Source of the DNA: Catajapyx aquilonaris | Lineage: Eukaryota | Direction: 5' to 3' | DNA length: 64,000 nt | NCBI GenBank assembly: GCA_000934665.2 | Contig: JYFJ02000077.1 | Span: 1-64,000, forward strand | In this document: positions 1 to 64,000 of the stretch, piece by piece | Numbering within the stretch: position 1 is the stretch's first letter | Layout: each line of letters opens with the position of its first letter | Made by a program: the position numbers and the translations under genes | Notes under the pieces: model-generated | The model's database searches: none | The model's input: only the letters and a program-made list of their open reading frames with translations | What the model was told of the DNA's origin: nothing

Positions 1-231
1 TGCCTTACTTCGATATGACACTCTCTCCAGCATGTACTTATTGTAAAGAAAGGGCGTGCCACAAAATACCATTAATCTCAATGTTTTTGTTTGTTTGTTT
101 GTTTGTTTGTTTGTTTGCTTATTACGTAAAAAGGGCATATTCATTATACTATCACGGTATGTTATCAGAAACCATTATTTTCCCCGCCATTTCTTCCCGC
201 CGAACGCCGAAAGGTGAAGCACTACCCCCAC

Positions 232-312
<81 letters not shown>
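232..312. repeat. (TTA)n microsatellite
   Basis: Uninterrupted TTA run. It explains the spurious poly-L and poly-N ORFs at 15..473 and 152..433. Confidence 0.97.
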
Positions 313-313
<1 letters not shown>

Positions 314-1290
314 CGATATACCTACCAGCTGTGTCCTTCTTTCTGAAGATTTTGAAATGGCCACCCTACCTGCTACAGAAGGCCTAAAAGGTCCACTAAA
401 AGAAAATAATAGATTCCCACACATGAAGAGCATCGACTCTCACACTCGTCAAAAACAAAACAAAAAAGGATAACAAACTGCGTATGTTCACAAATTATTC
501 CGTCTGCAGTACACCACTACCATCATCACAAGATGTTACTCTCGAACTGATACTTCAAGGGGGCACTCTCTCGAAAGCAACGTGTATCCATGGTACACAG
601 CGGTGCGATTTAAAAAAAATGCAAATTGTGTAGGCTACTGCATTATGTACATTAGTTAGTACAATGCAGTACACAATTTGCATGTTTTTAGCACAACGCA
701 TTTTACCCTACATGCACTGCATATATTCAAGACAGAAAATTTCTGTGTTTATCCTGACCGTTGCGAGCAATCCTGCGAGCTCTCCAGATCCAGGATGAAG
801 CCAGTTGTCATTTTATGCAAGTAAACCATTACTGAACTTGGCCGGGCACGTTTATTATTGATAAAACATCATTAGTAACACATATAATACATGAATGTTA
901 CATTTTCACATTAACTACATGACAATGCGATATATGACAGAAATGCGAAGAAATCTTTGAACCAGTCAGGATATCAACTTCCATAATAATTATGAAATAC
1001 ACGTCTCACCTCAGCAGACTCTCATCAACTTTCCGTTTACTGATATGTTAGCAACACCTGAAACATTGTACGCATCCTCTGCAAGAGTACACAGACGGCA
1101 GTAATGTATTGGACGTCACGCATATAACAACAGAGTGCGGAATAATATACAACAGATGGACGATCCTAACCTCTACAAATAACCAGAACAGTATATCAGG
1201 AACATTGTAGTCATGTCCATTTCAGCAGCATCTCCAGCACTTGTCCTCCCAAAAAAATGGCAATGGAGGGAAGGTGACAATGAATGCCGC

Positions 1291-4200
1291 TTATTGAGGG
1301 ATGATATATGCAGGAGGGATCCTCATCATAGCCAGTGCTCCTCCGAGGGAACACAAGAAGAGGAGACCGAATGTGGGGAATGCCCCAGACGCAGCGTCCG
1401 TGTTGCAGGCAGACGTCTTGCAGCAGTCCAGCGTGCAGTAGAACTCCTCTTTGCTGCGGTCACATGTGTTGCTCAGACCCAGGCTGTCGGATACCAAAGG
1501 ATTCTCGAATTTGCACGGGCCAAGTGCGCAGCTCTTCTCTATCACGAACCCGTCGTGAGCTTTGCAAGAAGAAGGCCATTAATATTTCGCATATTCAGAA
1601 GCAGCTAATAAGTAAATCATTAATTTCGCACCGTTTTTCTTAATGACTGTCATGCATCTGTCGTAGGCTTGGTCATCCGGGCACTTTCGGAGGTCGTCTT
1701 CGGTGCAGAGGCTGACATCCTCGGCAGTGCACATGTAGCAGGACAGGTTGTTCCGCAGGGAAAGAGCTGTGAAAGAACCAAAATCGGATGTTCAACTCAC
1801 TCGAGCATGTCATACTCGTCGCTTGCTTGATATAGACATGCTGAGTTCATTAACAAGGGAAATTTAATTTACACCTGTTTATTTGCTTAAAAATTAATCC
1901 GGGGCGCACCGCAGCCAGTAATTGGAGCGGGAGCCGTTATTACGAGCATGCGTCGAATCAATGATGCTCTGAATAATTAGAGTCTTTGAGCGTCAACATT
2001 ACGGTTGATCTCTGCGGATCTGCCGTGATTGAGAACTGCTATACCCATAGGACGGCAGCAATGTAACTCATTTCACCATCTCTAATTTCTCTACCAAAAA
2101 GTAAATATAAATGGTTTAAAAGAGGCAGTAGTCATACAGCAGATTGCATGAAATATACAATGTAGAAACACTGCATAATCAATGTAACTGCAGCGATTTT
2201 TCGAATGTATTACGTGGAGCATTCAAGGATTTTGTATACTGTAGTGGTTGTGCTATACATGCAAAAGTATAAAATAAATCATGGTGAGGGAGAATCATGT
2301 TTTTTTGTATGTACTCCACATACACACAGTACAGACCCATTCTCAGTTGTTGTTAGTGCGCAGCTGCTGTCAGATTTTGGCATAAAATCAATACAGTAAC
2401 ATTTTATAACTCCAAGGTAAGAAAAAGTGCGTCCAAGCTTTTGCCCACTCAAGTAAATAAAAGCAGTGCACTCATTACGGTCATATCTATGAGAATGCCG
2501 TTTTTGTGACAGCTATTTGAATGACACTCATTAGTGATAACTATAGCCGATTGGGGATTTTTAGGCACGAAAAAACCCTGAGATAGGCTAGGAAAAACCT
2601 CAAAATTTTACTTTTGCGCGCGCATGGAGGTTAATGTTACAGAAAATCAAAAGAGATACACAAATTTTACAGGCCTAAAGTATAAATATAAGGTCACAAC
2701 CCAAACCAAAATCTTAATGACAACGATAAACTGGCAGAAAATCACAAAACTTGGGCAAACGATAAAGTGCTGAGCCCGTTTCCACTTGCACAGTGTTACG
2801 AAATATTTTTCTAGATTTTCATTAGTGAAACTGTAATTACTTCTGAACGATTTTGACGGCATTAGTACACTTGCTTATAAATTAATGAACAGGCTACTGT
2901 ATAGAAACTGATGAGTTGGCTGGCCAAAGCCTGATCGGAGTTAGGTTACAAGCAAGCTTACTCGAATCGACTTTTCATGTAGCTAGGATACCAAAACAAG
3001 AGGACTTTTTTTTCTCCTGGTTTTATTCGGAGCCCTGCAATCCACTCTGGATACGTGCAGGCTCCAAGGCTTTGCCACAAAATGACCTGTTTTTTTTTAA
3101 CACACTAACAGAAACTGTACCTTGTCACATTGGACTAAATAACTTTTTCAAGCAGAATAATTTCTCCTGATCAGTCACTTGCTATAATAGAAACAATATA
3201 GCCTAATATTTCTTCCATAAAATATAAGCACAACATAGTGCAGAATGAAAGGTCAAAGCGCCCTGAGAGCACAGTGATAGGCATATATCCTTCAAGCGAT
3301 CCAGCCTTCTGCAGCCTCCGGACCCCCTTAAAGAACCCGCTTCCTCTGGGTAATTAATCTCAATCAAAAGGGAAAATCAAGCCTCTCGCTGCGCAGTAAT
3401 GAAAGTCACCTCGTGAACTTTAGCATTCAGGCAGGTGGATCTCATCCATATATTCTCACTGACAAGCCTCTATATAGCATTTCTCCTTTTTCTCTCGCCA
3501 AACTTCATTTCTTTTTGCCGAGTGGTAGAGAGAACTTGTCCTATATCTGGTTGGGACAGACGCTATCCTTTTATGGGACTAGGACTATATGTTATTTGGC
3601 GCCTCTACTGGGATTTCCTTCAGATGAAATGCCATTTGGCGTGGAGAAAAGGAAAAGTGGAATTGAAGAGAGGTGCTGTATTTTCAATTGTATGTCGTCC
3701 CAATGTTGACTAACAGACTTGCTAACAGAACGCCCAAAAAAATGTGAAGGGAGAGAAAAAAAAACTGATGTTAAATGAAAGGCAATTTCATGCTCGGTTT
3801 GTGCTTTGCTGGAAGGCCCGGTTTTTGCGGTGAAAACACATTTCCAGTCAGTGAGGGAGAAGCCTTTTGCGTTTGTCAGGGGAGAAAAACGTGAAGTGAA
3901 TGATATTTTTCCTCAACTGACAACTGGTCGAACTGGAGGGAAAAAAATTCCGCAGAGTTTTTTTTTTCGAAAGAAAATGCGTCAGAAATGTAGAATCCAA
4001 TTGATAGTCCTATGAAGTGCAAATATTTGCAATATCAGAAACATATTCTAGCACTTCCAATACTGTTTCACTTTAAATGTGTGATTGAATAAAGACAGCC
4101 ATACTTTACCAGCTTCTTTGGCACATTTGAATATCTTTATACCTCATGAATTTCAAATGAAGGTCGTTAAGACAGGAGTACTAGAAGCGTGAAATTCAAT

Positions 4201-7200
4201 TCTCTATTCCAAAATCCCAGCAGCAGGGAAACCAAAGCCCATAGAGGCATGCCTTGTAATGCAAATAGGATTGCGCGGGTTAGGTATTGTGAAGAACGAG
4301 CCCTTTATTCATAGTGATATTTTAAAGAGCTTAATTTAACCTCAGTTTCGAGTATTAAAAAGGATATTAGTGTGCGAACTATTCAGTCCTCAGGCACTTT
4401 TGAACTAATAAATCTCACCAGAAGTTCCATTAAAGTTGATGAATGCTGGGCTCAGATTGTGTAGCCTACATTTTTAGTTAACTTGACGATGCCTGATATT
4501 GACTCTGCCGAGTGAAACTCTACCTCTCACATTATTACTTTGCCGTGACGAGCTTTTTTGGCTTCTTGCCGACACAAAGTTTAGCAATAACGATTTCCCT
4601 GCCAGTTTCCCTGTACACTAATGGAGCGTATAATGCACTATCCTTTTAATGGCAGCATTAGCTAAACTGCAGCTTAGATAACCTATTACCCGAGTAATAA
4701 TTTTTAAAAAGGAGTTCAATTATTAAAATCTATTTCAGATGTAGGTAGAACAGCTCACACACGCAATTTGGACCTGAAATGTAACATGTAATGCAAGTGG
4801 TGCAGGTTTCACAACAGGTGTTTTGTCTCTCTCTGGAGAGGTGTTCTGTAGTGCCTCGTGATAATACCCTGTGAGCCACAAGGGTTAGCCTACAATGTAC
4901 ACTTCCACCTCTGAGACTCTGAATTCTATCCTGAGCCTGGAGCTAATGGACTTCTAACGTGAACAGAGTTCCAATGAGTTTCCTCCATGTGCTCGAGAAT
5001 GCTCTGAGTTCATTACAGCACTTTAATGATGAGGTGTTCAATTAAGCATGTCATCCTTTTTTATTTAAAACGCATGGTGTCACATGACTGGATAACATGA
5101 AGACCACACCCAATAAAAAAATATTGACCACTTACTGACTATAGGACCTTCCGGCCACCCAATTCTGTAAAATCCGCCAAAAGTGAATTGGGCATCGGCA
5201 GAACCGGCTTTGAACCCCAGAAATATATTTTCCAGTCGACCAGACACAATCCCTACGAGACCGATATTAATTAATAGAATCCCCATCTCGCGAGCAAACA
5301 CGCCTGACCTAATACAAATTTATCCATAAAAATGTCTGGCCATGGCAAAAATCTCCGCGCCTTCAATCCGTAATTTTCTGGACCAATGATGCAGATATTT
5401 GAAAAATGGTGTTTGGTAAGCAAATGTTGGACCTTAGGGCCTTTGGAGAGAGCCGGAATGTCAAGTGGAATTGAACGAGGGGTGGGTGGTGTTCCATTCC
5501 AGCAAAATCCCCATTTCCTGCCTTCCCACTCTGGATTACCCTTCATCTGGAGGTAATCGATGAGAGGTAGAAGGCCCGGGGATGAGGAAAAGAGGATGGC
5601 ACACCTGAATTTAGTACATGCCATCATCAAAGGCAGCCCTGTGGGTACCCATTATAAATTTGCAGGCTCTAGAATGACAAGTGTGAAACCTTATCAGCCT
5701 CCAGCTAGGGCTATGCTGGTACATGACCTGACTTTGCACTCAGGTGAGTTTGTGATATACAGGTGCAAAAGACACAAAAAAATCAATCCCTTGTAATTGA
5801 AATCCTTGTTATATAGGATAAACATGTTACAGACAGAAGGCTTCAGATCTGTTTTCGCTCTGGTTAGTCACTCTCAGATCTGGATAATAGGATTTATTAA
5901 TTTTAACGCCTTCCAGATGAAAGTCCTAATCCACAAATTGCATCCCTTTTACTATAGGGGGCGAGCAAACACGAAATCAAAAGCGACGGCGTACTTAATT
6001 TGGGCTCAGATGTTTCCTATTGCATGCAAAGTTCGGATGAAGCTGGAAGAACTTTGGAGATGGGGGGGAAAAAAGTAATGTAGTTTACAAAGCCACTTTG
6101 ACACGCCTTTGCTATATAGGGACTGTCAACTACAGGGCTGCGGATTAGGCAAATGCAGTCCTTTAGGAAGGAATTTTAGGAGGAAGTAGGCCACTATATG
6201 ATAATGATCAGGTACTTTTTTGTTGAAAGATGGTTGGGGGGCATGATAATAACTTCTTTTATATTCATAGAAAATTTTAACGAGCTCTGGATTGGTTATT
6301 GAAGATTGAAAAAAACTTGATCTGAAATATCTGGGTACCTTTTTACTCAATTTATACTAAAAATTGTGAGTTACCCGACTACTGTGTACCTTATTTTTGC
6401 TCACACCGTTATGTTATGCATGTTCTCATGTTCTATCATTATGCCCGTTGTTCACCACAAGCCTCAGGATTTGAAAACTTACCCACAAAATCCAGACAAT
6501 TTTCCTCACACAAGCCGTCCGCAATGCATAATGATATGACCCTACAAGCGCTAACAACATCCATAAACGTAATGTATGACGACCATTGTGCTGAATTACA
6601 GTCATAACTCAGACATACTCTTGTCAATCATTACGACAAAGCCAGTGCAGCTCGGCTTGAAATCATTATACCAAACAAAAACGTACCGCACTATTAAATC
6701 CATTATATGCGCCACATAACATGTAAACAGCAAGCCACAAAACAACCGCGAAAATACACATTCACATGAAACACTTTTAATTAAAAAGCTCACCTAAAAT
6801 TCGCCACAATCTCTGTTCCTCCAATAATCAACTATACCCAACTTATCCTTTCCCAAGTCCACTACAACAATGAGTTTTGTCACACCTGACAAAACTGGAT
6901 GTCCGAACAACCCTTTTATACGCCCGGTTTGGTCATCCCACAAAATGTCAAAGGCCCCCCCCTCTTTTTTTTTAAGCGTCAATCGAACTTTCCCCATCCC
7001 TTTTGCAAACACAGATGACGGCAGGGGTTGGGGGTTACAAAAACAGGGAACACTGCAATGATGCTTTCTGGTCCAGAAAGTGGCTTTAAATATCGATCAT
7101 CGCACTTCCAAGCTTGGCATCCCCCCCCCCCCCTTGCTTTTATGGCTTCATGACGAGATGCAAGGAGAAAGACGCTTCATCCTATACCTGCTTGGCTTCA

Positions 7201-8455
7201 AATTCAATTCCCGTCACCGACCGACGATGAACTTCCCTTCTAAGACCTTTCCTTTTTCGGGTCTCCTTTTTCCAGCACGTCTCAAACCTGATAAGTCGAT
7301 TAGCTGAAATGAACCAGACTCAAGATAGGACCAATTTCAAGAAGTGCAAGTTGCTTTTGGTTGATGAAACATTTGCGATTTTTTTGTGAAAAAGTTAATT
7401 AGTGTAATTACTGTTAATGGTAAATCAACAGGTGATTATTATTTCCAGAATTGGATCGCTTTTTCTTATTATTTTTTGGAGTGGGGCTGTACAGAGAACT
7501 ATGTTGCTTTTGATGTGGTAAGGTCTTGTTTGCTTGTTAATTAGGTTACCTGGCAACGAAGTAATTCGGCGTAGTGTTGTGCACCAAACTGCGCAGTAAT
7601 GTTGAGTTTAAAAAAAATCGCAATCTGATACTGGGTCCTGCTCACAGGGATAATTGTCAAAGGACTCCATTTAGTCAAAAATGTTGTTATCCTGGAAAGG
7701 CATGCAATTTCCACAATGGAACAAAGCAGTGTTTCATATTCAGTCAGAAAAAAATATTGAGTTAATGGCAGCGTGTACGATTTCATATTCATAGCAACAA
7801 AATTAGCACAAAAATTCAAAGTTCGACATTTTTTGTAATGTAGTGAAAACTGACAAAGAGATGGAAAAATATTCATTACTTGGCAAATGGTTTCACAAAC
7901 TTTGAATAAAAAGGCCTTTGTTTTCCTCTTTATGAGCCCATGGAGATACTGGAATGGAAAGCACTACCTGATATTTTCCCTCAGCTGGAGGGCACGGAGA
8001 TGGGATGAAACCCAGAATCTATACCGTGTACTCTTACTTGGCGAGATTGTCTCTCTATAGTTCCACTCTCCTGCATTGGTTTACAAAGACTCAGAATCAG
8101 ACTCAAAGAACTCTCTATTCAACCACATAATTATGCAAAGGGATACCATTTTTCATGTGCTCGCTATTTCTCCCTCTCTGGAGTGTCCGATTATACAAAT
8201 TTAAATTTTGAAAAGATTTGAGCCCAAGACTTGAACAATTTATGTAGATTGCAAACGTCAAAAATAGTAGGTGTTGAATGATTTATTTATTTATTTTACC
8301 CCATGCTGGGCCAACAAGACCCTTGAGGGGGTAGTAGTTGTTTATAATGGGCCCATAAATTACATAATAACAATAACCTTAGCTACATCGGTGTTCAACT
8401 CACCTGTCTGCATATGCGCCAGAAAGATGACACTGCCCAGGATGAACAACTTCAT
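1291..8455 (-). CDS. Ly6/uPAR three-finger domain protein, secreted and probably GPI-anchored (quiver/sleepless-like family). Exons 8455-8404, 1766-1632, 1559-1291
   Basis: Spliced frame reads MKLFILGSVIFLAHMQTALSLRNNLSCYMCTAEDVSLC...KCPDDQAYDRCM...KSCALGPC...TCDRSKEEFYCTLDCCKTSACN, then a hydrophobic tail. It shows the CYxC start, the CCxxxxCN end, a signal peptide and phase-1 GT/AG introns. The signal-peptide exon is assigned across a 6.6-kb intron by phase and a strong G|GTGAGT donor. Confidence 0.85.
4872..5010 (+). mobile_element. Degenerate copy of the tRNA-derived SINE seen at 37243-37507
   Basis: GGTTAGC...CTTCCACCTCTGAGACTCTGAATTCTATCC...GTGAACAGAGTTCCAATGAGTTTCCTCCATGTGCTCG aligns by eye with GGTTAGC...CTTCCACCTCTAAGGTCCCGAGTTCGATCC...GTGGATAGAGTTTCGATGGGTTCTCTCCGTGTTCG. 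Confidence 0.6.
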
Positions 8456-8810
8456 TTTTTCCTTCCGAAAACCCCAGTGTTTTTCAAAAATCAAAAAAAA
8501 TCACCAGAAGTCAATCTCTACTGCTTCCCATCTCGAAACAACTTATGCTTACACCATTGTTATTCAACCACAGGATGGATCATACTCTCCCCTAACAAGA
8601 TGATTCCACAGGCTCACTTCGCCTCCAGGGTGGACCATACACGAGGTCACCTATTGCAGAGGTCGAGTGAAAATGTAATGCAGTCCTGTCTGGATGCAGT
8701 TCACTTTGGATCTGGTTGGAGCGGTCTTTTCCCAGGGACCCCAAATATTCGAGCAGGCGCGGTTGCGACCGCATCACTCGCAGGCACATATGTCAAACAT
8801 GACCCGCCCT

Positions 8811-8817
8811 CTTATAG
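8811..8817 (-). promoter_or_regulatory. Candidate TATA box of the Ly6 gene
   Basis: CTATAAG on the minus strand ~355 bp upstream of the ATG at 8455, in a locally GC-rich context. Confidence 0.35.
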
Positions 8818-9953
8818 GGTTCAAGCTACGGCGCAGGTGAGCAACAAGGTGTGTGAGAGTATTCTAACGTTTTCTGGCATTCAAGTAATGGTCATATGAG
8901 GTCGGACCAATCAGTACTCGTAATTTCGTTTCACTGTATATGGGAGATGACCAATTGCAACAGGATATAATATTCCTTCAGGGTGCATTATTTTTTAACC
9001 TTTCACATGAAAAGGGCAGAACAATGGCATTTTAATAATTCCAGCAGCTTTCACCTTTTGGAAAAATGAAGAGATGGAAATTACTCTGAGATCATTTTCG
9101 GGATAGGAGTTACGCAACTGATTACGCAAATATACAAGACTGCAGGGGACTTTTCCGAAATTATTAATTTGTTACGGCAAACTTACACTTTTTGGCGTGT
9201 AACCATTTAGGATCGAAAATGCATAGTTGCCGAAATAATTAGCCTCAGTAATCAAAAAGTGCAGTGCACCATGCCTATATCACCGCTGGTTCTGCCGTCG
9301 ACACGTCCACTGATTCGCAACTAGTTACTAAATCAATTAAAACTGCATGGAAACACTTGAGTTAGAAAAGCAGGATTTCATGCATTCCCAGATGCCCTGA
9401 AACTTGTGTTTGAAGGACATTACCAATGTACTATGTAACAATGCACTGTCGACAAAGACATCTTCAATCATCAGTATAATTTGGCATAACATACAATATT
9501 TCGTCATCAATTTTTATTTAGATTAAATCCCATTACAGAGCTGATGTACTTACATACAGTACCTACATCGCTCATCCTAAAATGTTGTAGGCCTACTTTG
9601 GAATCATAAACAAAAATGAAATACAGTTCCAAGAGCCAATAAGTCATGCAAAATACTGCATTGACAAAACTCACCCAGAAGGTTAAAACTTTTTATAATT
9701 GCAAGTTAACCTTAACTTTTCACACTGCTAATTCTATACTACAGGATTAGTGACAATTCTGAACAAATCCTCTAAGAATCCAACAAGTGGGATAAATCAG
9801 AATTCTGAGTGTCCAGCACACTGTTGATGCATTTTTCTCAGTCCTTTCTGACCTTTGGAGCACATATCACTGGGCCGAAGAGTTGCCATCACCTGGCTCA
9901 TGAGCAAGGAACAGTAGTACTGTAGTAAAGCTACCTACTAAAATCCTAAAATC

Positions 9954-10088
9954 CTGATGCCCGATTGCACCAACGAAATTACACATTTGATGGCTCCTAA
10001 CAGATCATTAGCACACGTTAAAAGGGTTCCTAACGATCCATTAGGAGCTATCGAATCGGTGATTTCAGTTGGTGCAATCGGGCACCAG
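9954..10088. mobile_element. Fold-back MITE, possibly PIF/Harbinger-like
   Basis: TGCCCGATTGCACCAAC...GTTGGTGCAATCGGGCA are perfect inverted ends, and imperfect complementarity continues inward (GCTCCTAA/TTAGGAGC). Confidence 0.7.
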
Positions 10089-10891
10089 TGTTTGAACCAC
10101 AACTGCCAGTTAAACGGCATGTGGTTAGCGAAGACAGTTTTTTAACCTGGAGCAAGATTTGTCAGGACCACTTCAGATTTTGATTTAAATTGCAATCTTA
10201 CTCAGCTGCAGTTTACGTCTCATATTAAAAATCAGTCCTGAGAGGTCATGCACCTTGCACATGGAGATCAAAAAGTTGTATCCAACCCAAACCAATCTCA
10301 TTAACATGGATCACCTTGCCTTATTTTTTAAAAATCTTTGTTTTTTCATAGAATAGCACATACAGTATGTACGGAATGAGGTTCAAACATAATGAAAGCA
10401 CAAAATTAAAACTACGTTTTATTTCATAAAATAACTTCCAAAAATAACAATTCAAACTGGAGTTTCATGTTTCACAATTCTACCAAATTCATTCATATTC
10501 AAATAAAATACACGGAAAGTGTTGCAATAAAAAATGGGCACAAGTACATCTTATCAAAATTACTTGATATTCATTTAGTCACAACACACAATGGACGGCT
10601 AGTAAAATTTCTTTACGAAATGGGTACAAATAAATTGATATTCAATTAAGAAATGAACACAGTGTAAAATCTTGCGAAATATATTGTGGAAACTACATTC
10701 ATTGACAATGGCTATGAATCTCAAATTGCCACAAATGCAAAAGGACGGCTTCTTTTCAAGTCTTTGAAATGTCTTATGTACATGGAATGTAGCTGTCATC
10801 GGGGTACTTCATAACTTTCATATTCACAGGTATATCGGGACGGATGTGATGCTTCTTAGATTCATTCTCATTTTTCGTTGGGCAGATCTTC

Positions 10892-13306
10892 TTATCGGTT
10901 TAGAAAGCGATGGTAAAACAGAGTTAAAAATGCTCCTGACAGCAACAGCATCAGGTTGAAATGCACTGTACTGGCTCCCAACTGTAATGAAATAAGTGAT
11001 ATTTTAGGAAATATAATTACACTAAAGAAGAAAACTAATCTAGGAAATTCTGGGTCATCATTTCCAATACCAGTAGGGTCTGCTGAGTTATATAATTTTG
11101 GTTTGGAAGCTTAGGCAGGTGTTACATATGATTGAGTCATTCAGAAATTCTGCTCACTTCTTAAAATACCAGAGTCTCCATATTTTGAAGGAACTTAACT
11201 GGGTCATATGCTGCAAGTTCGTTAACTGATAGGATTTATTGCATCCCAACAGCTTTTACAACAATTTTTTTCCATTGACCATTGACTTCGACCTTCTGGT
11301 TTCAGCCTGCATCATCATGAACTCAGAAACGCGAAAAAGTTCACAACTCCCACAATGATCGACCAATTTCTGTGAAACTTGCAGTTTCTGACTGAGCAAA
11401 AATCAACAAATGGCCTTTTCATCGACTCATCATTGATCATTCATAACAAATCAAAACTTTTAAGCAGGTGAACCTCAAATTCATCTATCAAATAAGTGTG
11501 CAGACTTCCCTCATTTCACTTTAAAGCTATTGCTTCCACAAATTAGTGAACAATTATATGCTTATGCTCCAAATTGACATAGGCTTTGTAAAGATTTCTC
11601 ACATGGTTTTGACCAGAGGCATACTCACAATGGCATAATAGTTGCACCTGTCTCCCTGGCAGCACTCGGCACACTTCCAGTCCTCGTACCAGATACGGTG
11701 GCAGTAAGGCATAAAGGAGCTTCTTGTATCCTCACAGTCAGCTCTGGTTGAGCACCTCTTAGACACGTAATACTGCTTCCTTGCACCTTCATCCCAGTAA
11801 GGTGTGCCTGAAAATTATGCACTCTTTATGAACAGTTCCACATAACCCAATATGTCATTACATAAATCAAGCAATGATAAATATTGTTACCATGGCCTCT
11901 TGCTACTTATTGGACCTAAATCCAAAGCTTAACTATTAATATTGTGCATGGGTGATGATAGGATTTCACAGGTACAAGCCAATCCAATGCTTTATTTTGC
12001 AAGAATTATATTTGAATTCATTGATTTGGATATACATGGGGATCAAAACTACCTGTCAAACTAACATGGCTATTTGTTGGCACTAAGCTGCTTATTTTGT
12101 GGCAGTTACTTTTGCATCGTTACTTTTAATGGTTAACAAAAATATCAGCTGCTAATATTACACTGAATTGAATCATTCATTTGTGCTCAACTGTAACATA
12201 CTGTATCGCTCAAAAACAGAGACGATTTTGCATTTGATTCAAGTGCAGGCTGCACTTGAATCAAACACAAAATCATCTCTTATGTTTTTGAGGAATATAG
12301 TACTTGTATGTCCAATTAGGAAGGTCGCACAAGAGCAATTGGCATGTCACATCTATTGCAGAATCCACTGTGCATACAACAACCCCTTTCAGTGTTTAAG
12401 AAAGGATGGGTACTACATGTAATCTACTATTAGCAGCTAATGCTGTTTATAATAGTAAAGTTAACTATGCAAAAGTAGCCTGCTAAAAATAAGCAGTTTA
12501 GTGTCAGCAAAAAGCCACGTTAGCTTGAGAGGTGTTTTTGATCACGCTGTATATGTAAGGGTTCACCACTATGATCCCCAACATGTGTATCCTCTGGATA
12601 TTTAAAAAAAATACACTATGGAACTTGCACCTAGCAGAATTCCACAAGAAACCCACTAAAAATGTGCACTTACTTCCCCAGCGAATCTCTGTTAGGCAGG
12701 TGTCCTCCTCTGGTTCACATGTCTTGATTGTTTTTAGGCATTTGTCAGCATTGCCATCTTGCTTGGTGCACACATAGCATTCCATACACCAACCTATTGA
12801 TAAGAAGCTTAAGTCACATATTCAAATAGCCACACACATTGAAATATGAAATCATTGTAAAGATGACACCAAGCTAATTAAACAATGATTCAGTGGGAAA
12901 GGGGTCATCTGTTGTATTTAACTTGGATGGACTGATACATCGTTTGTCATTTAATTGTATTTGTTGAATCATGTGACATATGTTTGGTTAATGACAATTT
13001 ATTACACCCTTTACTTCCTGACAGCCAGTGTAATGTCATAATCAGCTACAAATTCCCACGCTGGCTTCCCCTACCACGCCCAACAAATGAATTAATCAAA
13101 AGCAAGCTTGCAATCATCTGACACTCCTATTGCGTTCAATCAGCCTGCCCCATTCGACCCCTGGTGTATCATATGTGTTCCCAGTTGCCCTGGTTGTACC
13201 CCTGCCCCTACTTACACGACTGGACCAGGAGGCAGAGGGCCGCCAGCAGGGTCAGGAGGGAGAGGCCCGACCCCTCCCAAACTGCGCTCATTCTGACGGC
13301 AGCCAT
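10892..13306 (-). CDS. crok: Crooked-like Ly6/three-finger GPI-anchored protein (septate junction). Exons 13306-13216, 12793-12674, 11807-11629, 10981-10892
   Basis: Spliced protein: MAAVRMSAVWEGSGLSLLTLLAALCLLVQSCWCMECYVCTKQDGNADKCLKTIKTCEPEEDTCLTEIRWGSTPYWDEGARKQYYVSKRCSTRADCEDTRSSFMPYCHRIWYEDWKCAECCQGDRCNYYAILGAS plus a hydrophobic tail. The motifs TEIRWGS, KQYYVSKRC, IWYEDW and CCQGDRCNY are recognised from Drosophila Crooked. All introns are GT/AG and in phase. Confidence 0.9.
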
Positions 13307-14022
13307 GTTTGCAGGGGCCGCACCCAAAAATCCGCCGTTGACAACAACACCCATCGAGAAACAACCGGATTTAAGCTTGAAATCAGGCACACATGCCGTC
13401 CCAATTTTAATCAGAAAATTACGGCACACGAATCATTACAAGCAAGTGTCACGCTCTTTCTAAACGTGTCAACAATGACGCAGGGTTGGAAACACGGCGA
13501 ATGGCCGCGTCCGAACCGCGTCAGACGGTGGTTCACGTCCACGCGTCTGCGTCACGTCCATCCAAATTAGTTTCCGTCATGCGTCACGGTCAATCGATGT
13601 GACTCCAATTCGAGGGTCAGAACTGGCAACATGCGTGACACATAATCCCAGTGCTGGCAATAAGTCTATATTCGGACGCGCCCGCCGTGTAATACGCGAT
13701 CGTCTCTCCTTCTCCATGTCATCCTTCCTGCTGGACTGTTGCCGGAAATATCTTCGGTCCTTGGGTCTCTCCGCGACTCCAGCCCCGGAGGGTCGATGCC
13801 CCGGGGCACTGGGTCACCGGACCGGAAGGGAACTCGGGAGCAGGTTGTGACCTTGGAGGAGTAAAAAGCAGGGAAAGTTGACTGACAGGTCTCGAGGAGA
13901 GGGAGGGAGGGAAGGAGGGTGTCACTCTTGCGCCCTTATTTTTGTTACGTGCTGTTGCTTCCCGTCCACGAAAATTCATCCTGGTGGTGGTGGTGGGGGC
14001 GGAATAGGAAGGGCAGAGGGGC
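13307..14022. promoter_or_regulatory. CpG-rich bidirectional promoter/5' UTR region between crok and PLEKHA3-like
   Basis: 716 bp separate the divergent ATGs. The region is GC/CpG-rich against an AT-rich background and has repeated TGACGCA/TGCGTCA, TCACGT and CCGGAA motifs. Confidence 0.65.
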
Positions 14023-16202
14023 ATGGAAGGAGTGTTGGCCAAGTGGACCAACTACTGGAACGGTGAGTGCTCAGCTGGTTGCACTTGGGAGTAATTGAAC
14101 GAGACAATTCACGCGTGACACCAGGTGAAAGCTGGGCCGGAGGGAGGCACACACGAGCAGCATTGCATGTACCACACGCGTGGTACATGCCATTGACTGA
14201 AAGAACGATATAAGGTCAAGTTGGTCAAGTGAGAGGAAATCTAAGGTTATTGCTAATGTGTCAGTTTAAATAGCCTGTCTGTCCATTGTAAAATGTACAA
14301 CTTCATTTAAATTTTTGGCATCAGAAGCAGACCTTGTGTACATAAAGCCATGTGTGAGATCCTTGAGGAGGGACCGTTTACTGCAGAGCCAGCATTTTCA
14401 GTATGGTCTGCAAGGTCATGTTCATAATACTGCCAGTGAGATAGAATCATATGGGCAATCACATTATGCTAGCTTTAGTATCCAAGAAATTGTAGAAAAC
14501 CATGAGAGGTTTTCAATTTCCAACTCAGACAGACGCATATTGTCCAATGTTATTTTTAAAGACATTGCCTGGCTTTTGAAATGATCGTGCGTTTGTGTAA
14601 TTTCCTGAAACTGTAATATGCTAATCTTTTATTACTGATTTCCTGTGTAAAAGTAGTCGACACAAATACATTGGCATGTGAGTTTTATGCCATATTAGGC
14701 CATTTTCAGCTTGTTATTGCAACCTTGACAAACTGACTGACCTTTGGGACTGATATTTGTGATGTAATACACCATGAAATTGTTAGGAAATATCCATGAT
14801 TTCATTGAATCATTTGCCCCCTAATTACCATTACACGAATCTTGAGTGCAGGATAACATTTGGACTTTGGACTTTGAAAACATTGTTTATCTATCAGCAT
14901 TAAACTGTGTATCCTGCTCTTGACACATCCGTTAGAGATGTTGAAATCGCTCCAAGTGAACTGTGCTTGTAAAGGTCACAAAGCTAGGATGTGTACCAAA
15001 AATAATACAGAACCATGTTAACAATAACAATGCCTGCATGTTGCAATAAGAAAGTATGTGCAATGAACACATGCGGTTCAGAAGCCTGTTCAAGGTTATG
15101 CTTGGATCTCACTTATCTTGTGGATATTGCCATTAAATCACGACAAGTGACTCTTGAAGAAATCGATCCCTCCATCTTCCCCCCAACAAAAAACTACATA
15201 ACTAGGCCACTAGGGAGATTGTTTCATCTGAATATGTAAACAATATCTGATCTCGTGCACAATGTCAGCAACTTGTGTAATTTAATATTGGTTGTATATT
15301 TTACTAGGTTGGCAACCCAGATGGTTTGTTTTAGATGATGGCATTCTAGCCTACTATAAATCACAAGAAGAGGTAAACCAAGGTTGCAAAGGATCCATGA
15401 AAGTGTCAGCGTGTGAAATAATTGGTGAGTGCTGCACTTTATATTCCACAAAAAATTGACGGAAATGGTCATTTAAGTAACCAATGTTTGTATGGACAGT
15501 GCATCCCACGGACAACACCCGGCTCGATTTGGTAATACCAGGAGAGCAGCATTTTTACCTGCGAGCAGGCTCATCTCAGGAGCGCCAGCAATGGCTGGTG
15601 GCTCTTGGTAGTGCAAAAGCATGTGTTTCAAGCAGACATAGGAGAGATTCAGGTTAGAGTGCTTTAGCTGTTATACCAAGTACTTGAAAATTGTATGATT
15701 ACATCTTAAATATTTGTCTCTTCTATATAGAGTCTGGACCTGATTCCCTCAAAGCCAAAAAATCGGAGTTGAGACTCTATTGTGATCTGCTGATGCAGCA
15801 AGTTCATACAGTGAAGTCGGCTGCCACTGACAACGAAGGACTTGATGTTAAGGTAATATATTTATAAAATGCCTTGCAGAAAATATGGGGTATCATAGGA
15901 CTTCTTGCAGAAGTTAGATGAGGGCACAAGTCTACTAAGTGCAACCTGCGACACATTCATCAAGACCTTGGAGGAATGCATGAAGATTTCCAATGCAAAT
16001 TTCACCTATGAGCTTCCACACACACCTGTCACTGACACGCCCCTTCATCCTATGCCTACACAGACTAGAAGCAAGGTATGGTTGTCTCATAACTAGTGTC
16101 AGTTTAGTAGCTGTGAAACTCTGACTATTTTGTCATACTTTACAGGGAAGTAAACCTGGGAATCCACTGATGCGTGCCAATTCAATCGAGAGGAAGTCCT
16201 GA
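14023..16202 (+). CDS. PLEKHA3: FAPP1-type PH-domain protein (PI4P adaptor). Exons 14023-14062, 15308-15424, 15500-15652, 15731-15852, 15911-16075, 16146-16202
   Basis: [75 protein letters not shown]...[15 protein letters not shown]...[16 protein letters not shown]...[20 protein letters not shown] matches FAPP1/FAPP2 N-terminal signatures. It stops at TGA 16200-16202 with no GLTP domain, hence FAPP1-like. Confidence 0.88.
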
Positions 16203-19200
16203 GGCAATTGCCACACCACAATTGCATCTTCTCTCCCACAAGGATACAATTCCATGGTGTATGTGGACACTTGTTCTGTGACAGACCAATACTGGACTGC
16301 CAGCTGAATTATTTGAGCCTCAAAGAGTTTGGGTAAAAACATACTTTATGTTGGGTTTTCTCAGGAAGTTATTTACTTTTCAAAAGGAAACATACAAAAC
16401 ATGCAGCCATAACATGGAAGTGTAACAAGTGAAACCTTACAAATTTGTGATTGAAAGAAACAAACCCTGTTATTGAAATGTATGACGTTGTCAAACCAAT
16501 TGTACTTAATGAGGCAAGGTGAATATGTGAACCAAAATGACAAAGCACTTGATTTTTACAAGTAAGGAGTGGTGGGAGGGTCAACATATTCACCTTATGA
16601 AAGACTGACACTCTTCTCTTTTTTTGCTGATTACAGTTTACTTGGCTTCTGATGTGAATAATTTACCAAGCCTGATAAGCTAATCTTCATAACTGTCCAA
16701 CATATTTAACCACACTATTTGCTGAGCAAATGTTGCGTGCCATGATTTGTCTCATATCCAGTCAACGCAATACCATCCTGAAAATGTCCACTTTTCCTTA
16801 CAAGAAAGGGAGTAACTATTTTTAGTCTTGCCACAAATGCAACCGAGTTGAATGTTACAAATAATGTAGAATGTGCAGCTGTGTGAAATAGTTCCCCTGA
16901 GTAGCGTGTATTGAGAAGTTTTGGTGCTGTAGAGGTTAACCATTGTCAAATTGCCAAAATTTGGTCAAACTTGGTGCATTTTTCTGGAACTCATTCCAAA
17001 GGAAAGCCAAATGCTAAATAAAATCTGTGGGGTAATGGCAAAAGGATATGTGGCAGTAAGATTTTCGTATTGCGTCATATGTCCTTTTGCCGTCATCCCA
17101 CCTACTTTAACAATGGTGTTAAAAAATGAAAAAAGTGTTTAGAGGAAGAATTATTAATTTATCGCCTATTAGTTTATTTAAACATTTAGTAGCAGTGAGT
17201 TTACTTTGGTGCTTTGTACACAAGTACCTGGTATATGCATAAATGATTATGATGTAAAAGTATGTAGCTATTTGTGAATTGTGTTAATAGTATTACACCC
17301 TAGTTTGTAGAACAGACTTGATACGCACAGTGATGTAAGTTTTTTGGCAACACTTAAACTGCTACTTGAAAAAAATATGTGGCAGCTTGAGTGTTAGTTT
17401 GTGTTTATAAATATTGTAATTTGAACTGAGGTAAACAGCAGCACTTGTAGGGTAACCCAGAACCGTGCAATTAAGTAATGCATGCTATTGATTGCACTGG
17501 TAGGTAGCTGAAGGTTGAATTGTCGTTTCATCTTTAGTTCCTGCCAGGTATTTGAGAGCTACTAAGTTGCTTGTCACTACATTCCTGTTTTTGTACTGGT
17601 TCCCATTTTTATTGTAATATTAGGCCAACACCCAGTAATTAGACCTGCATTCCATGTTTGACTTGCACAGTTTATTTTTAAAATCCAGGAACAATATCAA
17701 CTATTGACATAATTAAAAGTGAACTTGGTTCTTCCAAAAAAATTAAACCAAATGAATATGTCCGATATTTTTTTGCCTCTGCTGGAGTACTGACTGATTG
17801 TAAAAAAGAGTACGAGTGATGTATAAAATGCTGTATTTATATGACAAGGTCATGGTATTAGACAACACAGTGCATTTTCCTAGGGATTAATTTTTTTGTG
17901 ACACTCATTACTAAAACATTTATTACAGTGCATGGGTTTTTTAATTCCAACCTACAATCACTTCCTTTTTAGGCATCAGGAACTGATTATAAATGGATGT
18001 GCTCTGAATTAGCAAGTATCTTGACAGTACAGGTGTTTTACGACTTTTTTGCATTCTTTCAAAATTACGTACAGAATGAACAATTTACATAAGTTTGTAA
18101 ATTTTTAAAAATCAAGACATAACACCTCACTGCAACACCTCCGACTCGTGAGTCCAAACACTAGACTTTTGCTTTTTTTGGTGCATTGTGGCAGGGTGTA
18201 TAGATATGATGATTGTGTAGATAGGCTTCATTTTACAACCATGTTTCGCTGGAACCTAACCCCATCGTAAACAAGGCCTACTGATAGTTTGAAATGATTC
18301 CACTTCATCCCAAGGGTGTGGCTAATAATCATATTCTAACACCCACAATACTGTCGTTCCTATGTCATTTGAAGAGACAATAATGACTTAATAACATGGT
18401 TTTCATGGTCCACCTGATTTACTACATGTTGGCAATGGCACGTGCAAAGCAAACATTCTGCCTACATAGCCAGAAACTTCCATCCACTGCGGACCCACAA
18501 GGCAGGCAAATGCTTTTGTTGACGACGCGCATATCATGAGCATTCCACATAGCTCCACATATCAAGAATGCTGGGAAATTACAGCTGCAAAATGACATTT
18601 ATATGTCCTTCAACCTTGAATAAAATTTCCAAGTCTAACTTTGCACCGGTTTGAGTGAAAGACCATTGTTCCGCTCTTGTTGAGATTTTTTTTTTTCCTT
18701 CGTCTTTTGCTCCTAGCAAACAAAGGGGTGTGACTGAGAATAAGCTGGAATAGGGATGCTGGGAAAAGTGAGGCAGAATTGATCGATATATCACGGGAGA
18801 GAGGAGGGGGCGGGAACGAAGGGGTTCCAACAGTGACGTGAAATCGGACCACCTCGTATGAATGGAAAGGGGGGAATTGCTAGAACCGGATTTAAAAACG
18901 GGGCAAACCAGTATGAATTCCTCCGAGGCCTGTACAGATTTATCCAAAAATACACCTAAACCCCCCCATTAAAAAAAAAAAAAACACCAGACATCCACAA
19001 TATCCCAACAAAGCTTCCAGACTATATTTACCCGAATCCTTTAATACATGTGATATACGCCAACCACTAATACCTAAGACCAGAAAGGTCAGTCCAACCT
19101 ACGTACACGATCGCAAAAAAAGATTGGACTTGCGCATGGGTCCACATCAGGGTGGGGGATGTGGGTAAATGGGGGGTACAGAGGAGGGGGTTGGGGAGGG

Positions 19201-19309
19201 TAGAGAGAGATAGAGAGGAGAGAAGCAGGATACGCAGGCTTGAGTCTGACTCCGAACCCCGTGGACAAAACATCGTGCCCAGGTTCAAGACCATCCCAAA
19301 AACAGACTG

Positions 19310-19455
19310 CAGGGTTCAAAAATAATCGCGGGTAGACTCCGCCTTGCAATTTATTCTGGCAGTATTCCACCTGATGTATGAGACGCCAGCATAGTGCCTT
19401 GTAGTGCTGACGAGCATTTTTTATCGGCTCGTGTCAAAGTGGCCTTTGAACCCTG
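19310..19455. mobile_element. Short hAT-like MITE candidate
   Basis: Perfect 11-bp inverted ends CAGGGTTCAAA...TTTGAACCCTG. The flanking 8-mers match only 4/8, so the TSD is not convincing. Confidence 0.45.
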
Positions 19456-20127
19456 GTAGAGTCAGCAAGAGGGGGATCTCAGCAAGGTTTTGTTGGGTAG
19501 TGGATATTACGACGGGGTCTTCTGAGGTGGAAAGGATTCATGGGTGTGTGTTAACTACGGAGTTGAAGATATACGAGGTATGCTTATTGGATTTCTAGGG
19601 AGGCATGGGAGGCACGTTTCAGGATTTCAAGAGCAATGTCACGACAGAGTTACTGAGCGCGGGTTTTTATTGGGCATGGTACGGTATACTTTCTTTTCAT
19701 TTAAAGATTTCTGATATCTGTAGGTTGAATAGTGTGAGCACAGTTTACACATGTTTCGCACAAGTCAATATAGGCGTTGATTGAATATTTGCAGTGTGAA
19801 TGTTGGTTTACCGTTGCTTGTAAGCAAGGTTGCTGATACAAAAGCACGTGTTGGACGACTATAGCCTACTATATAGGTGAAGTTATCTCATTTGGACGGT
19901 TTAGCTAATAGCTTACGGAACATCTGGTTGGAAATAACGAAAACGTGCTCTATCTAGAAAACTTTCAAGTGTATCCAACGAGTTGGGCATAATTATTGAA
20001 ATATTATGGAAGGTAAATTACGGATGCAAATCTCATGCTAAAGATTTCTTGAACCGCAACTTTGCGGCCGTTCTTACTGTTCCTAAAATAAGCCAATATA
20101 TGCACAGTGTTTTACGCATCTCGCAGC

Positions 20128-23100
20128 ATGACACAATACCAGGTGACCCCGACGTCCCAGGACGCCATTCTTGCCGAAGACCACAAGAATGGAGCTACAA
20201 ATGGGTATGTCCAAGTACCTGAAGGAGACCCGCATGCAGTGCAGTGTCGGGTGTACAAGAAGAGATGGATCGTCTTGGTTCTCTTCGTGTGCTACTCCAT
20301 GTCCAACGCCTTCCAGTGGATACAGTACGCCATCATCAACCACATCATCGTCAAGTATTACGGCGTGGAACCCACGACTGTCGACTGGCTTTCCATGATC
20401 TACATGCTCACCTACATTCCTCTCATATTTCCCGCCGCCTGGCTGCTAGAGAAGAAGGTGAGTTCTTGGCGACCTGTAGCTGTTCATTATAGGGCTTATG
20501 TGGGTTGGGATATTGATTTGATCTGATAGCTTGCACAGTGAAGCAAACATCATGCGGTGGAATGTGTCCACGCCTGTCACTTCAAAGTCAGGGCGGTCTG
20601 CACTGTTGCATTTCTCTGTAATCGCACTGAAACCGCAACTGCGCGGGTCGAAGTGGTTGAGAAACAATGCAATGTGACAAAATGCGAATGAAATGGCAAA
20701 CGAAAAGGTATGCAACAAAATTTTGGAAAATTCGCGCTATAAAATCAAATCCAGATGTCCCAAGATATAATCGCTTTATGGAATATGTGGCTGATTATTT
20801 TTAATGCCATTAATGTGGAATAATAACGGGATATAAACGCAGGTCCCTGGAGCACATTTTGCGGTGCCGGTACTTCATTTGCATCACACAATGCACACGA
20901 TTTGTTTGCCTACTGTAGTTTAGAGTTAGGAGGCAGGTGTACGTGAGTCCGCTGGCCTATTTAATAGTCTCCGTAGTCCGTAGGATACTAAAACATTGCT
21001 TTGACGTCACCAGGACTTTCACTATTCATTCACCCTCAAAAGAAGCTCACAATCAGCTTATCTAATGCATTACTCTAGTGACGGAGTCATGGACAGATTA
21101 TACAACAGCAACAACCAACAACAATAATTTCCCCGGAAAGTCATACAGATTTGCTAGTTTACTATAGTCCGATAGTTCGACTTATAGGAATCAAGTTGTC
21201 GCTCATTGCCGGAGTCTATTCCTTGTAGTACAGTACCTGTCAAACCTTTCCTGTTAAAAGTACTCCTTACCCAACAAACCGGTTGGTAGCTGAGTGGCTT
21301 GTGCCAATTTGCAATAACTTCCAACACGAACACCACCGTTGCCAGCATAAACCCCATAACCAGCAGAATAAAGGGCCCCTCAAGTTGATTCAAGTACCGT
21401 ATGGCACCCCGTACATGCAAACCTTTCTGAAGTTCCTCGTCGGTCACGTTTTTCATTGACGCACGGACCCCTATGGAGAGCGCGTCCTCGAAGCAAGCCT
21501 CATCTTCCTTTTGATTAAACCCGAAAGCCACGTAATTTAGCACAAATTGGTGAACCTCTTCAAAGTGTAGATCGTCTCGATTCATAGAAATGGCCAGGTA
21601 CAGCGGTGGAAGGTCACTTCCGACCAACTGGTGCTTTGACCTCCCCCGCCAGTCGGTGAAATTCAGGTAGCTGTAATACATCAACCTCTCGTCAATGGAC
21701 ATGCAGGCGTAGTTTGGAGTGGTCAGAGCTCGAGCCAAGCACGAAACCAGATCAGGGTTTAGGCGTAAGGTTGTCGACATTGCTGAATACTGCGGGAATG
21801 GAGACCTCTCTAGAAGCTGGCTGAATATTTTGTGCTCTACTTTTTCCACGCCGAAATCATATCCGAGATTGATCAGTTCGTTCAGCGAGTCGATTCCGCT
21901 CGTGTCAGGCACAATCATGACTTGGGTCAGTTTGGAGCTGTACATGGTGCTGGACACCAAGCAGAAGATGAACCAAGATGCGAAGAATAAGCGAGGGATT
22001 CCGTGGTCGGCATGCTGCGGCAAATTGGTGCTCTGGGTGAACATGTACGGCAGCAAGTACTGGGACAGTACGGTCACATATGAGGCGCGATAGATCTTGT
22101 CCGAACGTCGTTGGTGGATCCAGACCAGCACAGAAGCTGCTGCCAGCAGAAAGATAAGGAGGAACCACACTAGGAGTGTGTAGGGTTTGAGGACCACTGT
22201 CCAGGAGAATCTTCCTTCAGGTGCTGCCACGGCAAATTTGGCCGAGGCGATTACGTACGGCTGGGTGAAGTCCAGTTTGGATATTTGTATTTGGTGATTC
22301 ATTGTCATTAGTGGTTCAACAGTATCGTTCAGAGGGTATATCGGTATGATCACAGGGGTAAAATTGAGCTTTTGGGCCAATGTAGAGTGCAAGTCCACGG
22401 GGTTTCGGATGTACACCGGTCTCAGGTGGAAGTTGACGGGCCAAGGAGGGAACAAGTACGGGAGGTGTGACGGTATGGGGACAGCGGTTCCATTGCCTTC
22501 GTTGCAGTACGGACACCACGAATACGCCCTGTCTCCAAGTCCTAGTTTGAACCTGAACTTTTTCACACTCCTGTGACCCAAAAGTTGCTGGACGTCGCCT
22601 GTAGTTATAAAGACGTAAAACTGCCTGGATATCCTTCCAAGATAATACTCACGGAGCCTCTTCACCACAGGTCGGAGTGTGTCCACATCACAAAACACAA
22701 AGTTCACTCTGCATACGTGACTAGCCTGGGCCACAGGGAATGAGAGAGAAAACCCGTTTTTACCAGACACTCTCAGAACTTGAATGGGATTTATGAGCAG
22801 TCCACTCCAAAAATATATGGACGGTTCAAATCGCGAGTCCGTAATAAACAGCAGCGTGCAGTTCCTGCTAAACGTGTCAGTAACGTTACGAATAAAGGTC
22901 AAAAAGTTAGGTTGGTCAACAGGGCGCAGAAAAATTTGCGAGTACACGAGTGCTGGTAATATCAAGCAAAGGAACGATGGAACTGTTTTTATCGCCATGT
23001 CCGTGTGTCACTAATGGCATCTAGCAGCTCCTTATATACCACCCAGAAAAGTGTGCCATATTTTTAAAGTATGTCGAAGCTCAAATACGGGGCCATGGAT

Positions 23101-26100
23101 TATTGTACCAATGTTATTTTCTGCCAACTGTTGAAAGCAGTCTTAATGCACCGAGGTGTCGCCAAGTTTAGAGATGTTATTGTTTTCAATTGTACAGTTC
23201 CCTTGAGAACTGAAGCGTATTGTGCGTCAATCAAAAAGGTGTCCTACATGCGCCGCGTTTTAAATGACGGTATGTTTGAACGTACAGCACTTCAATATTT
23301 TGATGACGTACACAATGCAGTTCAAGGTTAATGAAGTGTTTGTTTAAAGAGATACGTGTCGGATCAACATTATTCATAATGCTATTACAACCAGTCCATT
23401 GTCGCGATATGATTATTGTTTCCTATATTGACCACACTGGCAGCGTATATATGAAGCTACATTTCGTTCGAGGATAAAATAGATGCATACAGTGTCAAAA
23501 ACTGACAATGCGCGCACCAACCATGACTATGCAGGAGATACCTTTCTATTGAAAAACTAATATCCGGCTTCCCTTTGCCAATGAGGCTGAGAGGATTCAT
23601 CATTTTACAGAGGAAGTGCAATGACATGATTTAATTTAAGGTTCTAACCAAGGCCTTTGCCATAATACAGTTCGCAGAATTCCTCCAATATTTCTTCCTA
23701 ATTCAAGGCACTTATTATCTTTTCAGGGCCTTCGAATCGCTGTTCTGATCGGATCGTTTGGAACCTGTCTGGGATCGTGGATAAAGGTATTCTCCGTGGG
23801 CCCTGACCTCTTTTACGTCACCTTTGCCGGACAAACGATAGTGGCCGTCTCCCAAGTGTTCATCCTGGGAATACCCCCTCGTTTGGCTGCAGTCTGGTTT
23901 GGCCCAGGTCAAGTGTCGTCTGCCTGTGCCATTGGAGTTTTCGGAAACCAGGTAAACACACGTGGGGATGATTCAGTTGTTTATCTCTGATCCTTGGAAC
24001 ATACCGGAGCCTTTGTTGATCAACTGATATAAGCGTCCTTATTATTTCAAGGACCTACACCTGAATATGTAGTTCAGGGTGCAAAGTTCAAACTGCTAAC
24101 TACCACTTTATCCGCCTAATCTGACAAGTGTCATATAGAAATCGAAGTACAGTTTACATCACGGGGAAGTGGTAAGAATTACGCAACTGCGGAGAGTAGG
24201 GCGTGTGTAAGATGCTAATGGAATAAATTGAACCCTTGAATACCGGGAGGATGTGACTGACAAGTAATTTCCTGTGCGTCCATTAGAACTGATTTGGGAC
24301 GTCGGGCAATTATTTGCGACACCACCACTTGACATTTGACTGATTCTCTGTCTGCAGCTGGGAATTGCTATAGGATGCTACTTGCCAACTATTCTCGTCA
24401 ATAACCACGAGAATCTAAGCGACATTGGCAGCGACCTCAGCATCATGTTTTACGGAGTAGCAGCTGTCACAACCGTTATTTTCATTCTCATAATTTTTGG
24501 TGAGTAAAACTTCACTGTGCACTGTTTGTCACAAAGAAATTTCAACCAAAATTATCCTGGATGTATGCAACTATCAGCACTCGATCATATTTTCTCTCAG
24601 CGGTTTCTACACTGTAGAGTGCTGATGGTTGCATAGCGTCAGGATAGATTTTGGCGAATTTTTCTTTTGACAGGTAGTATACTACATGATCAACATTTAT
24701 AATTATGTAGGTTAATGAAGTTGTTTTTCTAAAATTACTAGCAGTGAACTTATATTTTTTCAGTGTTCAAAGATTCTCCTCCTGTGCCCCCGAGTCTGGC
24801 CCGAGCCGCAGTTCTTTCTGCATTAGAACCTGAAAGCTACTTGAACTCAATTCGGAAATTAGTTTGCTACGTTCCATATGGTCTACTTCTCACTACTTAC
24901 GGCATGAATGCTGGAGTCTTTTATGCTGTGTCTACTCTTCTCAACCAGGTTGTGCTGCCTCATTTCCCTGTAAGTCAATAGGAATTGCGAAATCTTCATG
25001 GAGTTTCTCATCTGATGTTCTATTGCACGTGAATAACTCTTTGGTTTTAGGGACATGATGCCGACATTGGAAGAATAGGACTGTGCATGGTTTTGAGTGG
25101 AATGGCCGGTTCCGTTGTTGCTGGGCTGTGGTTGGACAAGACCCACATGTTTAAGTAAGTAGTGATAACTATATTATATAAAATAAATACAACCTGTGAA
25201 TTGAAATATAGAAGCGAATGTCACAGTGATTTTTGTACAGCAGTAGTTGTGACTATCTTTAAAATGCCTCGTTATCTTTGTTTAACACCATGAAGTACCG
25301 GTACTCACCTTTAGAATGTATATTATCTGGGTTTATGAATTTGGCTGCATTTCAATGACAACTACGTTTGCAATATTTTTGACCTTTGCTTGATAATTTC
25401 TACTGGTGTAGAATAGCTATTGTTTTGTAATGATATCGTAATGTAGCCTATACAGTATGCTGCAATACTGTACGCGTTTTTCAATGCATTTGACGTGAAA
25501 TACCCGCATCATTACGCATTAACGATATTAACGCTGTCTCGTCAGATTGTAATGCAGTACGTACCATTGCACTAGTGCAGTTTTGCTGGATGATCTGCAA
25601 ATTCCTTCACACTATGCACATTAAGTGGTTATGCAATTAATAAATATTTTAAACAATGAATTTAATAAAAAGTTTGCATAGCAATCAGTTGCAAGAACCC
25701 AGCCTTGCAAGTGACGGCCATTCATATTCTTGAATTATGTATACGCCATAAACTATATTGCAGTACATCGCAGCTTGATGGAGTTACCACATTGTCTCAT
25801 GGCACTGTATTTATCTCAGGTCAACTACAGTTGGGATCTACTGCTTCTCCTTCTTGGGAATGTTGGCCTACACATTCAGCGTGTCATACGGCGGCATCGA
25901 GCTGGTCTACTTCATGGCTATTCTTCTTGGGTACGTGTGAATGACGTGCAGGCAAATTGATATGCAAACTGCGCGTCACAAATTAATGAGCCTAGCAATA
26001 TAATTACTGATGCATTCATTACCACTAATTGATCGCAGGTTCTTCATGACCGGCTATCTACCGGTCGGGTTTGAATACGCAGCTGAAATTACGTACCCAG

Positions 26101-26354
26101 AGCCCGAGGGTACTTCTTCGGGCCTTCTGAACGCTTCAGCTCAAGTCTTTGGCATCTTGCTGACAATGGGCACTGGATGGCTGCTGAGCACTTTTAACGA
26201 CATTACTGCCAACCTGACTTTGGCTAGCGTTCTGCTGGCTGGGTCTCTTGTCACTCTTCTCATCAAGACAGAGCTAAAGAGACAAAAGGCACAAACCCAA
26301 GGGACCACACCTGAGGATGAAGCTCAGGCCAAAGTAATGGTACCCAAGGTTTGA
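20128..26354 (+). CDS. FLVCR: FLVCR-family (SLC49) MFS transporter, paralog A (canonical choline/ethanolamine transporter-like). Exons 20128-20457, 23727-23951, 24358-24499, 24764-24969, 25051-25154, 25820-25930, 26039-26354
   Basis: Family motifs [58 protein letters not shown] and [39 protein letters not shown] introns keep the frame. Confidence 0.93.
21154..22998 (-). CDS. Intronless divergent ionotropic receptor (IR, variant iGluR chemoreceptor family), nested antisense in an FLVCR-A intron
   Basis: 614-aa ORF with a signal peptide, LAQKLNFT and LDFTQPY S1 motifs, KPYTLLVW at the M1 entry, RLFFASW...YSSKL pore-lining helix, IDSLNEL at the S2 start and [11 protein letters not shown]...VFVLE as the last TM. 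This is the typical IR architecture. Confidence 0.88.
   Translation of the reverse strand: MAIKTVPSFLCLILPALVYSQIFLRPVDQPNFLTFIRNVTDTFSRNCTLLFITDSRFEPSIYFWSGLLINPIQVLRVSGKNGFSLSFPVAQASHVCRVNFVFCDVDTLRPVVKRLREYYLGRISRQFYVFITTGDVQQLLGHRSVKKFRFKLGLGDRAYSWCPYCNEGNGTAVPIPSHLPYLFPPWPVNFHLRPVYIRNPVDLHSTLAQKLNFTPVIIPIYPLNDTVEPLMTMNHQIQISKLDFTQPYVIASAKFAVAAPEGRFSWTVVLKPYTLLVWFLLIFLLAAASVLVWIHQRRSDKIYRASYVTVLSQYLLPYMFTQSTNLPQHADHGIPRLFFASWFIFCLVSSTMYSSKLTQVMIVPDTSGIDSLNELINLGYDFGVEKVEHKIFSQLLERSPFPQYSAMSTTLRLNPDLVSCLARALTTPNYACMSIDERLMYYSYLNFTDWRGRSKHQLVGSDLPPLYLAISMNRDDLHFEEVHQFVLNYVAFGFNQKEDEACFEDALSIGVRASMKNVTDEELQKGLHVRGAIRYLNQLEGPFILLVMGFMLATVVFVLEVIANWHKPLSYQPVCWVRSTFNRKGLTGTVLQGIDSGNERQLDSYKSNYRTIVN
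23032..23038 (-). promoter_or_regulatory. TATA box of the nested IR gene
   Basis: Minus strand reads GGTATATAAGGAGC ~35 bp upstream of the ATG at 22998. Confidence 0.55.
24527..24672. repeat. Long imperfect inverted repeat (fold-back element) in an FLVCR-A intron
   Basis: TGTCACAAAGAAATTTCAACCAAAATTATCCTGGATGTATGCAACTATCAGCACTC pairs with GAGTGCTGATGGTTGCATAGCGTCAGGATAGATTTTGGCGAATTTTTCTTTTGACA. Confidence 0.8.
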
Positions 26355-29300
26355 ATATGTATTCTGGGTAATTAATTATTCTGTGAGCGGTATGAAAGGG
26401 GGCTCGAATGCCAGTAGGACAATAATTCCCACTAGTCATTTCCTCACTCCTTAGACTCTGTGATTATAGGGTTAATTTTGAAGAGCTCTTATTTTTCAAG
26501 GGTGAAGGAATTATTACCATACTGTCAAGTTCTTCCGTGGTACTCTCATAAACACAGATTGTGCTTCCAAATGCTGGTATTGTCAAGAGATGTTTTGACA
26601 ATCACTTTTGTGAACTCGAAAGCTGTGAATAGTAACTTATTACTGCCTGTGCTTCTCACTGTTAGCATATAGGACAGGACTACCTTAGACTGTGGACAAT
26701 AATAATGTTAACCTTAGGGAGGTAATGAGATAATATGCAGTGAGTCTGATAATCTTGCGGACAGTACATACTGTATTCAACATCATTCACCTAACACTGC
26801 TAACCAGGCAACCTCACGATTCACTAACTAAAATGAACAAGTAAAGCATTTGTGATGAAATTAAATAAAATGTGCCGTAAGATACTTGACCGCCATATGG
26901 CACAATGCTTCTCAATATCTCAATGGCATCTGGATCTGCAATGATTCTCACAGACAATAACATAAAATGAAAACCTGATTCATAATAATTTTTAAACAGG
27001 ATGCATGAAATATTTTTGAAATCACTGGTACAAGAAATAAATGAACATTTGAATAACTCATTGCAGTCTTTCAAAGGGACTTGCCATAATCTTGTCTTCC
27101 TCCATAGGTGATTACTGAATCGTTTTACTTCAATAATTGTCAATTTCAATATCCTCAGTAGAAAGCGTTAGTTCTAAACATCAACACTATGACATTATTT
27201 CAGATCTTTATGTCAGAGTAAAACCTATTCCTGTAAACTTGTGTAATGTGTGTCTGTGTCCACCTTCCCGTAAGGTATGCATATTTTTGCCAAATGCACG
27301 GAGGTTCAGTGATATTCCAGAGTAATATAGCGATAATGCTTATTAGATTAGGAAAAAGCATGGTTTTCCGAATCTACAACAGCTGGTGTCATCGTAGCTT
27401 GTAATTTAGGACTTGCCAAATGTGTGGTATTTTACCCATAGCATTTATTGATCTGTAACGCAGATTTTCCGACTATCAATTACAGTTGTGGATTGGATTT
27501 GGAATACCATGTTTGAGTAATTCTGTACATATACTCAATCAAATGAGAATATTCAAGGCTTGCCAAACATACCTTTTTATTTTTTGACTCGGTGCAAAAA
27601 TTACCTGTAACTATTAGGACAAATTAGAGAAGTCATATTTATATGATTCTCAATTTTTTATGATTCCTTTTACGTTTTAATTATATGGTATTATAACCAT
27701 AACAACTTCATACGCTTCATGGTTCAAAGCTCAACATATTGTTCTTTAACGGCGATGTAGGAATATAATGTACCTGTTCGTATAATGAAAGCGTCTTCCA
27801 ACATGATGTTGGATTATTGTCAGTTGATTAAGCTCATGTGATATTTAAAAAAATGAGAAGAATAAGTGTTGAGGTGCTATGATCATAGCCATTGCGAAAG
27901 TTATTCTTTACAATGTCTGTATCTGAGCGTTGTCATAGTGAAATAATCAGACAATAATCATAGCTGTCACACTGTACAATGTACTCGTGAATGTAGTTCA
28001 GTTGTAACTTGCTAAATGGTCTTAGGAACAATAAATCATCATTATCCCCTCTTTTACATTGGCGTTGCCTACTCATTATTCTTCATGAGATGTGATACTT
28101 GTCAACATAAAATGTTCTTCTTTCCAATAAATGCTTCCAAACAAATCCTGTATCCACAGATTTACTATAAATATTTGTATGTGCTTGCTTTCTAACACCG
28201 ACAAAAAAAAACGCGAGAAATTGGTTAAAAGTAAGGCATTGACTGCGAATATAGGACAGGATAGACTCATTTATTCAGGTTTGGAGGCCTTCGGAGAGCT
28301 TATCTGGAAAACTACTTTGCCTAATGTGGTCGACTTAAATTTTGTGCTGCTGCTGATATTTCAGGCACTGTAGCACACCGGGCACTTCGCTGCTACCCGG
28401 TCCCAAAAATAAATACATGCAGAAAGTAGATCACATTGCGACAAAAGACAATCGGTGCTTGACTCATACGAGGCTTGCGTGACAGGTGGTAGCACTCACA
28501 GGATACACGAAATTCGCGTATTCGAGTGTACTGTACTGTGCAGTATAATTCTGCGATGCAATGTGATGGGTAAATTTTTACACATTAATAGATAGTTGAA
28601 GACCTTTAAATCTGGAACCTCCCAACATTGGACTATAGAGTCACGTATCGCCGGCCCAAAGAAGAGTTCCTTGCAGCAGACTATTCCACCGATTAGGATC
28701 ATGCGACAATAAGGGATGCCAATGTTACCTGCCAAGGTCAAGGCCTTCAACTACACCATGAAGGGATGATTGAGTGATATGTCTTCTCAAAGACATCTCG
28801 ATAGTTTAGGGCCTTTAGGCTATGCATTTCTTACCAACTACAAGGCCCCTCAAAAATGCAGGGTTATTATAAAAGAAATAGACAGTTTCAACGGTTGACA
28901 GAAACCAAAGTATTATTGATAGAGACAAAATACTTACACCATTTATTAGCATAAGTCTTGAAGTTTTTATGACTAAGTTACTTTATGTTCCATGTGAGCT
29001 TTTTGTCACACAACAGATATCAATGTGATAATGCAATTTATCCCACACACGTTGAAGCATGTCCTCACCAACACTCGTAACAACTGTGGTGATGTATTGT
29101 TTTCGATTGTTTTTTATCGTTTACACTTACAGGAGGTGGAGGAACATAAAATTTGTCTTTGATATATCCCCACAAGGAAAAATCACAAGTAGTTGGACCT
29201 AGTTAGATTCAGACTTGTTGGTGGCCAACGTGTCAGTGTCTGTTGAGCTGCCAATCCAAAGTCAAGGAAATTTTGATCCATGTAATTTCGAACCTCCATG

Positions 29301-29847
29301 TATATACCAGTGAGCTCCATTTGGGATGAAAGTGACGTATTCACTGTGTTTTTGGAGCTGAGGCACAGCTGGATAAAAATCTGCCTCGACGTTGAATTTT
29401 TGTATTATAATACCATCACGTGACAAAAGGTTCACACATGGAACATTTGCAACTGAGTCATAAAACCTTAAAGACATAATTATACGCTAAAAAACTATAA
29501 AATATTTTGACTCCATCAATAATACTTTGGCTTCTATAAAGCATGCTATAAAGCATTGAAAGTGTCCATTTCTTTTATAATAACCCTGTATAACAGGTGT
29601 TTTGCAGGCAGCATACAGCTGAAAAAGTTATTGCTATAAGTTAGCATAATAATTAGGCTGCGGACCTTAAAGGGGGCCATGCAATTACTCTAATGCTCTC
29701 TGCTAATCTTTGCTCTCTAATGCTCATCATCTAAACCATTCAGGAAAGTTTGCTGCCGATGTCAGCATGGACACGCGATTAAATAACTAGACCTATTTGT
29801 TGCAATAAATAACTTAATGTGCTAATTATAATATCGGAATCTATATA

Positions 29848-30323
29848 CCGCATTTACTCGCATATAAGACGCACACGCGTATAAGACGCACCCCGGTTTT
29901 GAGGCGAAAAATCGTGGAAAATCGGTTGTTGACTCATATAAGACGCACCCAGATTTATTGCCGTAGTTTGGGAACTGGCCTCGAGCTGCCGGCAGCAACC
30001 TCGTGTGCAATGCATGTGCAATGCATGTGCGTGTGGAATCCATTAGAATCCAGTAAAAAGGGGGAGCAAGTGGAAAATGGGACAATGCTACGCATCTGAA
30101 ACGTATAGGTGGCAAGGTCACACCGGAATTGTGCACGTGTGTGGACGGCCGAGGAGAGCGACGATGACTGATTCGAATGTGCGATGTTTTTAAATTTTTC
30201 AATAAACGATTTTCACGATTTCTCACGGGTTTCACCCGTTGTGCCCTGCCGTATAAGACGCACCCTACTTTTTGAGCTACAAAAATCGGAAAAAAAGTGC
30301 GTCTTATATGCGAGTAAATACGG
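29848..30323. mobile_element. Tc2/pogo-like (Tc1-mariner superfamily) non-autonomous element
   Basis: TA|CCGCATTTACTCGCATATAAGACGCAC...GTGCGTCTTATATGCGAGTAAATACGG|TA gives 27-bp TIRs with one mismatch and a TA TSD. Internal repeats of TATAAGACGCAC are present and there is no transposase. Confidence 0.88.
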
Positions 30324-31943
30324 TACGTATTTCGAGAGCTATAAGCTCGCCAATGTGAAAGTGAGAGTGTGCACACCGAAAGATATATGGCACATGACAG
30401 AACTTCCGGGTTTAGTCGCCGGATGTGTGGTTGCTGATAATGACCTCATTTTGCACAACTCATAAAATAAAATAGAATAGGCCGGAGTTTCAGTAATATT
30501 CTGACAAGACACTACTTGTAAGGTAAGGTAATCAGCAGTTATTGAATATAACTTCCGCACTTTGTGTCTGTGGACTCTTCAATGCATAATTTTTCCAGTA
30601 TTCACATTTAGCCTACATCGACGTTAGACAATATTAACACCTCACTGAAAAATTTACTTCGCTATTGAAGAAAACTGAGGTTTCGTGATAGTTATCGGCA
30701 GAGTATGTGTAGCACGTGCATGTGGTATCAGTGGAAAACTTCACGTACCGCACAGCATTTCGGAAATGAGCATATTATGGAACAACAAGTTTGTTATTTC
30801 CCGCACTGCCTTTTTGTCATTCGTGACGTTAAAGTAGCAGCTGGGATTCAAAGCCCATTGTGGTCACTCCACACATAACTCCCCATTTCACGACACATCT
30901 TTTCCTTATCAGAAAATCCGCCCCGTCCAAACTATCATTGCATTTGATAGTTCCAGTCTTCATCATGACATTGAAAGGTGAGTGCTTTGTTGTCGAATCT
31001 GCCAGTTCTGCGCGCAATTGTCTGCTTATAAAGCCTATAAGTGTGCAAAAAATATCGCTTACATTTTACTTTGAATATTTGGTTGCTCATAATGCACTTG
31101 AGTTCTCGATAAGAGTGTTATCTTACATGTGAAAATCGTGATAAGTGCGAATTCCTGGATTAGGTACCGGTATGTCATAATGCACGTGGGTTTTTCCCTT
31201 ATTAATCACTGCTTCGGTGCTGCAGTTACACGTGTAATATATGCTTGATGTACTGGATCGACAGAAAAGTGCATCTGATATTAACAACCTTCAAGGACGT
31301 TAATGAGCTGATAGATGTTATGAGGCTGAATCAGTGCTCGTGGAATTGACTGAGAGAACAACCTTGACATCTGGGAAAAATCTTGACTAGCTACTAAATT
31401 AGTGTTGCATGGAACGAGCCGAGCTTTTATAGTTTTTTTTTCCGGATTCCAACCTGTTACGTATTCCAAACGACATGGTTACATCTTTGTCGTAGTTATG
31501 TAGTCCTGTCACCGTGACTGTATTTCTTCTGTGCAAAGGCGATGCTGCGAGTAATTATTTAGAAAATACGTATTGTGTTTCGAATTAATCCTTTCAACAG
31601 TTAGTACAATTATATTGCCAGAAGAAACCATATTTTCGAAATCTCCAGATTCTGCAACGCAATAAATTGCCATCTGGTTCTCGAGTTCAAGGCTAGCTGC
31701 ATTTATAACCTCAATGAGTGTGCCCAAAAATTATACTTGAGCCTAATGGAACTTTCCAGTTATGGATTGCAACGCTCCAATTCACCTCTACCATTATACG
31801 TTACATATAGTTCAATAACATGTATAGCCGCATATTCGCACATGTAGTCTAGGCACTCCTAAAATTGCGTGCAGCTTCTGACAAACAGGCTGTACTGTAT
31901 GATTATACAGTTACGTTAGCCTAGTAAGGTAACTCACTGCAAA

Positions 31944-34618
31944 ATGTCCACTGCTCTGCACAATGGTATGGCAATGAATAGCAATGAGAAATCTGCACAA
32001 AACGACATCAACATCGTGTAATGACCTGTACGCTACATTTATGATCATATTCCAGGTGGCTCATTAGCTGAAGCAAATGGAGCCAAGGCGGTTTCAAACT
32101 CTCAAGCGTGCTCTCAAGTCTCAATCAATTCCTGCAGTGCCCAGGATGCGACTGAATTCAAGGTGTACAAAAGGAGGTGGGTTATGTTGGCCCTGTTTTG
32201 CATGACATCAGTGGCGAATGCCTTTCATTGGGTACAATATGCCATCATCGTGGGAGTCATTACAAAGTATTATAACGTGTCACCTTTCACTGTCGATTGG
32301 CTCTCCATGATTTACATGCTGACATACATTGTCTTCCTCATCCCAGGAGAAATGCTGCAGAAAAAGGTGCGAAAGCGTAATTTTTTAAAGCTGACTTTTT
32401 GACATTCGAATTTTTAAATTTCAGGGATTGAGACTGATTGTACTTTTGGCCAGTATTGGAACCACTCTAGGCGCATGGATCAAAGTGGGTTCGTTGGCGA
32501 CGGACCGGTTTTATGTCACGTTCATTGGACAGTCAGTGATTGCTGTGTCGCAGATATTCATTTTGGGGATTCCTCCGCGACTGGCAGCAGTGTGGTTTGG
32601 TCCTGATCAAATCTCAACAGCGTGTTCAATCGGTGTTTTTGGAAATCAGGTAAAAAAATTACACACACTGATTGCATTATCGGCTATTGTGATATGAGCA
32701 CCAATTTCAAACATTTAAATAAATTATGCTTAAGTATTAGTTCGTATACGGTGGACCAAGTAAGGAATACGTAATATATAACGAGTTACGCTTTTAACCC
32801 CAAACACCTAATGTTTTCAAAACATTTTTTTACCCGTGGCGATTTCCATGAAGAAGTAAGTGCTCAAGGACTGCGGCCGTCCACTTGTTTGTCATATGAT
32901 AAAATTATCGGTGCGTAATGATGTCATTCACGGTCACCCACCTCCTATGTAGCATTTGAATCCGTCACAGACATGACCATGGATATGCCAGTAAACATTG
33001 TGCTTAGAATAGGACCCTGACCAGCCAGTGCAATGATAAAAACTTGAAATAATTACCAGTGTGCAAAAAAGTGCCAATGTTTAGTAAGGAGTGCTCACGT
33101 CCTATGCAACGTATTACAGGAAGTACAGTATGTAGGCTTTCCTCATTTATTAAAAATTTTCAATCTGCAAAAGGTATACTCAAACAGCTCTAAAATCATT
33201 GTCTTTTTTACAGTTTGGAATCGCAGCAGGATTCCTGATCCCACCTTTGATAGTGGCAGACGACACCAGCACACCTGATATTGAAAACGGGCTGTCCATT
33301 ATGTTTTATTCCGTTGCTGGTTTCAACACTTTCCTGTCACTGCTGGTGATATGTTTCTTCCGAAATGAACCACCGACGCCTCCAAGTCCAGCCAGAGCTG
33401 CGGCCATTGAAGAAAATGTTCCTATCAAGCAGTCTCTCCTTAACCTCGCCACAAACAGATCCTATGTCATTTTACTCATCACCTATGGCCTCAACGTGGG
33501 CGTCTTTTATGCTGTGTCAACTCTTCTGAGTCAGCTTGTCCATCCACACTTTCCAGTAGGTTAAGTTCGTAATGTTGCAGTGTGCTAATCACAGCTTTAC
33601 TCAACTCGCGATCCACCATTGATTCAAGAGGTATTAATCACAGTCACAAAAATTATTGCTGGTCGATAAAAAATAATGTTATCATTCCAATATGAACAAA
33701 TGGTATGATACAATATTACCGGCAGATAGACCAGTGATTGGAAAAAGTTGAGAATAGTTGCTTTGCTTCATATGTCTAACACTTTGTTATTCAATTTTTC
33801 CAGCACAATGACAAAGATATTGGAGTTATCGGCTTGTGTATAGTTTTATGTGGAATGGTCGGATCAGTAGTGTGTGGTGTTTGGCTAGACAAGACACGCA
33901 AATATAGGTAAGTGGGAGTCAAAATTATGTCTCTTTGAAATAGATAATACTTTACACAATACAGAAAATTCACATCACACCTCTACGGATTCACTGTGTA
34001 GCATACAGTACATTATTTATGAAACACATGCAGCACAGATTTGCTTATTTAGCTAATGGAATGCTAATTCCAGCAATGTTGTGGTAAACCAATTTAAATA
34101 ATGAATCATATTAATATTACAGGCAAACCATTTTGGCTGTGTACATATTGTCATTCCTGGGAATGATTGCATTCGCTTTAACTCTCCTAGTTCCGCACAT
34201 TGCCGTGGTGTACGTAACAGCCTCTCTATTAGGGTAAGTTTGTCTTCATTTCTTGACATAACTTTCCAATCCTACGTACAATTTCTCTCATACAATTACG
34301 GTAACAATTTCCAGATTTTTCATGACTGGTTACCTTCCGCTGGGCTTTGAATTTGCCTCGGAAATAACCTACCCGGAACCTGAAAGCACATCGTCTGGAC
34401 TTCTCAACGTGTCAGCGAACCTGTTCGGCATAATATTTACCACCGCCGGAGGTCAAATTCTGGAACACTTTGGTGACCTGGCAACCAACATGGCTTTGTC
34501 TGGCTCCCTGTTTGTGGGATCTGTCTTGACAGCCTTTATCAAAGGTGACCTGAGGAGACAAGAGGCGCAGAGAGGTGTCACTAATGCACCTTCAGTTCAA
34601 GTTCTGGCTACTCCTTAG
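31944..34618 (+). CDS. FLVCR: FLVCR-family transporter, paralog B. Exons 31944-31965 (tentative), 32056-32366, 32425-32649, 33214-33555, 33804-33907, 34123-34233, 34315-34618
   Basis: [50 protein letters not shown] and [29 protein letters not shown], with an intact spliced frame. Confidence 0.9.
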
Positions 34619-36387
34619 TGCAGTTGTCTTTTATTACCAATTATGATCATTTTATCATCGAAATTGTCTTAACCACGCCCCATATGTATTTAATAGTTCC
34701 TGTAAAAATATTCTGAGAATTAGTTTGTGATATAAAGCTATGTAAGATATCTAGCAGTAACTATGACAGCTACCTTTTTGGTATAACATTTGTGAAGTGA
34801 AAGAGTTTTGTACTGCATGTTACTATGAGATTGTACAGGGTGTACATGAAGAACGCGACGAGATTTAAATATCATTTTGCGGAGATTTATTGCTAGGCCA
34901 AAATTTAAGCAATATGTCTCACATTCATTTAAGTCAAGTAAAATATTTTGTGATTTTGAACCTCGTCCAGGCTTCCACAATGTAAAAAAAAAGCATGTAC
35001 TGTACACTGACTAAGCAAACATTCAAATCTATTCGCGTTTCTTTATGGGCACTCTATTTTTTGTGCAGAAGTTACGTGGTTGTTAAATTGTGTATACACT
35101 TAAACAATACAGGTATCTCATAATGAGAAGTTATAGGTCTAATGATATAATATTTATAATTATTTTATTGGCAATATTGGCCTGTTTCAAAGTTTTTATT
35201 CTAAGATCATTAAAACCACAATAGTCCACAATGTCGAATTCGTTACCAAATTACAATAAGTATTCAAATATTCACTGCCCCGAATAATTATTTCAAAGGT
35301 CAATTGTGCACTGAGAACATTTTGTAATATTTTCATAATACTGTAGGCATTGTGCATGGATAGGCTCTGTCAGCTTCCCCAGGTCAAGAAGTTCAGTTAG
35401 CCTATTACACTGATCACTTCAGCAGTTACAGTACATGTATCCTACTAAAAGAACGGCAATAATAATTACAAGTGAATGATATTCTGATTGTTGTTTCCAA
35501 CGGGTTTTTATTCTCTTTCAAACTGATTGCTGGGTAAAACAATCAGTAACCTTTACCATATAGGCCTACTCATCTCTTGAACTGTGAACTTGGGCAATGA
35601 ACCACTATGTGTGGCACGTCGATATTGATATTAGAATCTACAGTTCGTCTGTAGTTATCGCTATTGGCAAGCTTCCTTTTGATATCCAATATGATGAATG
35701 ATCCCTGTGGAAATGTTATTGACCTCGATTGGCTGGGATTAGCCAGCCCTGTCTGTGCAGGCTTTTAGATTCACATCACAAGAAGACGTGCATACGTAAT
35801 ATCTCTCGAAAGTGAGTAGCAAGCACGTAATACCTTCGACCTCAAATATTGGTAGCCTGTGGATTTAAAATACGCCATTCTTTTGCCCTGAAGGAAGGTG
35901 GCATGTGTAATACGGGAAGGGAATGATTTATTCTGCATGTACTCCTGCTCCGAAAGCATGAAGCACAGCAGGACCACAGCGACACTTGTGACGACTACCA
36001 AAACAGCACAAAACTTTTTGTCAAGTGCATTAAGCGTTATACTCGTATTAATGACGACAAATTGCTCACGGTCAGTGTCTCTTTAATTGGCTCGATACAA
36101 CCCTTTATTGTTTTGTACGACGCTTGCTGCGATTAACCACTCTACAATTTGAATAACGCAATAAGCGTTTAGGTATATATGTTATCACGTGATCTGTATT
36201 ACCTGATAATTGATTGCCGATACTGAGATTGTGTTTTACCAATATCAGCTAAGATTGTTTTCATGGATGACCTGTCCCCTCATGAGAGGAGAGTTCTCAA
36301 GTCTTGGGACGTGCCATATCATCACCAGTTCACCGTTATAAGTGACTTAAATAACCGCAAATCTCACATTGCCTTGGAGTATTCAAG

Positions 36388-36988
36388 ATGACTGTGAAAG
36401 GTAGGCCAATTTATAACCCCTGTGACCCTTGGTAATGCGAAATCTCGTGCAAGTATTTTTCTGTCACATTTAGGGTGTCGTATTTAACAGCATACAATGT
36501 TACCCATCTCAACCAGTCAAGATTTTCGACGTTTCTGTCATTAGAATTATGCCGTGTCGGTAATTATTCTAATTAAGCAAGCATTTCGTAGGGCAGTAGG
36601 AAACAATGAATGTCCATATATAAACTCGCATGTGAATAAGGTGCACTATAATAATTATGCGGGGAGGAGGAGTGGTGCTGCGGTAACGTATGCGCCCACG
36701 GATGTTAAGGTCCCGGGTTCGACCCCAACCCAGGGACACCCCCTTCATCTCGTGCAGAGTTCAGGGTCACATCTGGCTTCGTCTCGGGTGGTATTTCCTA
36801 CAGACTAAACCACCCGGGGGAGTTCACTAAAAATGGCCACGTTTAAGACATTGCACTGCACCTTGCACATCCCCTCCTGTAATCCTGCCCGTGGGCCCGG
36901 GCGCTTCAATAATTAGGTTCCAAATATGTACATCGTACAAATAAAGGTCCGTGCTACATGCCGAGAAGGCCAAGCACTACCCGGATAT

Positions 36989-37063
<75 letters not shown>

Positions 37064-40000
37064 TTGATGTGATATGCTGTAAGTAAGTACGAAGCATATT
37101 TTCGGTATCAGTAATATTTCACAATAAATTATTATGCAAAGATAAGGTAATACAGTATAGTAAAACTGGAAAATAACTATAATGCAATTGATACCGGTAC
37201 ATTAATTATTACAATAAACGAAGTAGGTATTTAGGTATTTTAAAGGGCGACACGGTGGCCGAGTGGTTAGCGCCGCAGCCTTCCACCTCTAAGGTCCCGA
37301 GTTCGATCCCCGGGTCGGACGGAGGATACTTATGTGGATAGAGTTTCGATGGGTTCTCTCCGTGTTCGCGTGGGTTTTCTCGGGGTTCTCCCGTTTCCTC
37401 CCACTATCAAAATCCATCACATTACAGGCAAATGATTAAAGTCGGGTATTCAAAAGATGATCCCCTAAGAGGCCCAAGGGGCATATCACGGGGTATCCAT
37501 TATTAATGTATTTAGGTATTTTACGTATGTTGTATGTTGTTTATGAGGCATTTTTTTCATTATTTTGCGACAGTAGACAATAACTTACCTGTTCACAGGG
37601 GACCACTGCATGACAACTAACAAGAACCACCACCAGCAGCAGATAAAAAGAGCTCACAACTTCTACGAGCGACTTTAGTCTAATTTCGTAATTATGAATA
37701 TGTGCTTCTTAATTATGCCGCTACACAGGTTCGCGTATTAATAAATAACAGTCTACACCGGACCTCCCCTTTCGACCAATGCATACTATACCGACAGGCA
37801 GCTAAATTAGTAACGTTTTGGAGTTGACAGTACACTTATCCAAGGATTTAACAAGGTGATAGCATGAAAACTACTCTACCTATCACAGAAGTGCGCTTAG
37901 CAATGTAAACGGAATCACGTGTTAAAGTCACGAATAAACAAGATTGTTGTACTTCAATATCGGTGTAATCGCGAGCAATATCAAGTAAGTGTTGCAGAAG
38001 CTGACAGAGAAATAAGGGGAATGGAGGTAAAAAGAGGCAGAGGAAATATGCGAAAGTGCACAGACAAAAATGGAAAGGAAGAGAATGTAGGAATATTTGA
38101 ATGGGACTCTGCAGCAGGTCTGTATCAGAAAAGTAATTATCCTCCTGAGACCCCTGGTACAGTATACTGTACCTTTGTTTTTTCCAGCGCCTTCTGACTA
38201 ACTCAAACGCGTAAAAAAACAAAAACAAAGGTACAGTATACTGTACTCCGGGTCTCAGGAGGTTATAGAACTTTACAGACATAAGGCATTCCACGATTTC
38301 CATGCATTAATCGGTTGATGCAGGCGTGACAGAAAAATACTAAAAGTAATTACTGCAGTGAAAGTATCTGAATTGGTGTCTCTATGCCACATACACTCAC
38401 CAAAGTTTCTCAATATTTCAGAAGTCACAGATGTCACCAGCATCAGTTCCACGACACCTTCCCCCAATTTGTCCATTGATTCTGATAGCCATGAAAGTCC
38501 AGTGGAATACAAAGTGTACAAGAGGCGATGGTTAATGCTTTTCTTATTTTCGGTTACGTCTGGAGCTAATGCATTTCCAGGGATAGCATTCTCAATTGTT
38601 GTTGACACTGTCACAGAGTTTTACGATGTCTCACATTTGTCCGTGGACTGGCTCTCAATGATTTACATGCTGGTATACATACTGTTCCTAGTTCCTGGAG
38701 AACTGCTTCAGAAAAAGGTATGTTGGCATCGTGGTTCATCACATTATAACAGAAGCAAATTTCGAATTTTACTCTATACATCCTATTCTTGCCAAACGGG
38801 TCTTAGAAGCGTGTATATACCGCATGATAATGTGCTCTTTTATTCTAGGGACTCAGGCTTATTGTGCTTTTAGCAAGTTTAGGCACAACTGCAGGTGCAT
38901 GGATCAGAATTGGTTCGTTGGCACCTAACAGGTTTTATGTCAACTTTATTGGCCAGAGCTTCATTGCTCTGTCACAAATATTTGTTTTGGCCATACCCCC
39001 TCGCCTGGCTGCCGTTTGGTTTGGCCCAAAGCAAGTGTCTACAGCTTGTTCAATAGGTGTCTTCGGTAACCAGGTAGACTCTGAGACATTTTTTTATTGC
39101 TGCAGATTGTGGAACTTTCTCCTCACTCGAGGTAATTGTTTTTCTAGCTTGGAGTGGCCGTTGCATTCCTGATTCCGCCTCTGATAGTGCCAAGCGACAC
39201 CCCACCATCCGAGGTTCAAACTAAGCTGTCTATTCTCCTATATTCATTCGCCGTATTCAATACCATACTCTCTCTTCTGGTGATATTTTGTTTCCAAAAT
39301 GAGCCACCCACACCCCCGAGCCAGGCCAGGGCTGCAGCCATGGAAGAAGATGCCATTTCACTCAAGCAATCAATCATTAACTTATTCAAAAACCGCTCTT
39401 ATGTTCTTTTATTTTTCACGTACGGAGTGAACGCAGGAATTTTCTACTCAATTTCGACTCTTCTGGGACAGCTCATTCTTCCTCATTTTCCGGTAAGATG
39501 TGACTTATGCAACTACCACTAACGTCCGAACCATCAGAGGCTTCAGATATAGTAGACTACTTGTAGTTACTCTAAACTTATTGTTAGTAATGATGGATTC
39601 TGACTTATTCTGGTTTTGTGGAATTAATACATAAATTAAATTAATACCGATTATAATAGTTCTGCTAACGGTGGACCATTAGTTCATTTCATAAAGGAGG
39701 TAAATTTATTGTTACAGCATAATGATCGTGACGCAGGTATAATAGGACTTCTCATGGTTTTATTCGGAATGGCTGGTTCGGTCCTCTGTGGTATTTGGCT
39801 CGATAGGACCCGTAAATACAAGTAAGTACACAATATTTATAATGGTAAAGTCGGTCAATTTTTCTCAATGTCAATTTCGAGTCACGGGAGACATAATATA
39901 TGAGACGGCAGGTGGCCCTTGCATGTTACACACTGTAATGCAGCCAATTTTTTTGATGAAAATCTGCTTGAGTGCTGGCGCCACCTAGTACCGCCGAGTT

Positions 40001-40549
40001 TATTTGGTGTTTAAAGTAATTCGAGAATCAACATTTACTTTTCAGGTTAACCATGCTGATCGTTTACATATTTTCATTTCTGGGTATGATTGCTTTTGCA
40101 CTCACACTATTTATTCCGCACATTTCTGTGGTTTACGTAACGGCCTGCATACTTGGGTACGTGCTAAAGTACTAGTATACACCACATTTTGCCGGTGACG
40201 CCCACACATTAAAGGCAGCTAATGTATATTTCTTGTTTGCAGATTTTTTATGACTGGTTACTTTCCACTGGCTATGGAACTCGCCTCCGAAATCACGTAC
40301 CCTGAACCAGAGAGCACGTCCTCTGGACTTCTAAACGTGTGCTCCAACTTCTGCGGAATTGTATTTACCTTTATTGCTAGTCAACTGCTAGCGCACTTGC
40401 CCAAGCACACCGGAGACCTCGCTGTCAACATGTCCTTTGCTGGTGCGCTCTTCCTGGGAGTTGTTCTGAGTGCCTTCATTAAGAGTGATCTGAAAAGACA
40501 AAATATGGAGGAATGTAGTCCTAATCAGCCCAAATCTATTCAAAATTAA
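36388..40549 (+). CDS. FLVCR: FLVCR-family transporter, paralog C. Exons 36388-36400 (tentative), 38422-38717, 38849-39073, 39148-39492, 39718-39821, 40046-40156, 40243-40549
   Basis: [44 protein letters not shown] and [22 protein letters not shown]. The first exon ATG ACT GTG AAA G|GTAGGC is phase-compatible with the acceptor at 38421 and conserved in D. An alternative start exon is 38048-38132. Confidence 0.88.
36660..37063 (+). mobile_element. tRNA-derived SINE with (TAA)n/(TTA)n tail
   Basis: A-box-like TGGTGCTGCGG and B-box GGTTCGACCCC, followed by a simple-repeat tail. It is absent from the duplicate unit, which reads ATAATTATG|TTGATGTGATATG at ~42532-42553. Confidence 0.8.
37243..37507 (+). 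mobile_element. tRNA-derived SINE with V-domain-like core and 16-bp TSD
   Basis: A box TGGCCGAGTGG, B box GAGTTCGATCC and core GTTCTCTCCGTGTTCGCGTGGGTTTTCTCGGGGTTCTCCCGTTTCCTCCCAC. The TSD GTATTTAGGTATTTTA lies at 37227-37242 and 37508-37523, and the empty site is in the duplicate at ~42700. Confidence 0.9.
38141..38262. mobile_element. 122-bp MITE, piggyBac-like ends with TTAT TSD
   Basis: TTAT|CCTCCTGAGACCC..GTACAGTATACTGTACCTTTGTTTTT...AAAAACAAAGGTACAGTATACTGTAC..GGGTCTCAGGAGG|TTAT. Absent at the equivalent position of the duplicate (~43035). Confidence 0.8.
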
Positions 40550-41955
40550 ATTATACTTCAATATTTCTGCAGATGTTTCTGTGCCCAAATTGACGAGCCG
40601 AGGAGTGGGAACATGGGAGAGTTGATGGAATAATAACTCCTGGCGATGTATATATAAAAAAAGGTCGGGGGCATACAAAAATGTAAAGAAAGCCCGATTC
40701 TGAACTGATGGAGTAGTTCAAATTCGGCCCAGAAGGGATTTATCCCATCAACTTAGACAGAAAAACAAGTTGCATGTGTAGAATCAGTGGCACTTGCAGC
40801 TCGTTACCACAATGGAAGTCGAATTCGTTACTAGATTACGATAAGTATTCAAATATTCACTGCCCCGAATAATTTCAAAGGTTAATAATTGTGCACTGAG
40901 CATCACATTTGTGTTATTTCTTCATAATACTGTAGGCCTTTTACTGTTGTGCATGGCTGGGCCCTGTCCGCTTCCCCAGGTCAAGAAGTGCAGTTAGCCT
41001 ATTAGACTGATCACTTCAGCAGTTACAGTACATGGATCATATTAAAAGAATGGCAATAATAATAACAAGTGAATCATGTCCTGATTGTTGTTTCCAATGG
41101 GTTTTTATTCTCTTTCAAACTGGTTGCTGGGTAAAACAATCAGTAACCTTTACCATAGGCCTACTCATCTAGTTTGAACTGTGAGCTTGGGCAATGAACC
41201 ACTATGTGTGGCACGTCGATATTTACATAAGAACTGCCTACAGACCTACAGTTCGTCTGTATAGTTATCGCTATTGGCAAGCTTCCTTTTGATATCCAAT
41301 ATGATGTCATTGACCTCGATTGGCTGGGATTAGCCAGCTCTGTCTGTGCAGGCTTTCAGATGCACATCACAAGAAGAGAAGTAATATCTGCAAGCACGTA
41401 ATACCTGCGACCTCAAATATTTGTAGCCCATGTGCATTTAAAATACGCCATTCTTTCGCCCTGAAGGAAGGTGGCATGTGTACGACGGGAAGGGAATGAT
41501 TTATTCTGCATGTATCTGCTCCGAAAGCACAAAGCACAGCAGGACCACAGCGACACTTGTGACAACTACCAAAACTGCATCAAACATTTTGTCAGGTGCA
41601 TCAAGCGGTATACAGTATATACTCGTATTAATGAGTTCTTCGGTTTCTCTTTAAAGTTATTGGCTCGATACGACCCTTTATTTTTTTGTACGACGCTAGC
41701 TGCGATTAATCTACTCTACCATTTGAATACCGCAATAACCGTTTAGGTATGTTATCACGCGATCAATATTACTTGATAATTGTTGATACTGAGATTGTAT
41801 TTTACCAATATCAGCTAAGATTGTTTTCATGGATGACCTGTCCCCTCATGAGAGAAGAGTTCTCATGTCTTGCGACGTGCCATTTCATCACCATCAGTTC
41901 ACCGATGTAAGTGACCTAAACAACCGCAAATCTCACATTGCCTTCAGAATTCAAG

Positions 41956-44900
41956 ATGGCTGCGAAAGGTAAGCCCCTTTATAACCCCTGAGACGCTTGG
42001 TAATGCAAAATCTCGTGCAAGGTATTTTTCTGTCATGTTTATAGCAATGGGTGTATACATTTAGGGTGTCTCGTATTTAACAGCATTAAATGTTACCCAT
42101 TTCGACCAGTCAATATTTTCAACTTTTCTGTCATTAGAACTATATGCCGTGTCGCAGTGGCGGATCCAGCACAAGTTTCCGGGGGGGGGTTCTTGGCTTC
42201 AGGGATATTACAGTACCGGTACTGTATCTCATATGGTTTTTTTTTACTTAGCTTAAATACACCAAAATTCTCTCGCAGGCTAGCACAGACAGTGATTTAC
42301 TCATGGGCACCATGCCACATGTCCCCAGTCGAGTGAATGGAGCATTACATTACATGCAAAACACTTTCCCGACAATTACCTTTGCTTTCCCCGGTTCCCA
42401 TTTTGCCGATTTTTTGGTTTTCTCGCCCCCCCCNCCGGTTCCGCCACTGAAGTGTCGGCATGCATTTCGTATAGGGCAGTAGGAAACAATGAATGTCCAT
42501 GTAAACTAGCGTGTGAATAAGGTGCACTATAATAATTATGTTGATGTGATATGCTGTCTGACGAGTAAGTACGAAGCATATTTTTGGTGCCAGTAATAAT
42601 AAGTGACGATAGAGTATTATCCCAAGATAAGGTAATATAGTCAAACCGGAAAATAACTATAATGCAATGTTGATGATACATTAATTACAATAGACGAAGC
42701 AGGTATTTTACGTATGTTGGATGCTGTATCGAATGTTTATCAGGCTTTTTTTTTTCTTCTTCTGCGACAGTAGCCAATAACTTACCAGTTCACCTGGGTA
42801 TAGCAATGTAAACCGAATCACGTGTTAAAGTCACGAATAAACAAGATTGTTGCACTTCAATATCGGTGTAATCGCTAGCATTATCAAGTAAGTGTTGTAG
42901 AAGGTGAAAGAGAAATAAGGGGAATGGAGGCCTCAGAGGAAATATGCGAAAGTGCACAGACGAAAATGTAAAGGACGAGAATGTAGGAATATTGGAATGG
43001 GACTCTGCAGCAGGCCCGTATCAGAAAAGTAATCATCAAACTTTATCGACATAAATAAGGCATTCCAAGAATTACATGCATTAATACGTTGATGCAAACG
43101 TGACAAGAAAATACTAAAAATAATTACTGCAGTGAAAGTGTCAGAATTTTAGTGTCTCTGTGCCATATACACTCACCAGCGTTTCTTAATATTTCAGAAG
43201 TCACAGATGTCACCAGCATCAGTTCCACGACACCTTCGCCCAATTTGTCCACTGATTCTGATAGCCATGAAAGTCCAGTGGAATACAAAGTGTACAAGAG
43301 GCGATGGTTAATGCTTTTCCTATTCTCGGTTACGTCTGCAGCTAATGCAATTCCAGGGATAACATTCTCAATTGTTGTTGACACTGTCACAGAGTTTTAC
43401 GATGTCTCACCTTTGTCCGTGGACTGGCTCTCTATGATTTACATGCTGGTATACATACTGTTCCTAGTTCCTGGAGAACTGCTTCAGAAAAAGGTATGTT
43501 CACATCGTGGCACGTCACATAATAACAGAAGCACTATTTCGCATTTTACTCTGCAGCCCATTCTTGCAAAAACAAACTTTCCTGCACTATGATTTTACTC
43601 CGGGGGAGTTTACAATGTGATAAATCATTTTAAGCTGTATACCACCCTGCCTATTCGCTTGTCCTGGCACCATGTGATTTCTACCTCTTCCCTAAAATGA
43701 AATTTGGGTAGAAAATGAGGCATTTTGACTCCACTAGAGAGATCTAAGCAAAATCCCAGCAGGTGTTGAACACACTACTGTTCGCCAATTTTTGGGGGGT
43801 GCTTCCAAAAATGGGAAATTCGTTGGAATCGTTGTATACGTGCCCAAAGTTTGAAGGTGGCAGTAGAAATTAGGACTTACAGTAAATATTAATGTTTTTA
43901 TGAACAAATTCTCGGAAATTTTTGGTAGCACCCCCCCCCCTCCCCGCCACCTGTGCGTAATTTTGGTCCATCTCTATACCACACAAGTGACATCGATAGA
44001 GCTTCAAAACACAGTAAAGTGCATACAGTATATGTAACTGTTTTCGTTTTCAACATGGGTCGAAAATGGGGCCTGGGAGGGGTATCGTTCCTCTTTTGTT
44101 TCTCTCCCCTTCTCGTGATTTTTGCGTCATCTGCATACCCACACAAATGTATACATAGACGGAGCTTCAAAACTAGGTAAAAGTCATCATTGGACCCTCT
44201 CCAGTTTTCGAATAAAACAGACAAGAAGTTTTAACCCTTTTTGCAGGGGGTCCTATTATACTGTTCAACCCCTGTATGTGCTCTTTTATTCTAGGGACTC
44301 AGGCTTATTGTGCTTCTAGCAAGTTTAGGCACAACTATAGGTGCCTGGATCAGAATAGGTTCGTTGGCACCTAACAGGTTTTATGTCAACTTTATTGGCC
44401 AGAGCTTTATTGCTCTGGCATCAATCTTTGTTTTGGCCATACCCCCTCGCCTGGCTGCCGTTTGGTTTGGCCCAAAGCAAGTGTCTACAGCATGTTCAAT
44501 AGGCGTCTTCGGTAACCAGGTAGACACTGAGACATTTCTTATTGCTGCAGATTGTGGAACTTTCTACTGACTCGAGATAATTGTTTTTCTAGCTTGGAGT
44601 GGCCGTTGCATTCCTGATTCCGCCTCTGATAGTGCCAAGCGACACCCCGCCATCCAAGGTTCAAACTAAGCTGTCTATTCTCCTATACTCATTCGCCATA
44701 TTCAGTACCATATTCACTCTTCTGGTGATATTTTGTTTCCAAAATGAGCCACCTACACCCCCCAGCCAGGCCAGGGCTGCAGCCATGGAAGAAGATGCCA
44801 TTTCACTCAAGCAATCAATCATTAACTTATTCAAAAATCGTTCCTATGTTCTTTTGTTTTTCGCGTACGGAGTGAACGCAGGAATTTTCTACTCACTTAC

Positions 44901-45975
44901 GACTCTTCTGGGACAGTTAATTCTTCCTCATTTTCCGGTAAGATGCGACGTATGCAACTATCACCAATGTCCTCTTGAGATATACTGTCTTGTATAGTTA
45001 TCCGAAACTTACGAATAATGGATTCTGACGTTTTGTGAAATTATTACAAAAATTAAATTAATAACATACTCTTAAAATCGTTCTGATGAAGGTAGATCAT
45101 TCGTTCATTTCATAAATGATGTGAATTTACTGTTGCAGCATAATGATCGTGACGCAGGTATAATAGGACTCATCATGGTTTTATTCGGAATGGCTGGTTC
45201 GGTCCTCTGTGGTATTTGGCTCGATAGGACCCGCAAATACAAGTAAGTACACAATATTCATAATAATGGTAAAGTCAGCATTTTTCTCAATGTCAATTTC
45301 GAGTCGCGAAAGACAAATGCGACGGCAGGTGGCTCTTGCATGTTACACACTGTAATGCAGCCTATTTTTTGAAGAAAACCTGCTTGAGTGCTGGCGCCAC
45401 CTAGTACTGTCGAGTTCATTTGATTCTTTAAAAAAGTAATTTAAGAACTGATCAACATTTACTTTTCAGGTTAACCATGCTGATCGTTTACATATTTTCA
45501 TTTCTGGGGACGATTGCTTTTGGACTCACACTATTTATTCCGCACATTTCTGTGGTTTACGTAACGTCCTGCATACTTGGGTACGTGCTAAAGTACTAGT
45601 ATACACCACATTTTGCCGGTGACTCCCACATATATTAAAGGCAGCTAATGTATATTTCTTGCTTTCAGATTTTTTATGACTGGTTACTTTCCACTGGCTA
45701 TGGAACTCTCCTCCGAAATCACGTACCCTGAACCAGAGAGCACGTCCTCTGGCCTGATAAACGTGTGCTCAAACTTCCTCGGACTAGTGTTTACCTTTAT
45801 TGCCAGCCAACTGCTCGCGCACTTGCCCAAGCACACTGGAGACCTCGCCGTCAACATGTTCTTTGCTGGTGCGCTCTTCCTGGGAGTTGTTCTGAGTGTC
45901 TTCATTAAGAGTGATCTGAAAAGACAAAATATGGAGGAATGTAGTCCTAATCAGCCCAAATCTATTCAAAATTAG
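41956..45975 (+). CDS. FLVCR: FLVCR-family transporter, paralog D (recent duplicate of C). Exons 41956-41968 (tentative), 43198-43493, 44295-44519, 44593-44937, 45139-45242, 45470-45580, 45669-45975
   Basis: Same exon lengths as C and an intact frame. The first exon is ATG GCT GCG AAA G|GTAAGC, downstream of an Inr-like TCAGTT near 41894. Confidence 0.88.
42155..42449. mobile_element. hAT-like MITE containing an assembly N at 42434
   Basis: TIRs CAGTGGCGGA...TCCGCCACTG with poly-G/poly-C subtermini, flanked by CCGTGTCG and AAGTGTCG (6/8). Absent from unit 1 (~36557). Confidence 0.75.
43570..44272. other. ~700-bp sequence unique to the D intron relative to C, probably a transposon remnant
   Basis: The equivalent intron is 131 bp in C (38718-38848) and 801 bp in D (43494-44294). 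The intron ends align but the middle does not. Confidence 0.55.
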
Positions 45976-48900
45976 GTTATTATTCAATATTTATGCAATT
46001 AGTTGTTTCTCTGCCCAAATTGACTATCGGAAGATGGGGAAGTTGGGTCTGGAGTTCAAATTCGGTCCTGTCCTCCCTCTCTGATCGTCAACTTGGTCAG
46101 AATAACAAGGTGTGTATATGAATCAGTGTGGCACTTGCCTCTCGTGTTGGCCAATCTTTTTTTTTTAATTATTATGCATGAGGGAGTGTTGAGCGTCAAT
46201 ACTGCAGGTGCTAATCATGACTGCGTCACTTGAACTGCTTTGTGCAGGTTATCACTCTATGGTAATGACACCTTACTCAGTACTGTCGATAAATGTCCGC
46301 CCGTGACTGTCACGAACATGGGCTGATCACCATCTTCATTCACGGGCTCTCGGAAGAGCCTTGAGGGTGACTGCGAGAGGGTTAATATTGTGACGTGTTA
46401 TCCTTTCTTCTTCGAAAACATCACTATTCATTGGGTCATAATTTGAACTTCAGAATCAGAAAATGGCTGTACCCAATTAGTGACATCATCAGTTAAGAAA
46501 ATCACGCGTAAATTCTGACGTAAAATTAATTCTCACCTAGATTTCTAGCATTAAATTAATTTTATAGCGCAAGATTTTTTTTTCATCTGACAATAATACA
46601 GTTGTTACCAATTCCTTGGCACGGCACACTGACTGACACTTTAGAGCATGTTTATGTGCATAAGAATGCCAAGTACGTAATACGTCGTAGTTCACCGATC
46701 TTCATGGCGTTGTTAAGCAGGATAAGCATCGTTTTGCGTGCAGTACTCTCTTCTGAATGGTACGAAAATCATGTGCGACATGAAAGAAGCTTTGAGTTCA
46801 AGGTAGTTAGCGTACGTCAGTGGCATAGTTGTGGGAGTCATCCTGGCAAAAGAACGCGACGTGTGTTTTCATGTGGAACGTAATGCGACATGCAGCCAAA
46901 CAGCGAGTCTCATTATTCTGAAAAATATGTAAGAGTAATAAAAGGGTGTACCCTTCCGTAAGAGGAATATATTGTTCTTCGGCTTGCACATTTGAATTTT
47001 TGATTCTCATGTGGCCAACATTTCCTCACAGGTATGGTTAGTGATGTTTCCGTACTGGGACAAGGTCGACCTTTCGTCCTTTTCTATTCAAAACTAATGG
47101 GATGCCATAAGCAAAGAGGAAAGGTGTAGTCCCAGGCACTTGACGATTAACGAGTCGGTAGAGCGTGTATCCTAAAAGTGTCGCAACTACACATCAAGTG
47201 CAGACAAGCTAAGTGTAAGTCTCGCAATCTACAGTAGAAATTTACAGTGCCACTTAAACTTGGAAATTACCAGAAAATGTTTTACTGGCAAATTACTGTA
47301 TTTACAGTCCAGATTATGCAAATGGCAAGAACATTGTGTAATAAAAATTAGCTGAAAAATTCGCGTGTCTTTTAAATCATTGTCCCATTAATTCTCTTTG
47401 AAATCTAACAGGATTGCAATTTTTTACACTGTGACATTTTCCTTAGAATAGAACGTTATACTGTTCCAGGAAGACAGCTAACACGTATTAGCTTCAGGCC
47501 CATGCATTACTGTATATTATGTAAGGCAAATATAAACGTGGCACAAGGTTCTATCATAACTATATATTGGTGTTTCCGTATGTTAATGTGTTCAAAATAT
47601 CCGAAAGGCTTATCACAACTGCGCACTTAACGTTTTTGTATACGCACAAAGTCAAGGCCCACGCATAACATTTGAAAATAAATTACAAGGTTTGCTTGTG
47701 ACAGGTTATTTATTGGTGCAATACGGTATAATCGTGCTGTGCCCCAAGCTGTCACTCCACCCATCTGCCGCATCCTTCTGGTCCAATTTAAATATTGATG
47801 AAGGTTTTTTGGATGTAAGATGTGGGAAGAACTTTATAGTCCCTGAAACAAGCACTTACACTTATTACATGAAAAGCGCGTAGAATATTATGTCACTGGT
47901 TGTAATATTGCGTAAAGGGCTCGAAAGCATAATATAAATAGAGTAAAGGCAAGTGTCTTGTTTTACTAAGAAGATTGGCCATATCTGCCTGGACCAATAG
48001 TAAAATAGTCTAAAATAGTCGGAAAATGTGCAACAAAAGCAATAATTATTACCTAACTACTAATATTACTTTAAAATAATTTGAAACGCAGTTGACCTAC
48101 TGTCTCATCTAACTGCGACACACATTGCAGATGCAGTCTGAAGCTGAGGACAAAAGGCTTTCTGTTGCATTGTACCCAGACGAGGTGAGTAAGATCATAA
48201 TGATAGTGCAAAAATGTAGAGGAAAAAATGCAACGGAAGCGGCATGAAGCCCATGAAAGCCTAGCGTGTTTCAAAGACGACACCGATTTAAATCTCAAAT
48301 TTCACGCCTTCCACTTGACCAAGGCCAAGATAAAGGAGCATGACCTTTTTGGATTCAGAAGGACACTCCATTTTTGAAAATTTTGTTCTTTCTCCCAGCA
48401 CCTCCCTGGGGAAAATCATGAACTGTTTACTGCAGGGTACGTGTCAGTGTAAACGACTTTATGGCAACGCAGGCCGTATACTTGACGATAGGTGACCGCC
48501 CCTTATTTCTATTCTTCCTCGTCAAGGTTCCTGTTAAGAATGCCATTATCGTTATAATTACGCAAGGGGAAAGAACTGGTCACGTGCTGATGAGCAGGTA
48601 CGTTGCCGCTTTAAAATAAATGGAATAGCTTCAAGCACTTAACGCTGCAAGTGACATTGGGGGACCAAAATAATATACCAAAGTACGAAGAGTGACAATG
48701 TTGAGGATGCTAATGGCTTGCAGTGCTCTTTCAGCCTACCTCTATTGTGCTTGCTATACTGTCAGGCATTGAAAATAATGAAGTATTACGTGACAAGAAG
48801 CATCTTCAATGAACGACTCATAATCTGTTAGCAATTCATTCAATGTCACATAAGACCCGTTGTATAAATATGAGTTAGCGGAGTAGTGAACTAGGGAAAC

Positions 48901-51814
48901 ACGAAGATTTATTTCGTGAACATGTTAGTCCCCAATCATATGGATATCTCGTCATTGGCAATAGGGGCGTCCAATCTACACTCACGTCTGGTATGTAGCT
49001 GTCTACCGTCTGGAGATGGGGATGTTGCAGATAATTTTTTGTCTGTCAGCTACACGACCAAAAGGACTTATCTGAAATCTGTTCCTGCAGGCCACATCTA
49101 TCACAGGAACTATGGATCTGTTCAGTACATGAACCGCTAAATCAGAAACTAAAATTAGCTTCACAGGGCAATGACTGTCTCAAATCAATGCGTTGCATCC
49201 ATAAATACAGTACTGTTTGCACGTCACATCTGAATTATCCATGTGAATTAAGTACAACATGTTAAGACATAAGATACAAAAAAAATATTGATAATTCCAT
49301 TTTGCAAAGCACCAGTAGGCCTATATCAAAGTTCCAAATATAAATGCCCATAAAGACTCTATAAAAACTAGTTCAATATCACAATATTTCATCCGCATCT
49401 AATCGCTATCAGAAAATTATTACCTTTACAAATGAATCAGTAACATGGAAGTGCTTAGTACGTATGACAATGAGCACGTGACAAGCATACGTGACTTCGG
49501 CCCTTCCGAACGCCCACTATACGATGACATGGCGGAGATATGAACCTGTCAAATATATAAAAAGATAACCAGGCCCCTGACGGTTTCATGTCCAGAGATG
49601 AGCTTCACCGTGATATTCACAGAAAAGTACAGATTATATGAGAAAACCCATTTCACTTGAAGGCCGAAGTGGTCCTCGTTTCGATCTTGATGAGGCGGAA
49701 GGGGAATGCAGAGAAAGGTTATTAGTTCCTGGAATAGTAACTTATAGTCCTTGAATATTGCATCCTCTAGGATCTGCACCGAAATCTTCCCCCAATGCTG
49801 CAAAAAATGTAGTGTCATTTTTAAACAACAATTATAGTAAAGGAGGAGTGAGAAAGTGTAGTATAATTAACTTGACCCGACGCCCTAACTCTTTAGGGAC
49901 TATTAATCAAAAGTAATGTTCGTTAGATTTCCCAGGATGCTTTTTAAAATAAAGGACGTTTTCAAACAAAGGAGACTATTTTTGAGTATTGAGTAAGAGC
50001 AACGAATAATTCTCATACGAGCTCGTTTTTTTAAAAAAAAAAGTAGCTTTACCTTGACATAATTACTTTATCATTCTTATTTGTCGCAGTTTTTTGGAGT
50101 TAATTAGGGGGCGGTGACAATAGTCATTAAAGTTTATTATACTGTAATAAAATTATAGTAGAATCTATTACACTAATCACAGTGACAATTTGCTACGAGA
50201 ATTAGGGTGCCAACCGAATTTCAATGAGTCACATCTCAATATTTACTTAGTACCTAGTTAGACGCGAGTGCAGCATGTGCATAATAATGTGGTAAAGCAG
50301 TTCATCCACTCTGCAAGTCGAACTTGCTGGTGTAGCACCTAGAGTAGTTGACATTGACGCAACTCTCCTTATTATTCCTCCTTAACGAGTGCATTAAATC
50401 TTCATTGACAAACATATGCTCACCTTACATACCTCCTTTTATTGTTGCAGTATAATTACTGTGTCAAGTTCGACATACAACGTGAATATTTTCACAAAGA
50501 ACTTGCCCAACAATAATAGTTAAATAAATACTGCATTGCATTGCTGTATTTTCATTTGCAACATTGTCCAGTACGGCATGATCTTGAAATCAATTGCGGT
50601 AGAGCGTTTTTATGTACTTTGCAGTAAAAAAATTACTCTGGCTCACTTTCTCCCAAGCCCTTGCATAAGACAAGCTAATTAAGAAACGTGAGGTTGGTCA
50701 TGGAAGCCACACACTCAGATAAGTTAATCAGGAAGCTGTTGCCGTAATCACCCTGATTATCACGATTAGCAGGTTACTAATTACCTGGCTCACCTTACTC
50801 ATTTGACACCTAAACTAGTTTTCATTAGAGTTTCTGGCAGTCACATTCCAAGGGAGATTCAACTGGTATCTATTATCGTACAGGTGAATCCTTGGATTGT
50901 TATCTGAATAGTTTTTTTGAATAAAAAAAATACCGTTGTTTATGTTTTCACAGCGAGAAGAGACACGTCTTTTTCGCCCGCCTTATAATTTTCAGGTGTT
51001 TGCAAGCGCACCTTTTTGGCTCAAGGTCACCCAAGCAAAAGGTATCATCATCCCAGTAGCAAATGATATTAATTCTCCAAGTTGGCTATCACTTATTCCA
51101 ACCACGTTTAAATGACATTTGATTGTTATTTCCTGCTTCTCTTTTTCCTAACTCCTGCGGCATTTCCCATCATATTTGTCAAGAACAGGCTTTTTAATGG
51201 TGCCGTAACCTCGCGGGCTGAGCTCCAAATCGGCCAACTTCTGAAGGTTTCTTCCGAAAAGGTGGTTACCAAAAGGTGGCTTACCTTCCGACTGTTTCTC
51301 CAAGGATATTCTACGAGAGACAGTTCCGGTGAATTTGGCGTAACGTAGCACGTAACTTGGGATAAAAGGGCCGTGCATAATGAAGTCATCACAAAGGACG
51401 CGATTTTTTTGTCGTTGCATAAAGTGTGACATTGTGATGTTATGCGCGACTACGAGGGTTAAAATGCGTCTCTATTTAATGTTTATGATGGAAAACCTCG
51501 TAGGTTAGCTTCCAGTACATTCTAAATCCATATTTCATCTTTCACTAAGGTTTCAGGAAGAGAACAGAGGCTGCCATTTGTCATGTTCTATGATACATTT
51601 ACAACAAAAAAATGGCCATGATCTAGTTGCTTTATAAAAAAATTAATTCATTTTAACGCCAAAGTTCATTCACCTCACACTTTGTTCAGTCCATATTAGG
51701 GAATAGTGGCTAAAACTGGTCGCAGTACTGGTGCAAAAATTAAGATTTACTCCATCAAGGTTTAAACTTATTGCAATAATTCACAATTTTACCAAAAATA
51801 CGTGCACACCAAAC

Positions 51815-51850
51815 CATAGACCTTAGAGCCACTAAGCTCTAAGATCTATG
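51815..51850. mobile_element. 36-bp minimal palindromic insertion with perfect 8-bp TSD
   Basis: CACCAAAC|CATAGACCTTAGAGC-CACTAA-GCTCTAAGATCTATG|CACCAAAC, with arms 14/15 complementary. Confidence 0.75.
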
Positions 51851-54800
51851 CACCAAACAACCAACACTGGCAATATAGTATGCTATTAAATTCGCTATAA
51901 AAATTTAACATTTTGTTGCAAATTTTTTCCACTCCACTGCTAGGCACTGTTAGGTAATTTTTAACAAAGAGACATAAAACTGGTTTTACGGAGTCGCGAT
52001 TTCAGTACTAAAACCAAGCTACACTACACTTGCAATAAATAAATACCTGCAAGCAACGCAGATGACAATGCAAAATCAGCGAGAAGCGACTAGTTGCTAA
52101 GAAGGAGGCCACTGTGTGCATAGGACACATTACGTAACCGATGATGATAGGATCTGGGCATTCCTGAGGAAGTGGCTTTTGCTGTCATACCTCTGAGTAT
52201 AGGTTATCACTCTCTTCTCGTGCTAATCAACAGCCTCAGTCGATTTCGCCTTAATGACCGAATTGTCACATGACGTGATCTGCCAAATGACACATGGGGA
52301 AAATTAATGTCCGTAAATCACCTGCCTCGTTACGTTCCGGCTTTGTCCTTAAACTCACATGAGGAAGTTGTAAATCAGGCAATGGGGATGAAAAGACTGG
52401 GGGCCAAAAAATTTGGCATTGTTGACTAACGCAGTTTTTGGCCATAACACACGGAACTGAAGCACGAGTAGCACGTATTGTCCAGCACAATTACGATTTT
52501 TCTATGGTCGTTGGTCGATCCGAGGACACATATGGGAATATACAAAAAAAAGTTTGGATACGACATCAGTTTTTATCTCCTTTTATTTTCGGAGGTATAG
52601 CGCCACTTATGATATCCATTCAGGGTAGACGGTTTTTGCCATGTGTTACTATTTTAATCGATATACTTTCATTTTTACAGCTGCTTGTAGAATGTGGCAA
52701 ATATTTCGTGTCTATTGCGCCTGACAGAACCTTTCAAAAATGCTTCCTATGAACCTCTAGCACATATTAAAAACCACTTGTACAAGTAACAAATGGCAGC
52801 ATGTAACAGAAGTAACACAATAAAAATCAAATAAAAATAACTATCAAAAGTAACGACTACCAAATTATTATAACTCATGTATGCTAATTCCCATCCAAGA
52901 GAATGACACATACAAATGAAGCATATCAAACGCGGTTCATTATCAATCGTTACATAAGAGTCCTACCGGGAGACGCACTCTTCGTTTTACTTATGCTGAA
53001 TATACGGCTGGTTTTGTGAAATGTAACTAGTCACTTGGTTAAATAATTCTCGGAATAGCGCGGCAATAAGGATTTACAGCTGATGAGCCCTATGCTAATA
53101 TGGTATCAGCTTCTCAGAAATATTCCGCTTCTCTTTCACGGACAGCAGTTGGGAAACACATATTCGTAACCTTCTAATGCACATCCCATTCGTAATGAAT
53201 CCAATTAGACCAACACAATTGAAAGACAAATCGTGACATACCCATATCGCGCCGTTTTTTCGCATTAAAAAAAATCCCCCCGGGGGCCGCTCAAAGCAAT
53301 ATTGTGAAAATCACACCCTGTTTTTTTTTCTAGAACCCCTAATAAATCAACGAGTTCTAAATCAATCGAAGGTGGATCGTGATGTCCCCACTGGCATAAC
53401 CACACGGTCTTTTCCTGCTCCTTTTCATGCGGGTGCTAAAATTACAAATTCACACAATGAATTCAATCATCATAGTCTCATAAGAATCGTGATTACCCTA
53501 CCTAAATCCGCGACCTTTCCGCGCACGCATAAAAACAAAAACCAACCCAATTTCTCCCTTTGATGATCACGATGACGAAACAGTACCTGTGGCCATCATG
53601 CTATTTGAAGATGGGCAGTGAAAGCCTGATGCGGGTGTCCCTGTGTCTGTTTATGGCTGGCCGCTCACGTGGGCATCTCTTTCTCAGTACCAAGACTTTT
53701 ACTTATCGTCGTGATTTACGGCAGGCTCTGTTTGGATAGGCTTGTGCGGAACTGGACAAATGGAACATGAAATTGTGGCAAGGACGGGCACATTTTCTAC
53801 GGTTACGTGGATCAAAATGTGTGAAATGGTTTGGAGGCTTACAAACCCGAATCTTGGGTCCTTCGGGGCAAGCACGACCACCGCAATTGTTGCGAAATAA
53901 TTTTCGTTTATACGGCGAGGCAGGGAGGGGGGAGGGAGTGGGAAAAAGTAGGCATGTAATACCTCATATGAGTAGGCAGTTTTACGGTAACAGTATGGTT
54001 CAGTTATGCAATTGAAGAGAAAGGATCTGTTTGTGATTCATAAGGTTAAACAGTTGGAAAGGCCCATATTACTTGAGTACGGGGAATAATTTGATTGATA
54101 TTAATTGATTTGCGTGGGATGTTTTGCAATAGATAATCAGGCCCTTCAAGGTGGCCGATCACCCGTGTCATTTTGCACGCAATTGGTGCCTTAATGATAC
54201 CATTACTTCGCAAGAGAGATCGAAGTGAAATTATGGATATATTTGGGCGTCACTTTTGATGACCATTCACAGCAACCAGACATCCGACAAGATGAATATT
54301 TTCTAGTTCATCCTCATTTCCATATTTTTTCTTTACATTTTGCTTATGGAAATTGTGGCATAATTCCTATACCAATTTAAACCGACACTATCTAGGTCTA
54401 TTTGGTTAACAGCCTTTTTTACTATAAAATGGTAGGCTAATGATTAGGATGAAAAACAATGCCTACTATATTTAACATCAGATAAAATAATTGTGTAATT
54501 AAAAGCTCATGCCTGATGGGATCGAATTCTTGAACGATTACAATGGGCACAATATATAACAGGTTGACTAGTCATTTATTAAGCACTTGCACGCCTCCCA
54601 TTCAGTTCAGTACGTGCCTCGAAGTTATTAGTAGCAGCAATCAAAAATATTTTTCGCTTCGCTGCAGCACTGAAACTCACAACAAGTATCGACACAACAA
54701 TAACAAGCTGTTCCGAGAAAGTATGCCACTGGTCCCAGTTTGTGTTACGGAACCGTAATTAGTGCGAGCAATACCTACACACATTTACATTAGCCTTTCA

Positions 54801-56729
54801 AGCCTACTTAACTGTATCTAACACCACTCAGTATCTAAGTATGGATTGAAAGGAACCTTGTGCATCATGCGCACTAGGATGTTAGCAAGCAGCTGGTTAG
54901 AAATTCAGATGTCCCGTACACGCATATTGCGACGTTACACGCTGTGCTTCGACGTATGATGAATGGTCAGTCACAAACTCCTCTTAGAGACTCTAACCCG
55001 AATCGACATTACGATCGAAATAGTGATCGATATAGATGTATATGAGTTCCTTCCATAGCGATAACCTTCAGAACACATCTGGGGGGCATAGTAATGCTGC
55101 CCTTACCTCCATTGACGTCCCATCACCTAGTTATCAATCTGCACCTTCGCTACATTGTTCTCAACCTTGGCAGCCGGTCACGAATATCATAGCATATTAC
55201 AGCCAGGAAAATCCTTCGGGAAGGAAACTGTATTTTCCGGATGTATTTCTAAGTCAGGCCAGAGCTGTAAGTACTGTATACATGTCTATTTTAAAGTAGG
55301 CCTAGATGAAATCAGGAGGTGATGCATGTAAATTGCTTCTTTGTGTTTTTCCCCAACACGGCGTGAAGGATTGATATGCGTGCTCTTGCATATCTTTGCG
55401 TGTTATCGACACATGTTTACCCTGCACATCCTGTTCAGTGATAATTTAAGGGGTTAAATGCACAAAACGCACATGCTCGTCAGTCATTTACACATATTGG
55501 ACATATTCGCACTGAGAAGCGCGGCAGGTGTCAGTGAAAGATTTACTTCGGTTTAAAACATATTCATACAGCAGGACTTCTCCAGTGACGTGCTACCTTT
55601 TCGTTCACACGGGCTTGGATTCCACATAAGTGAGGTTATAAATTATTTTCCACGAGATTCCAATGCCGCTTGTGTGAAACTTCAAAATGTGACAGTTTTA
55701 TAAGACTATGTGATGTAATTCGTAATATATATTAAGGTCTATTAAGGACCGTTTATATAAGTATGTCATGCACATTTCGACTTTTTCCCCCACCCCCACC
55801 CCGAACTTCATGCCAGGTAGTCACGCATGGACATACACCGGTACTCCTTTTCTCAGAAACCGACCTTTACACATTAGGAATTATGTTAAGTTCTAATAGC
55901 TTGCATATATTTGCTGTTACACGTCAAGTAACAACTTAAAAAGTGTCAAGATCTATACGGGCCCTGCACGTACTATCATAGTCTATTTACACAACGGCCA
56001 GAGACCGCAGTTATAATTATGCTGATAAAATGTATACTAGATGCCAATTTCTTCAGCATTCGTCTTTAACGCGAGATGTACGAGTATGTAGGTGGTCCGT
56101 ATCGAGTGAACAAATTTCGACAACAACATATTCCTCTTACACTATAGGATCCTGCGTGACGTCCCCAAAGTGTCAAGTTTAACGTCACGCCAAAGCGTGA
56201 TCAAAGTAGCTCATCGTTGAGGCCCGCAGACTAAACAGTCCCATTAAGTTCAATTGGTGCATTACTGCTCTGTATTAATAAGGCTAAGGTTACATGCATA
56301 TTTAATCTCGCTCCGGATACAGTACGGGATAACATGCAATTATCTCCAACCGACCCATGCACACTTTTTTATCTTCCATTACAATCACACTAACAGAGAT
56401 TTGCGGCGATAACAGGAAATCAAGCCCATCGAGGCCCATTGTCCATCCTGCATTCATCGCACACAGACATAATCGAGCGACCCGCATTTGCGCCAAATTG
56501 ATCCTCGGCACTGTAATAATTAGCACCGATGAGCTCCCGTTATTGTCCACCCAGTTTTGCAGAGAATCAGACCAACAGTGTTTCGTGCCAGCGATAATAT
56601 ACCGGAGTAAGTGTATGTGTGTGTGGTGTAGCCGACCTTCGAAGGCCCTTTCCATCTCTCCACGTGGAAATAACCTTCAGAGGGCCAGTGATAGCACTGG
56701 TGGAGAGGGATAATAGTCAGATCCCCGGT

Positions 56730-59700
56730 ATGGGTCCGGAAGTGCGGGACATTCGAGGAAGTCGGTCCGTGATGCAAGAAGAGGTCATCACCAGCAGCGG
56801 AGCCGTCGTCTCGGGACAACCCTGGTTTATAAAGGTCCAGCCTCTAGATGGTGAAAGCCACGCAGCAGCCGCTCAGTCTGGTGGCAGCTCTGGGTCCGAC
56901 CAGGTGCAACAGCAGCAGACCACTGACCAGCATCATCATAAAGCCATGTCTCCTCAGACTGGGACCATCAACGGTGGGGCCATGGTGGTGGTGCCCGAGA
57001 CAGAGGTCAAGATTTCGGGGGATGCCGCCCAGCAGGATGTGGTCAAGAAGGATGGTGCAGGGGATGCTGGAGAAGAATTCAAGGTGTACCGGAGGAGGTG
57101 GTTCATGCTCGCCCTATTCTCGGCGTGCTCCATGTGCAATTCCTTCCAGTGGATTCAGTACTCGATCATTACTGATAGTGTCACCAGGTTTTATGGGGTT
57201 GAGCCGGTGGATGTGGACTGGCTCTCCATGATTTATATGATCGCGTACGTGCCGCTGATCTTCCCTGCCACTTTCGTTTTGGATAAGAAGGTGAGTTGAT
57301 CCGCAGGGAACTGGTTCATCAGATAATAGGAAATGTCACTTGTGTAGCACGTGCTCGCGATGACGAGTACGACGTCAAACTGCATCATTTCAAACAGCAT
57401 TTGACCAATTGTGTATATTTAATTTACATTTTTTATAAGACTGTTATTAAAATCATGGGCAGAATTAATGCAATATGTCTCAGCGCAAAGCAACAGGAGT
57501 GTAGGAGTGTGAAACCTTGAACCTACAGTATAGTCTGCATAAGTGCTGTTAAAAAGACAGGCGTACTGTGCAATAAACCAGGAGGTGACTCTGGCCACAG
57601 AGCTTATCGTGAGCTTCAGGAATTGTGGGTGAGCTGACAATGTCACTTTATCATCTTTGAACACATATAGCGTGCTGTTTGAATTATCGGTATGTGTAGC
57701 CAGTGTAGGTATGCGTGTGTAAAATGCAGCATAACGTCACAGGGAATACCTGAATGCGTAGTGTATACTTTATGTGGCGTGGAAAATAATGAGTTTGCTT
57801 TTGTTTTGAGAATTATTAGCTGTAATAAGACGTAAAGAGATTCCACGGTTAGCATCCAGTGATTCATCTCCAGTTTTTCTGCAGATTTAAATTGTGCATC
57901 AAGTTCATCACTTACGTTGAATGCAATGCGTGTTTCTCAACATAAATGGAAATCAAATCGAGCACTGTCAAGTTCATGTTCGGCAAATATTACAGGTCAC
58001 GTCGCAATAAAACTTGATACACTATCAGTGATTTTAAAACAACGCTTTTCTTCAGTCGTCTTTTGTCCGTTCCTCCTAGCCTATACGTTAGGAAATATTC
58101 AAGTGCAATAGGAAATGTACAATTTATCAGCAGGCATTGCACATCTGGCTGTACCAACGCCAACAACTGATCCCTATTGTTATGACAGCGCGTGTTGTAA
58201 AGAACACTTGCTGCAGCCTACGTCATACGGCTATTTATCTTATCGCCCAGTAATTTTCACAGGTGTTTGTGTTGACATTCTCTAGTGCAAGCACCTGTGT
58301 GTCACATTGCAGGGTGTGTTGCTCAGTAGTTTAAGACCACTGATACCAATTGTCTTATCACTTGAAGGTTACGGAGTCAACAAGAATGTGCTAAATGATG
58401 TTATCTCAATCTGTCTTTTTAGGGCCTACGATGGTCTGTCCTGCTGGGCGTCTGCGGAACCGCCCTAGGAGGCTGGATCAAAGTGTTTTCAGTATCACCG
58501 GACCGGTTCTTTGTCACTTTCATCGGACAAACAGTGTCGGCGATAGCACAGATCTTCACTTTCGGAATCCCACCTCGATTGGCAGCCGTTTGGTTTGGAC
58601 CAGGCCAGGTCTCCACAGCATGTTCCATTGGAGTCTTTGGAAATCAGGTTAGTTAAGTTATATAACATGTGAAGGTTGGACTCAAAAAGCGGCCCCTCAG
58701 TCACATCGAGCATGACAGCCAGGGGAGGGGGACCCTTTTTTGTCTTTTGCGGTTACGAAATGTCGTACCGTTCAGTTGAAGTGTTACATTAACCACGCAA
58801 CCCACTTGTTGGTGAACTGATTGAGGATGAAGTTTTATATGCGCAAGCGTCAACAACATGATTTATTCCCCTCAAGGTCCATGGCATTGATGTTTCTGCG
58901 GCACTTCCTCTAACCAGTCCAACCCCACTTCAAGTTAAGCTCCTTTTATTGCCATGATAGATGTGAGAACTTTTTAAAAAATATATATAAAAAAGGAAAG
59001 GCATTGAACGAAGACATTCCCCTCCCTAGACACGACATAGAAGGCTGGCCAGCATATTGTCCTCTGACCTCCAAATTTTTGTCACTTTCCAGCTTGGACT
59101 GGCCTTAGGATTTCTACTTCCACCTCTGCTGATAGGCAACCAGCATGACGACTTGGCTGACATTGCCTACGACTTCAAGATGATGTTCTACGGTTCCAGT
59201 GTGGTTCCCACGGTTCTCTTCGTTCTAGTCATTTTCTGTAAGTCTTTTTCGGGTTGATCGGCACGACCTTGGTCCCGGCCTGAGCACGTGGCCGACCGTA
59301 TAACAATGAGACAGAAAAAAGAGTGGTGCAAAAGGTGCATAGACCACTTTCTGTTTCTAACCCTTTTTTCGGGCTGGTTGAGCTAGGTCACGGTTTAAAT
59401 CACGCAACTCCTTAGAAAGGGGGACAATTAAGTGGGAATTTCTAACTGTGAAGATAGTTATATAATAGAATGTTGATCTACACAGTTCAATGAGTGAGGT
59501 GAAGTTCAGACAGACAACTGACCTCCTTTCGCTTTCAAGAACCAGTAATCAACACGCTTGTCTGACATGTTGACAAACATGTAGTGATTTAACCTGTTTT
59601 AATTAGTCTTCCAGGAGGGACCCCCTGTACCTCCGAGCCCTTCGAGAGCCGCGGCCATCACGGCAGCGGAGAACAGCAGTTATTACCAATCGCTGAAGAA

Positions 59701-62700
59701 TGTCCTCACCAACAGCAACTTCATCCTCCTATTGTTTTCCTACTCGTTTTCGCTGGGTGTGATGAACACCCTGGTCACATTGTTGAATCAGCTCATCCTC
59801 AGCGAGTTTCCTGGGCATCAAGAGGACGCAGGAATGGCAGGGGTGGCCAACGTTCTCTGTGGACTTGTTGGAGCATCTCTTCTTGGCGTCTGGCTGGACA
59901 AAAGCCACAAGTTTAAGTGAGACGGGTTTATTACGTTGGTCAGTTGTATGGTATAGAATACTACATCTCTGGTTATAACCTGCATAATTTTAATTTCAAA
60001 CCTTTGGAAAGCTATAACACTGCAAGAATGAGATTAGTACATTCAGTCAAAATCGAGCCAACGAAAGGAAAAGGTCGCAACATTCCACACGCCATAAGAC
60101 CCATATACTACTTATCAAAGTCACATTCAGTATAGGGAAAGAAAAGGTCTAATTACCCCATGAGGTAACCTGTTGCTTATTTCTAACAATTCAGGCCCAC
60201 TATCGTGATAGTTACCTCCGCAGTCCACACTAGGACCTAGCATAAGCATACGTAGCATAATATTGTCATCTCTCCTACTCTTTGATTTGCAGTTGGTTTA
60301 TTAATTATTTATTAGATTAATTACGTTAAAAGCGGGCCTACTTAATTCTAAATGAAATCATATAGAGCCATTTTAAGTGCACTAAATTCGCATTTAAAAA
60401 CTACTTCATTTGCTTACATTTCATTGACCTGTTGTAACAAGTTGGTAACAAAATGGTAACATGTAACAATGTCATTTCAGAGAGACGTCTATCGTGGTGT
60501 ACATCCTCAACATCATCGGAATGCTGTCATTTACTTTCACTCTGTACTACAAAAGCCTGCCCATGGTCTACGTTGGTCTAATACTCTTAGGGTGAGTTGG
60601 TTACAAAAATGTGTGGCTGCTAATTGCGCTAATTACACAGCCAAAGGGCCTTTCAGGGACACTCGATGATTATTGTTTTGGGACACATATCGGGCACAGG
60701 CCGCGAATGGCTTCGTAATTGGGCACCTAAATTCTTTGAAAGTGTTGTTTTGGGGTTACCGGTGACTGGATTTTACTCTCGTTTTTCTCTCTCTCTAGCT
60801 CCTAGCTAGACATGGACGGTTGATTTTCCAGAGGTGCTTGTTGCGTGTCAGATATAATTAAGCTTAAGAAGTAGATGGAATCAGAATAGCAGTTTGTTAA
60901 AGTAACAGACCACTTGCGCAACCCGTGTCTCGTGTACTTGAAAGAATATGTCAAGTACCAGGAATAGTTCTGAGTTGTACTCTCATGCTGAATTTTCGAA
61001 CTAGACAATTTACTGTAGAAAGGGGATGTTGGGCAATGTGTCTTCGTGACTTCATTCCACAGACGTAAATGCATGTACACAATATTTCACAGCAAAATAT
61101 CATAGCGTGCGAGGCAAAAGGCACAAAGATACTGCGTTGTTGTTTTCAAGCACACAATCTGTCTGAGCATAACAAAAGGATGAGTCTGTCAGTCAAAAGT
61201 CAAAACATGATCCCGCAACAAATTTTTAATGAAGACATTGACTGGGTTGCGTCAGTACGATGTATATTACCGGCCTTCAGTACTCTACTAAAGCAGTTCG
61301 TAACTTTTGCAGTACGCAGCGAGCAATATACGGTAGATTTTAGTGAGAGTATAAATGACAGCCTCACATCATATTGTCACATGAGCCCGCAAGATGTCGT
61401 ACGACTCTTCTCTACGGCTAACTATACTTATCGCGAAGCATTATATTAGAACCACGGATTAGAACACTCAAGGTGATAATAACGTGGGTGCATTATACTG
61501 TTGCACGGCATGTTATACTTACTGTACTATACTGTACACCGCTTATTGCATAATTATTGTATAAGCCAGGGTTGGTTAATAGTTAATTATTAGGATTATT
61601 TGCTTCTGCTGCCAGTTAGACACTAATTTCGACGTCCAACTTGACATTCATCCATAAAATTGCATTATGCATTACTTACGTAATGATAGCGTGAATAGTG
61701 CTACATAGATGATTCCATGATGAAATCTTTTAAGAGTCATTAGTTTGATTTTCGCATGTAAACTGGAATGGTAGGTGGAGGAATTTTGTTCCCAGCCCGT
61801 CTTGGCCACTAGAGAATTTTTCACAATAAGTAACGAATTGAACAATGGTTCATGTATAGTAGCCTACAAGTATATAACATTGCGAAAAAATGCTCCGATT
61901 GTACTTCAGTATCCGTGTCAACGCACGGTCACACTCATAAGTACAGATAGCCATGCGAACTTTAGTGGCGCAAAGGTAAGTAGCCTGCAGAGGAGTCGGG
62001 GAAGTGTGCCGTGGCACAAAAAAAGGTGCCGGCCACAAAGGCACGGAATGCCATTTCCCAACGTCGATAACCGATATGAGGGTCAATGACAGTTGTTGTT
62101 CAATGTTGCAATGTGCCTGAAGGTAGACATGTCCCTCTCGCAAAACTTTGTTGTGCCATGTCTTATTATCTGCCCTTATACTCCACAACAAGCTCGCAAA
62201 ATGTCCTCTGACATACTTATTCCCTGACGCCTATGTCGCAAACTCACCATAGCCTTTCAACCCGTCTTTCTGCCAGAATCTGTATCTCAATTTATTGGCC
62301 TGCTTCCCAGTATGCTTCGACAACATTCCGTAACGCCATACTCAAAGGGTCGAGGGGGAAGTCATAATCATGTCAGTATCATAAATGCACACAAGCCGTA
62401 ATAAGCAGTACGTAAGTCCTATTAATTAATCTTACAGCCTGTTCATGTCGGCATATCTGACACTGGGATTCGAGTATGCCGCCGAACTGACCTACCCGGA
62501 ACCGGAAGGCACCACCGGAGGACTGCTAAACGCCTTCCTGTACCTATTCTCCGTGGTGTTCACCAGCTTAGGAGGCTACATCCTGAGAGCCAGAGGAAAC
62601 CTAGCTTCGAATCTCTTCTGCTGCGGGATCCTCCTGGTCGGTCTCCTGGCCACCGTCCTGATCCGACCGGACCTAAGACGACAGGCCGAGGTCAACAAGA

Positions 62701-62741
62701 AGGCCGCCGAGGCTGAGAAAGGCAAAGAGGAGAAGGTCTAA
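56730..62741 (+). CDS. FLVCR: FLVCR-family transporter, paralog E (most divergent in C-terminal half). Exons 56730(start uncertain)-57290, 58423-58647, 59093-59237, 59607-59916, 60481-60591, 62438-62741
   Basis: [48 protein letters not shown] and [22 protein letters not shown], with a long low-complexity N-terminus and an intact spliced frame. Confidence 0.9.
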
Positions 62742-64000
62742 AAGGGCACAATATCAGTAGCCAGCACGGTCCCAAGCTGGCCTTGGTACAGAATGAATGC
62801 TTCTTGAAGAAGCGCAGTGTTGAATGGTCGGAGGAAATTGTTCCTCATTGGGGAGACTCAACTGGACTATGTGGTCAAGGTCAACACTATTTTAAATACA
62901 TTGCAGAGATATAGGACTGGGGGCTTCTTCCAGGCAGTGATAATAACGCAGCCAGTGAGTTGGCACAAGTGGTAATATAGATAACGTATCGAGTAGTTCC
63001 TTGAATGTTGTCGTTCGGATTTTCCAGGTGTTCGTTATTGTTATTTTTTGTGTTCTAAATTTTTGGAGAGATCCGAATGGCAACGTTTTTTTATAGCAAT
63101 GTACAATCAGTGCAGTATTATTTGTACAAAAGAGTACAGAGATGTATACCTTCGCTGGTCGAAGATTTTGATGAAATATTTTAAAGGGTACAATGGCCTG
63201 AAGACGATTAGTCACTTTTTTACAATTTGGATTATTTCCTGTACCTTTCAGAACACACTGTACAGAAAAGTATACAAGTGCTTAATCCAAACCAAATCGT
63301 TGAACTAAACACTTCTTTCACTGTCCTTTTTTTCATTTTTCTATGTATTGATGTAGTTTTATAGGCTTGTCATTTTCCTATCAGTACTTGACATACTGGA
63401 AGTTTCCTTTTAGATCGGTACTTTCTTACCCCGATTCTAACTACATTGTGTAACATGGAGGCAATAGGGAATGACTAAACAGTAAATACTCTACCATTGT
63501 GATAATACAGTTTACTCTTTTATAATGCTGTACATATTCAATAACTCCCTGAAATACTAGGCTAATAATAATCACATTTTTCTCCATAAAGACTGCGTTT
63601 TTTGTAAAGTGAGAAATTTTCTGTACTGTGCTTTGTGTATAATGCACTTATTAAAAATTGTTGAAATAGAACACGTCCTATCACGAATTCATACCCGACC
63701 AGGTCGCCAGAGGTGAATGTCCGACAGTCACTGAAACACTGATTAGATATCGTTTCGACTCCTGCTTCCATATTCAGAACTTTCAGTCTGGGTTTTGAAG
63801 GTACACTAAAAAGAGAGGAGGAACCCGTGTCGTCACCAGCTAGATTAAAGCACATGTAATGAGATATTATTAGACGAGTATAGAGGCCGCCGCTCAAGGA
63901 AGTTGCAAGGTAATTGAGTGACGGACCTCGACGTATCTGCAACATCCAAACAGCGATCAACATAAAGGTAAGGATTAGTCGTGAGTGCGTCACGTGATCA

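Follow-up and report, generated by a model that had tools for sequence, protein, structure and literature searches.

It was not until 2023-24 that the choline pocket of the FLVCR transporters was defined. Human FLVCR1 (SLC49A1) and FLVCR2 (SLC49A2), for which structures are available (8ubw, 8qcs, 8qcx, 8vzn, 9qu4), are choline/ethanolamine uniporters. According to the excerpts of the source papers used here, W125, Q214, Y349 and Q471 contact choline/ethanolamine in human FLVCR (PMC11168923; preprint PMC10557757), with W125 and Y349 making cation-pi contacts and Q214 and Q471 meeting the substrate hydroxyl (PMC11168923). The preprint excerpts also report that the FLVCR1 W125A mutation abolishes transport of both choline and ethanolamine (uptake is at the knockout level), that Y153A and Y349A greatly lower transport, that Q214A removes 94% of ethanolamine uptake without loss of choline uptake, and that N245A and Q471A have smaller effects (PMC10557757). 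The corresponding excerpts on Drosophila melanogaster describe CG1358/HisT as a Na+-dependent histamine transporter and human FLVCR1/2 as lacking histamine uptake (PMC9604546; PMC13160678), and place HisT in epithelial glia (PMC9604546).

A 64,000-nt stretch of Catajapyx aquilonaris DNA (contig JYFJ02000077.1; hereafter, the window) contains five FLVCR (SLC49) genes, here called A to E, arranged head to tail on one strand (Table 1). Searching the whole window by tblastn with a shrimp FLVCR2-like protein (485 aa) gave 28 HSPs, which are confined to the + strand and to five clusters; no further FLVCR HSP was found outside these clusters at E <= 0.1. Gene models were built from the tblastn matches plus GT-AG optimisation. 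A first-pass annotation of this DNA had called all five paralogs intact. This holds for the core reading frames, which are free of internal stops and frameshifts, and for the introns, of which 26/26 in the models have GT...AG ends, with conserved positions and phases. It is less secure at the 5' ends of B, C and D, since no in-frame ATG was found upstream of TM1 in their first recognisable exons. Short 5' coding exons are plausible candidate starts for these three genes: in B a mini-exon of 22 nt beginning with ATG, followed by the donor GTATGG and a 90-nt phase 1 intron, and in C and D an ORF whose donor and acceptor are conserved between the two copies. Without these exons the first in-frame Met of B, C and D falls inside TM1. 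Gene E has further in-frame ATGs at 56730 and 56772.

Table 1. Features of the FLVCR array in the Catajapyx aquilonaris window
Feature	Position	Strand	Details
Five-gene array	20128-62741	+	FLVCR (SLC49), head to tail
Gene A	20128..26354	+	7 coding exons, 477 aa, ATG 20128, canonical pocket
Gene A exons	20128-20457, 23727-23951, 24358-24499, 24764-24969, 25051-25154, 25820-25930, 26039-26354	+	
Gene B	31944..34618	+	~472 aa if putative 5' mini-exon is used
Gene B exons	31944-31965 (putative), 32056-32366, 32425-32649, 33214-33555, 33804-33907, 34123-34233, 34315-34618	+	
Gene C	38048..40549	+	~490 aa if putative first exon is used
Gene C exons	38048-38132 (putative), 38422-38717, 38849-39073, 39148-39492, 39718-39821, 40046-40156, 40243-40549	+	
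Gene D	42944..45975	+	~490 aa if putative first exon is used
Gene D exons	42944-43028 (putative), 43198-43493, 44295-44519, 44593-44937, 45139-45242, 45470-45580, 45669-45975	+	
Gene E	56946..62741	+	6 coding exons, 479 aa from ATG 56946, stop ends 62741
Gene E exons	56946-57290, 58423-58647, 59093-59237, 59607-59916, 60481-60591, 62438-62741	+	
TM1 motif A	20305-20328	+	NAFQWIQY (six-frame scan)
TM1 motif B	32217-32240	+	NAFHWVQY (six-frame scan)
TM1 motif C	38568-38591	+	NAFPGIAF (six-frame scan)
TM1 motif D	43344-43367	+	NAIPGITF (six-frame scan)
TM1 motif E	57138-57161	+	NSFQWIQY (six-frame scan)
TM4 strings A-E			SQVF, SQIF, SQIF, ASIF, AQIF (spliced alignment)
TM7 strings A-E			GVFY, GVFY, GIFY, GIFY, GVMN (spliced alignment)
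TM11 motif A	26130		NASAQ
TM11 motif B	34406		NVSAN
TM11 motif C	40334		NVCSN
TM11 motif D	45760		NVCSN
TM11 motif E	62529		NAFLY
Tandem duplication	35226..46047	+	C unit 35226-40617, D unit 40807-46047 (self-blastn)

Translations of A exons 1, 2 and 7 and of B exon 3 matched only FLVCR1/FLVCR2 chains in the PDB (five distinct sequences per search; E values 4e-27 to 1e-18), with no gaps in the motif regions. The exon-to-human alignment is collinear and ungapped through TM1, TM2, TM4, TM7 and TM11, and the named matches in database searches are FLVCR/flvcr2a-type proteins bearing PF07690. C, D and E were placed by a five-way alignment and by tblastn. By sequence, A-E can be assigned to the SLC49/FLVCR1-2-like major-facilitator transporters. 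The ungapped alignment to PDB chains also bears out the motif-to-residue mapping that the first-pass annotation had made: the Trp of FQW is FLVCR1 W125 (FLVCR2 W102), the Gln of SQVF is Q214, the Tyr of GVFY is Y349 (FLVCR2 Y325), and the last Gln of NASAQ is Q471. All the motifs it quoted were recovered by motif scan or spliced alignment, the TM1 motifs once each and on the + strand only, and the four mapped positions are published pocket residues.

We compared the copies at the first-shell residues W125, Y153, Q214, N245, Y349 and Q471, plus M154 and F348. Only A has the complete first-shell pocket of a choline/ethanolamine-type FLVCR: judged from sequence, it is identical to human FLVCR1 at all eight positions. 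B retains seven (Q471N) and also carries Q124H. C retains six, differing from the human proteins by W125G and Q471N within a longer set of changes (Q124P, W125G, Q127A, Y128F, I249V, S469C, A470S, Q471N), to which D, with five, adds F123I, S213A and Q214S. E likewise retains five (F348M, Y349N and Q471Y are its first-shell changes; I249L, S469F and A470L are the others). The idea of a separate rewired motif for every paralog is loose, since Q471 is altered in all of B-E and the TM1 change is common to C and D. Neither the GVFY to GIFY change nor S213A is among the contacts described for human FLVCR in the excerpts used here. The gate residues D124 (TM2), R200 (TM4b) and E435 (TM11), in FLVCR2 numbering, are present in 5/5 copies; at the extracellular gate, the residues that match the FLVCR2 Asn pair N110/N332 are H/N, G/S, D/G, D/G and D/N in A to E, respectively.

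C, D and E are therefore changed at positions where, in the human protein, substitution by alanine abolishes or strongly lowers transport, and on the strength of these published mutants none of the three copies should handle choline or ethanolamine canonically. On balance we think it probable that the array comprises five functional tandem genes of the SLC49/FLVCR type, in which A keeps the ancestral pocket and C, D and E have a changed substrate or selectivity. Serial local duplication, presumably within the lineage, would have produced this set of five major-facilitator genes. A retains the ancestral small-amine pocket, with the aromatics W125, Y153 and Y349 and the polar residues Q214, N245 and Q471, and most likely does the ancestral job, be it uptake of choline/ethanolamine or of histamine, the substrate in flies. 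B is a mild variant, with a small hydroxy-amine probably still its substrate. In C and D the replacement of the TM1 capping Trp by Pro-Gly and of the TM7b gate Asn by Gly would give a larger or differently shaped cavity, and D also lacks the ethanolamine-specific Gln214. In E the Phe-Tyr pair of TM7 is lost and a Tyr (and a Phe) is gained on TM11, suggesting a relocated aromatic contact. C, D and E are predicted to be still active in transport; as these three copies lack a residue needed by the human transporter, they probably carry something else.

Could the five instead share one substrate and divide the labour? All would then transport the substrate of A, choline/ethanolamine or another, and the differences would lie mainly in tissue, stage, affinity or direction, with pocket changes compensated by neighbouring residues. 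Y153, M154 and N245 are indeed unchanged in all five copies, and the sole first-shell change in B is at Q471, where the FLVCR1 alanine mutant has the lesser effect in the preprint excerpts. In E the new aromatic at 471 could stand in for the lost Y349, to which it should be close since both positions contact choline in the structures. Against this, the same excerpts put W125A at knockout-level uptake of both substrates and Y349A at greatly diminished transport, and neither C nor D shows a new aromatic residue close to position 125. Moreover, among 191 full-length homologues position 125 is W in 187 (Y in one, unaligned in three) and Y349 is kept in 188, which argues that these residues are hard to replace in choline/ethanolamine transport. 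We therefore regard a shared substrate as improbable.

The same survey shows that the choline pocket is almost invariant across animals. Gly at position 125 occurs in 0/191 full-length homologues, and none was found among the best 150 of 636 HMMER matches to the C exon spanning TM1-TM2 (W 146, Y 2, C 1, unaligned 1). Position 471 is Q in 180 of the 191, E in six and N in one. Over the 119 columns that are at least 90% conserved in the survey, A has 4 changes, B 10, C 19, D 22 and E 23, so that A is the conservative copy. The first-pass claim that A is the housekeeping transporter, taken as one for choline, is uncertain, since fly CG1358/HisT, with its canonical residues, is reported to carry histamine. 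Altered specificity, claimed for all of B-E, is an inference from the human alanine mutants, which need not predict the effect of W>G or Y>N in a co-evolved background. Fisher tests give no significant excess of changes in the pocket relative to the other conserved columns (p 0.42 for B, 0.24 for C, 0.31 for D and 0.086 for E).

Because C, D and E change 19-23 of the 119 conserved columns and the pocket is not enriched, general acceleration or relaxation of these copies is a live alternative. They could be decaying, pseudogene-bound, or in non-transport roles (receptor, 'transceptor'), and their pocket changes would then reflect a general loss of constraint. This would fit the altered extracellular gate Asn pair of B, C and D and the dependence of the B, C and D start codons on putative exons. 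It would also fit the uneven divergence of C and D: when their 26 differences are polarised by B, 15 fall on the D lineage and one on C (10 are ambiguous).

The evidence from selection points the other way. C and D lie in tandem units of collinear blocks with 78-91% identity. Their exons are 95.4% identical (1319/1383) with no indels, whereas introns 2-5 are 88.1% identical (504/572) with indels; the D protein is 94% identical to C, dS is 0.107, dN 0.029 and dN/dS 0.27. C and D are thus under purifying selection. For B and C dN/dS is ~0.13, and in the remaining pairs silent sites are saturated and protein identity is 44-55%; the C/D split is recent and the splits of A, of E and of B from C/D are old. 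That frames and GT-AG introns have survived such divergence, together with the C-D dN/dS and the greater conservation of exons than of introns, is evidence that the genes are functional. In addition, the scaffold motifs, TYPEPE among them, are kept as the first-pass annotation stated (five occurrences each in the motif scan, one per gene), and non-pocket changes at columns at least 95% conserved are mostly conservative (I>V, K>R, G>A, L>F). Decay or a non-transport role for C, D and E accordingly seems to us distinctly unlikely.

B-E had also been described as a lineage-specific panel. A to E form one group in a mixture-model tree (UFboot 81, SH-aLRT 88); neither a 68-row quick tree nor an LG+G4 tree does so, and the AU test (LG+G4) rejects neither monophyly of the five (p 0.24) nor a grouping of B/C/D with an insect FLVCR-like clade (p 0.20). 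This clade, seen in Zootermopsis, Anabrus, Thrips and Halyomorpha (6/191 surveyed), is marked by Q124H and Q471E. The paralogues may be ancient, with B/C/D, and perhaps E, descending from an old pancrustacean FLVCR duplicate allied to the insect clade, and the array being an old linked cluster. B shares with that clade Q124H and an altered Q471, the quick tree puts B/C/D, E, Daphnia and the insect clade in one unresolved group (SH-aLRT 86) and A with Collembola, and silent sites are saturated between A, B and E. The mixture-model tree, by contrast, places the insect clade together with Daphnia and the remaining insect FLVCRs (91/91). No homologue was found that is more than 55% identical to B exon 3 or 57% to C exon 1, a word search with C exon 1 gave a single weak match, and the five genes stand in tandem in a single orientation. 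An ancient origin is in our view rather unlikely, and we tentatively prefer local duplication within the lineage.

If C, D and E do carry another substrate, the locus may hold a natural SLC49 panel that includes two or more novel designs of the substrate site, though we advance this only tentatively. In a Trp-less design (C/D), the TM1 Pro-Gly and the TM7b gate Gly would widen the site and so admit a substrate that is bulkier or not quaternary; in an aromatic-swap design (E), the cation-pi partner would have moved from TM7 (F348M, Y349N) to TM11 (Q471Y). Were both designs real, the substrate range of SLC49 would extend beyond choline, ethanolamine and histamine, and the five natural sequences would be a ready-made map of specificity residues. 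The locus is home to five linked natural variants that selection has maintained, one canonical (A), one mild (B) and three lacking residues that the human transporter requires (C, D and E). A direct comparison of the five could reveal the positions that determine the substrate, and whether further small amines are handled by SLC49 carriers. In annotation, a name such as 'choline/ethanolamine transporter' or 'histamine transporter', if given by homology to copies of the C, D and E kind, would probably be incorrect.

Among the described relatives, Drosophila HisT is an arthropod member of the FLVCR1/2-like clade whose tabulated pocket residues are as in A. The Drosophila rows are canonical at N121, Q124, W125, Q127, Y128, Q214, N245, Q246, F348, Y349, N467, S469, A470 and Q471, the sole tabulated deviation being F123M; in both the 68-row and the mixture-model trees they cluster among the insect FLVCRs, with every window copy outside that group. 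First-shell residues do not predict substrate in the FLVCR family, because a fly protein with the canonical pocket is reported to carry histamine. We know of no sequence feature that separates histamine from choline carriers, and none was found in this comparison. A mantis-shrimp homologue bears the source name 'histamine transporter'.

The insect Q124H/Q471E clade alters the same two positions as B, but residue 471 is Glu there and Asn in B. It is separate (100/100) near the insect FLVCRs in the mixture-model tree, although a link to B/C/D is not rejected by the AU test. Its source names include 'uncharacterized MFS-type transporter C09D4.1', and no functional data on it were found.

An expansion of FLVCR-related MFS genes has been published for the velvet mite Dinothrombium tinctorium; its families have 21-47 members, only ~25-30% identical to FLVCR1/2, and the excerpts of that paper used here contain no pocket analysis (PMC6275457). 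Tandem FLVCR-like arrays also occur in fireflies, where they are annotated as fused proteins: 1201 aa with three FLVCR-like copies in Abscondita terminalis, 902 aa with two in Aquatica leii and 1169 aa with two in Lamprigera yunnana. A literature search on FLVCR with fireflies found no paper. Like the window array, these have tandem copies with altered pockets, at 214, 245, 348 and 349; they differ from it in that Q124-W125 and Q471 are retained and N245 is substituted. The firefly copies nest within beetle and other insect sequences in the 68-row quick tree, and their arrays show that this kind of tandem arrangement arises repeatedly.

The window, a stretch of eukaryotic DNA with about 40% G+C, carries five FLVCR (SLC49) genes in tandem, here called A to E (see table). 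A six-frame motif scan recovered every motif quoted in the first-pass annotation, all on the plus strand and one per gene. When a shrimp FLVCR2-like protein was used as a tblastn query against the window, its 28 HSPs all fell within five plus-strand clusters, and there were no FLVCR-like matches outside these at E <= 0.1. Gene models were built by picking the GT/AG junctions that gave maximal similarity to three crustacean homologues. The modelled introns are GT...AG in 26 of 26 cases, with positions and phases common to the paralogues, and the models contain no internal stops or frameshifts. The third intron of A is absent from B, C and D, and its fourth is absent from E. At the protein level A is 55% identical to B, 47% to C, 45% to D and 49% to E; B is 67% identical to C, 63% to D and 51% to E; C and D are 94% identical to each other, and each is 44% identical to E.

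Are all five copies intact, as had been claimed? The open frames and the splice sites bear this out, but in B, C and D the first exon that can be recognised has no in-frame ATG ahead of TM1, and without a further 5' exon translation would start on a Met within TM1. Putative start exons can be proposed for all three. That of B has a GTATGG donor and is followed by a 90-nt intron that makes a phase 1 junction with the main exon at 32056. Those of C and D emerged from the C/D alignment when a GTAAT donor was permitted; the open frame is conserved in both copies and joins a common TTTCAG acceptor, again in phase 1. Under a strict donor rule, the scan for an upstream ATG exon conserved between C and D turned up only candidates that were not homologous.

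Features of the window, with the substrate-pocket state of each gene (human FLVCR1 numbering)
Feature	Position	Strand	Description	Pocket
Gene A	20128-26354	+	7 coding exons, 477 aa	canonical at all positions
Gene B	core 32127-34618	+	6 coding exons; about 472 aa including putative first exon	Q124H, Q471N
Gene C	core 38409-40549	+	6 coding exons; about 490 aa including putative first exon	Q124P, W125G, Q127A, Y128F, I249V, S469C, A470S, Q471N
Gene D	core 43203-45975	+	6 coding exons; about 490 aa including putative first exon	as C, plus F123I, S213A, Q214S
Gene E	56946-62741	+	6 coding exons, 479 aa	I249L, F348M, Y349N, S469F, A470L, Q471Y
Candidate start exon, B	ATG at 31944		22 nt	
Candidate start exon, C	38048-38132		85 nt with ATG	
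Candidate start exon, D	42944-43028		85 nt with ATG	
Duplicated units with C and D	35226-40617 / 40807-46047		about 5.4 kb (self-blastn)	
Intron 1 of D	43494-44294		about 670 nt inserted since the duplication	
Insertion upstream of C main first exon	about 38145-38270		about 125 bp with no counterpart in D; its long, almost perfect inverted ends resemble those of a miniature inverted-repeat element (C/D alignment)	
Only N of the window	42434		between C and D, outside every modelled exon	
Receptor-like open frame	21154-23007	-	617 aa, stop to stop; antisense within the 3.3-kb first intron of A	
Inverted repeats	12030-12160 / 12425-12554		78% identity	
Inverted repeats	28856-29009 / 29420-29591		74% identity	

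C and D, the youngest pair, lie within a recent duplication. That the pair is an artefact of assembly or of unmerged haplotypes can be rejected, because the two units stand in tandem on one sequence, differ at about 11% of their DNA and have first introns of unequal length (131 nt in C versus 801 nt in D). Their exons are 95.4% identical (1319/1383) with no indels, versus 88.1% (504/572) with indels for introns 2 to 5, and the Nei-Gojobori estimates are dS 0.107, dN 0.029 and dN/dS 0.27. This pattern indicates purifying selection. Silent sites are saturated in every pair that includes A or E, yet the proteins are still 44-55% identical. For B and C dN/dS is about 0.13, with dS nearly saturated. 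With B as outgroup, the 26 amino-acid differences between C and D fall 15 on D and one on C, 10 being ambiguous; the D-lineage changes include F123I, S213A and Q214S.

The antisense open frame in the first intron of A resembles ionotropic glutamate-receptor channels. It scores 29.5 bits against Pfam Lig_chan (curated cut-off 30.8), and its PDB matches include plant GLR3.4 (E 6e-7) and GluN2B; it may be an intronless gene, nested in A, for a variant ionotropic (chemosensory-type) receptor. When 23 further long ORFs of the window were searched against Pfam, nothing emerged beyond this sub-threshold match. Self-blastn also revealed two inverted-repeat pairs, about 130-170 bp in length, which may be the ends of transposable elements.

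To place the pocket, exons 1, 2 and 7 of A and exon 3 of B were compared with all PDB sequences. Each search returned FLVCR1 and FLVCR2 chains only (five distinct sequences), at E 4e-27 to 1e-18 and ungapped across the motifs. The Trp of NAFQW corresponds to FLVCR1 W125 (FLVCR2 W102), the Tyr-Met of DWLSMIYM to Y153/M154, the Gln of SQVF to Q214, the Asn of GVFGNQ to N245, the Phe-Tyr of GVFY to F348/Y349 (FLVCR2 F324/Y325) and the final Gln of NASAQ to Q471. The residue numbers given in the first-pass annotation were thus correct. According to the structural work, the substrate's ammonium group is held by cation-pi contacts with FLVCR1 W125 and Y349, its hydroxyl is bound by Q214 and Q471, and F348 forms part of the lining of the site (Ri et al., PMC11168923); Y153, M154 and N245 are also part of the site (Son et al. 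preprint, PMC10557757), and FLVCR2 I226 on TM5 is a further contact (2026 paper, PMC13160678). The mutants described in the preprint differ in severity: with W125A, uptake of both substrates drops to the knockout level; with Y153A or Y349A it is strongly reduced; Q214A costs 94% of ethanolamine uptake but none of choline uptake; and the effects of N245A and Q471A are smaller (PMC10557757).

Y153, M154 and N245 are unchanged in all five copies. Gate residues named by Ri et al. include the TM2 Asp, the TM4b Arg, the TM11 Glu and an extracellular Asn pair (PMC11168923). The first three are retained throughout; the pair (FLVCR2 N110/N332) reads H/N in A, G/S in B, D/G in both C and D, and D/N in E.

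How unusual are these pockets? Among 191 full-length homologues from two database searches, position 125 is W in 187 (Y 1, unaligned 3), 349 is Y in 188 (L 1, Q 1, unaligned 1), 471 is Q in 180 (E 6, N 1, unaligned 4) and 214 is Q in 163 (T 22, S 2, A 2, M 1, unaligned 1). A HMMER search of 1.84 billion representatives with the TM1-TM2 exon of C gave 636 matches at E <= 0.001, none more than 57% identical to the exon; at the W125 position the best 150 of these have W in 146 cases, Y in two and C in one, with one unaligned, and Gly does not occur. A word-based search with the first exon of C gave one weak match among 165 candidates. Nor did a profile search with the B, C, D and E exons find a close orthologue of B-E, none of its 146 proteins being more than 55% identical to the B exon, although relatives may simply be missing from the database. 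Judged from the DNA, the tandem array is real and well preserved, and three of its five genes are without residues that hardly vary across the family and that the human protein requires.

The pocket changes must be weighed against background divergence. Conservation among the 191 homologues reaches 90% or more at 119 alignment columns. The number of these that are changed is 4 in A, 10 in B, 19 in C, 22 in D and 23 in E. The 119 columns include six pocket positions; one of the six is changed in B, two in C, two in D and three in E. Pocket positions are not significantly enriched among the changed columns (Fisher p: B 0.42, C 0.24, D 0.31, E 0.086), so the pocket changes of C, D and E sit on a general acceleration. 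Where conservation is 95% or higher, most changes outside the pocket are conservative (I>V, K>R, G>A, L>F), whereas those inside it are W>G and Y>N. The pocket changes stand out by the quality of the substitutions, not by their number.

All five proteins are predicted MFS carriers on the FLVCR scaffold. From the residue roles in the human proteins we infer that A should behave like the ancestral transporter and that B is probably a mild variant. In C and D the Trp that caps the substrate, indispensable in FLVCR1, is replaced by a Pro-Gly pair and the facing TM7b gate Asn by Gly; the outer part of the site should be opened and loosened. D also lacks the Gln on which ethanolamine uptake by FLVCR1 depends. 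E has lost the TM7 Phe-Tyr pair, but its residue 471 on TM11, which is in contact with substrate in the human structures, is Tyr, and E may rebuild an aromatic contact from a different helix. The first-pass annotation had made A the housekeeping transporter and B-E a lineage-specific panel of altered specificity. The Drosophila sequences have the canonical residue at all tabulated pocket positions, yet CG1358/HisT is described as a Na+-dependent, histamine-specific carrier (PMC9604546), and human FLVCR1 and FLVCR2 are reported not to transport histamine (PMC9604546; PMC13160678). The first shell alone therefore does not determine what is carried, and the substrate of A is uncertain too.

On the 'lineage-specific' part of the proposal the trees give mixed evidence. 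The closest homologue of A is a barnacle protein (61% identity). In a mixture-model tree of 43 rows the window genes group with barnacles, springtails, Daphnia and insects (98/95), malacostracan sequences standing apart; A-E are joined in a single clade (UFboot 81, SH-aLRT 88), within which B(C,D) receives 100/100. An ancient cluster would be the alternative, and in a quick tree of 68 rows A-E are not one clade: A goes with Collembola (82), and E, B/C/D, Daphnia and the insect sequences with Q124H and Q471E form an unresolved group (86). The free LG+G4 tree does not make A-E monophyletic either. AU tests (LG+G4, quick tree) reject neither monophyly of A-E (p 0.24) nor a grouping of B/C/D with those insect sequences (p 0.20). 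A lineage-specific array is thus better supported by these sequences than an ancient cluster, if not established.

Searches of the literature turned up no account of arthropod FLVCR paralogues whose pockets are altered, or of the firefly arrays, although Figure S4 of the HisT paper and the conservation figures of the structure papers may contain relevant alignments. An expansion of FLVCR-like genes is published for a velvet mite, with families that are only 25-30% identical to FLVCR (PMC6275457). Pocket-divergent FLVCRs do occur outside the window: the insect clade with Q124H and Q471E accounts for six of the 191 homologues, and the teleost flvcr2a group, with Q124M, M154F/C and Q214T, supplies the 22 with T at 214. 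Tandem FLVCR-like genes are found in the fireflies Abscondita terminalis, Aquatica leii and Lamprigera yunnana, where the annotation fuses two or three full copies into one protein of 902-1201 aa; W125 and Q471 are retained in these copies, and their pocket changes fall at 214, 245, 348 and 349.

What the first reader, a model, noticed from the sequence alone, without database searches (positions are those of the whole stretch)
36388..45975. C versus D amino-acid differences cluster in cavity-lining helices
The C-terminal tail is identical and the loops are nearly so, yet changes cluster at TM1 (SGANAFPGIAF vs [11 protein letters not shown]), TM4 (LSQIF vs LASIF), TM7 (FTYG..YSIST vs FAYG..YSLTT), TM10 (ELASE vs ELSSE) and TM11 (LLNVCSNFCGI vs [11 protein letters not shown]). 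In MFS folds TM1, 4, 5, 7, 10 and 11 line the central cavity. Inference: ongoing positive selection or neofunctionalisation after a recent duplication. Some changes also occur in TM6 and TM12, so this needs a statistical test.
Basis: partly seen in the sequence, partly recalled or inferred. Interest (0 to 1): 0.7.

Follow-up and report, generated by a model that had tools for sequence, protein, structure and literature searches.

The report
Lopsided divergence of twin transporter genes
Two recently duplicated, intact arthropod genes for a choline-transporter-like protein differ all over their membrane helices rather than mainly at the substrate cavity; one copy carries nearly all the changes, and both had already lost the tryptophan that choline transport needs, so they probably carry something else.

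Summary
C and D are real tandem FLVCR/SLC49 paralogs: 466 codons each, 28 amino-acid and 32 silent differences, dN/dS 0.31. The listed differences exist and the loops are conserved. The cavity claim fails. The named helices hold 13/157 changes against 12/151 in the other helices (p=0.54). TM6 has the most (5), TM5 has none. Published pocket residues differ at 2 of 24 (p about 0.5). A branch-site hint (p=0.07) vanishes once double-nucleotide changes are allowed.

What is real: all 25 core changes lie in helices, and 16 of 17 polarisable changes are on D. They are conservative and include Gln214→Ser, a ligand residue invariant in 86 homologs. Both copies lack Trp125 (Gly), which human FLVCR1 needs for transport. 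It is kept in 26 of 28 covered paralogs of a roughly 29-gene expansion whose pockets are otherwise hypervariable.

Best reading (0.55): rocker-switch carriers of a non-choline substrate, with C conserved and D retuned under partly relaxed selection. The scan had already noted the expansion on other DNA of this genome.

The parts
36388..40549 (+). Gene C: FLVCR/SLC49-like MFS transporter, 466 aa. Exons 36388-36400, 38422-38717, 38849-39073, 39148-39492, 39718-39821, 40046-40156, 40243-40549.
   Evidence: Open frame with GT-AG introns. Four exons each hit only FLVCR1/FLVCR2 structures. A GT..AG joint across intron 4 and an intron-5-type joint appear in run X5. The 13-nt first exon is inferred; no joint covers it.
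41956..45975 (+). Gene D: tandem copy of C, 466 aa, 94% identical. Exons 41956-41968, 43198-43493, 44295-44519, 44593-44937, 45139-45242, 45470-45580, 45669-45975.
   Evidence: Carries 16 of the 17 polarisable amino-acid changes.
35226..46047 (+). Tandem duplication: unit 1 about 35226-40617, unit 2 about 40807-46047, each including about 1.15 kb upstream of the gene
   Evidence: Self-BLAST. Non-coding divergence 63/866 upstream, 67/723 in intron 1, 51/510 in introns 2-6. A contig at 40519-40870 bridges the junction in X1, X2 and X4.
38577..38582 (+). C codons 57-58 (Pro-Gly) at the places of human FLVCR1 Gln124-Trp125: cation-pi anchor lost
   Evidence: Alignment to solved FLVCR chains; residue table
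43353..43358 (+). D codons 57-58 (Pro-Gly): the same loss of Trp125
38975..38977 (+). C codon 146, Gln = FLVCR1 Gln214 (kept)
44421..44423 (+). D codon 146, Ser: two-base change at the Gln214 position, the only direct ligand residue that differs between C and D
   Evidence: Gln in 86 of 86 full-length homologs
32056..34618 (+). Gene B (from its second exon): sister of C+D. Keeps Trp125; Gln471 position is Asn. Used as outgroup.
   Evidence: Tree support 1.0. Shares with C and D the lack of an intron that A, E and the other paralogs have.
20128..26354 (+). Gene A: the canonical copy, with all 8 direct ligand residues
56947..62741 (+). Gene E: further paralog with a differently rebuilt pocket (Tyr349 position Asn, Gln471 position Tyr)

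Best explanation
C and D are a young, genuine tandem pair (about 10% silent divergence) in an FLVCR/SLC49 sub-lineage that had already rebuilt its pocket before the duplication. In both, the Trp125 position is Gly, Gln124 is Pro, mouse-FLVCR2 Phe446 is Met and Gln471 is Asn (SHOWN by alignment).

They most likely still work as 12-helix rocker-switch facilitated carriers. The intracellular gate residues and five of the eight ligand residues are kept in both (INFERRED from FLVCR structures). The substrate is probably not choline or ethanolamine. A bulkier or less cationic small organic molecule, filling the space left by the indole ring, is the most likely cargo (INFERRED).

After the duplication C changed very little, while D took nearly all amino-acid changes (SHOWN). 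These are conservative swaps spread over all helices, not focused on the cavity (SHOWN). One hits a ligand residue (Gln214 to Ser) and one the pocket rim (Ser to Thr in TM7). This is asymmetric divergence under partly relaxed but continuing purifying selection. D probably has a shifted affinity or selectivity, perhaps with a few selected sites that are too few to detect (INFERRED).
For: Polarity 16:1, p=0.0003. Protein tree branch lengths C 0.007, D 0.057. With equal silent branch lengths omega is 0.06 on C and 0.61 on D, p=0.0002; 0.03 and 0.51 with double-nucleotide changes. Background is 0.11. D's omega exceeds background without the clock as well, p=0.001-0.002. On D, helices evolve faster than non-helix parts: 0.85 vs 0.11 with the clock, 0.42 vs 0.05 without, p=0.0015. 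D is still constrained: 0 of 21 helix-core differences introduce D/E/K/R/P/stop where 26% of random changes would (p=0.002); mean BLOSUM 0.57 vs -0.48; 0 changes in 110-112 core loop positions. Differences hit sites conserved in ordinary homologs more often than those homologs' rates predict (7 vs 1.5, p=0.0008), but as often as the genome's own expansion predicts (5.4, p=0.28). They lean towards sites that the other 22 paralogs also diversify (p=0.007 against all core sites, 0.04 against helix sites). W125A abolishes both substrates, and Q214A cuts ethanolamine uptake by 94% while sparing choline (PMC10557757 section 7).
Against: Silent changes also lean to D (10 vs 3 of 32; 19 uninformative; p=0.09). 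Without a clock the model puts almost all change on D and cannot separate omega C from omega D (p=0.6-0.7). The clock is not rejected (p=0.11-0.12), so a plain rate difference is not excluded. Silent differences are also more frequent in helices (25 vs 7); the N:S contrast is p=0.21 over the whole protein and p=0.023 for the core only. B is nearly saturated (56/147 four-fold sites identical), and no ortholog of C/D was found (best identity 57% among the 150 listed representatives). The pocket share of C/D differences (2 of 25) is not significantly above that of ordinary homolog pairs (p=0.18). No substrate was tested, and cavity-facing status rests on literature lists and a helical wheel, not on coordinates. 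Many tests were run; p-values are nominal.
Confidence: 0.55

Rival explanations
1. One reading: positive selection aimed at cavity-facing residues is driving C and D apart.
For: Gln214 to Ser is a two-base change at a residue invariant in 86 of 86 homologs. The standard branch-site model ranks codons 146 and 402 highest (posterior 0.99 and 0.95; omega2 4.6; p=0.07). Helix omega on D is compatible with 1 although radical changes are absent. Amino-acid differences have slightly more close neighbours than chance (p=0.04). Across five young paralog pairs, pocket sites differ at 30/120 against 43/768 in 32 disjoint external pairs; as a share of helix differences p=6e-7.
Against: No enrichment by helix class, published pocket list or helical wheel. 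The branch-site gain is 0 with double-nucleotide changes allowed, the artefact described in 10.1101/165969 (listing only). Overall omega is 0.31. The named and the other helices are equal in all five pairs (148/784 vs 146/755, summed).
Confidence: 0.14
2. D is a redundant copy under relaxed selection, on its way to loss; the changes mean nothing for function.
For: Omega on D is 3-6 times background. Its changes hit conserved sites as often as a uniform draw would (7 vs 7.7). With the clock, omega D = 1 is not rejected in the standard model (p=0.07).
Against: Intact frame and splice sites. No radical helix change (p=0.002). No change in core loops, where 29% of differences fall in ordinary homolog pairs (p=0.0002). 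Omega D = 1 is rejected without the clock (p=0.02-0.035) and with double-nucleotide changes (p=0.015).
Confidence: 0.18
3. A mutational process (a higher local mutation rate, GC-biased conversion or multi-base events in D) makes the asymmetry, with no change in selection.
For: Silent third positions run weak-to-strong from C to D 18 vs 7 (p=0.04). A silent cluster lies at codons 391-425 (p=0.018 for one of three window sizes). Five codons differ at two bases. The free model places silent change on D too.
Against: Non-coding DNA shows no such bias (83 vs 68, p=0.25). The D-derived amino-acid changes show none either (7 weak-to-strong vs 6 strong-to-weak, counted by hand). Omega stays above background in every model. 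It does not explain the helix-only placement.
Confidence: 0.09
4. C and D are two alleles of one locus laid in tandem by the assembler.
For: Fragmented assembly (20,583 contigs). Another near-identical pair (b3/c1, 1 difference in 409 aa) lies on separate contigs. Contigs of X1, X2 and X4 mix C and D letters in exon 2.
Against: One contig (40519-40870) bridges the C-to-D junction in three runs of one sample. Its depth matches that of the contig running into the unique flank in two of them (34.6 vs 34.7; 29.8 vs 29.5) and is lower in the third (15 vs 21.2). An 825-base record from a second study matches C with 0 differences. Non-coding divergence is 7-10%, with many indels and different insertions. 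The mixed contigs differ between runs, as expected from bubble removal (inference).
Confidence: 0.04

Closest known systems
Human FLVCR1 (SLC49A1) and human/mouse FLVCR2 (SLC49A2), choline/ethanolamine uniporters (PDB 8ubw, 8qcs, 8qcx, 8vzn, 9qu4)
   Same: The only solved structures hit by four exons of C. Tyr153, Met154, Asn245, Phe348 and Tyr349 and the intracellular gate residues (mouse Arg223, Glu447, Glu451, Glu458) are kept in C and D.
   Different: Trp125 is Gly and Gln124 is Pro in both; Gln471 is Asn; mouse Phe446 is Met; Gln214 is Ser in D. The extracellular gate pair (mouse Asn132/Asn133, Asn355/Arg356) is replaced. The genes belong to an array and a roughly 29-copy family rather than one or two genes.
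Drosophila HisT (CG1358), SLC49 family
   Same: Shows that an arthropod FLVCR-family protein can carry another substrate: Na+-dependent histamine uptake, which human FLVCR1/2 lacked in that assay (PMC9604546, passages).
   Different: Its pocket residues were not examined here. Nothing ties C or D to histamine, and loss of the aromatic anchor argues against an amine held the same way (inference).
FLVCR-like expansion in the velvet mite Dinothrombium tinctorium
   Same: Lineage-specific multiplication of FLVCR-like genes in an arthropod (clusters of 47, 27 and 21 members; PMC6275457, passages).
   Different: Those copies are only 25-30% identical to FLVCR1/2, and the passages read give no pocket analysis. 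Here the copies are 32-61% identical to their best homolog and the pocket changes can be mapped residue by residue.
Asymmetric evolution of young tandem duplicates (general concept, recalled, no call)
   Same: One copy conserved, the other with raised dN/dS that stays below 1.
   Different: Here the faster copy changes only in helices and not in loops, which simple relaxation does not predict.

Membership tests
FLVCR/SLC49 family (by descent) | Sequence homology to FLVCR1/2 along the protein | tested here: met
   4 of 7 exons searched; each hit only FLVCR1/2 chains, E 5e-12 to 8e-25. C and D nest among arthropod FLVCRs in the tree.
FLVCR/SLC49 family (by descent) | 12-helix MFS fold | tested here: inconclusive
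   C and D were not folded. A model of homolog P0034 (pLDDT 87.5) matches FLVCR1/2 with TM-score 0.82-0.92, and all 12 helices map onto C by alignment.
FLVCR/SLC49 family (by descent) | Intracellular gate residues (mouse Arg223, Glu447, Glu458) | tested here: met
   Kept in C and D; residue roles from 10.1101/2023.10.05.561059
FLVCR1/2-type choline/ethanolamine transporter | Trp125 cation-pi anchor | tested here: not met
   Gly in C and D; W125A abolishes uptake
FLVCR1/2-type choline/ethanolamine transporter | Aromatic and polar pocket Tyr153, Met154, Asn245, Phe348, Tyr349 | tested here: met
   All five kept in both copies
FLVCR1/2-type choline/ethanolamine transporter | Gln214 and Gln471 (hydroxyl/amine contacts) | tested here: not met
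   Gln214 is kept in C and Ser in D; Gln471 is Asn in both
FLVCR1/2-type choline/ethanolamine transporter | Extracellular gate Asn-Asn pair (FLVCR2 Asn110-Asn332) | tested here: not met
   Asp66 and Gly285 in both copies; role from PMC11168923 section 6
FLVCR1/2-type choline/ethanolamine transporter | Measured choline or ethanolamine uptake | not testable with these tools
   Needs an uptake assay
HisT-type histamine transporter | Na+-dependent, histamine-specific uptake; expression in glia | not testable with these tools
   Definition from PMC9604546; no assay or tissue data here
Duplicate under positive selection at the substrate cavity | Excess of replacements at cavity-facing sites | tested here: not met
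Duplicate under positive selection at the substrate cavity | Site class with omega above 1 on the foreground branch | tested here: inconclusive
   p=0.07 in the standard model, no gain with double-nucleotide changes; 4 sequences only

The most novel reading that the evidence does not exclude
C and D are a working FLVCR sub-lineage that transports without the otherwise near-universal Trp125, that is, with a new kind of substrate. D is a fresh neofunctionalised copy, caught early, retuned by selection through one ligand residue plus helix-packing changes throughout the membrane. They are the youngest pair in a roughly 29-gene SLC49 repertoire that diversifies substrate pockets the way detoxification or receptor families do.
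Probability: 0.3. Interest if true: 0.6.

Novelty: new variant of a known kind. Interest (0 to 1): 0.36.

Why it matters
The claim as posed, cavity-focused positive selection between C and D, does not hold and should not be carried forward. The pair is still useful. It offers two natural FLVCR variants without Trp125, which mutagenesis shows to be essential in the human protein. They differ at 28 positions, of which only one is a direct ligand residue, the one that separates ethanolamine from choline transport in FLVCR1. With canonical A and intermediate B next door, the series A, B, C, D is a ready-made set for asking how SLC49 carriers change substrate. That question is open: the family has been assigned haem, choline, ethanolamine and histamine.

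Tried and rejected
Gene conversion homogenising the tail or loops: rejected. The longest identical run (81 nt) is below the null median (93), and silent divergence (0.10) matches non-coding divergence (0.07-0.10).

Sliding-window dN/dS: the only window above 1 (codons 331-390, 1.39) rests on a single silent change.

A divergence peak around selected sites: silent changes are not significantly closer to replacements than chance (p=0.10 and 0.42).

Pocket enrichment on the C+D stem: 2 of 11 changes at conserved sites are in the pocket (p=0.37); the branch-site test on the stem is null.

Orthologs for site models: none found.

Expression: no RNA holder is listed. Run X5, of unrecorded type, shows spliced joints for C and gives no D-specific cover; this blank is no evidence on D.

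Searches returned nothing and were redone; no formal one-clade test was run.

Literature: three searches for FLVCR/SLC49 expansions in arthropods gave only the mite genome paper as relevant. None of the listings describes a Trp125-less FLVCR, but the library lacks most subscription journals and I read no supplements.
Full report
WHAT IS THERE. The window holds five FLVCR/SLC49-like genes in a row on the + strand, A to E. C (36388-40549) and D (41956-45975) lie in a tandem duplication of about 5.4 kb. Each has seven exons, GT-AG introns and 466 codons without a stop. They differ at 28 codons in amino acid and 32 silently. Four exons of C searched singly hit only FLVCR1 and FLVCR2 structures. 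The best database homologs are pancrustacean, and gene A groups with insect sequences in the tree. The 13-nt first exon is inferred and carries 2 of the 28 differences.

THE PAIR IS REAL. One contig bridges the end of C and the repeated upstream DNA of D in three runs of one sample. Its depth equals that of the contig entering the unique flank in two runs and is lower in the third. A run from another study shows a GT..AG joint across intron 4 of C, a second joint of intron-5 type, and 825 bases matching C without a difference. Divergence is 0.073 upstream, 0.093 in intron 1 and 0.10 in introns 2-6. Pairwise dS is 0.102, dN 0.031 and dN/dS 0.31, bootstrap 0.18-0.52. The coding region is therefore not homogenised by conversion, and the identical tail is within chance.

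THE CLUSTERING CLAIM. Helix limits came from the predicted structure of homolog P0034, which matches solved FLVCRs, mapped onto C by alignment. Differences per helix TM1-12 are 3,1,1,2,0,5,3,1,2,2,3,2, with 3 in the N-terminus. The eight cavity helices hold 15/214 against 10/94 in the outer four (p=0.90). A list of 24 pocket positions was taken from PMC11168923, PMC10557757, 10.1101/2023.10.05.561059 and PMC12569663. It contains 2 differences, Q146S and S281T, against 1.4-1.8 expected. A list of 19 gate positions contains 0. On a helical wheel, 6/62 facing positions differ against 9/124 facing away (p=0.38). What does hold is helix versus loop: 25/308 against 3/158 (p=0.004). In the core there are 0 loop differences, whereas loops take 29% of the differences in 32 disjoint pairs of ordinary homologs (p=0.0002) and 66 of 339 in four other paralog pairs of this genome (p=0.006). 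Silent differences lean the same way, so the N:S contrast is weaker: p=0.21 overall and 0.023 in the core.

ONE COPY CHANGED. With B as outgroup (tree support 1.0), 16 differences are D-derived, 1 is C-derived and 11 cannot be polarised (p=0.0003). I wrote codon models for this (GY94-type, F3x4, with and without double-nucleotide changes). They give omega on D of 0.25-0.37 without a clock and 0.51-0.61 with equal silent branch lengths, against a background of 0.07-0.12. C has 0.03-0.06 under the clock and is unresolved without it. B is almost saturated at silent sites and silent polarity also leans to D (10:3, p=0.09), so a rate difference cannot be excluded. On D, helices evolve faster than the rest (p=0.0015). 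The changes are conservative: none of 21 helix-core differences adds a charge, proline or stop, where 26% of random changes would. The branch-site test on D gives p=0.07 and picks codons 146 and 402, both two-base differences. The gain drops to 0 when such events are allowed. Positive selection is therefore not shown, and complete relaxation does not fit either.

THE POCKET. In human FLVCR1 choline is held by Trp125 and Tyr349 and contacts Gln214 and Gln471. Tyr153, Met154 and Asn245 also line the site (PMC10557757 section 4), as does Phe348 (PMC11168923). W125A abolishes uptake of both substrates, and Q214A removes 94% of ethanolamine uptake while leaving choline unchanged. In simulations W125A lets choline escape but leaves the rocker-switch motion intact (PMC12569663 section 10). 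C and D both have Pro-Gly at 124-125, Asn at 471 and Met at mouse Phe446; D also has Ser at 214. Trp125 is present in 26 of 28 covered paralogs of this genome, in 83 of 86 full-length homologs (the 3 exceptions look misaligned or truncated) and in 146 of 149 aligned representatives out of 150. None of the three representative exceptions is Gly. Gln214 is present in 86 of 86. That set was chosen by likeness to exon 3, which inflates conservation there. It is the 86 of 125 proteins with 400-560 residues, less P0008 and P0015.

THE WIDER FAMILY. An exon-3 search of the genome found 29 matches among 30 scored candidates, a lower bound. A spliced aligner reproduced the hand models of B and C and gave 24 further copies without stops or frameshifts, with shared intron positions. 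Two are cut by contig ends, one has a poor first exon, and one is a near-duplicate of another. All copies in the tree but A form one clade (support 0.99; 27 of 29 in the tree). I then took 22 paralogs, leaving out A, B, C, D, the near-duplicate and the two partial copies. Among them, conserved pocket sites change more often than other conserved sites (6.9 vs 4.4 steps, 15 vs 114 sites, p=0.004; vs conserved helix sites p=0.015). Trp125 never changes and the gate residues stay conserved. In five young pairs, pocket sites differ at 0.25 against 0.19 for other helix sites (p=0.06), whereas ordinary homolog pairs give 0.056 against 0.154. Pocket-directed diversification is thus a property of the family in this genome. 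The C/D pair alone has too few changes to show it (p=0.18).

HOW IT MOST LIKELY WORKS. Shown: intact genes, splicing of C, retained intracellular gate and five ligand residues, loss of Trp125 before the duplication, and one-sided, conservative, helix-wide change in D including Gln214. Inferred: both are rocker-switch facilitated carriers; the Trp-to-Gly change removes the cation-pi lid and opens the site, so the cargo is probably a bulkier or less cationic small molecule rather than choline or ethanolamine; and D's shorter residue at 214 plus repacking shift affinity or selectivity. Confidence 0.55. Rivals: relaxation towards loss 0.18, cavity-focused positive selection 0.14, mutational bias 0.09, assembly artefact 0.04.

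COMPARISON AND NOVELTY. By descent these are FLVCR/SLC49 genes. They fail the residue tests for a choline/ethanolamine carrier of the FLVCR1/2 type. Substrate change in the family has a precedent in Drosophila HisT, and arthropod FLVCR-like expansions have one in a velvet mite. Three searches listed no paper on a Trp125-less FLVCR or on pocket diversification in such an expansion; the library is incomplete. The scan had already reported the ten-copy array on another contig and its rebuilt pockets. Verdict: new variant of a known kind, interest 0.36.

PAPERS SEEN. PMC11168923: passages and section 6. PMC10557757: abstract, outline, sections 4 and 7. 10.1101/2023.10.05.561059: passages. PMC12569663: abstract, sections 7, 8, 10 and 12. 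PMC9604546 and PMC6275457: passages. PMC13160678: outline only, not used. 10.1101/165969: search listing. No supplements were read; fuller lists of cavity-lining residues in them could change the pocket set. The MFS helix classes (inner, rocking, outer) and asymmetric duplicate evolution are recalled knowledge.

Noticed in passing
window 21154-23007 (-): Intronless 617-codon open frame with a weak ligand-gated ion channel match (PF00060, E 7e-7, just under the cut-off), nested on the opposite strand in intron 1 of gene A; looks like a divergent ionotropic receptor.
   Followed up: partly
G000 C29:64000-71350; C1850, C118, C1811, C7983, C9975, C10589, C120, C1090 (L001-L016): 24 more FLVCR-like copies; the array in this window continues with at least two more genes beyond base 64000. 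Many carry Asp or Glu at the Gln214 and Tyr349 positions.
   Followed up: partly
window 56947-62741 (gene E): Pocket rebuilt differently from C and D (Trp125 kept; Tyr349 position Asn, Gln471 position Tyr). It lacks an intron that the other copies have. Three external homologs also have Asn at the Tyr349 position.
   Followed up: partly
window, codons 391-425 of C and D (exon 7): Local excess of silent differences (9 in 35 codons), mostly weak-to-strong from C to D; cause unexplained.
   Followed up: partly
window 43590-44270: Repetitive insertion in intron 2 of D (contig depth 1,500-3,100 against about 30), absent from C; intron 1 also carries different insertions in the two copies.
   Followed up: no
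window 36244-36400 and 41813-41968: The stretch just upstream of the inferred start codon is well conserved between copies and holds upstream ATGs; D has a GTAAGT donor-like site there that C lacks. The true 5' structure is unverified.
   Followed up: no
run X5 on window 39823-40870: Records that retain introns 5 and 6 of C lie beside spliced ones: pre-mRNA, intron retention or DNA in the run.
   Followed up: no
L004 (C1850:13550-15800) and L014 (C10589): Copies b3 and c1 differ at 1 of 409 residues on separate contigs: a possible uncollapsed allele.
   Followed up: no
P0001, P0016, P0018 (firefly proteins): Annotated as fused, multi-copy FLVCR proteins, which suggests tandem FLVCR arrays in fireflies too.
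   Followed up: no

What the first reader, a model, noticed from the sequence alone, without database searches (positions are those of the whole stretch)
38545..43370. Paralogs C and D lost the cation-pi tryptophan (FQW changed to FPG/IPG)
The near-invariant QWIQY of TM1 is replaced by PGIAF in C (~38577) and PGITF in D (~43353). This removes the aromatic residue that binds the quaternary amine and adds a Pro-Gly helix kink. Both genes remain frame-intact with conserved splice sites, which argues against simple decay. Inference: a larger or non-cationic substrate, or a non-transport role.
Basis: partly seen in the sequence, partly recalled or inferred. Interest (0 to 1): 0.75.

Follow-up and report, generated by a model that had tools for sequence, protein, structure and literature searches.

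The report
Choline transporter copies lacking key tryptophan
Two neighbouring, intact copies of an arthropod choline-transporter gene have lost the tryptophan that every tested relative needs to hold choline, and a second bulky residue at the other end of the pocket, yet they are still kept by selection, so they probably carry some other, larger molecule.

Summary
Observation confirmed. C (38577-38582) and D (43353-43358) read Pro-Gly where FLVCR1 has Q124-W125, so the change is W125G. Trp is kept in 159 of 162 and 103 of 103 outside TM1 copies (no Gly in either set) and in 26 of 28 copies modelled in this genome; only C and D lack it. Both genes are complete, real copies rather than alleles, have no coding indels, and C/D dN/dS is 0.29 (CI 0.17-0.50), like Trp-keeping young pairs. 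New here: both also carry G446A/F447M at the floor of the cavity (104 of 104 invariant outside) while keeping Y153, N245, F348, Y349 and the cytoplasmic gate; D alone lost Q214 and evolves faster. Best reading (0.55): enlarged, uncharged pocket, a bulkier non-choline solute, rocker-switch intact. Not shown: the substrate, the helix kink, positive selection, spliced expression (only low-depth unspliced C pieces in one RNA-like run). The scan had noted pocket rewiring in another FLVCR array of this genome, but no look-alike of this Trp-less motif on other DNA. A new variant of a known family, in one species so far.

The parts
36388..36400 (+). Gene C, probable start micro-exon (ATG, four codons, phase-1 donor)
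   Evidence: Inferred: like-placed ATG..AAAG|GT exons precede B, C and D and join in frame; no read spans the joint
38422..38717 (+). Gene C coding exon with TM1-TM2
38577..38591 (+). C: P-G-I-A-F replacing Q124-W125-I126-Q127-Y128; W125G codon at 38580-38582
38849..39073 (+). Gene C exon, TM3-TM5 start; Q214 (38975-38977), R223 and N245 kept
39148..39492 (+). Gene C exon, TM5-TM7; G252A; F348 and Y349 kept (39442-39447); N356G
39718..39821 (+). Gene C exon, TM8
40046..40156 (+). Gene C exon, TM9-TM10 start
   Evidence: covered by an X5 piece that keeps the next intron
40243..40549 (+). Gene C last exon, TM10-TM12 and stop; L443F, G446A, F447M (40262-40276), Q471N; E459 kept
41956..41968 (+). 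Gene D, probable start micro-exon
   Evidence: Inferred as for C
43198..43493 (+). Gene D coding exon with TM1-TM2
43350..43367 (+). D: I-P-G-I-T-F replacing F123 to Y128; W125G codon at 43356-43358
44295..44519 (+). Gene D exon; Q214S at 44421-44423 (D only)
44593..44937 (+). Gene D exon, TM5-TM7; F348 and Y349 kept; T340A
45139..45242 (+). Gene D exon, TM8
45470..45580 (+). Gene D exon, TM9-TM10 start; M413T
45669..45975 (+). Gene D last exon; L443F, G446A, F447M, A450S, L466I, Q471N
35226..46047 (+). Tandem duplication unit, about 35226-40617 against 40807-46047, 83-91% alike in its main blocks
   Evidence: self-blastn; unique flanks at single-copy depth in run X1
30965..34618 (+). Gene B, sister of C/D; keeps W125; 7 of 8 core pocket residues; spliced in run X5
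20128..26354 (+). Gene A, the only modelled copy with all 8 core choline-pocket residues
56946..62741 (+). Gene E, keeps W125 but F348M, Y349N, Q471Y

Best explanation
C and D are young tandem duplicates of one gene that split long ago from B inside a lineage-wide expansion of FLVCR1/2-type (SLC49) transporters. On the line leading to C/D the indole that lids the binding site from outside (W125) became Gly and the phenyl that floors the cavity from inside (F447) became Met, with repacking of TM1, TM5, TM10 and TM11 around them (shown in sequence). The aromatic wall (Y153, F348, Y349), the polar residues N121, N245 and in C Q214, and the cytoplasmic gate (R223, E459) stayed, and no charge was added to the pocket (shown). 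Inferred: the protein still folds and cycles by the MFS rocker switch, no longer traps choline or ethanolamine, and moves a bulkier, neutral or hydrophobic solute (or a larger amine held by the remaining tyrosines) down its gradient, while A keeps the choline job. C is the conserved copy; D, with Q214S and most of the later changes, is diverging further or relaxing.
For: W125 kept in 159 of 162, 103 of 103 and 26 of 28 in-genome copies. G446 and F447 kept in 104 of 104 outside proteins; mouse FLVCR2 F446 defines the base of the outward cavity (10.1101/2023.10.05.561059). W125A abolishes uptake of both substrates (PMC10557757), while in simulation it frees choline but leaves the global motions intact (PMC12569663). 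Selection after the loss: C/D dN/dS 0.29, bootstrap CI 0.17-0.50, against 0.36 and 0.33 in two Trp-keeping young pairs; codon model 0.34, value 1 rejected at p=8e-5; 0 indels in 1388 coding bases against 18 in 950 non-coding. Summed side-chain volume at 13 published pocket sites is 251 (C) and 306 (D) cubic angstrom below A, against 30 for B and 33 for E (residue volumes recalled), for a native cavity of 513-579. The family in this genome tolerates pocket change: Y349 kept in 4 of 24 and Q214 in 7 of 27 copies. Other SLC49 members carry pyridoxine (PMC9719028) or heme (preprint 10.64898/2026.07.31.742071).
Against: No substrate, transport or full-length structure was tested. Changes are not significantly enriched at pocket sites (3 of 15 against 16 of 125, p=0.43) and the TM1 cluster is borderline (best p=0.056 of three window sizes). 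Whether the C/D stem had a raised dN/dS depends on the model: 0.105, equal to background, with free lengths, 0.19 against 0.054 for B under a synonymous clock; neither exceeds 1. The X5 pieces on C are shallow (depth 3-5) and unspliced, one keeping intron 5, which would end the protein early. Human variants at Q124, Y128 and L443 are disease alleles, so these sites can also simply damage the protein. No second species with the motif was found.
Confidence: 0.55

Rival explanations
1. Relaxed or decaying copies: the tryptophan loss disabled a redundant choline carrier; what selection remains only guards against a misfolded membrane protein, or D alone is already on its way to a pseudogene.
For: The C/D line changed protein faster than B (48 against 19 unique changes with outgroup A, p=5e-4; p=0.004, 0.027 and 0.13 with E, c1 and c2) at equal four-fold change (18 against 16). 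D has 15 derived residues against 1 in C, 9 unresolved; clock model gives D 0.67; D=1 rejected only at p=0.03. C pieces in X5 are unspliced. Pocket enrichment not significant.
Against: Joint dN/dS 0.29-0.34, the same as Trp-keeping young pairs; no coding indel or stop where about 19 frame-breaking indels were expected; all splice sites kept; stem value 1 rejected at p=2e-6; synonymous changes are also skewed to D (11 against 3, 18 unresolved), so D's excess is partly rate.
Confidence: 0.2
2. Still a choline/ethanolamine-type amine carrier, at lower affinity or higher flux, using Y153, F348 and Y349 in place of W125.
For: C keeps 6 of 8 core pocket residues, more than any copy except A and B; in simulation of W125A choline is passed to the TM7 tyrosine.
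Against: W125A brings uptake of both substrates to knockout level in FLVCR1 and lowers it significantly in both human proteins; D also lacks Q214, needed for ethanolamine; no Gly in 265 outside TM1 copies.
Confidence: 0.13
3. Non-transport role (scaffold, sensor, partner of another paralogue) or an ungated leak pore, since the outer lid and the inner floor are both reduced.
For: Both aromatic gates are smaller; the outer gate pair N133/N356 is D/G in C and D; W125 acts as gatekeeper in simulation.
Against: R223, E459, D147, N121, N245, Y153 and Y349 are kept, which a scaffold would not obviously need; B, which is spliced and keeps W125, has also changed N133 and N356.
Confidence: 0.09
4. Assembly artefact: C and D are two alleles placed in tandem, or the codons are sequencing errors.
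For: One X1 contig joins D-type exon letters to the C-type intron; two other copies in this assembly look allelic (dS 0.04 and 0.02).
Against: Flanks unique to C and to D both lie at depth about 33, the single-copy depth; no other letter at the Pro-Gly codons; the same codons stand in both copies, which differ by dS 0.11 and by several insertions. X1 may be the sample the window came from, so it is not independent.
Confidence: 0.03

Closest known systems
Human FLVCR1 (SLC49A1) and human/mouse FLVCR2 (SLC49A2), choline/ethanolamine uniporters; PDB 8ubw, 8qcs, 8qcx, 8vzn, 9qu4
   Same: The exons searched match only these chains in the PDB at E below 1e-9; N121, Y153, M154, N245, F348, Y349, R223, E459 kept; Q214 kept in C.
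   Different: W125G, Q124P, Q127A/T, Y128F, G252A, N356G, L443F, G446A, F447M, Q471N; Q214S in D; one-residue deletion at the end of TM2 shared with B; four-residue insertion before TM12.
Insect and crustacean FLVCR orthologues (named 'choline/ethanolamine transporter FLVCR1/flvcr2a' or 'MFS-type transporter C09D4.1'; Drosophila CG1358; Rhodnius FLVCR)
   Same: Nearest named proteins, about 52-54% identical to C at best and 63-64% to A.
   Different: All 103 that cover TM1 keep W125 and all 104 that cover TM10 keep G446 and F447. C/D group with B inside a clade made of this genome's own copies (moderate support).
SLC49A3 / C. elegans HRG-13, HRG-14 (proposed heme exporters) and SLC49A4/DIRC2 (lysosomal pyridoxine exporter)
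   Same: Same family, non-choline substrates; precedent for substrate change on this scaffold.
   Different: C/D descend from the FLVCR1/2 branch. Whether SLC49A3/A4 keep the TM1 tryptophan could not be read (figure not held); one distant unnamed sequence, P0119, keeps it.
FLVCR-like expansions in the velvet mite Dinothrombium tinctorium (47, 27 and 21 members)
   Same: Lineage-specific FLVCR expansion in an arthropod (PMC6275457, passages).
   Different: The passages seen give no pocket analysis; those proteins are only 25-30% identical to FLVCR.

Membership tests
SLC49 / FLVCR family (MFS) | Sequence homology to FLVCR1/2 along the whole membrane domain | tested here: met
   C exons match FLVCR1/2 chains at E 5e-12 to 6e-21 (B exon); tree places C/D with B among FLVCR1/2-type proteins
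SLC49 / FLVCR family (MFS) | Twelve-helix MFS fold | tested here: inconclusive
   Alignment is collinear over the whole core (416 of 418 profile columns); hydropathy scan found 9-10 segments in C/D and 8 in B; single exons reach Pfam MFS only below cut-off; no full-length model could be made
SLC49 / FLVCR family (MFS) | Cytoplasmic gate residues (FLVCR2 R200/E435 = FLVCR1 R223/E459) and TM2 aspartate D147 | tested here: met
FLVCR1/2-type choline/ethanolamine uniporter | TM1 tryptophan W125 for the cation-pi contact | tested here: not met
   Gly in C and D
FLVCR1/2-type choline/ethanolamine uniporter | Aromatic cage Y153, F348, Y349 | tested here: met
FLVCR1/2-type choline/ethanolamine uniporter | Hydroxyl-binding Q214, N245, Q471 | tested here: not met
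   Q471N in both (shared with B); Q214 kept in C, Ser in D; N245 kept
FLVCR1/2-type choline/ethanolamine uniporter | Measured choline or ethanolamine uptake | not testable with these tools
   needs an uptake assay
SLC49A3/HRG-14-type heme exporter | Descent from the SLC49A3 branch and two aromatics that sandwich heme | tested here: inconclusive
   Descent is from the FLVCR1/2 branch; the sandwiching residues were not mapped, no SLC49A3 sequence with a name was in hand
Pseudogene | Frameshift, stop, lost splice site or dN/dS near 1 | tested here: not met
   D alone is only weakly separated from 1 (p=0.03)

The most novel reading that the evidence does not exclude
C is a natural re-build of the choline uniporter into a carrier for a large neutral or hydrophobic molecule (a porphyrin or heme, a vitamin, or a lineage-specific metabolite), made by removing just the outer lid (W125) and the inner floor (F447) while keeping the rest of the site. 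It would be the first FLVCR1/2-branch protein shown to work without the tryptophan and would give a minimal set of changes that switches this scaffold between choline and a bulky solute, bearing directly on the long dispute over heme versus choline as FLVCR substrate.
Probability: 0.15. Interest if true: 0.8.

Novelty: new variant of a known kind. Interest (0 to 1): 0.48.

Why it matters
W125 is the one residue described as essential in the FLVCR structure and mutagenesis papers read here, and it is the one pocket residue that even this genome's heavily rewired copies keep. A pair that has lost it and is still under purifying selection is a ready-made natural experiment: A (full pocket), B (W kept, 7 of 8), C (W lost, 6 of 8) and D (W and Q214 lost) form a graded series from one locus with which to ask what the SLC49 scaffold carries without cation-pi capture. 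The reach is limited by its being one species, with unknown substrate and thin expression evidence.

Tried and rejected
Kink test: AlphaFold models of the exon-1 hairpin gave an unbroken helix for C and for B, but neither model found FLVCR in the PDB and B's model misses the kink known in native TM1, so the test is void, not negative. A full-length model of C or D could not be made, because the folding tool takes no spliced product; cavity volume was only estimated from side-chain sizes. Pocket enrichment and TM1 clustering tests were not significant. A local double frameshift as origin of the motif was considered by eye from the codons; it needs no fewer events than five substitutions and was not pursued. 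No RNA holder listed. In X5 no listed piece covers the TM1 exon of C or the exons of D (16 pieces of over 6,000 are shown); this is no evidence either way. Searches for the motif in other species found none: (9 hits of 74 candidates; best 150 of 660; 2 of 5 candidates; best 120 of 424), Atlas (unnamed clusters, not followed), earlier findings by sequence and words. Two other start exons were weighed and dropped: 38021/38048-38117, whose donor reads GC in D and whose longer frame is broken there, and 31944-31965 for B, which has no counterpart in C/D. Pfam gave no family for the TM1 exons. No tRNA or Rfam match in the window. Paper searches listed no report of a natural W125-less FLVCR; only listings and passages were seen, and subscription papers are not covered.
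Full report
What is there. The window holds five FLVCR/SLC49 genes on the + strand: A 20128-26354, B 32056-34618, C 38422-40549, D 43198-45975 and E 56946-62741, all open and with GT-AG introns (reproduced by a spliced aligner). B, C and D lack a start codon in their first large exon; a 13-base exon of like form and place (30965, 36388, 41956) joins in frame and gives proteins of 469, 466 and 466 residues. This start is inferred; no read spans it. C and D lie in a tandem duplication of about 5.3 kb. Flanks unique to each copy have depth about 33 in DNA run X1, like single-copy DNA beside them, so they are two genes and not two alleles (X1 may be the source sample). The nearest named proteins are insect and crustacean FLVCRs and a nested gene resembles arthropod ionotropic receptors, so the animal is probably an arthropod; it was not identified further.

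The observation. Against human FLVCR1 chains the TM1 alignment is ungapped: C has P124 G125 I126 A127 F128, D has I123 P124 G125 I126 T127 F128. W125 is kept in 159 of 162 TM1 copies (Tyr 2, Cys 1) from the best 150 of 660 hits plus the 9, a set chosen by likeness to C's own TM1; Pro at 124 occurs in 0 of 162 (one repetitive protein did not align). In an independent set chosen on exon 2 (best 120 of 424), 103 of 103 proteins that cover TM1 keep it. In this genome 27 exon-1 matches were listed, a lower bound; I modelled these and one more. W stands in 26 of 28, and the two exceptions are C and D (two of the 26 look like alleles of others; two short fragments seen were not modelled, both show W).

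Why the residue matters. Passages of three structure papers place W125 over the quaternary amine (PMC11168923, and section 6; PMC10557757; 10.1101/2023.10.05.561059). W125A lowers choline and ethanolamine uptake to knockout level, and Q214A removes ethanolamine uptake only. In a simulation study W125A drops the escape barrier from about 4.8 to 1.9 kcal/mol and passes choline to the TM7 tyrosine, with global motions unchanged (PMC12569663, passages). Human alleles at Q124, Y128 and L443 cause disease (PMC10888986 and PMC13195507, passages).

The whole pocket. Of eight core residues (W125, Y153, M154, Q214, N245, F348, Y349, Q471) A keeps 8, B 7, C 6, D 5. Most other copies show the reverse of C/D: they keep W125 and replace the rest, often with acids (Glu at 214 in 9 of 27, Asp at 349 in 8 of 24). 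C and D keep Y153, M154, N245, F348, Y349 and add no charge. The residue matching F447 forms the base of the outward cavity in mouse FLVCR2. So lid and floor both shrank. Summed side-chain volume at 13 published pocket sites falls by 251 cubic angstrom in C and 306 in D relative to A, against 30 in B and 33 in E (volumes recalled; a crude proxy), for a native cavity of 513-579. Some changes flagged against a small panel proved ordinary in the larger one (I217V in 62 of 120, Ser at 219 in 100 of 120). R223, E459 and D147 of the gates are kept; the outer pair N133/N356 is D/G, and is changed in B as well (one paper numbers the second residue 359, the chain alignment gives 356).

Selection. C and D share the Gly, so their divergence postdates the loss. 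They differ by 33 synonymous and 30 non-synonymous changes over 461 codons, dN/dS 0.29; bootstrap CI 0.17-0.50, against 0.36 (a4/a5) and 0.33 (a1/e1) for young Trp-keeping pairs and 0.08-0.31 for older ones. A codon model gives 0.34 and rejects 1 at p=8e-5. There are no indels in 1388 coding bases against 18, 13 of frame-breaking length, in 950 aligned non-coding bases (introns 2-5 and two upstream blocks; intron 1 left out for its large insertion). The pair is therefore not a neutral relic. The split between the copies is uneven and unresolved: with B as outgroup D has 15 derived residues and C 1 (9 unresolved), but synonymous changes lean the same way (11 against 3, 18 unresolved), and other outgroups give weaker contrasts. 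D=1 is rejected only at p=0.03, and C alone cannot be estimated with free lengths; a clock model gives C 0.035 and D 0.67. The C/D line changed protein faster than B (p=5e-4, 0.004, 0.027, 0.13 with four outgroups) at equal four-fold change; its stem dN/dS is 0.105 or 0.19 by model, and synonymous sites to B are near saturation. Positive selection is not shown: pocket enrichment p=0.43, TM1 clustering p=0.056 at best.

Expression. No run is on record as RNA. Run X5 behaves as RNA, with two exact GT-AG joints in B. On C it shows two listed pieces without differences: 39823-40075 (depth 3.4) and 40046-40870 (depth 5.4), the second beginning at the first base of the exon and keeping intron 5, which would stop the frame after a few codons. 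These are C-specific and suggest low transcription, perhaps unspliced; a spliced C or D message is not shown.

The kink. Native TM1 is already kinked. Fragment models showed a straight helix for both C and B and did not retrieve FLVCR, so the claim is untested. That a proline one turn from the pocket bends or loosens the helix is general knowledge, not a result here.

How it most likely works. Shown: intact genes, loss of W125 and F447, retention of the aromatic wall and cytoplasmic gate, purifying selection on the pair. Inferred: loss of choline and ethanolamine capture (strong, from mutagenesis of human proteins); continued rocker-switch cycling (moderate); a bulkier, uncharged or hydrophobic solute, or a larger amine, moved by facilitated diffusion (moderate to weak); A covering choline supply (moderate). 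I put 0.55 on altered-substrate transport, 0.20 on relaxation or decay, 0.13 on weak choline-type transport, 0.09 on a non-transport or leak role and 0.03 on artefact.

Comparison with what is known. C and D are members of the SLC49 family by sequence and descent and work, on this reading, like an FLVCR uniporter; they fail the test for a choline/ethanolamine carrier at W125 and Q471. Substrate change within SLC49 has precedent: pyridoxine for SLC49A4 (PMC9719028, passages) and heme for SLC49A3 and worm HRG-13/14 (preprint 10.64898/2026.07.31.742071, passages; its supplements were not seen). A pocket list was also read in PMC13160678 (outline and first part of the discussion). FLVCR-like expansions are reported in a velvet mite (PMC6275457, passages); Rhodnius FLVCR papers were seen as listings only. 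The family alignment in an extended figure of PMC10557757, which would show whether SLC49A3/A4 keep the tryptophan, is not held. Eight paper searches listed no natural W125-less FLVCR. Earlier notes of this scan describe pocket rewiring in another array of this genome and in this window, in line with my own table, made before I read them; none was found by sequence or words for this motif.

Verdict. A real and rare substitution of the family's key residue, in intact genes under purifying selection, with a second gate loss that strengthens the larger-pocket reading. It is a new variant of a known kind, confined so far to one genome, with substrate and expression open. Interest 0.48.

Noticed in passing
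window 21154-23007, minus strand, inside intron 1 of gene A: Intronless 614-residue open frame resembling a divergent arthropod ionotropic receptor (Pfam Lig_chan E 8e-7, just under cut-off; Atlas 0.98).
   Followed up: partly
G000 contigs C29, C1850, C118, C1811, C120, C7983, C9608 (L021-L036): At least 26 distinct FLVCR copies in tandem arrays; most keep W125 but replace other pocket residues, many with Glu at 214 and Asp at 349, as if cation-pi binding gave way to salt bridges.
   Followed up: partly
window 56946-62741 (gene E): Keeps W125 but has F348M, Y349N and Q471Y; the new Tyr in TM11 may stand in for the lost TM7 tyrosine (inference).
   Followed up: no
window about 36661-36920 and 37244-37506: Two very high-copy elements (depth above 100,000 in X1) with tRNA-like internal boxes by eye, one followed by an AAT microsatellite, inserted in C's first intron and absent from D; probably SINEs. 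ARAGORN and Rfam found nothing.
   Followed up: no
window 38138-38265 and about 43590-44270: A self-inverted repeat element upstream of C's TM1 exon and an insertion of about 670 bases in the intron after D's TM1 exon, both high-copy.
   Followed up: no
window 38412-38859: One X1 contig carries all nine D-type letters of the TM1 exon followed by the C-type intron: a collapsed assembly bubble or gene conversion.
   Followed up: partly
B, C and D, end of TM2 (window about 32340, 38690, 43466): Shared one-residue deletion that removes the W165 column and puts a glutamate near the cytoplasmic end of TM2.
   Followed up: no
P0010, P0012, P0022 (two named as firefly proteins): Tandem divergent FLVCR copies in other insects also keep W125 while changing Y153, N245, F348 or Y349.
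   Followed up: no
window 9954-10088, 12030-12554, 28856-29591: Inverted repeats of 105-175 bases at 74-82% identity, MITE-like.
   Followed up: no
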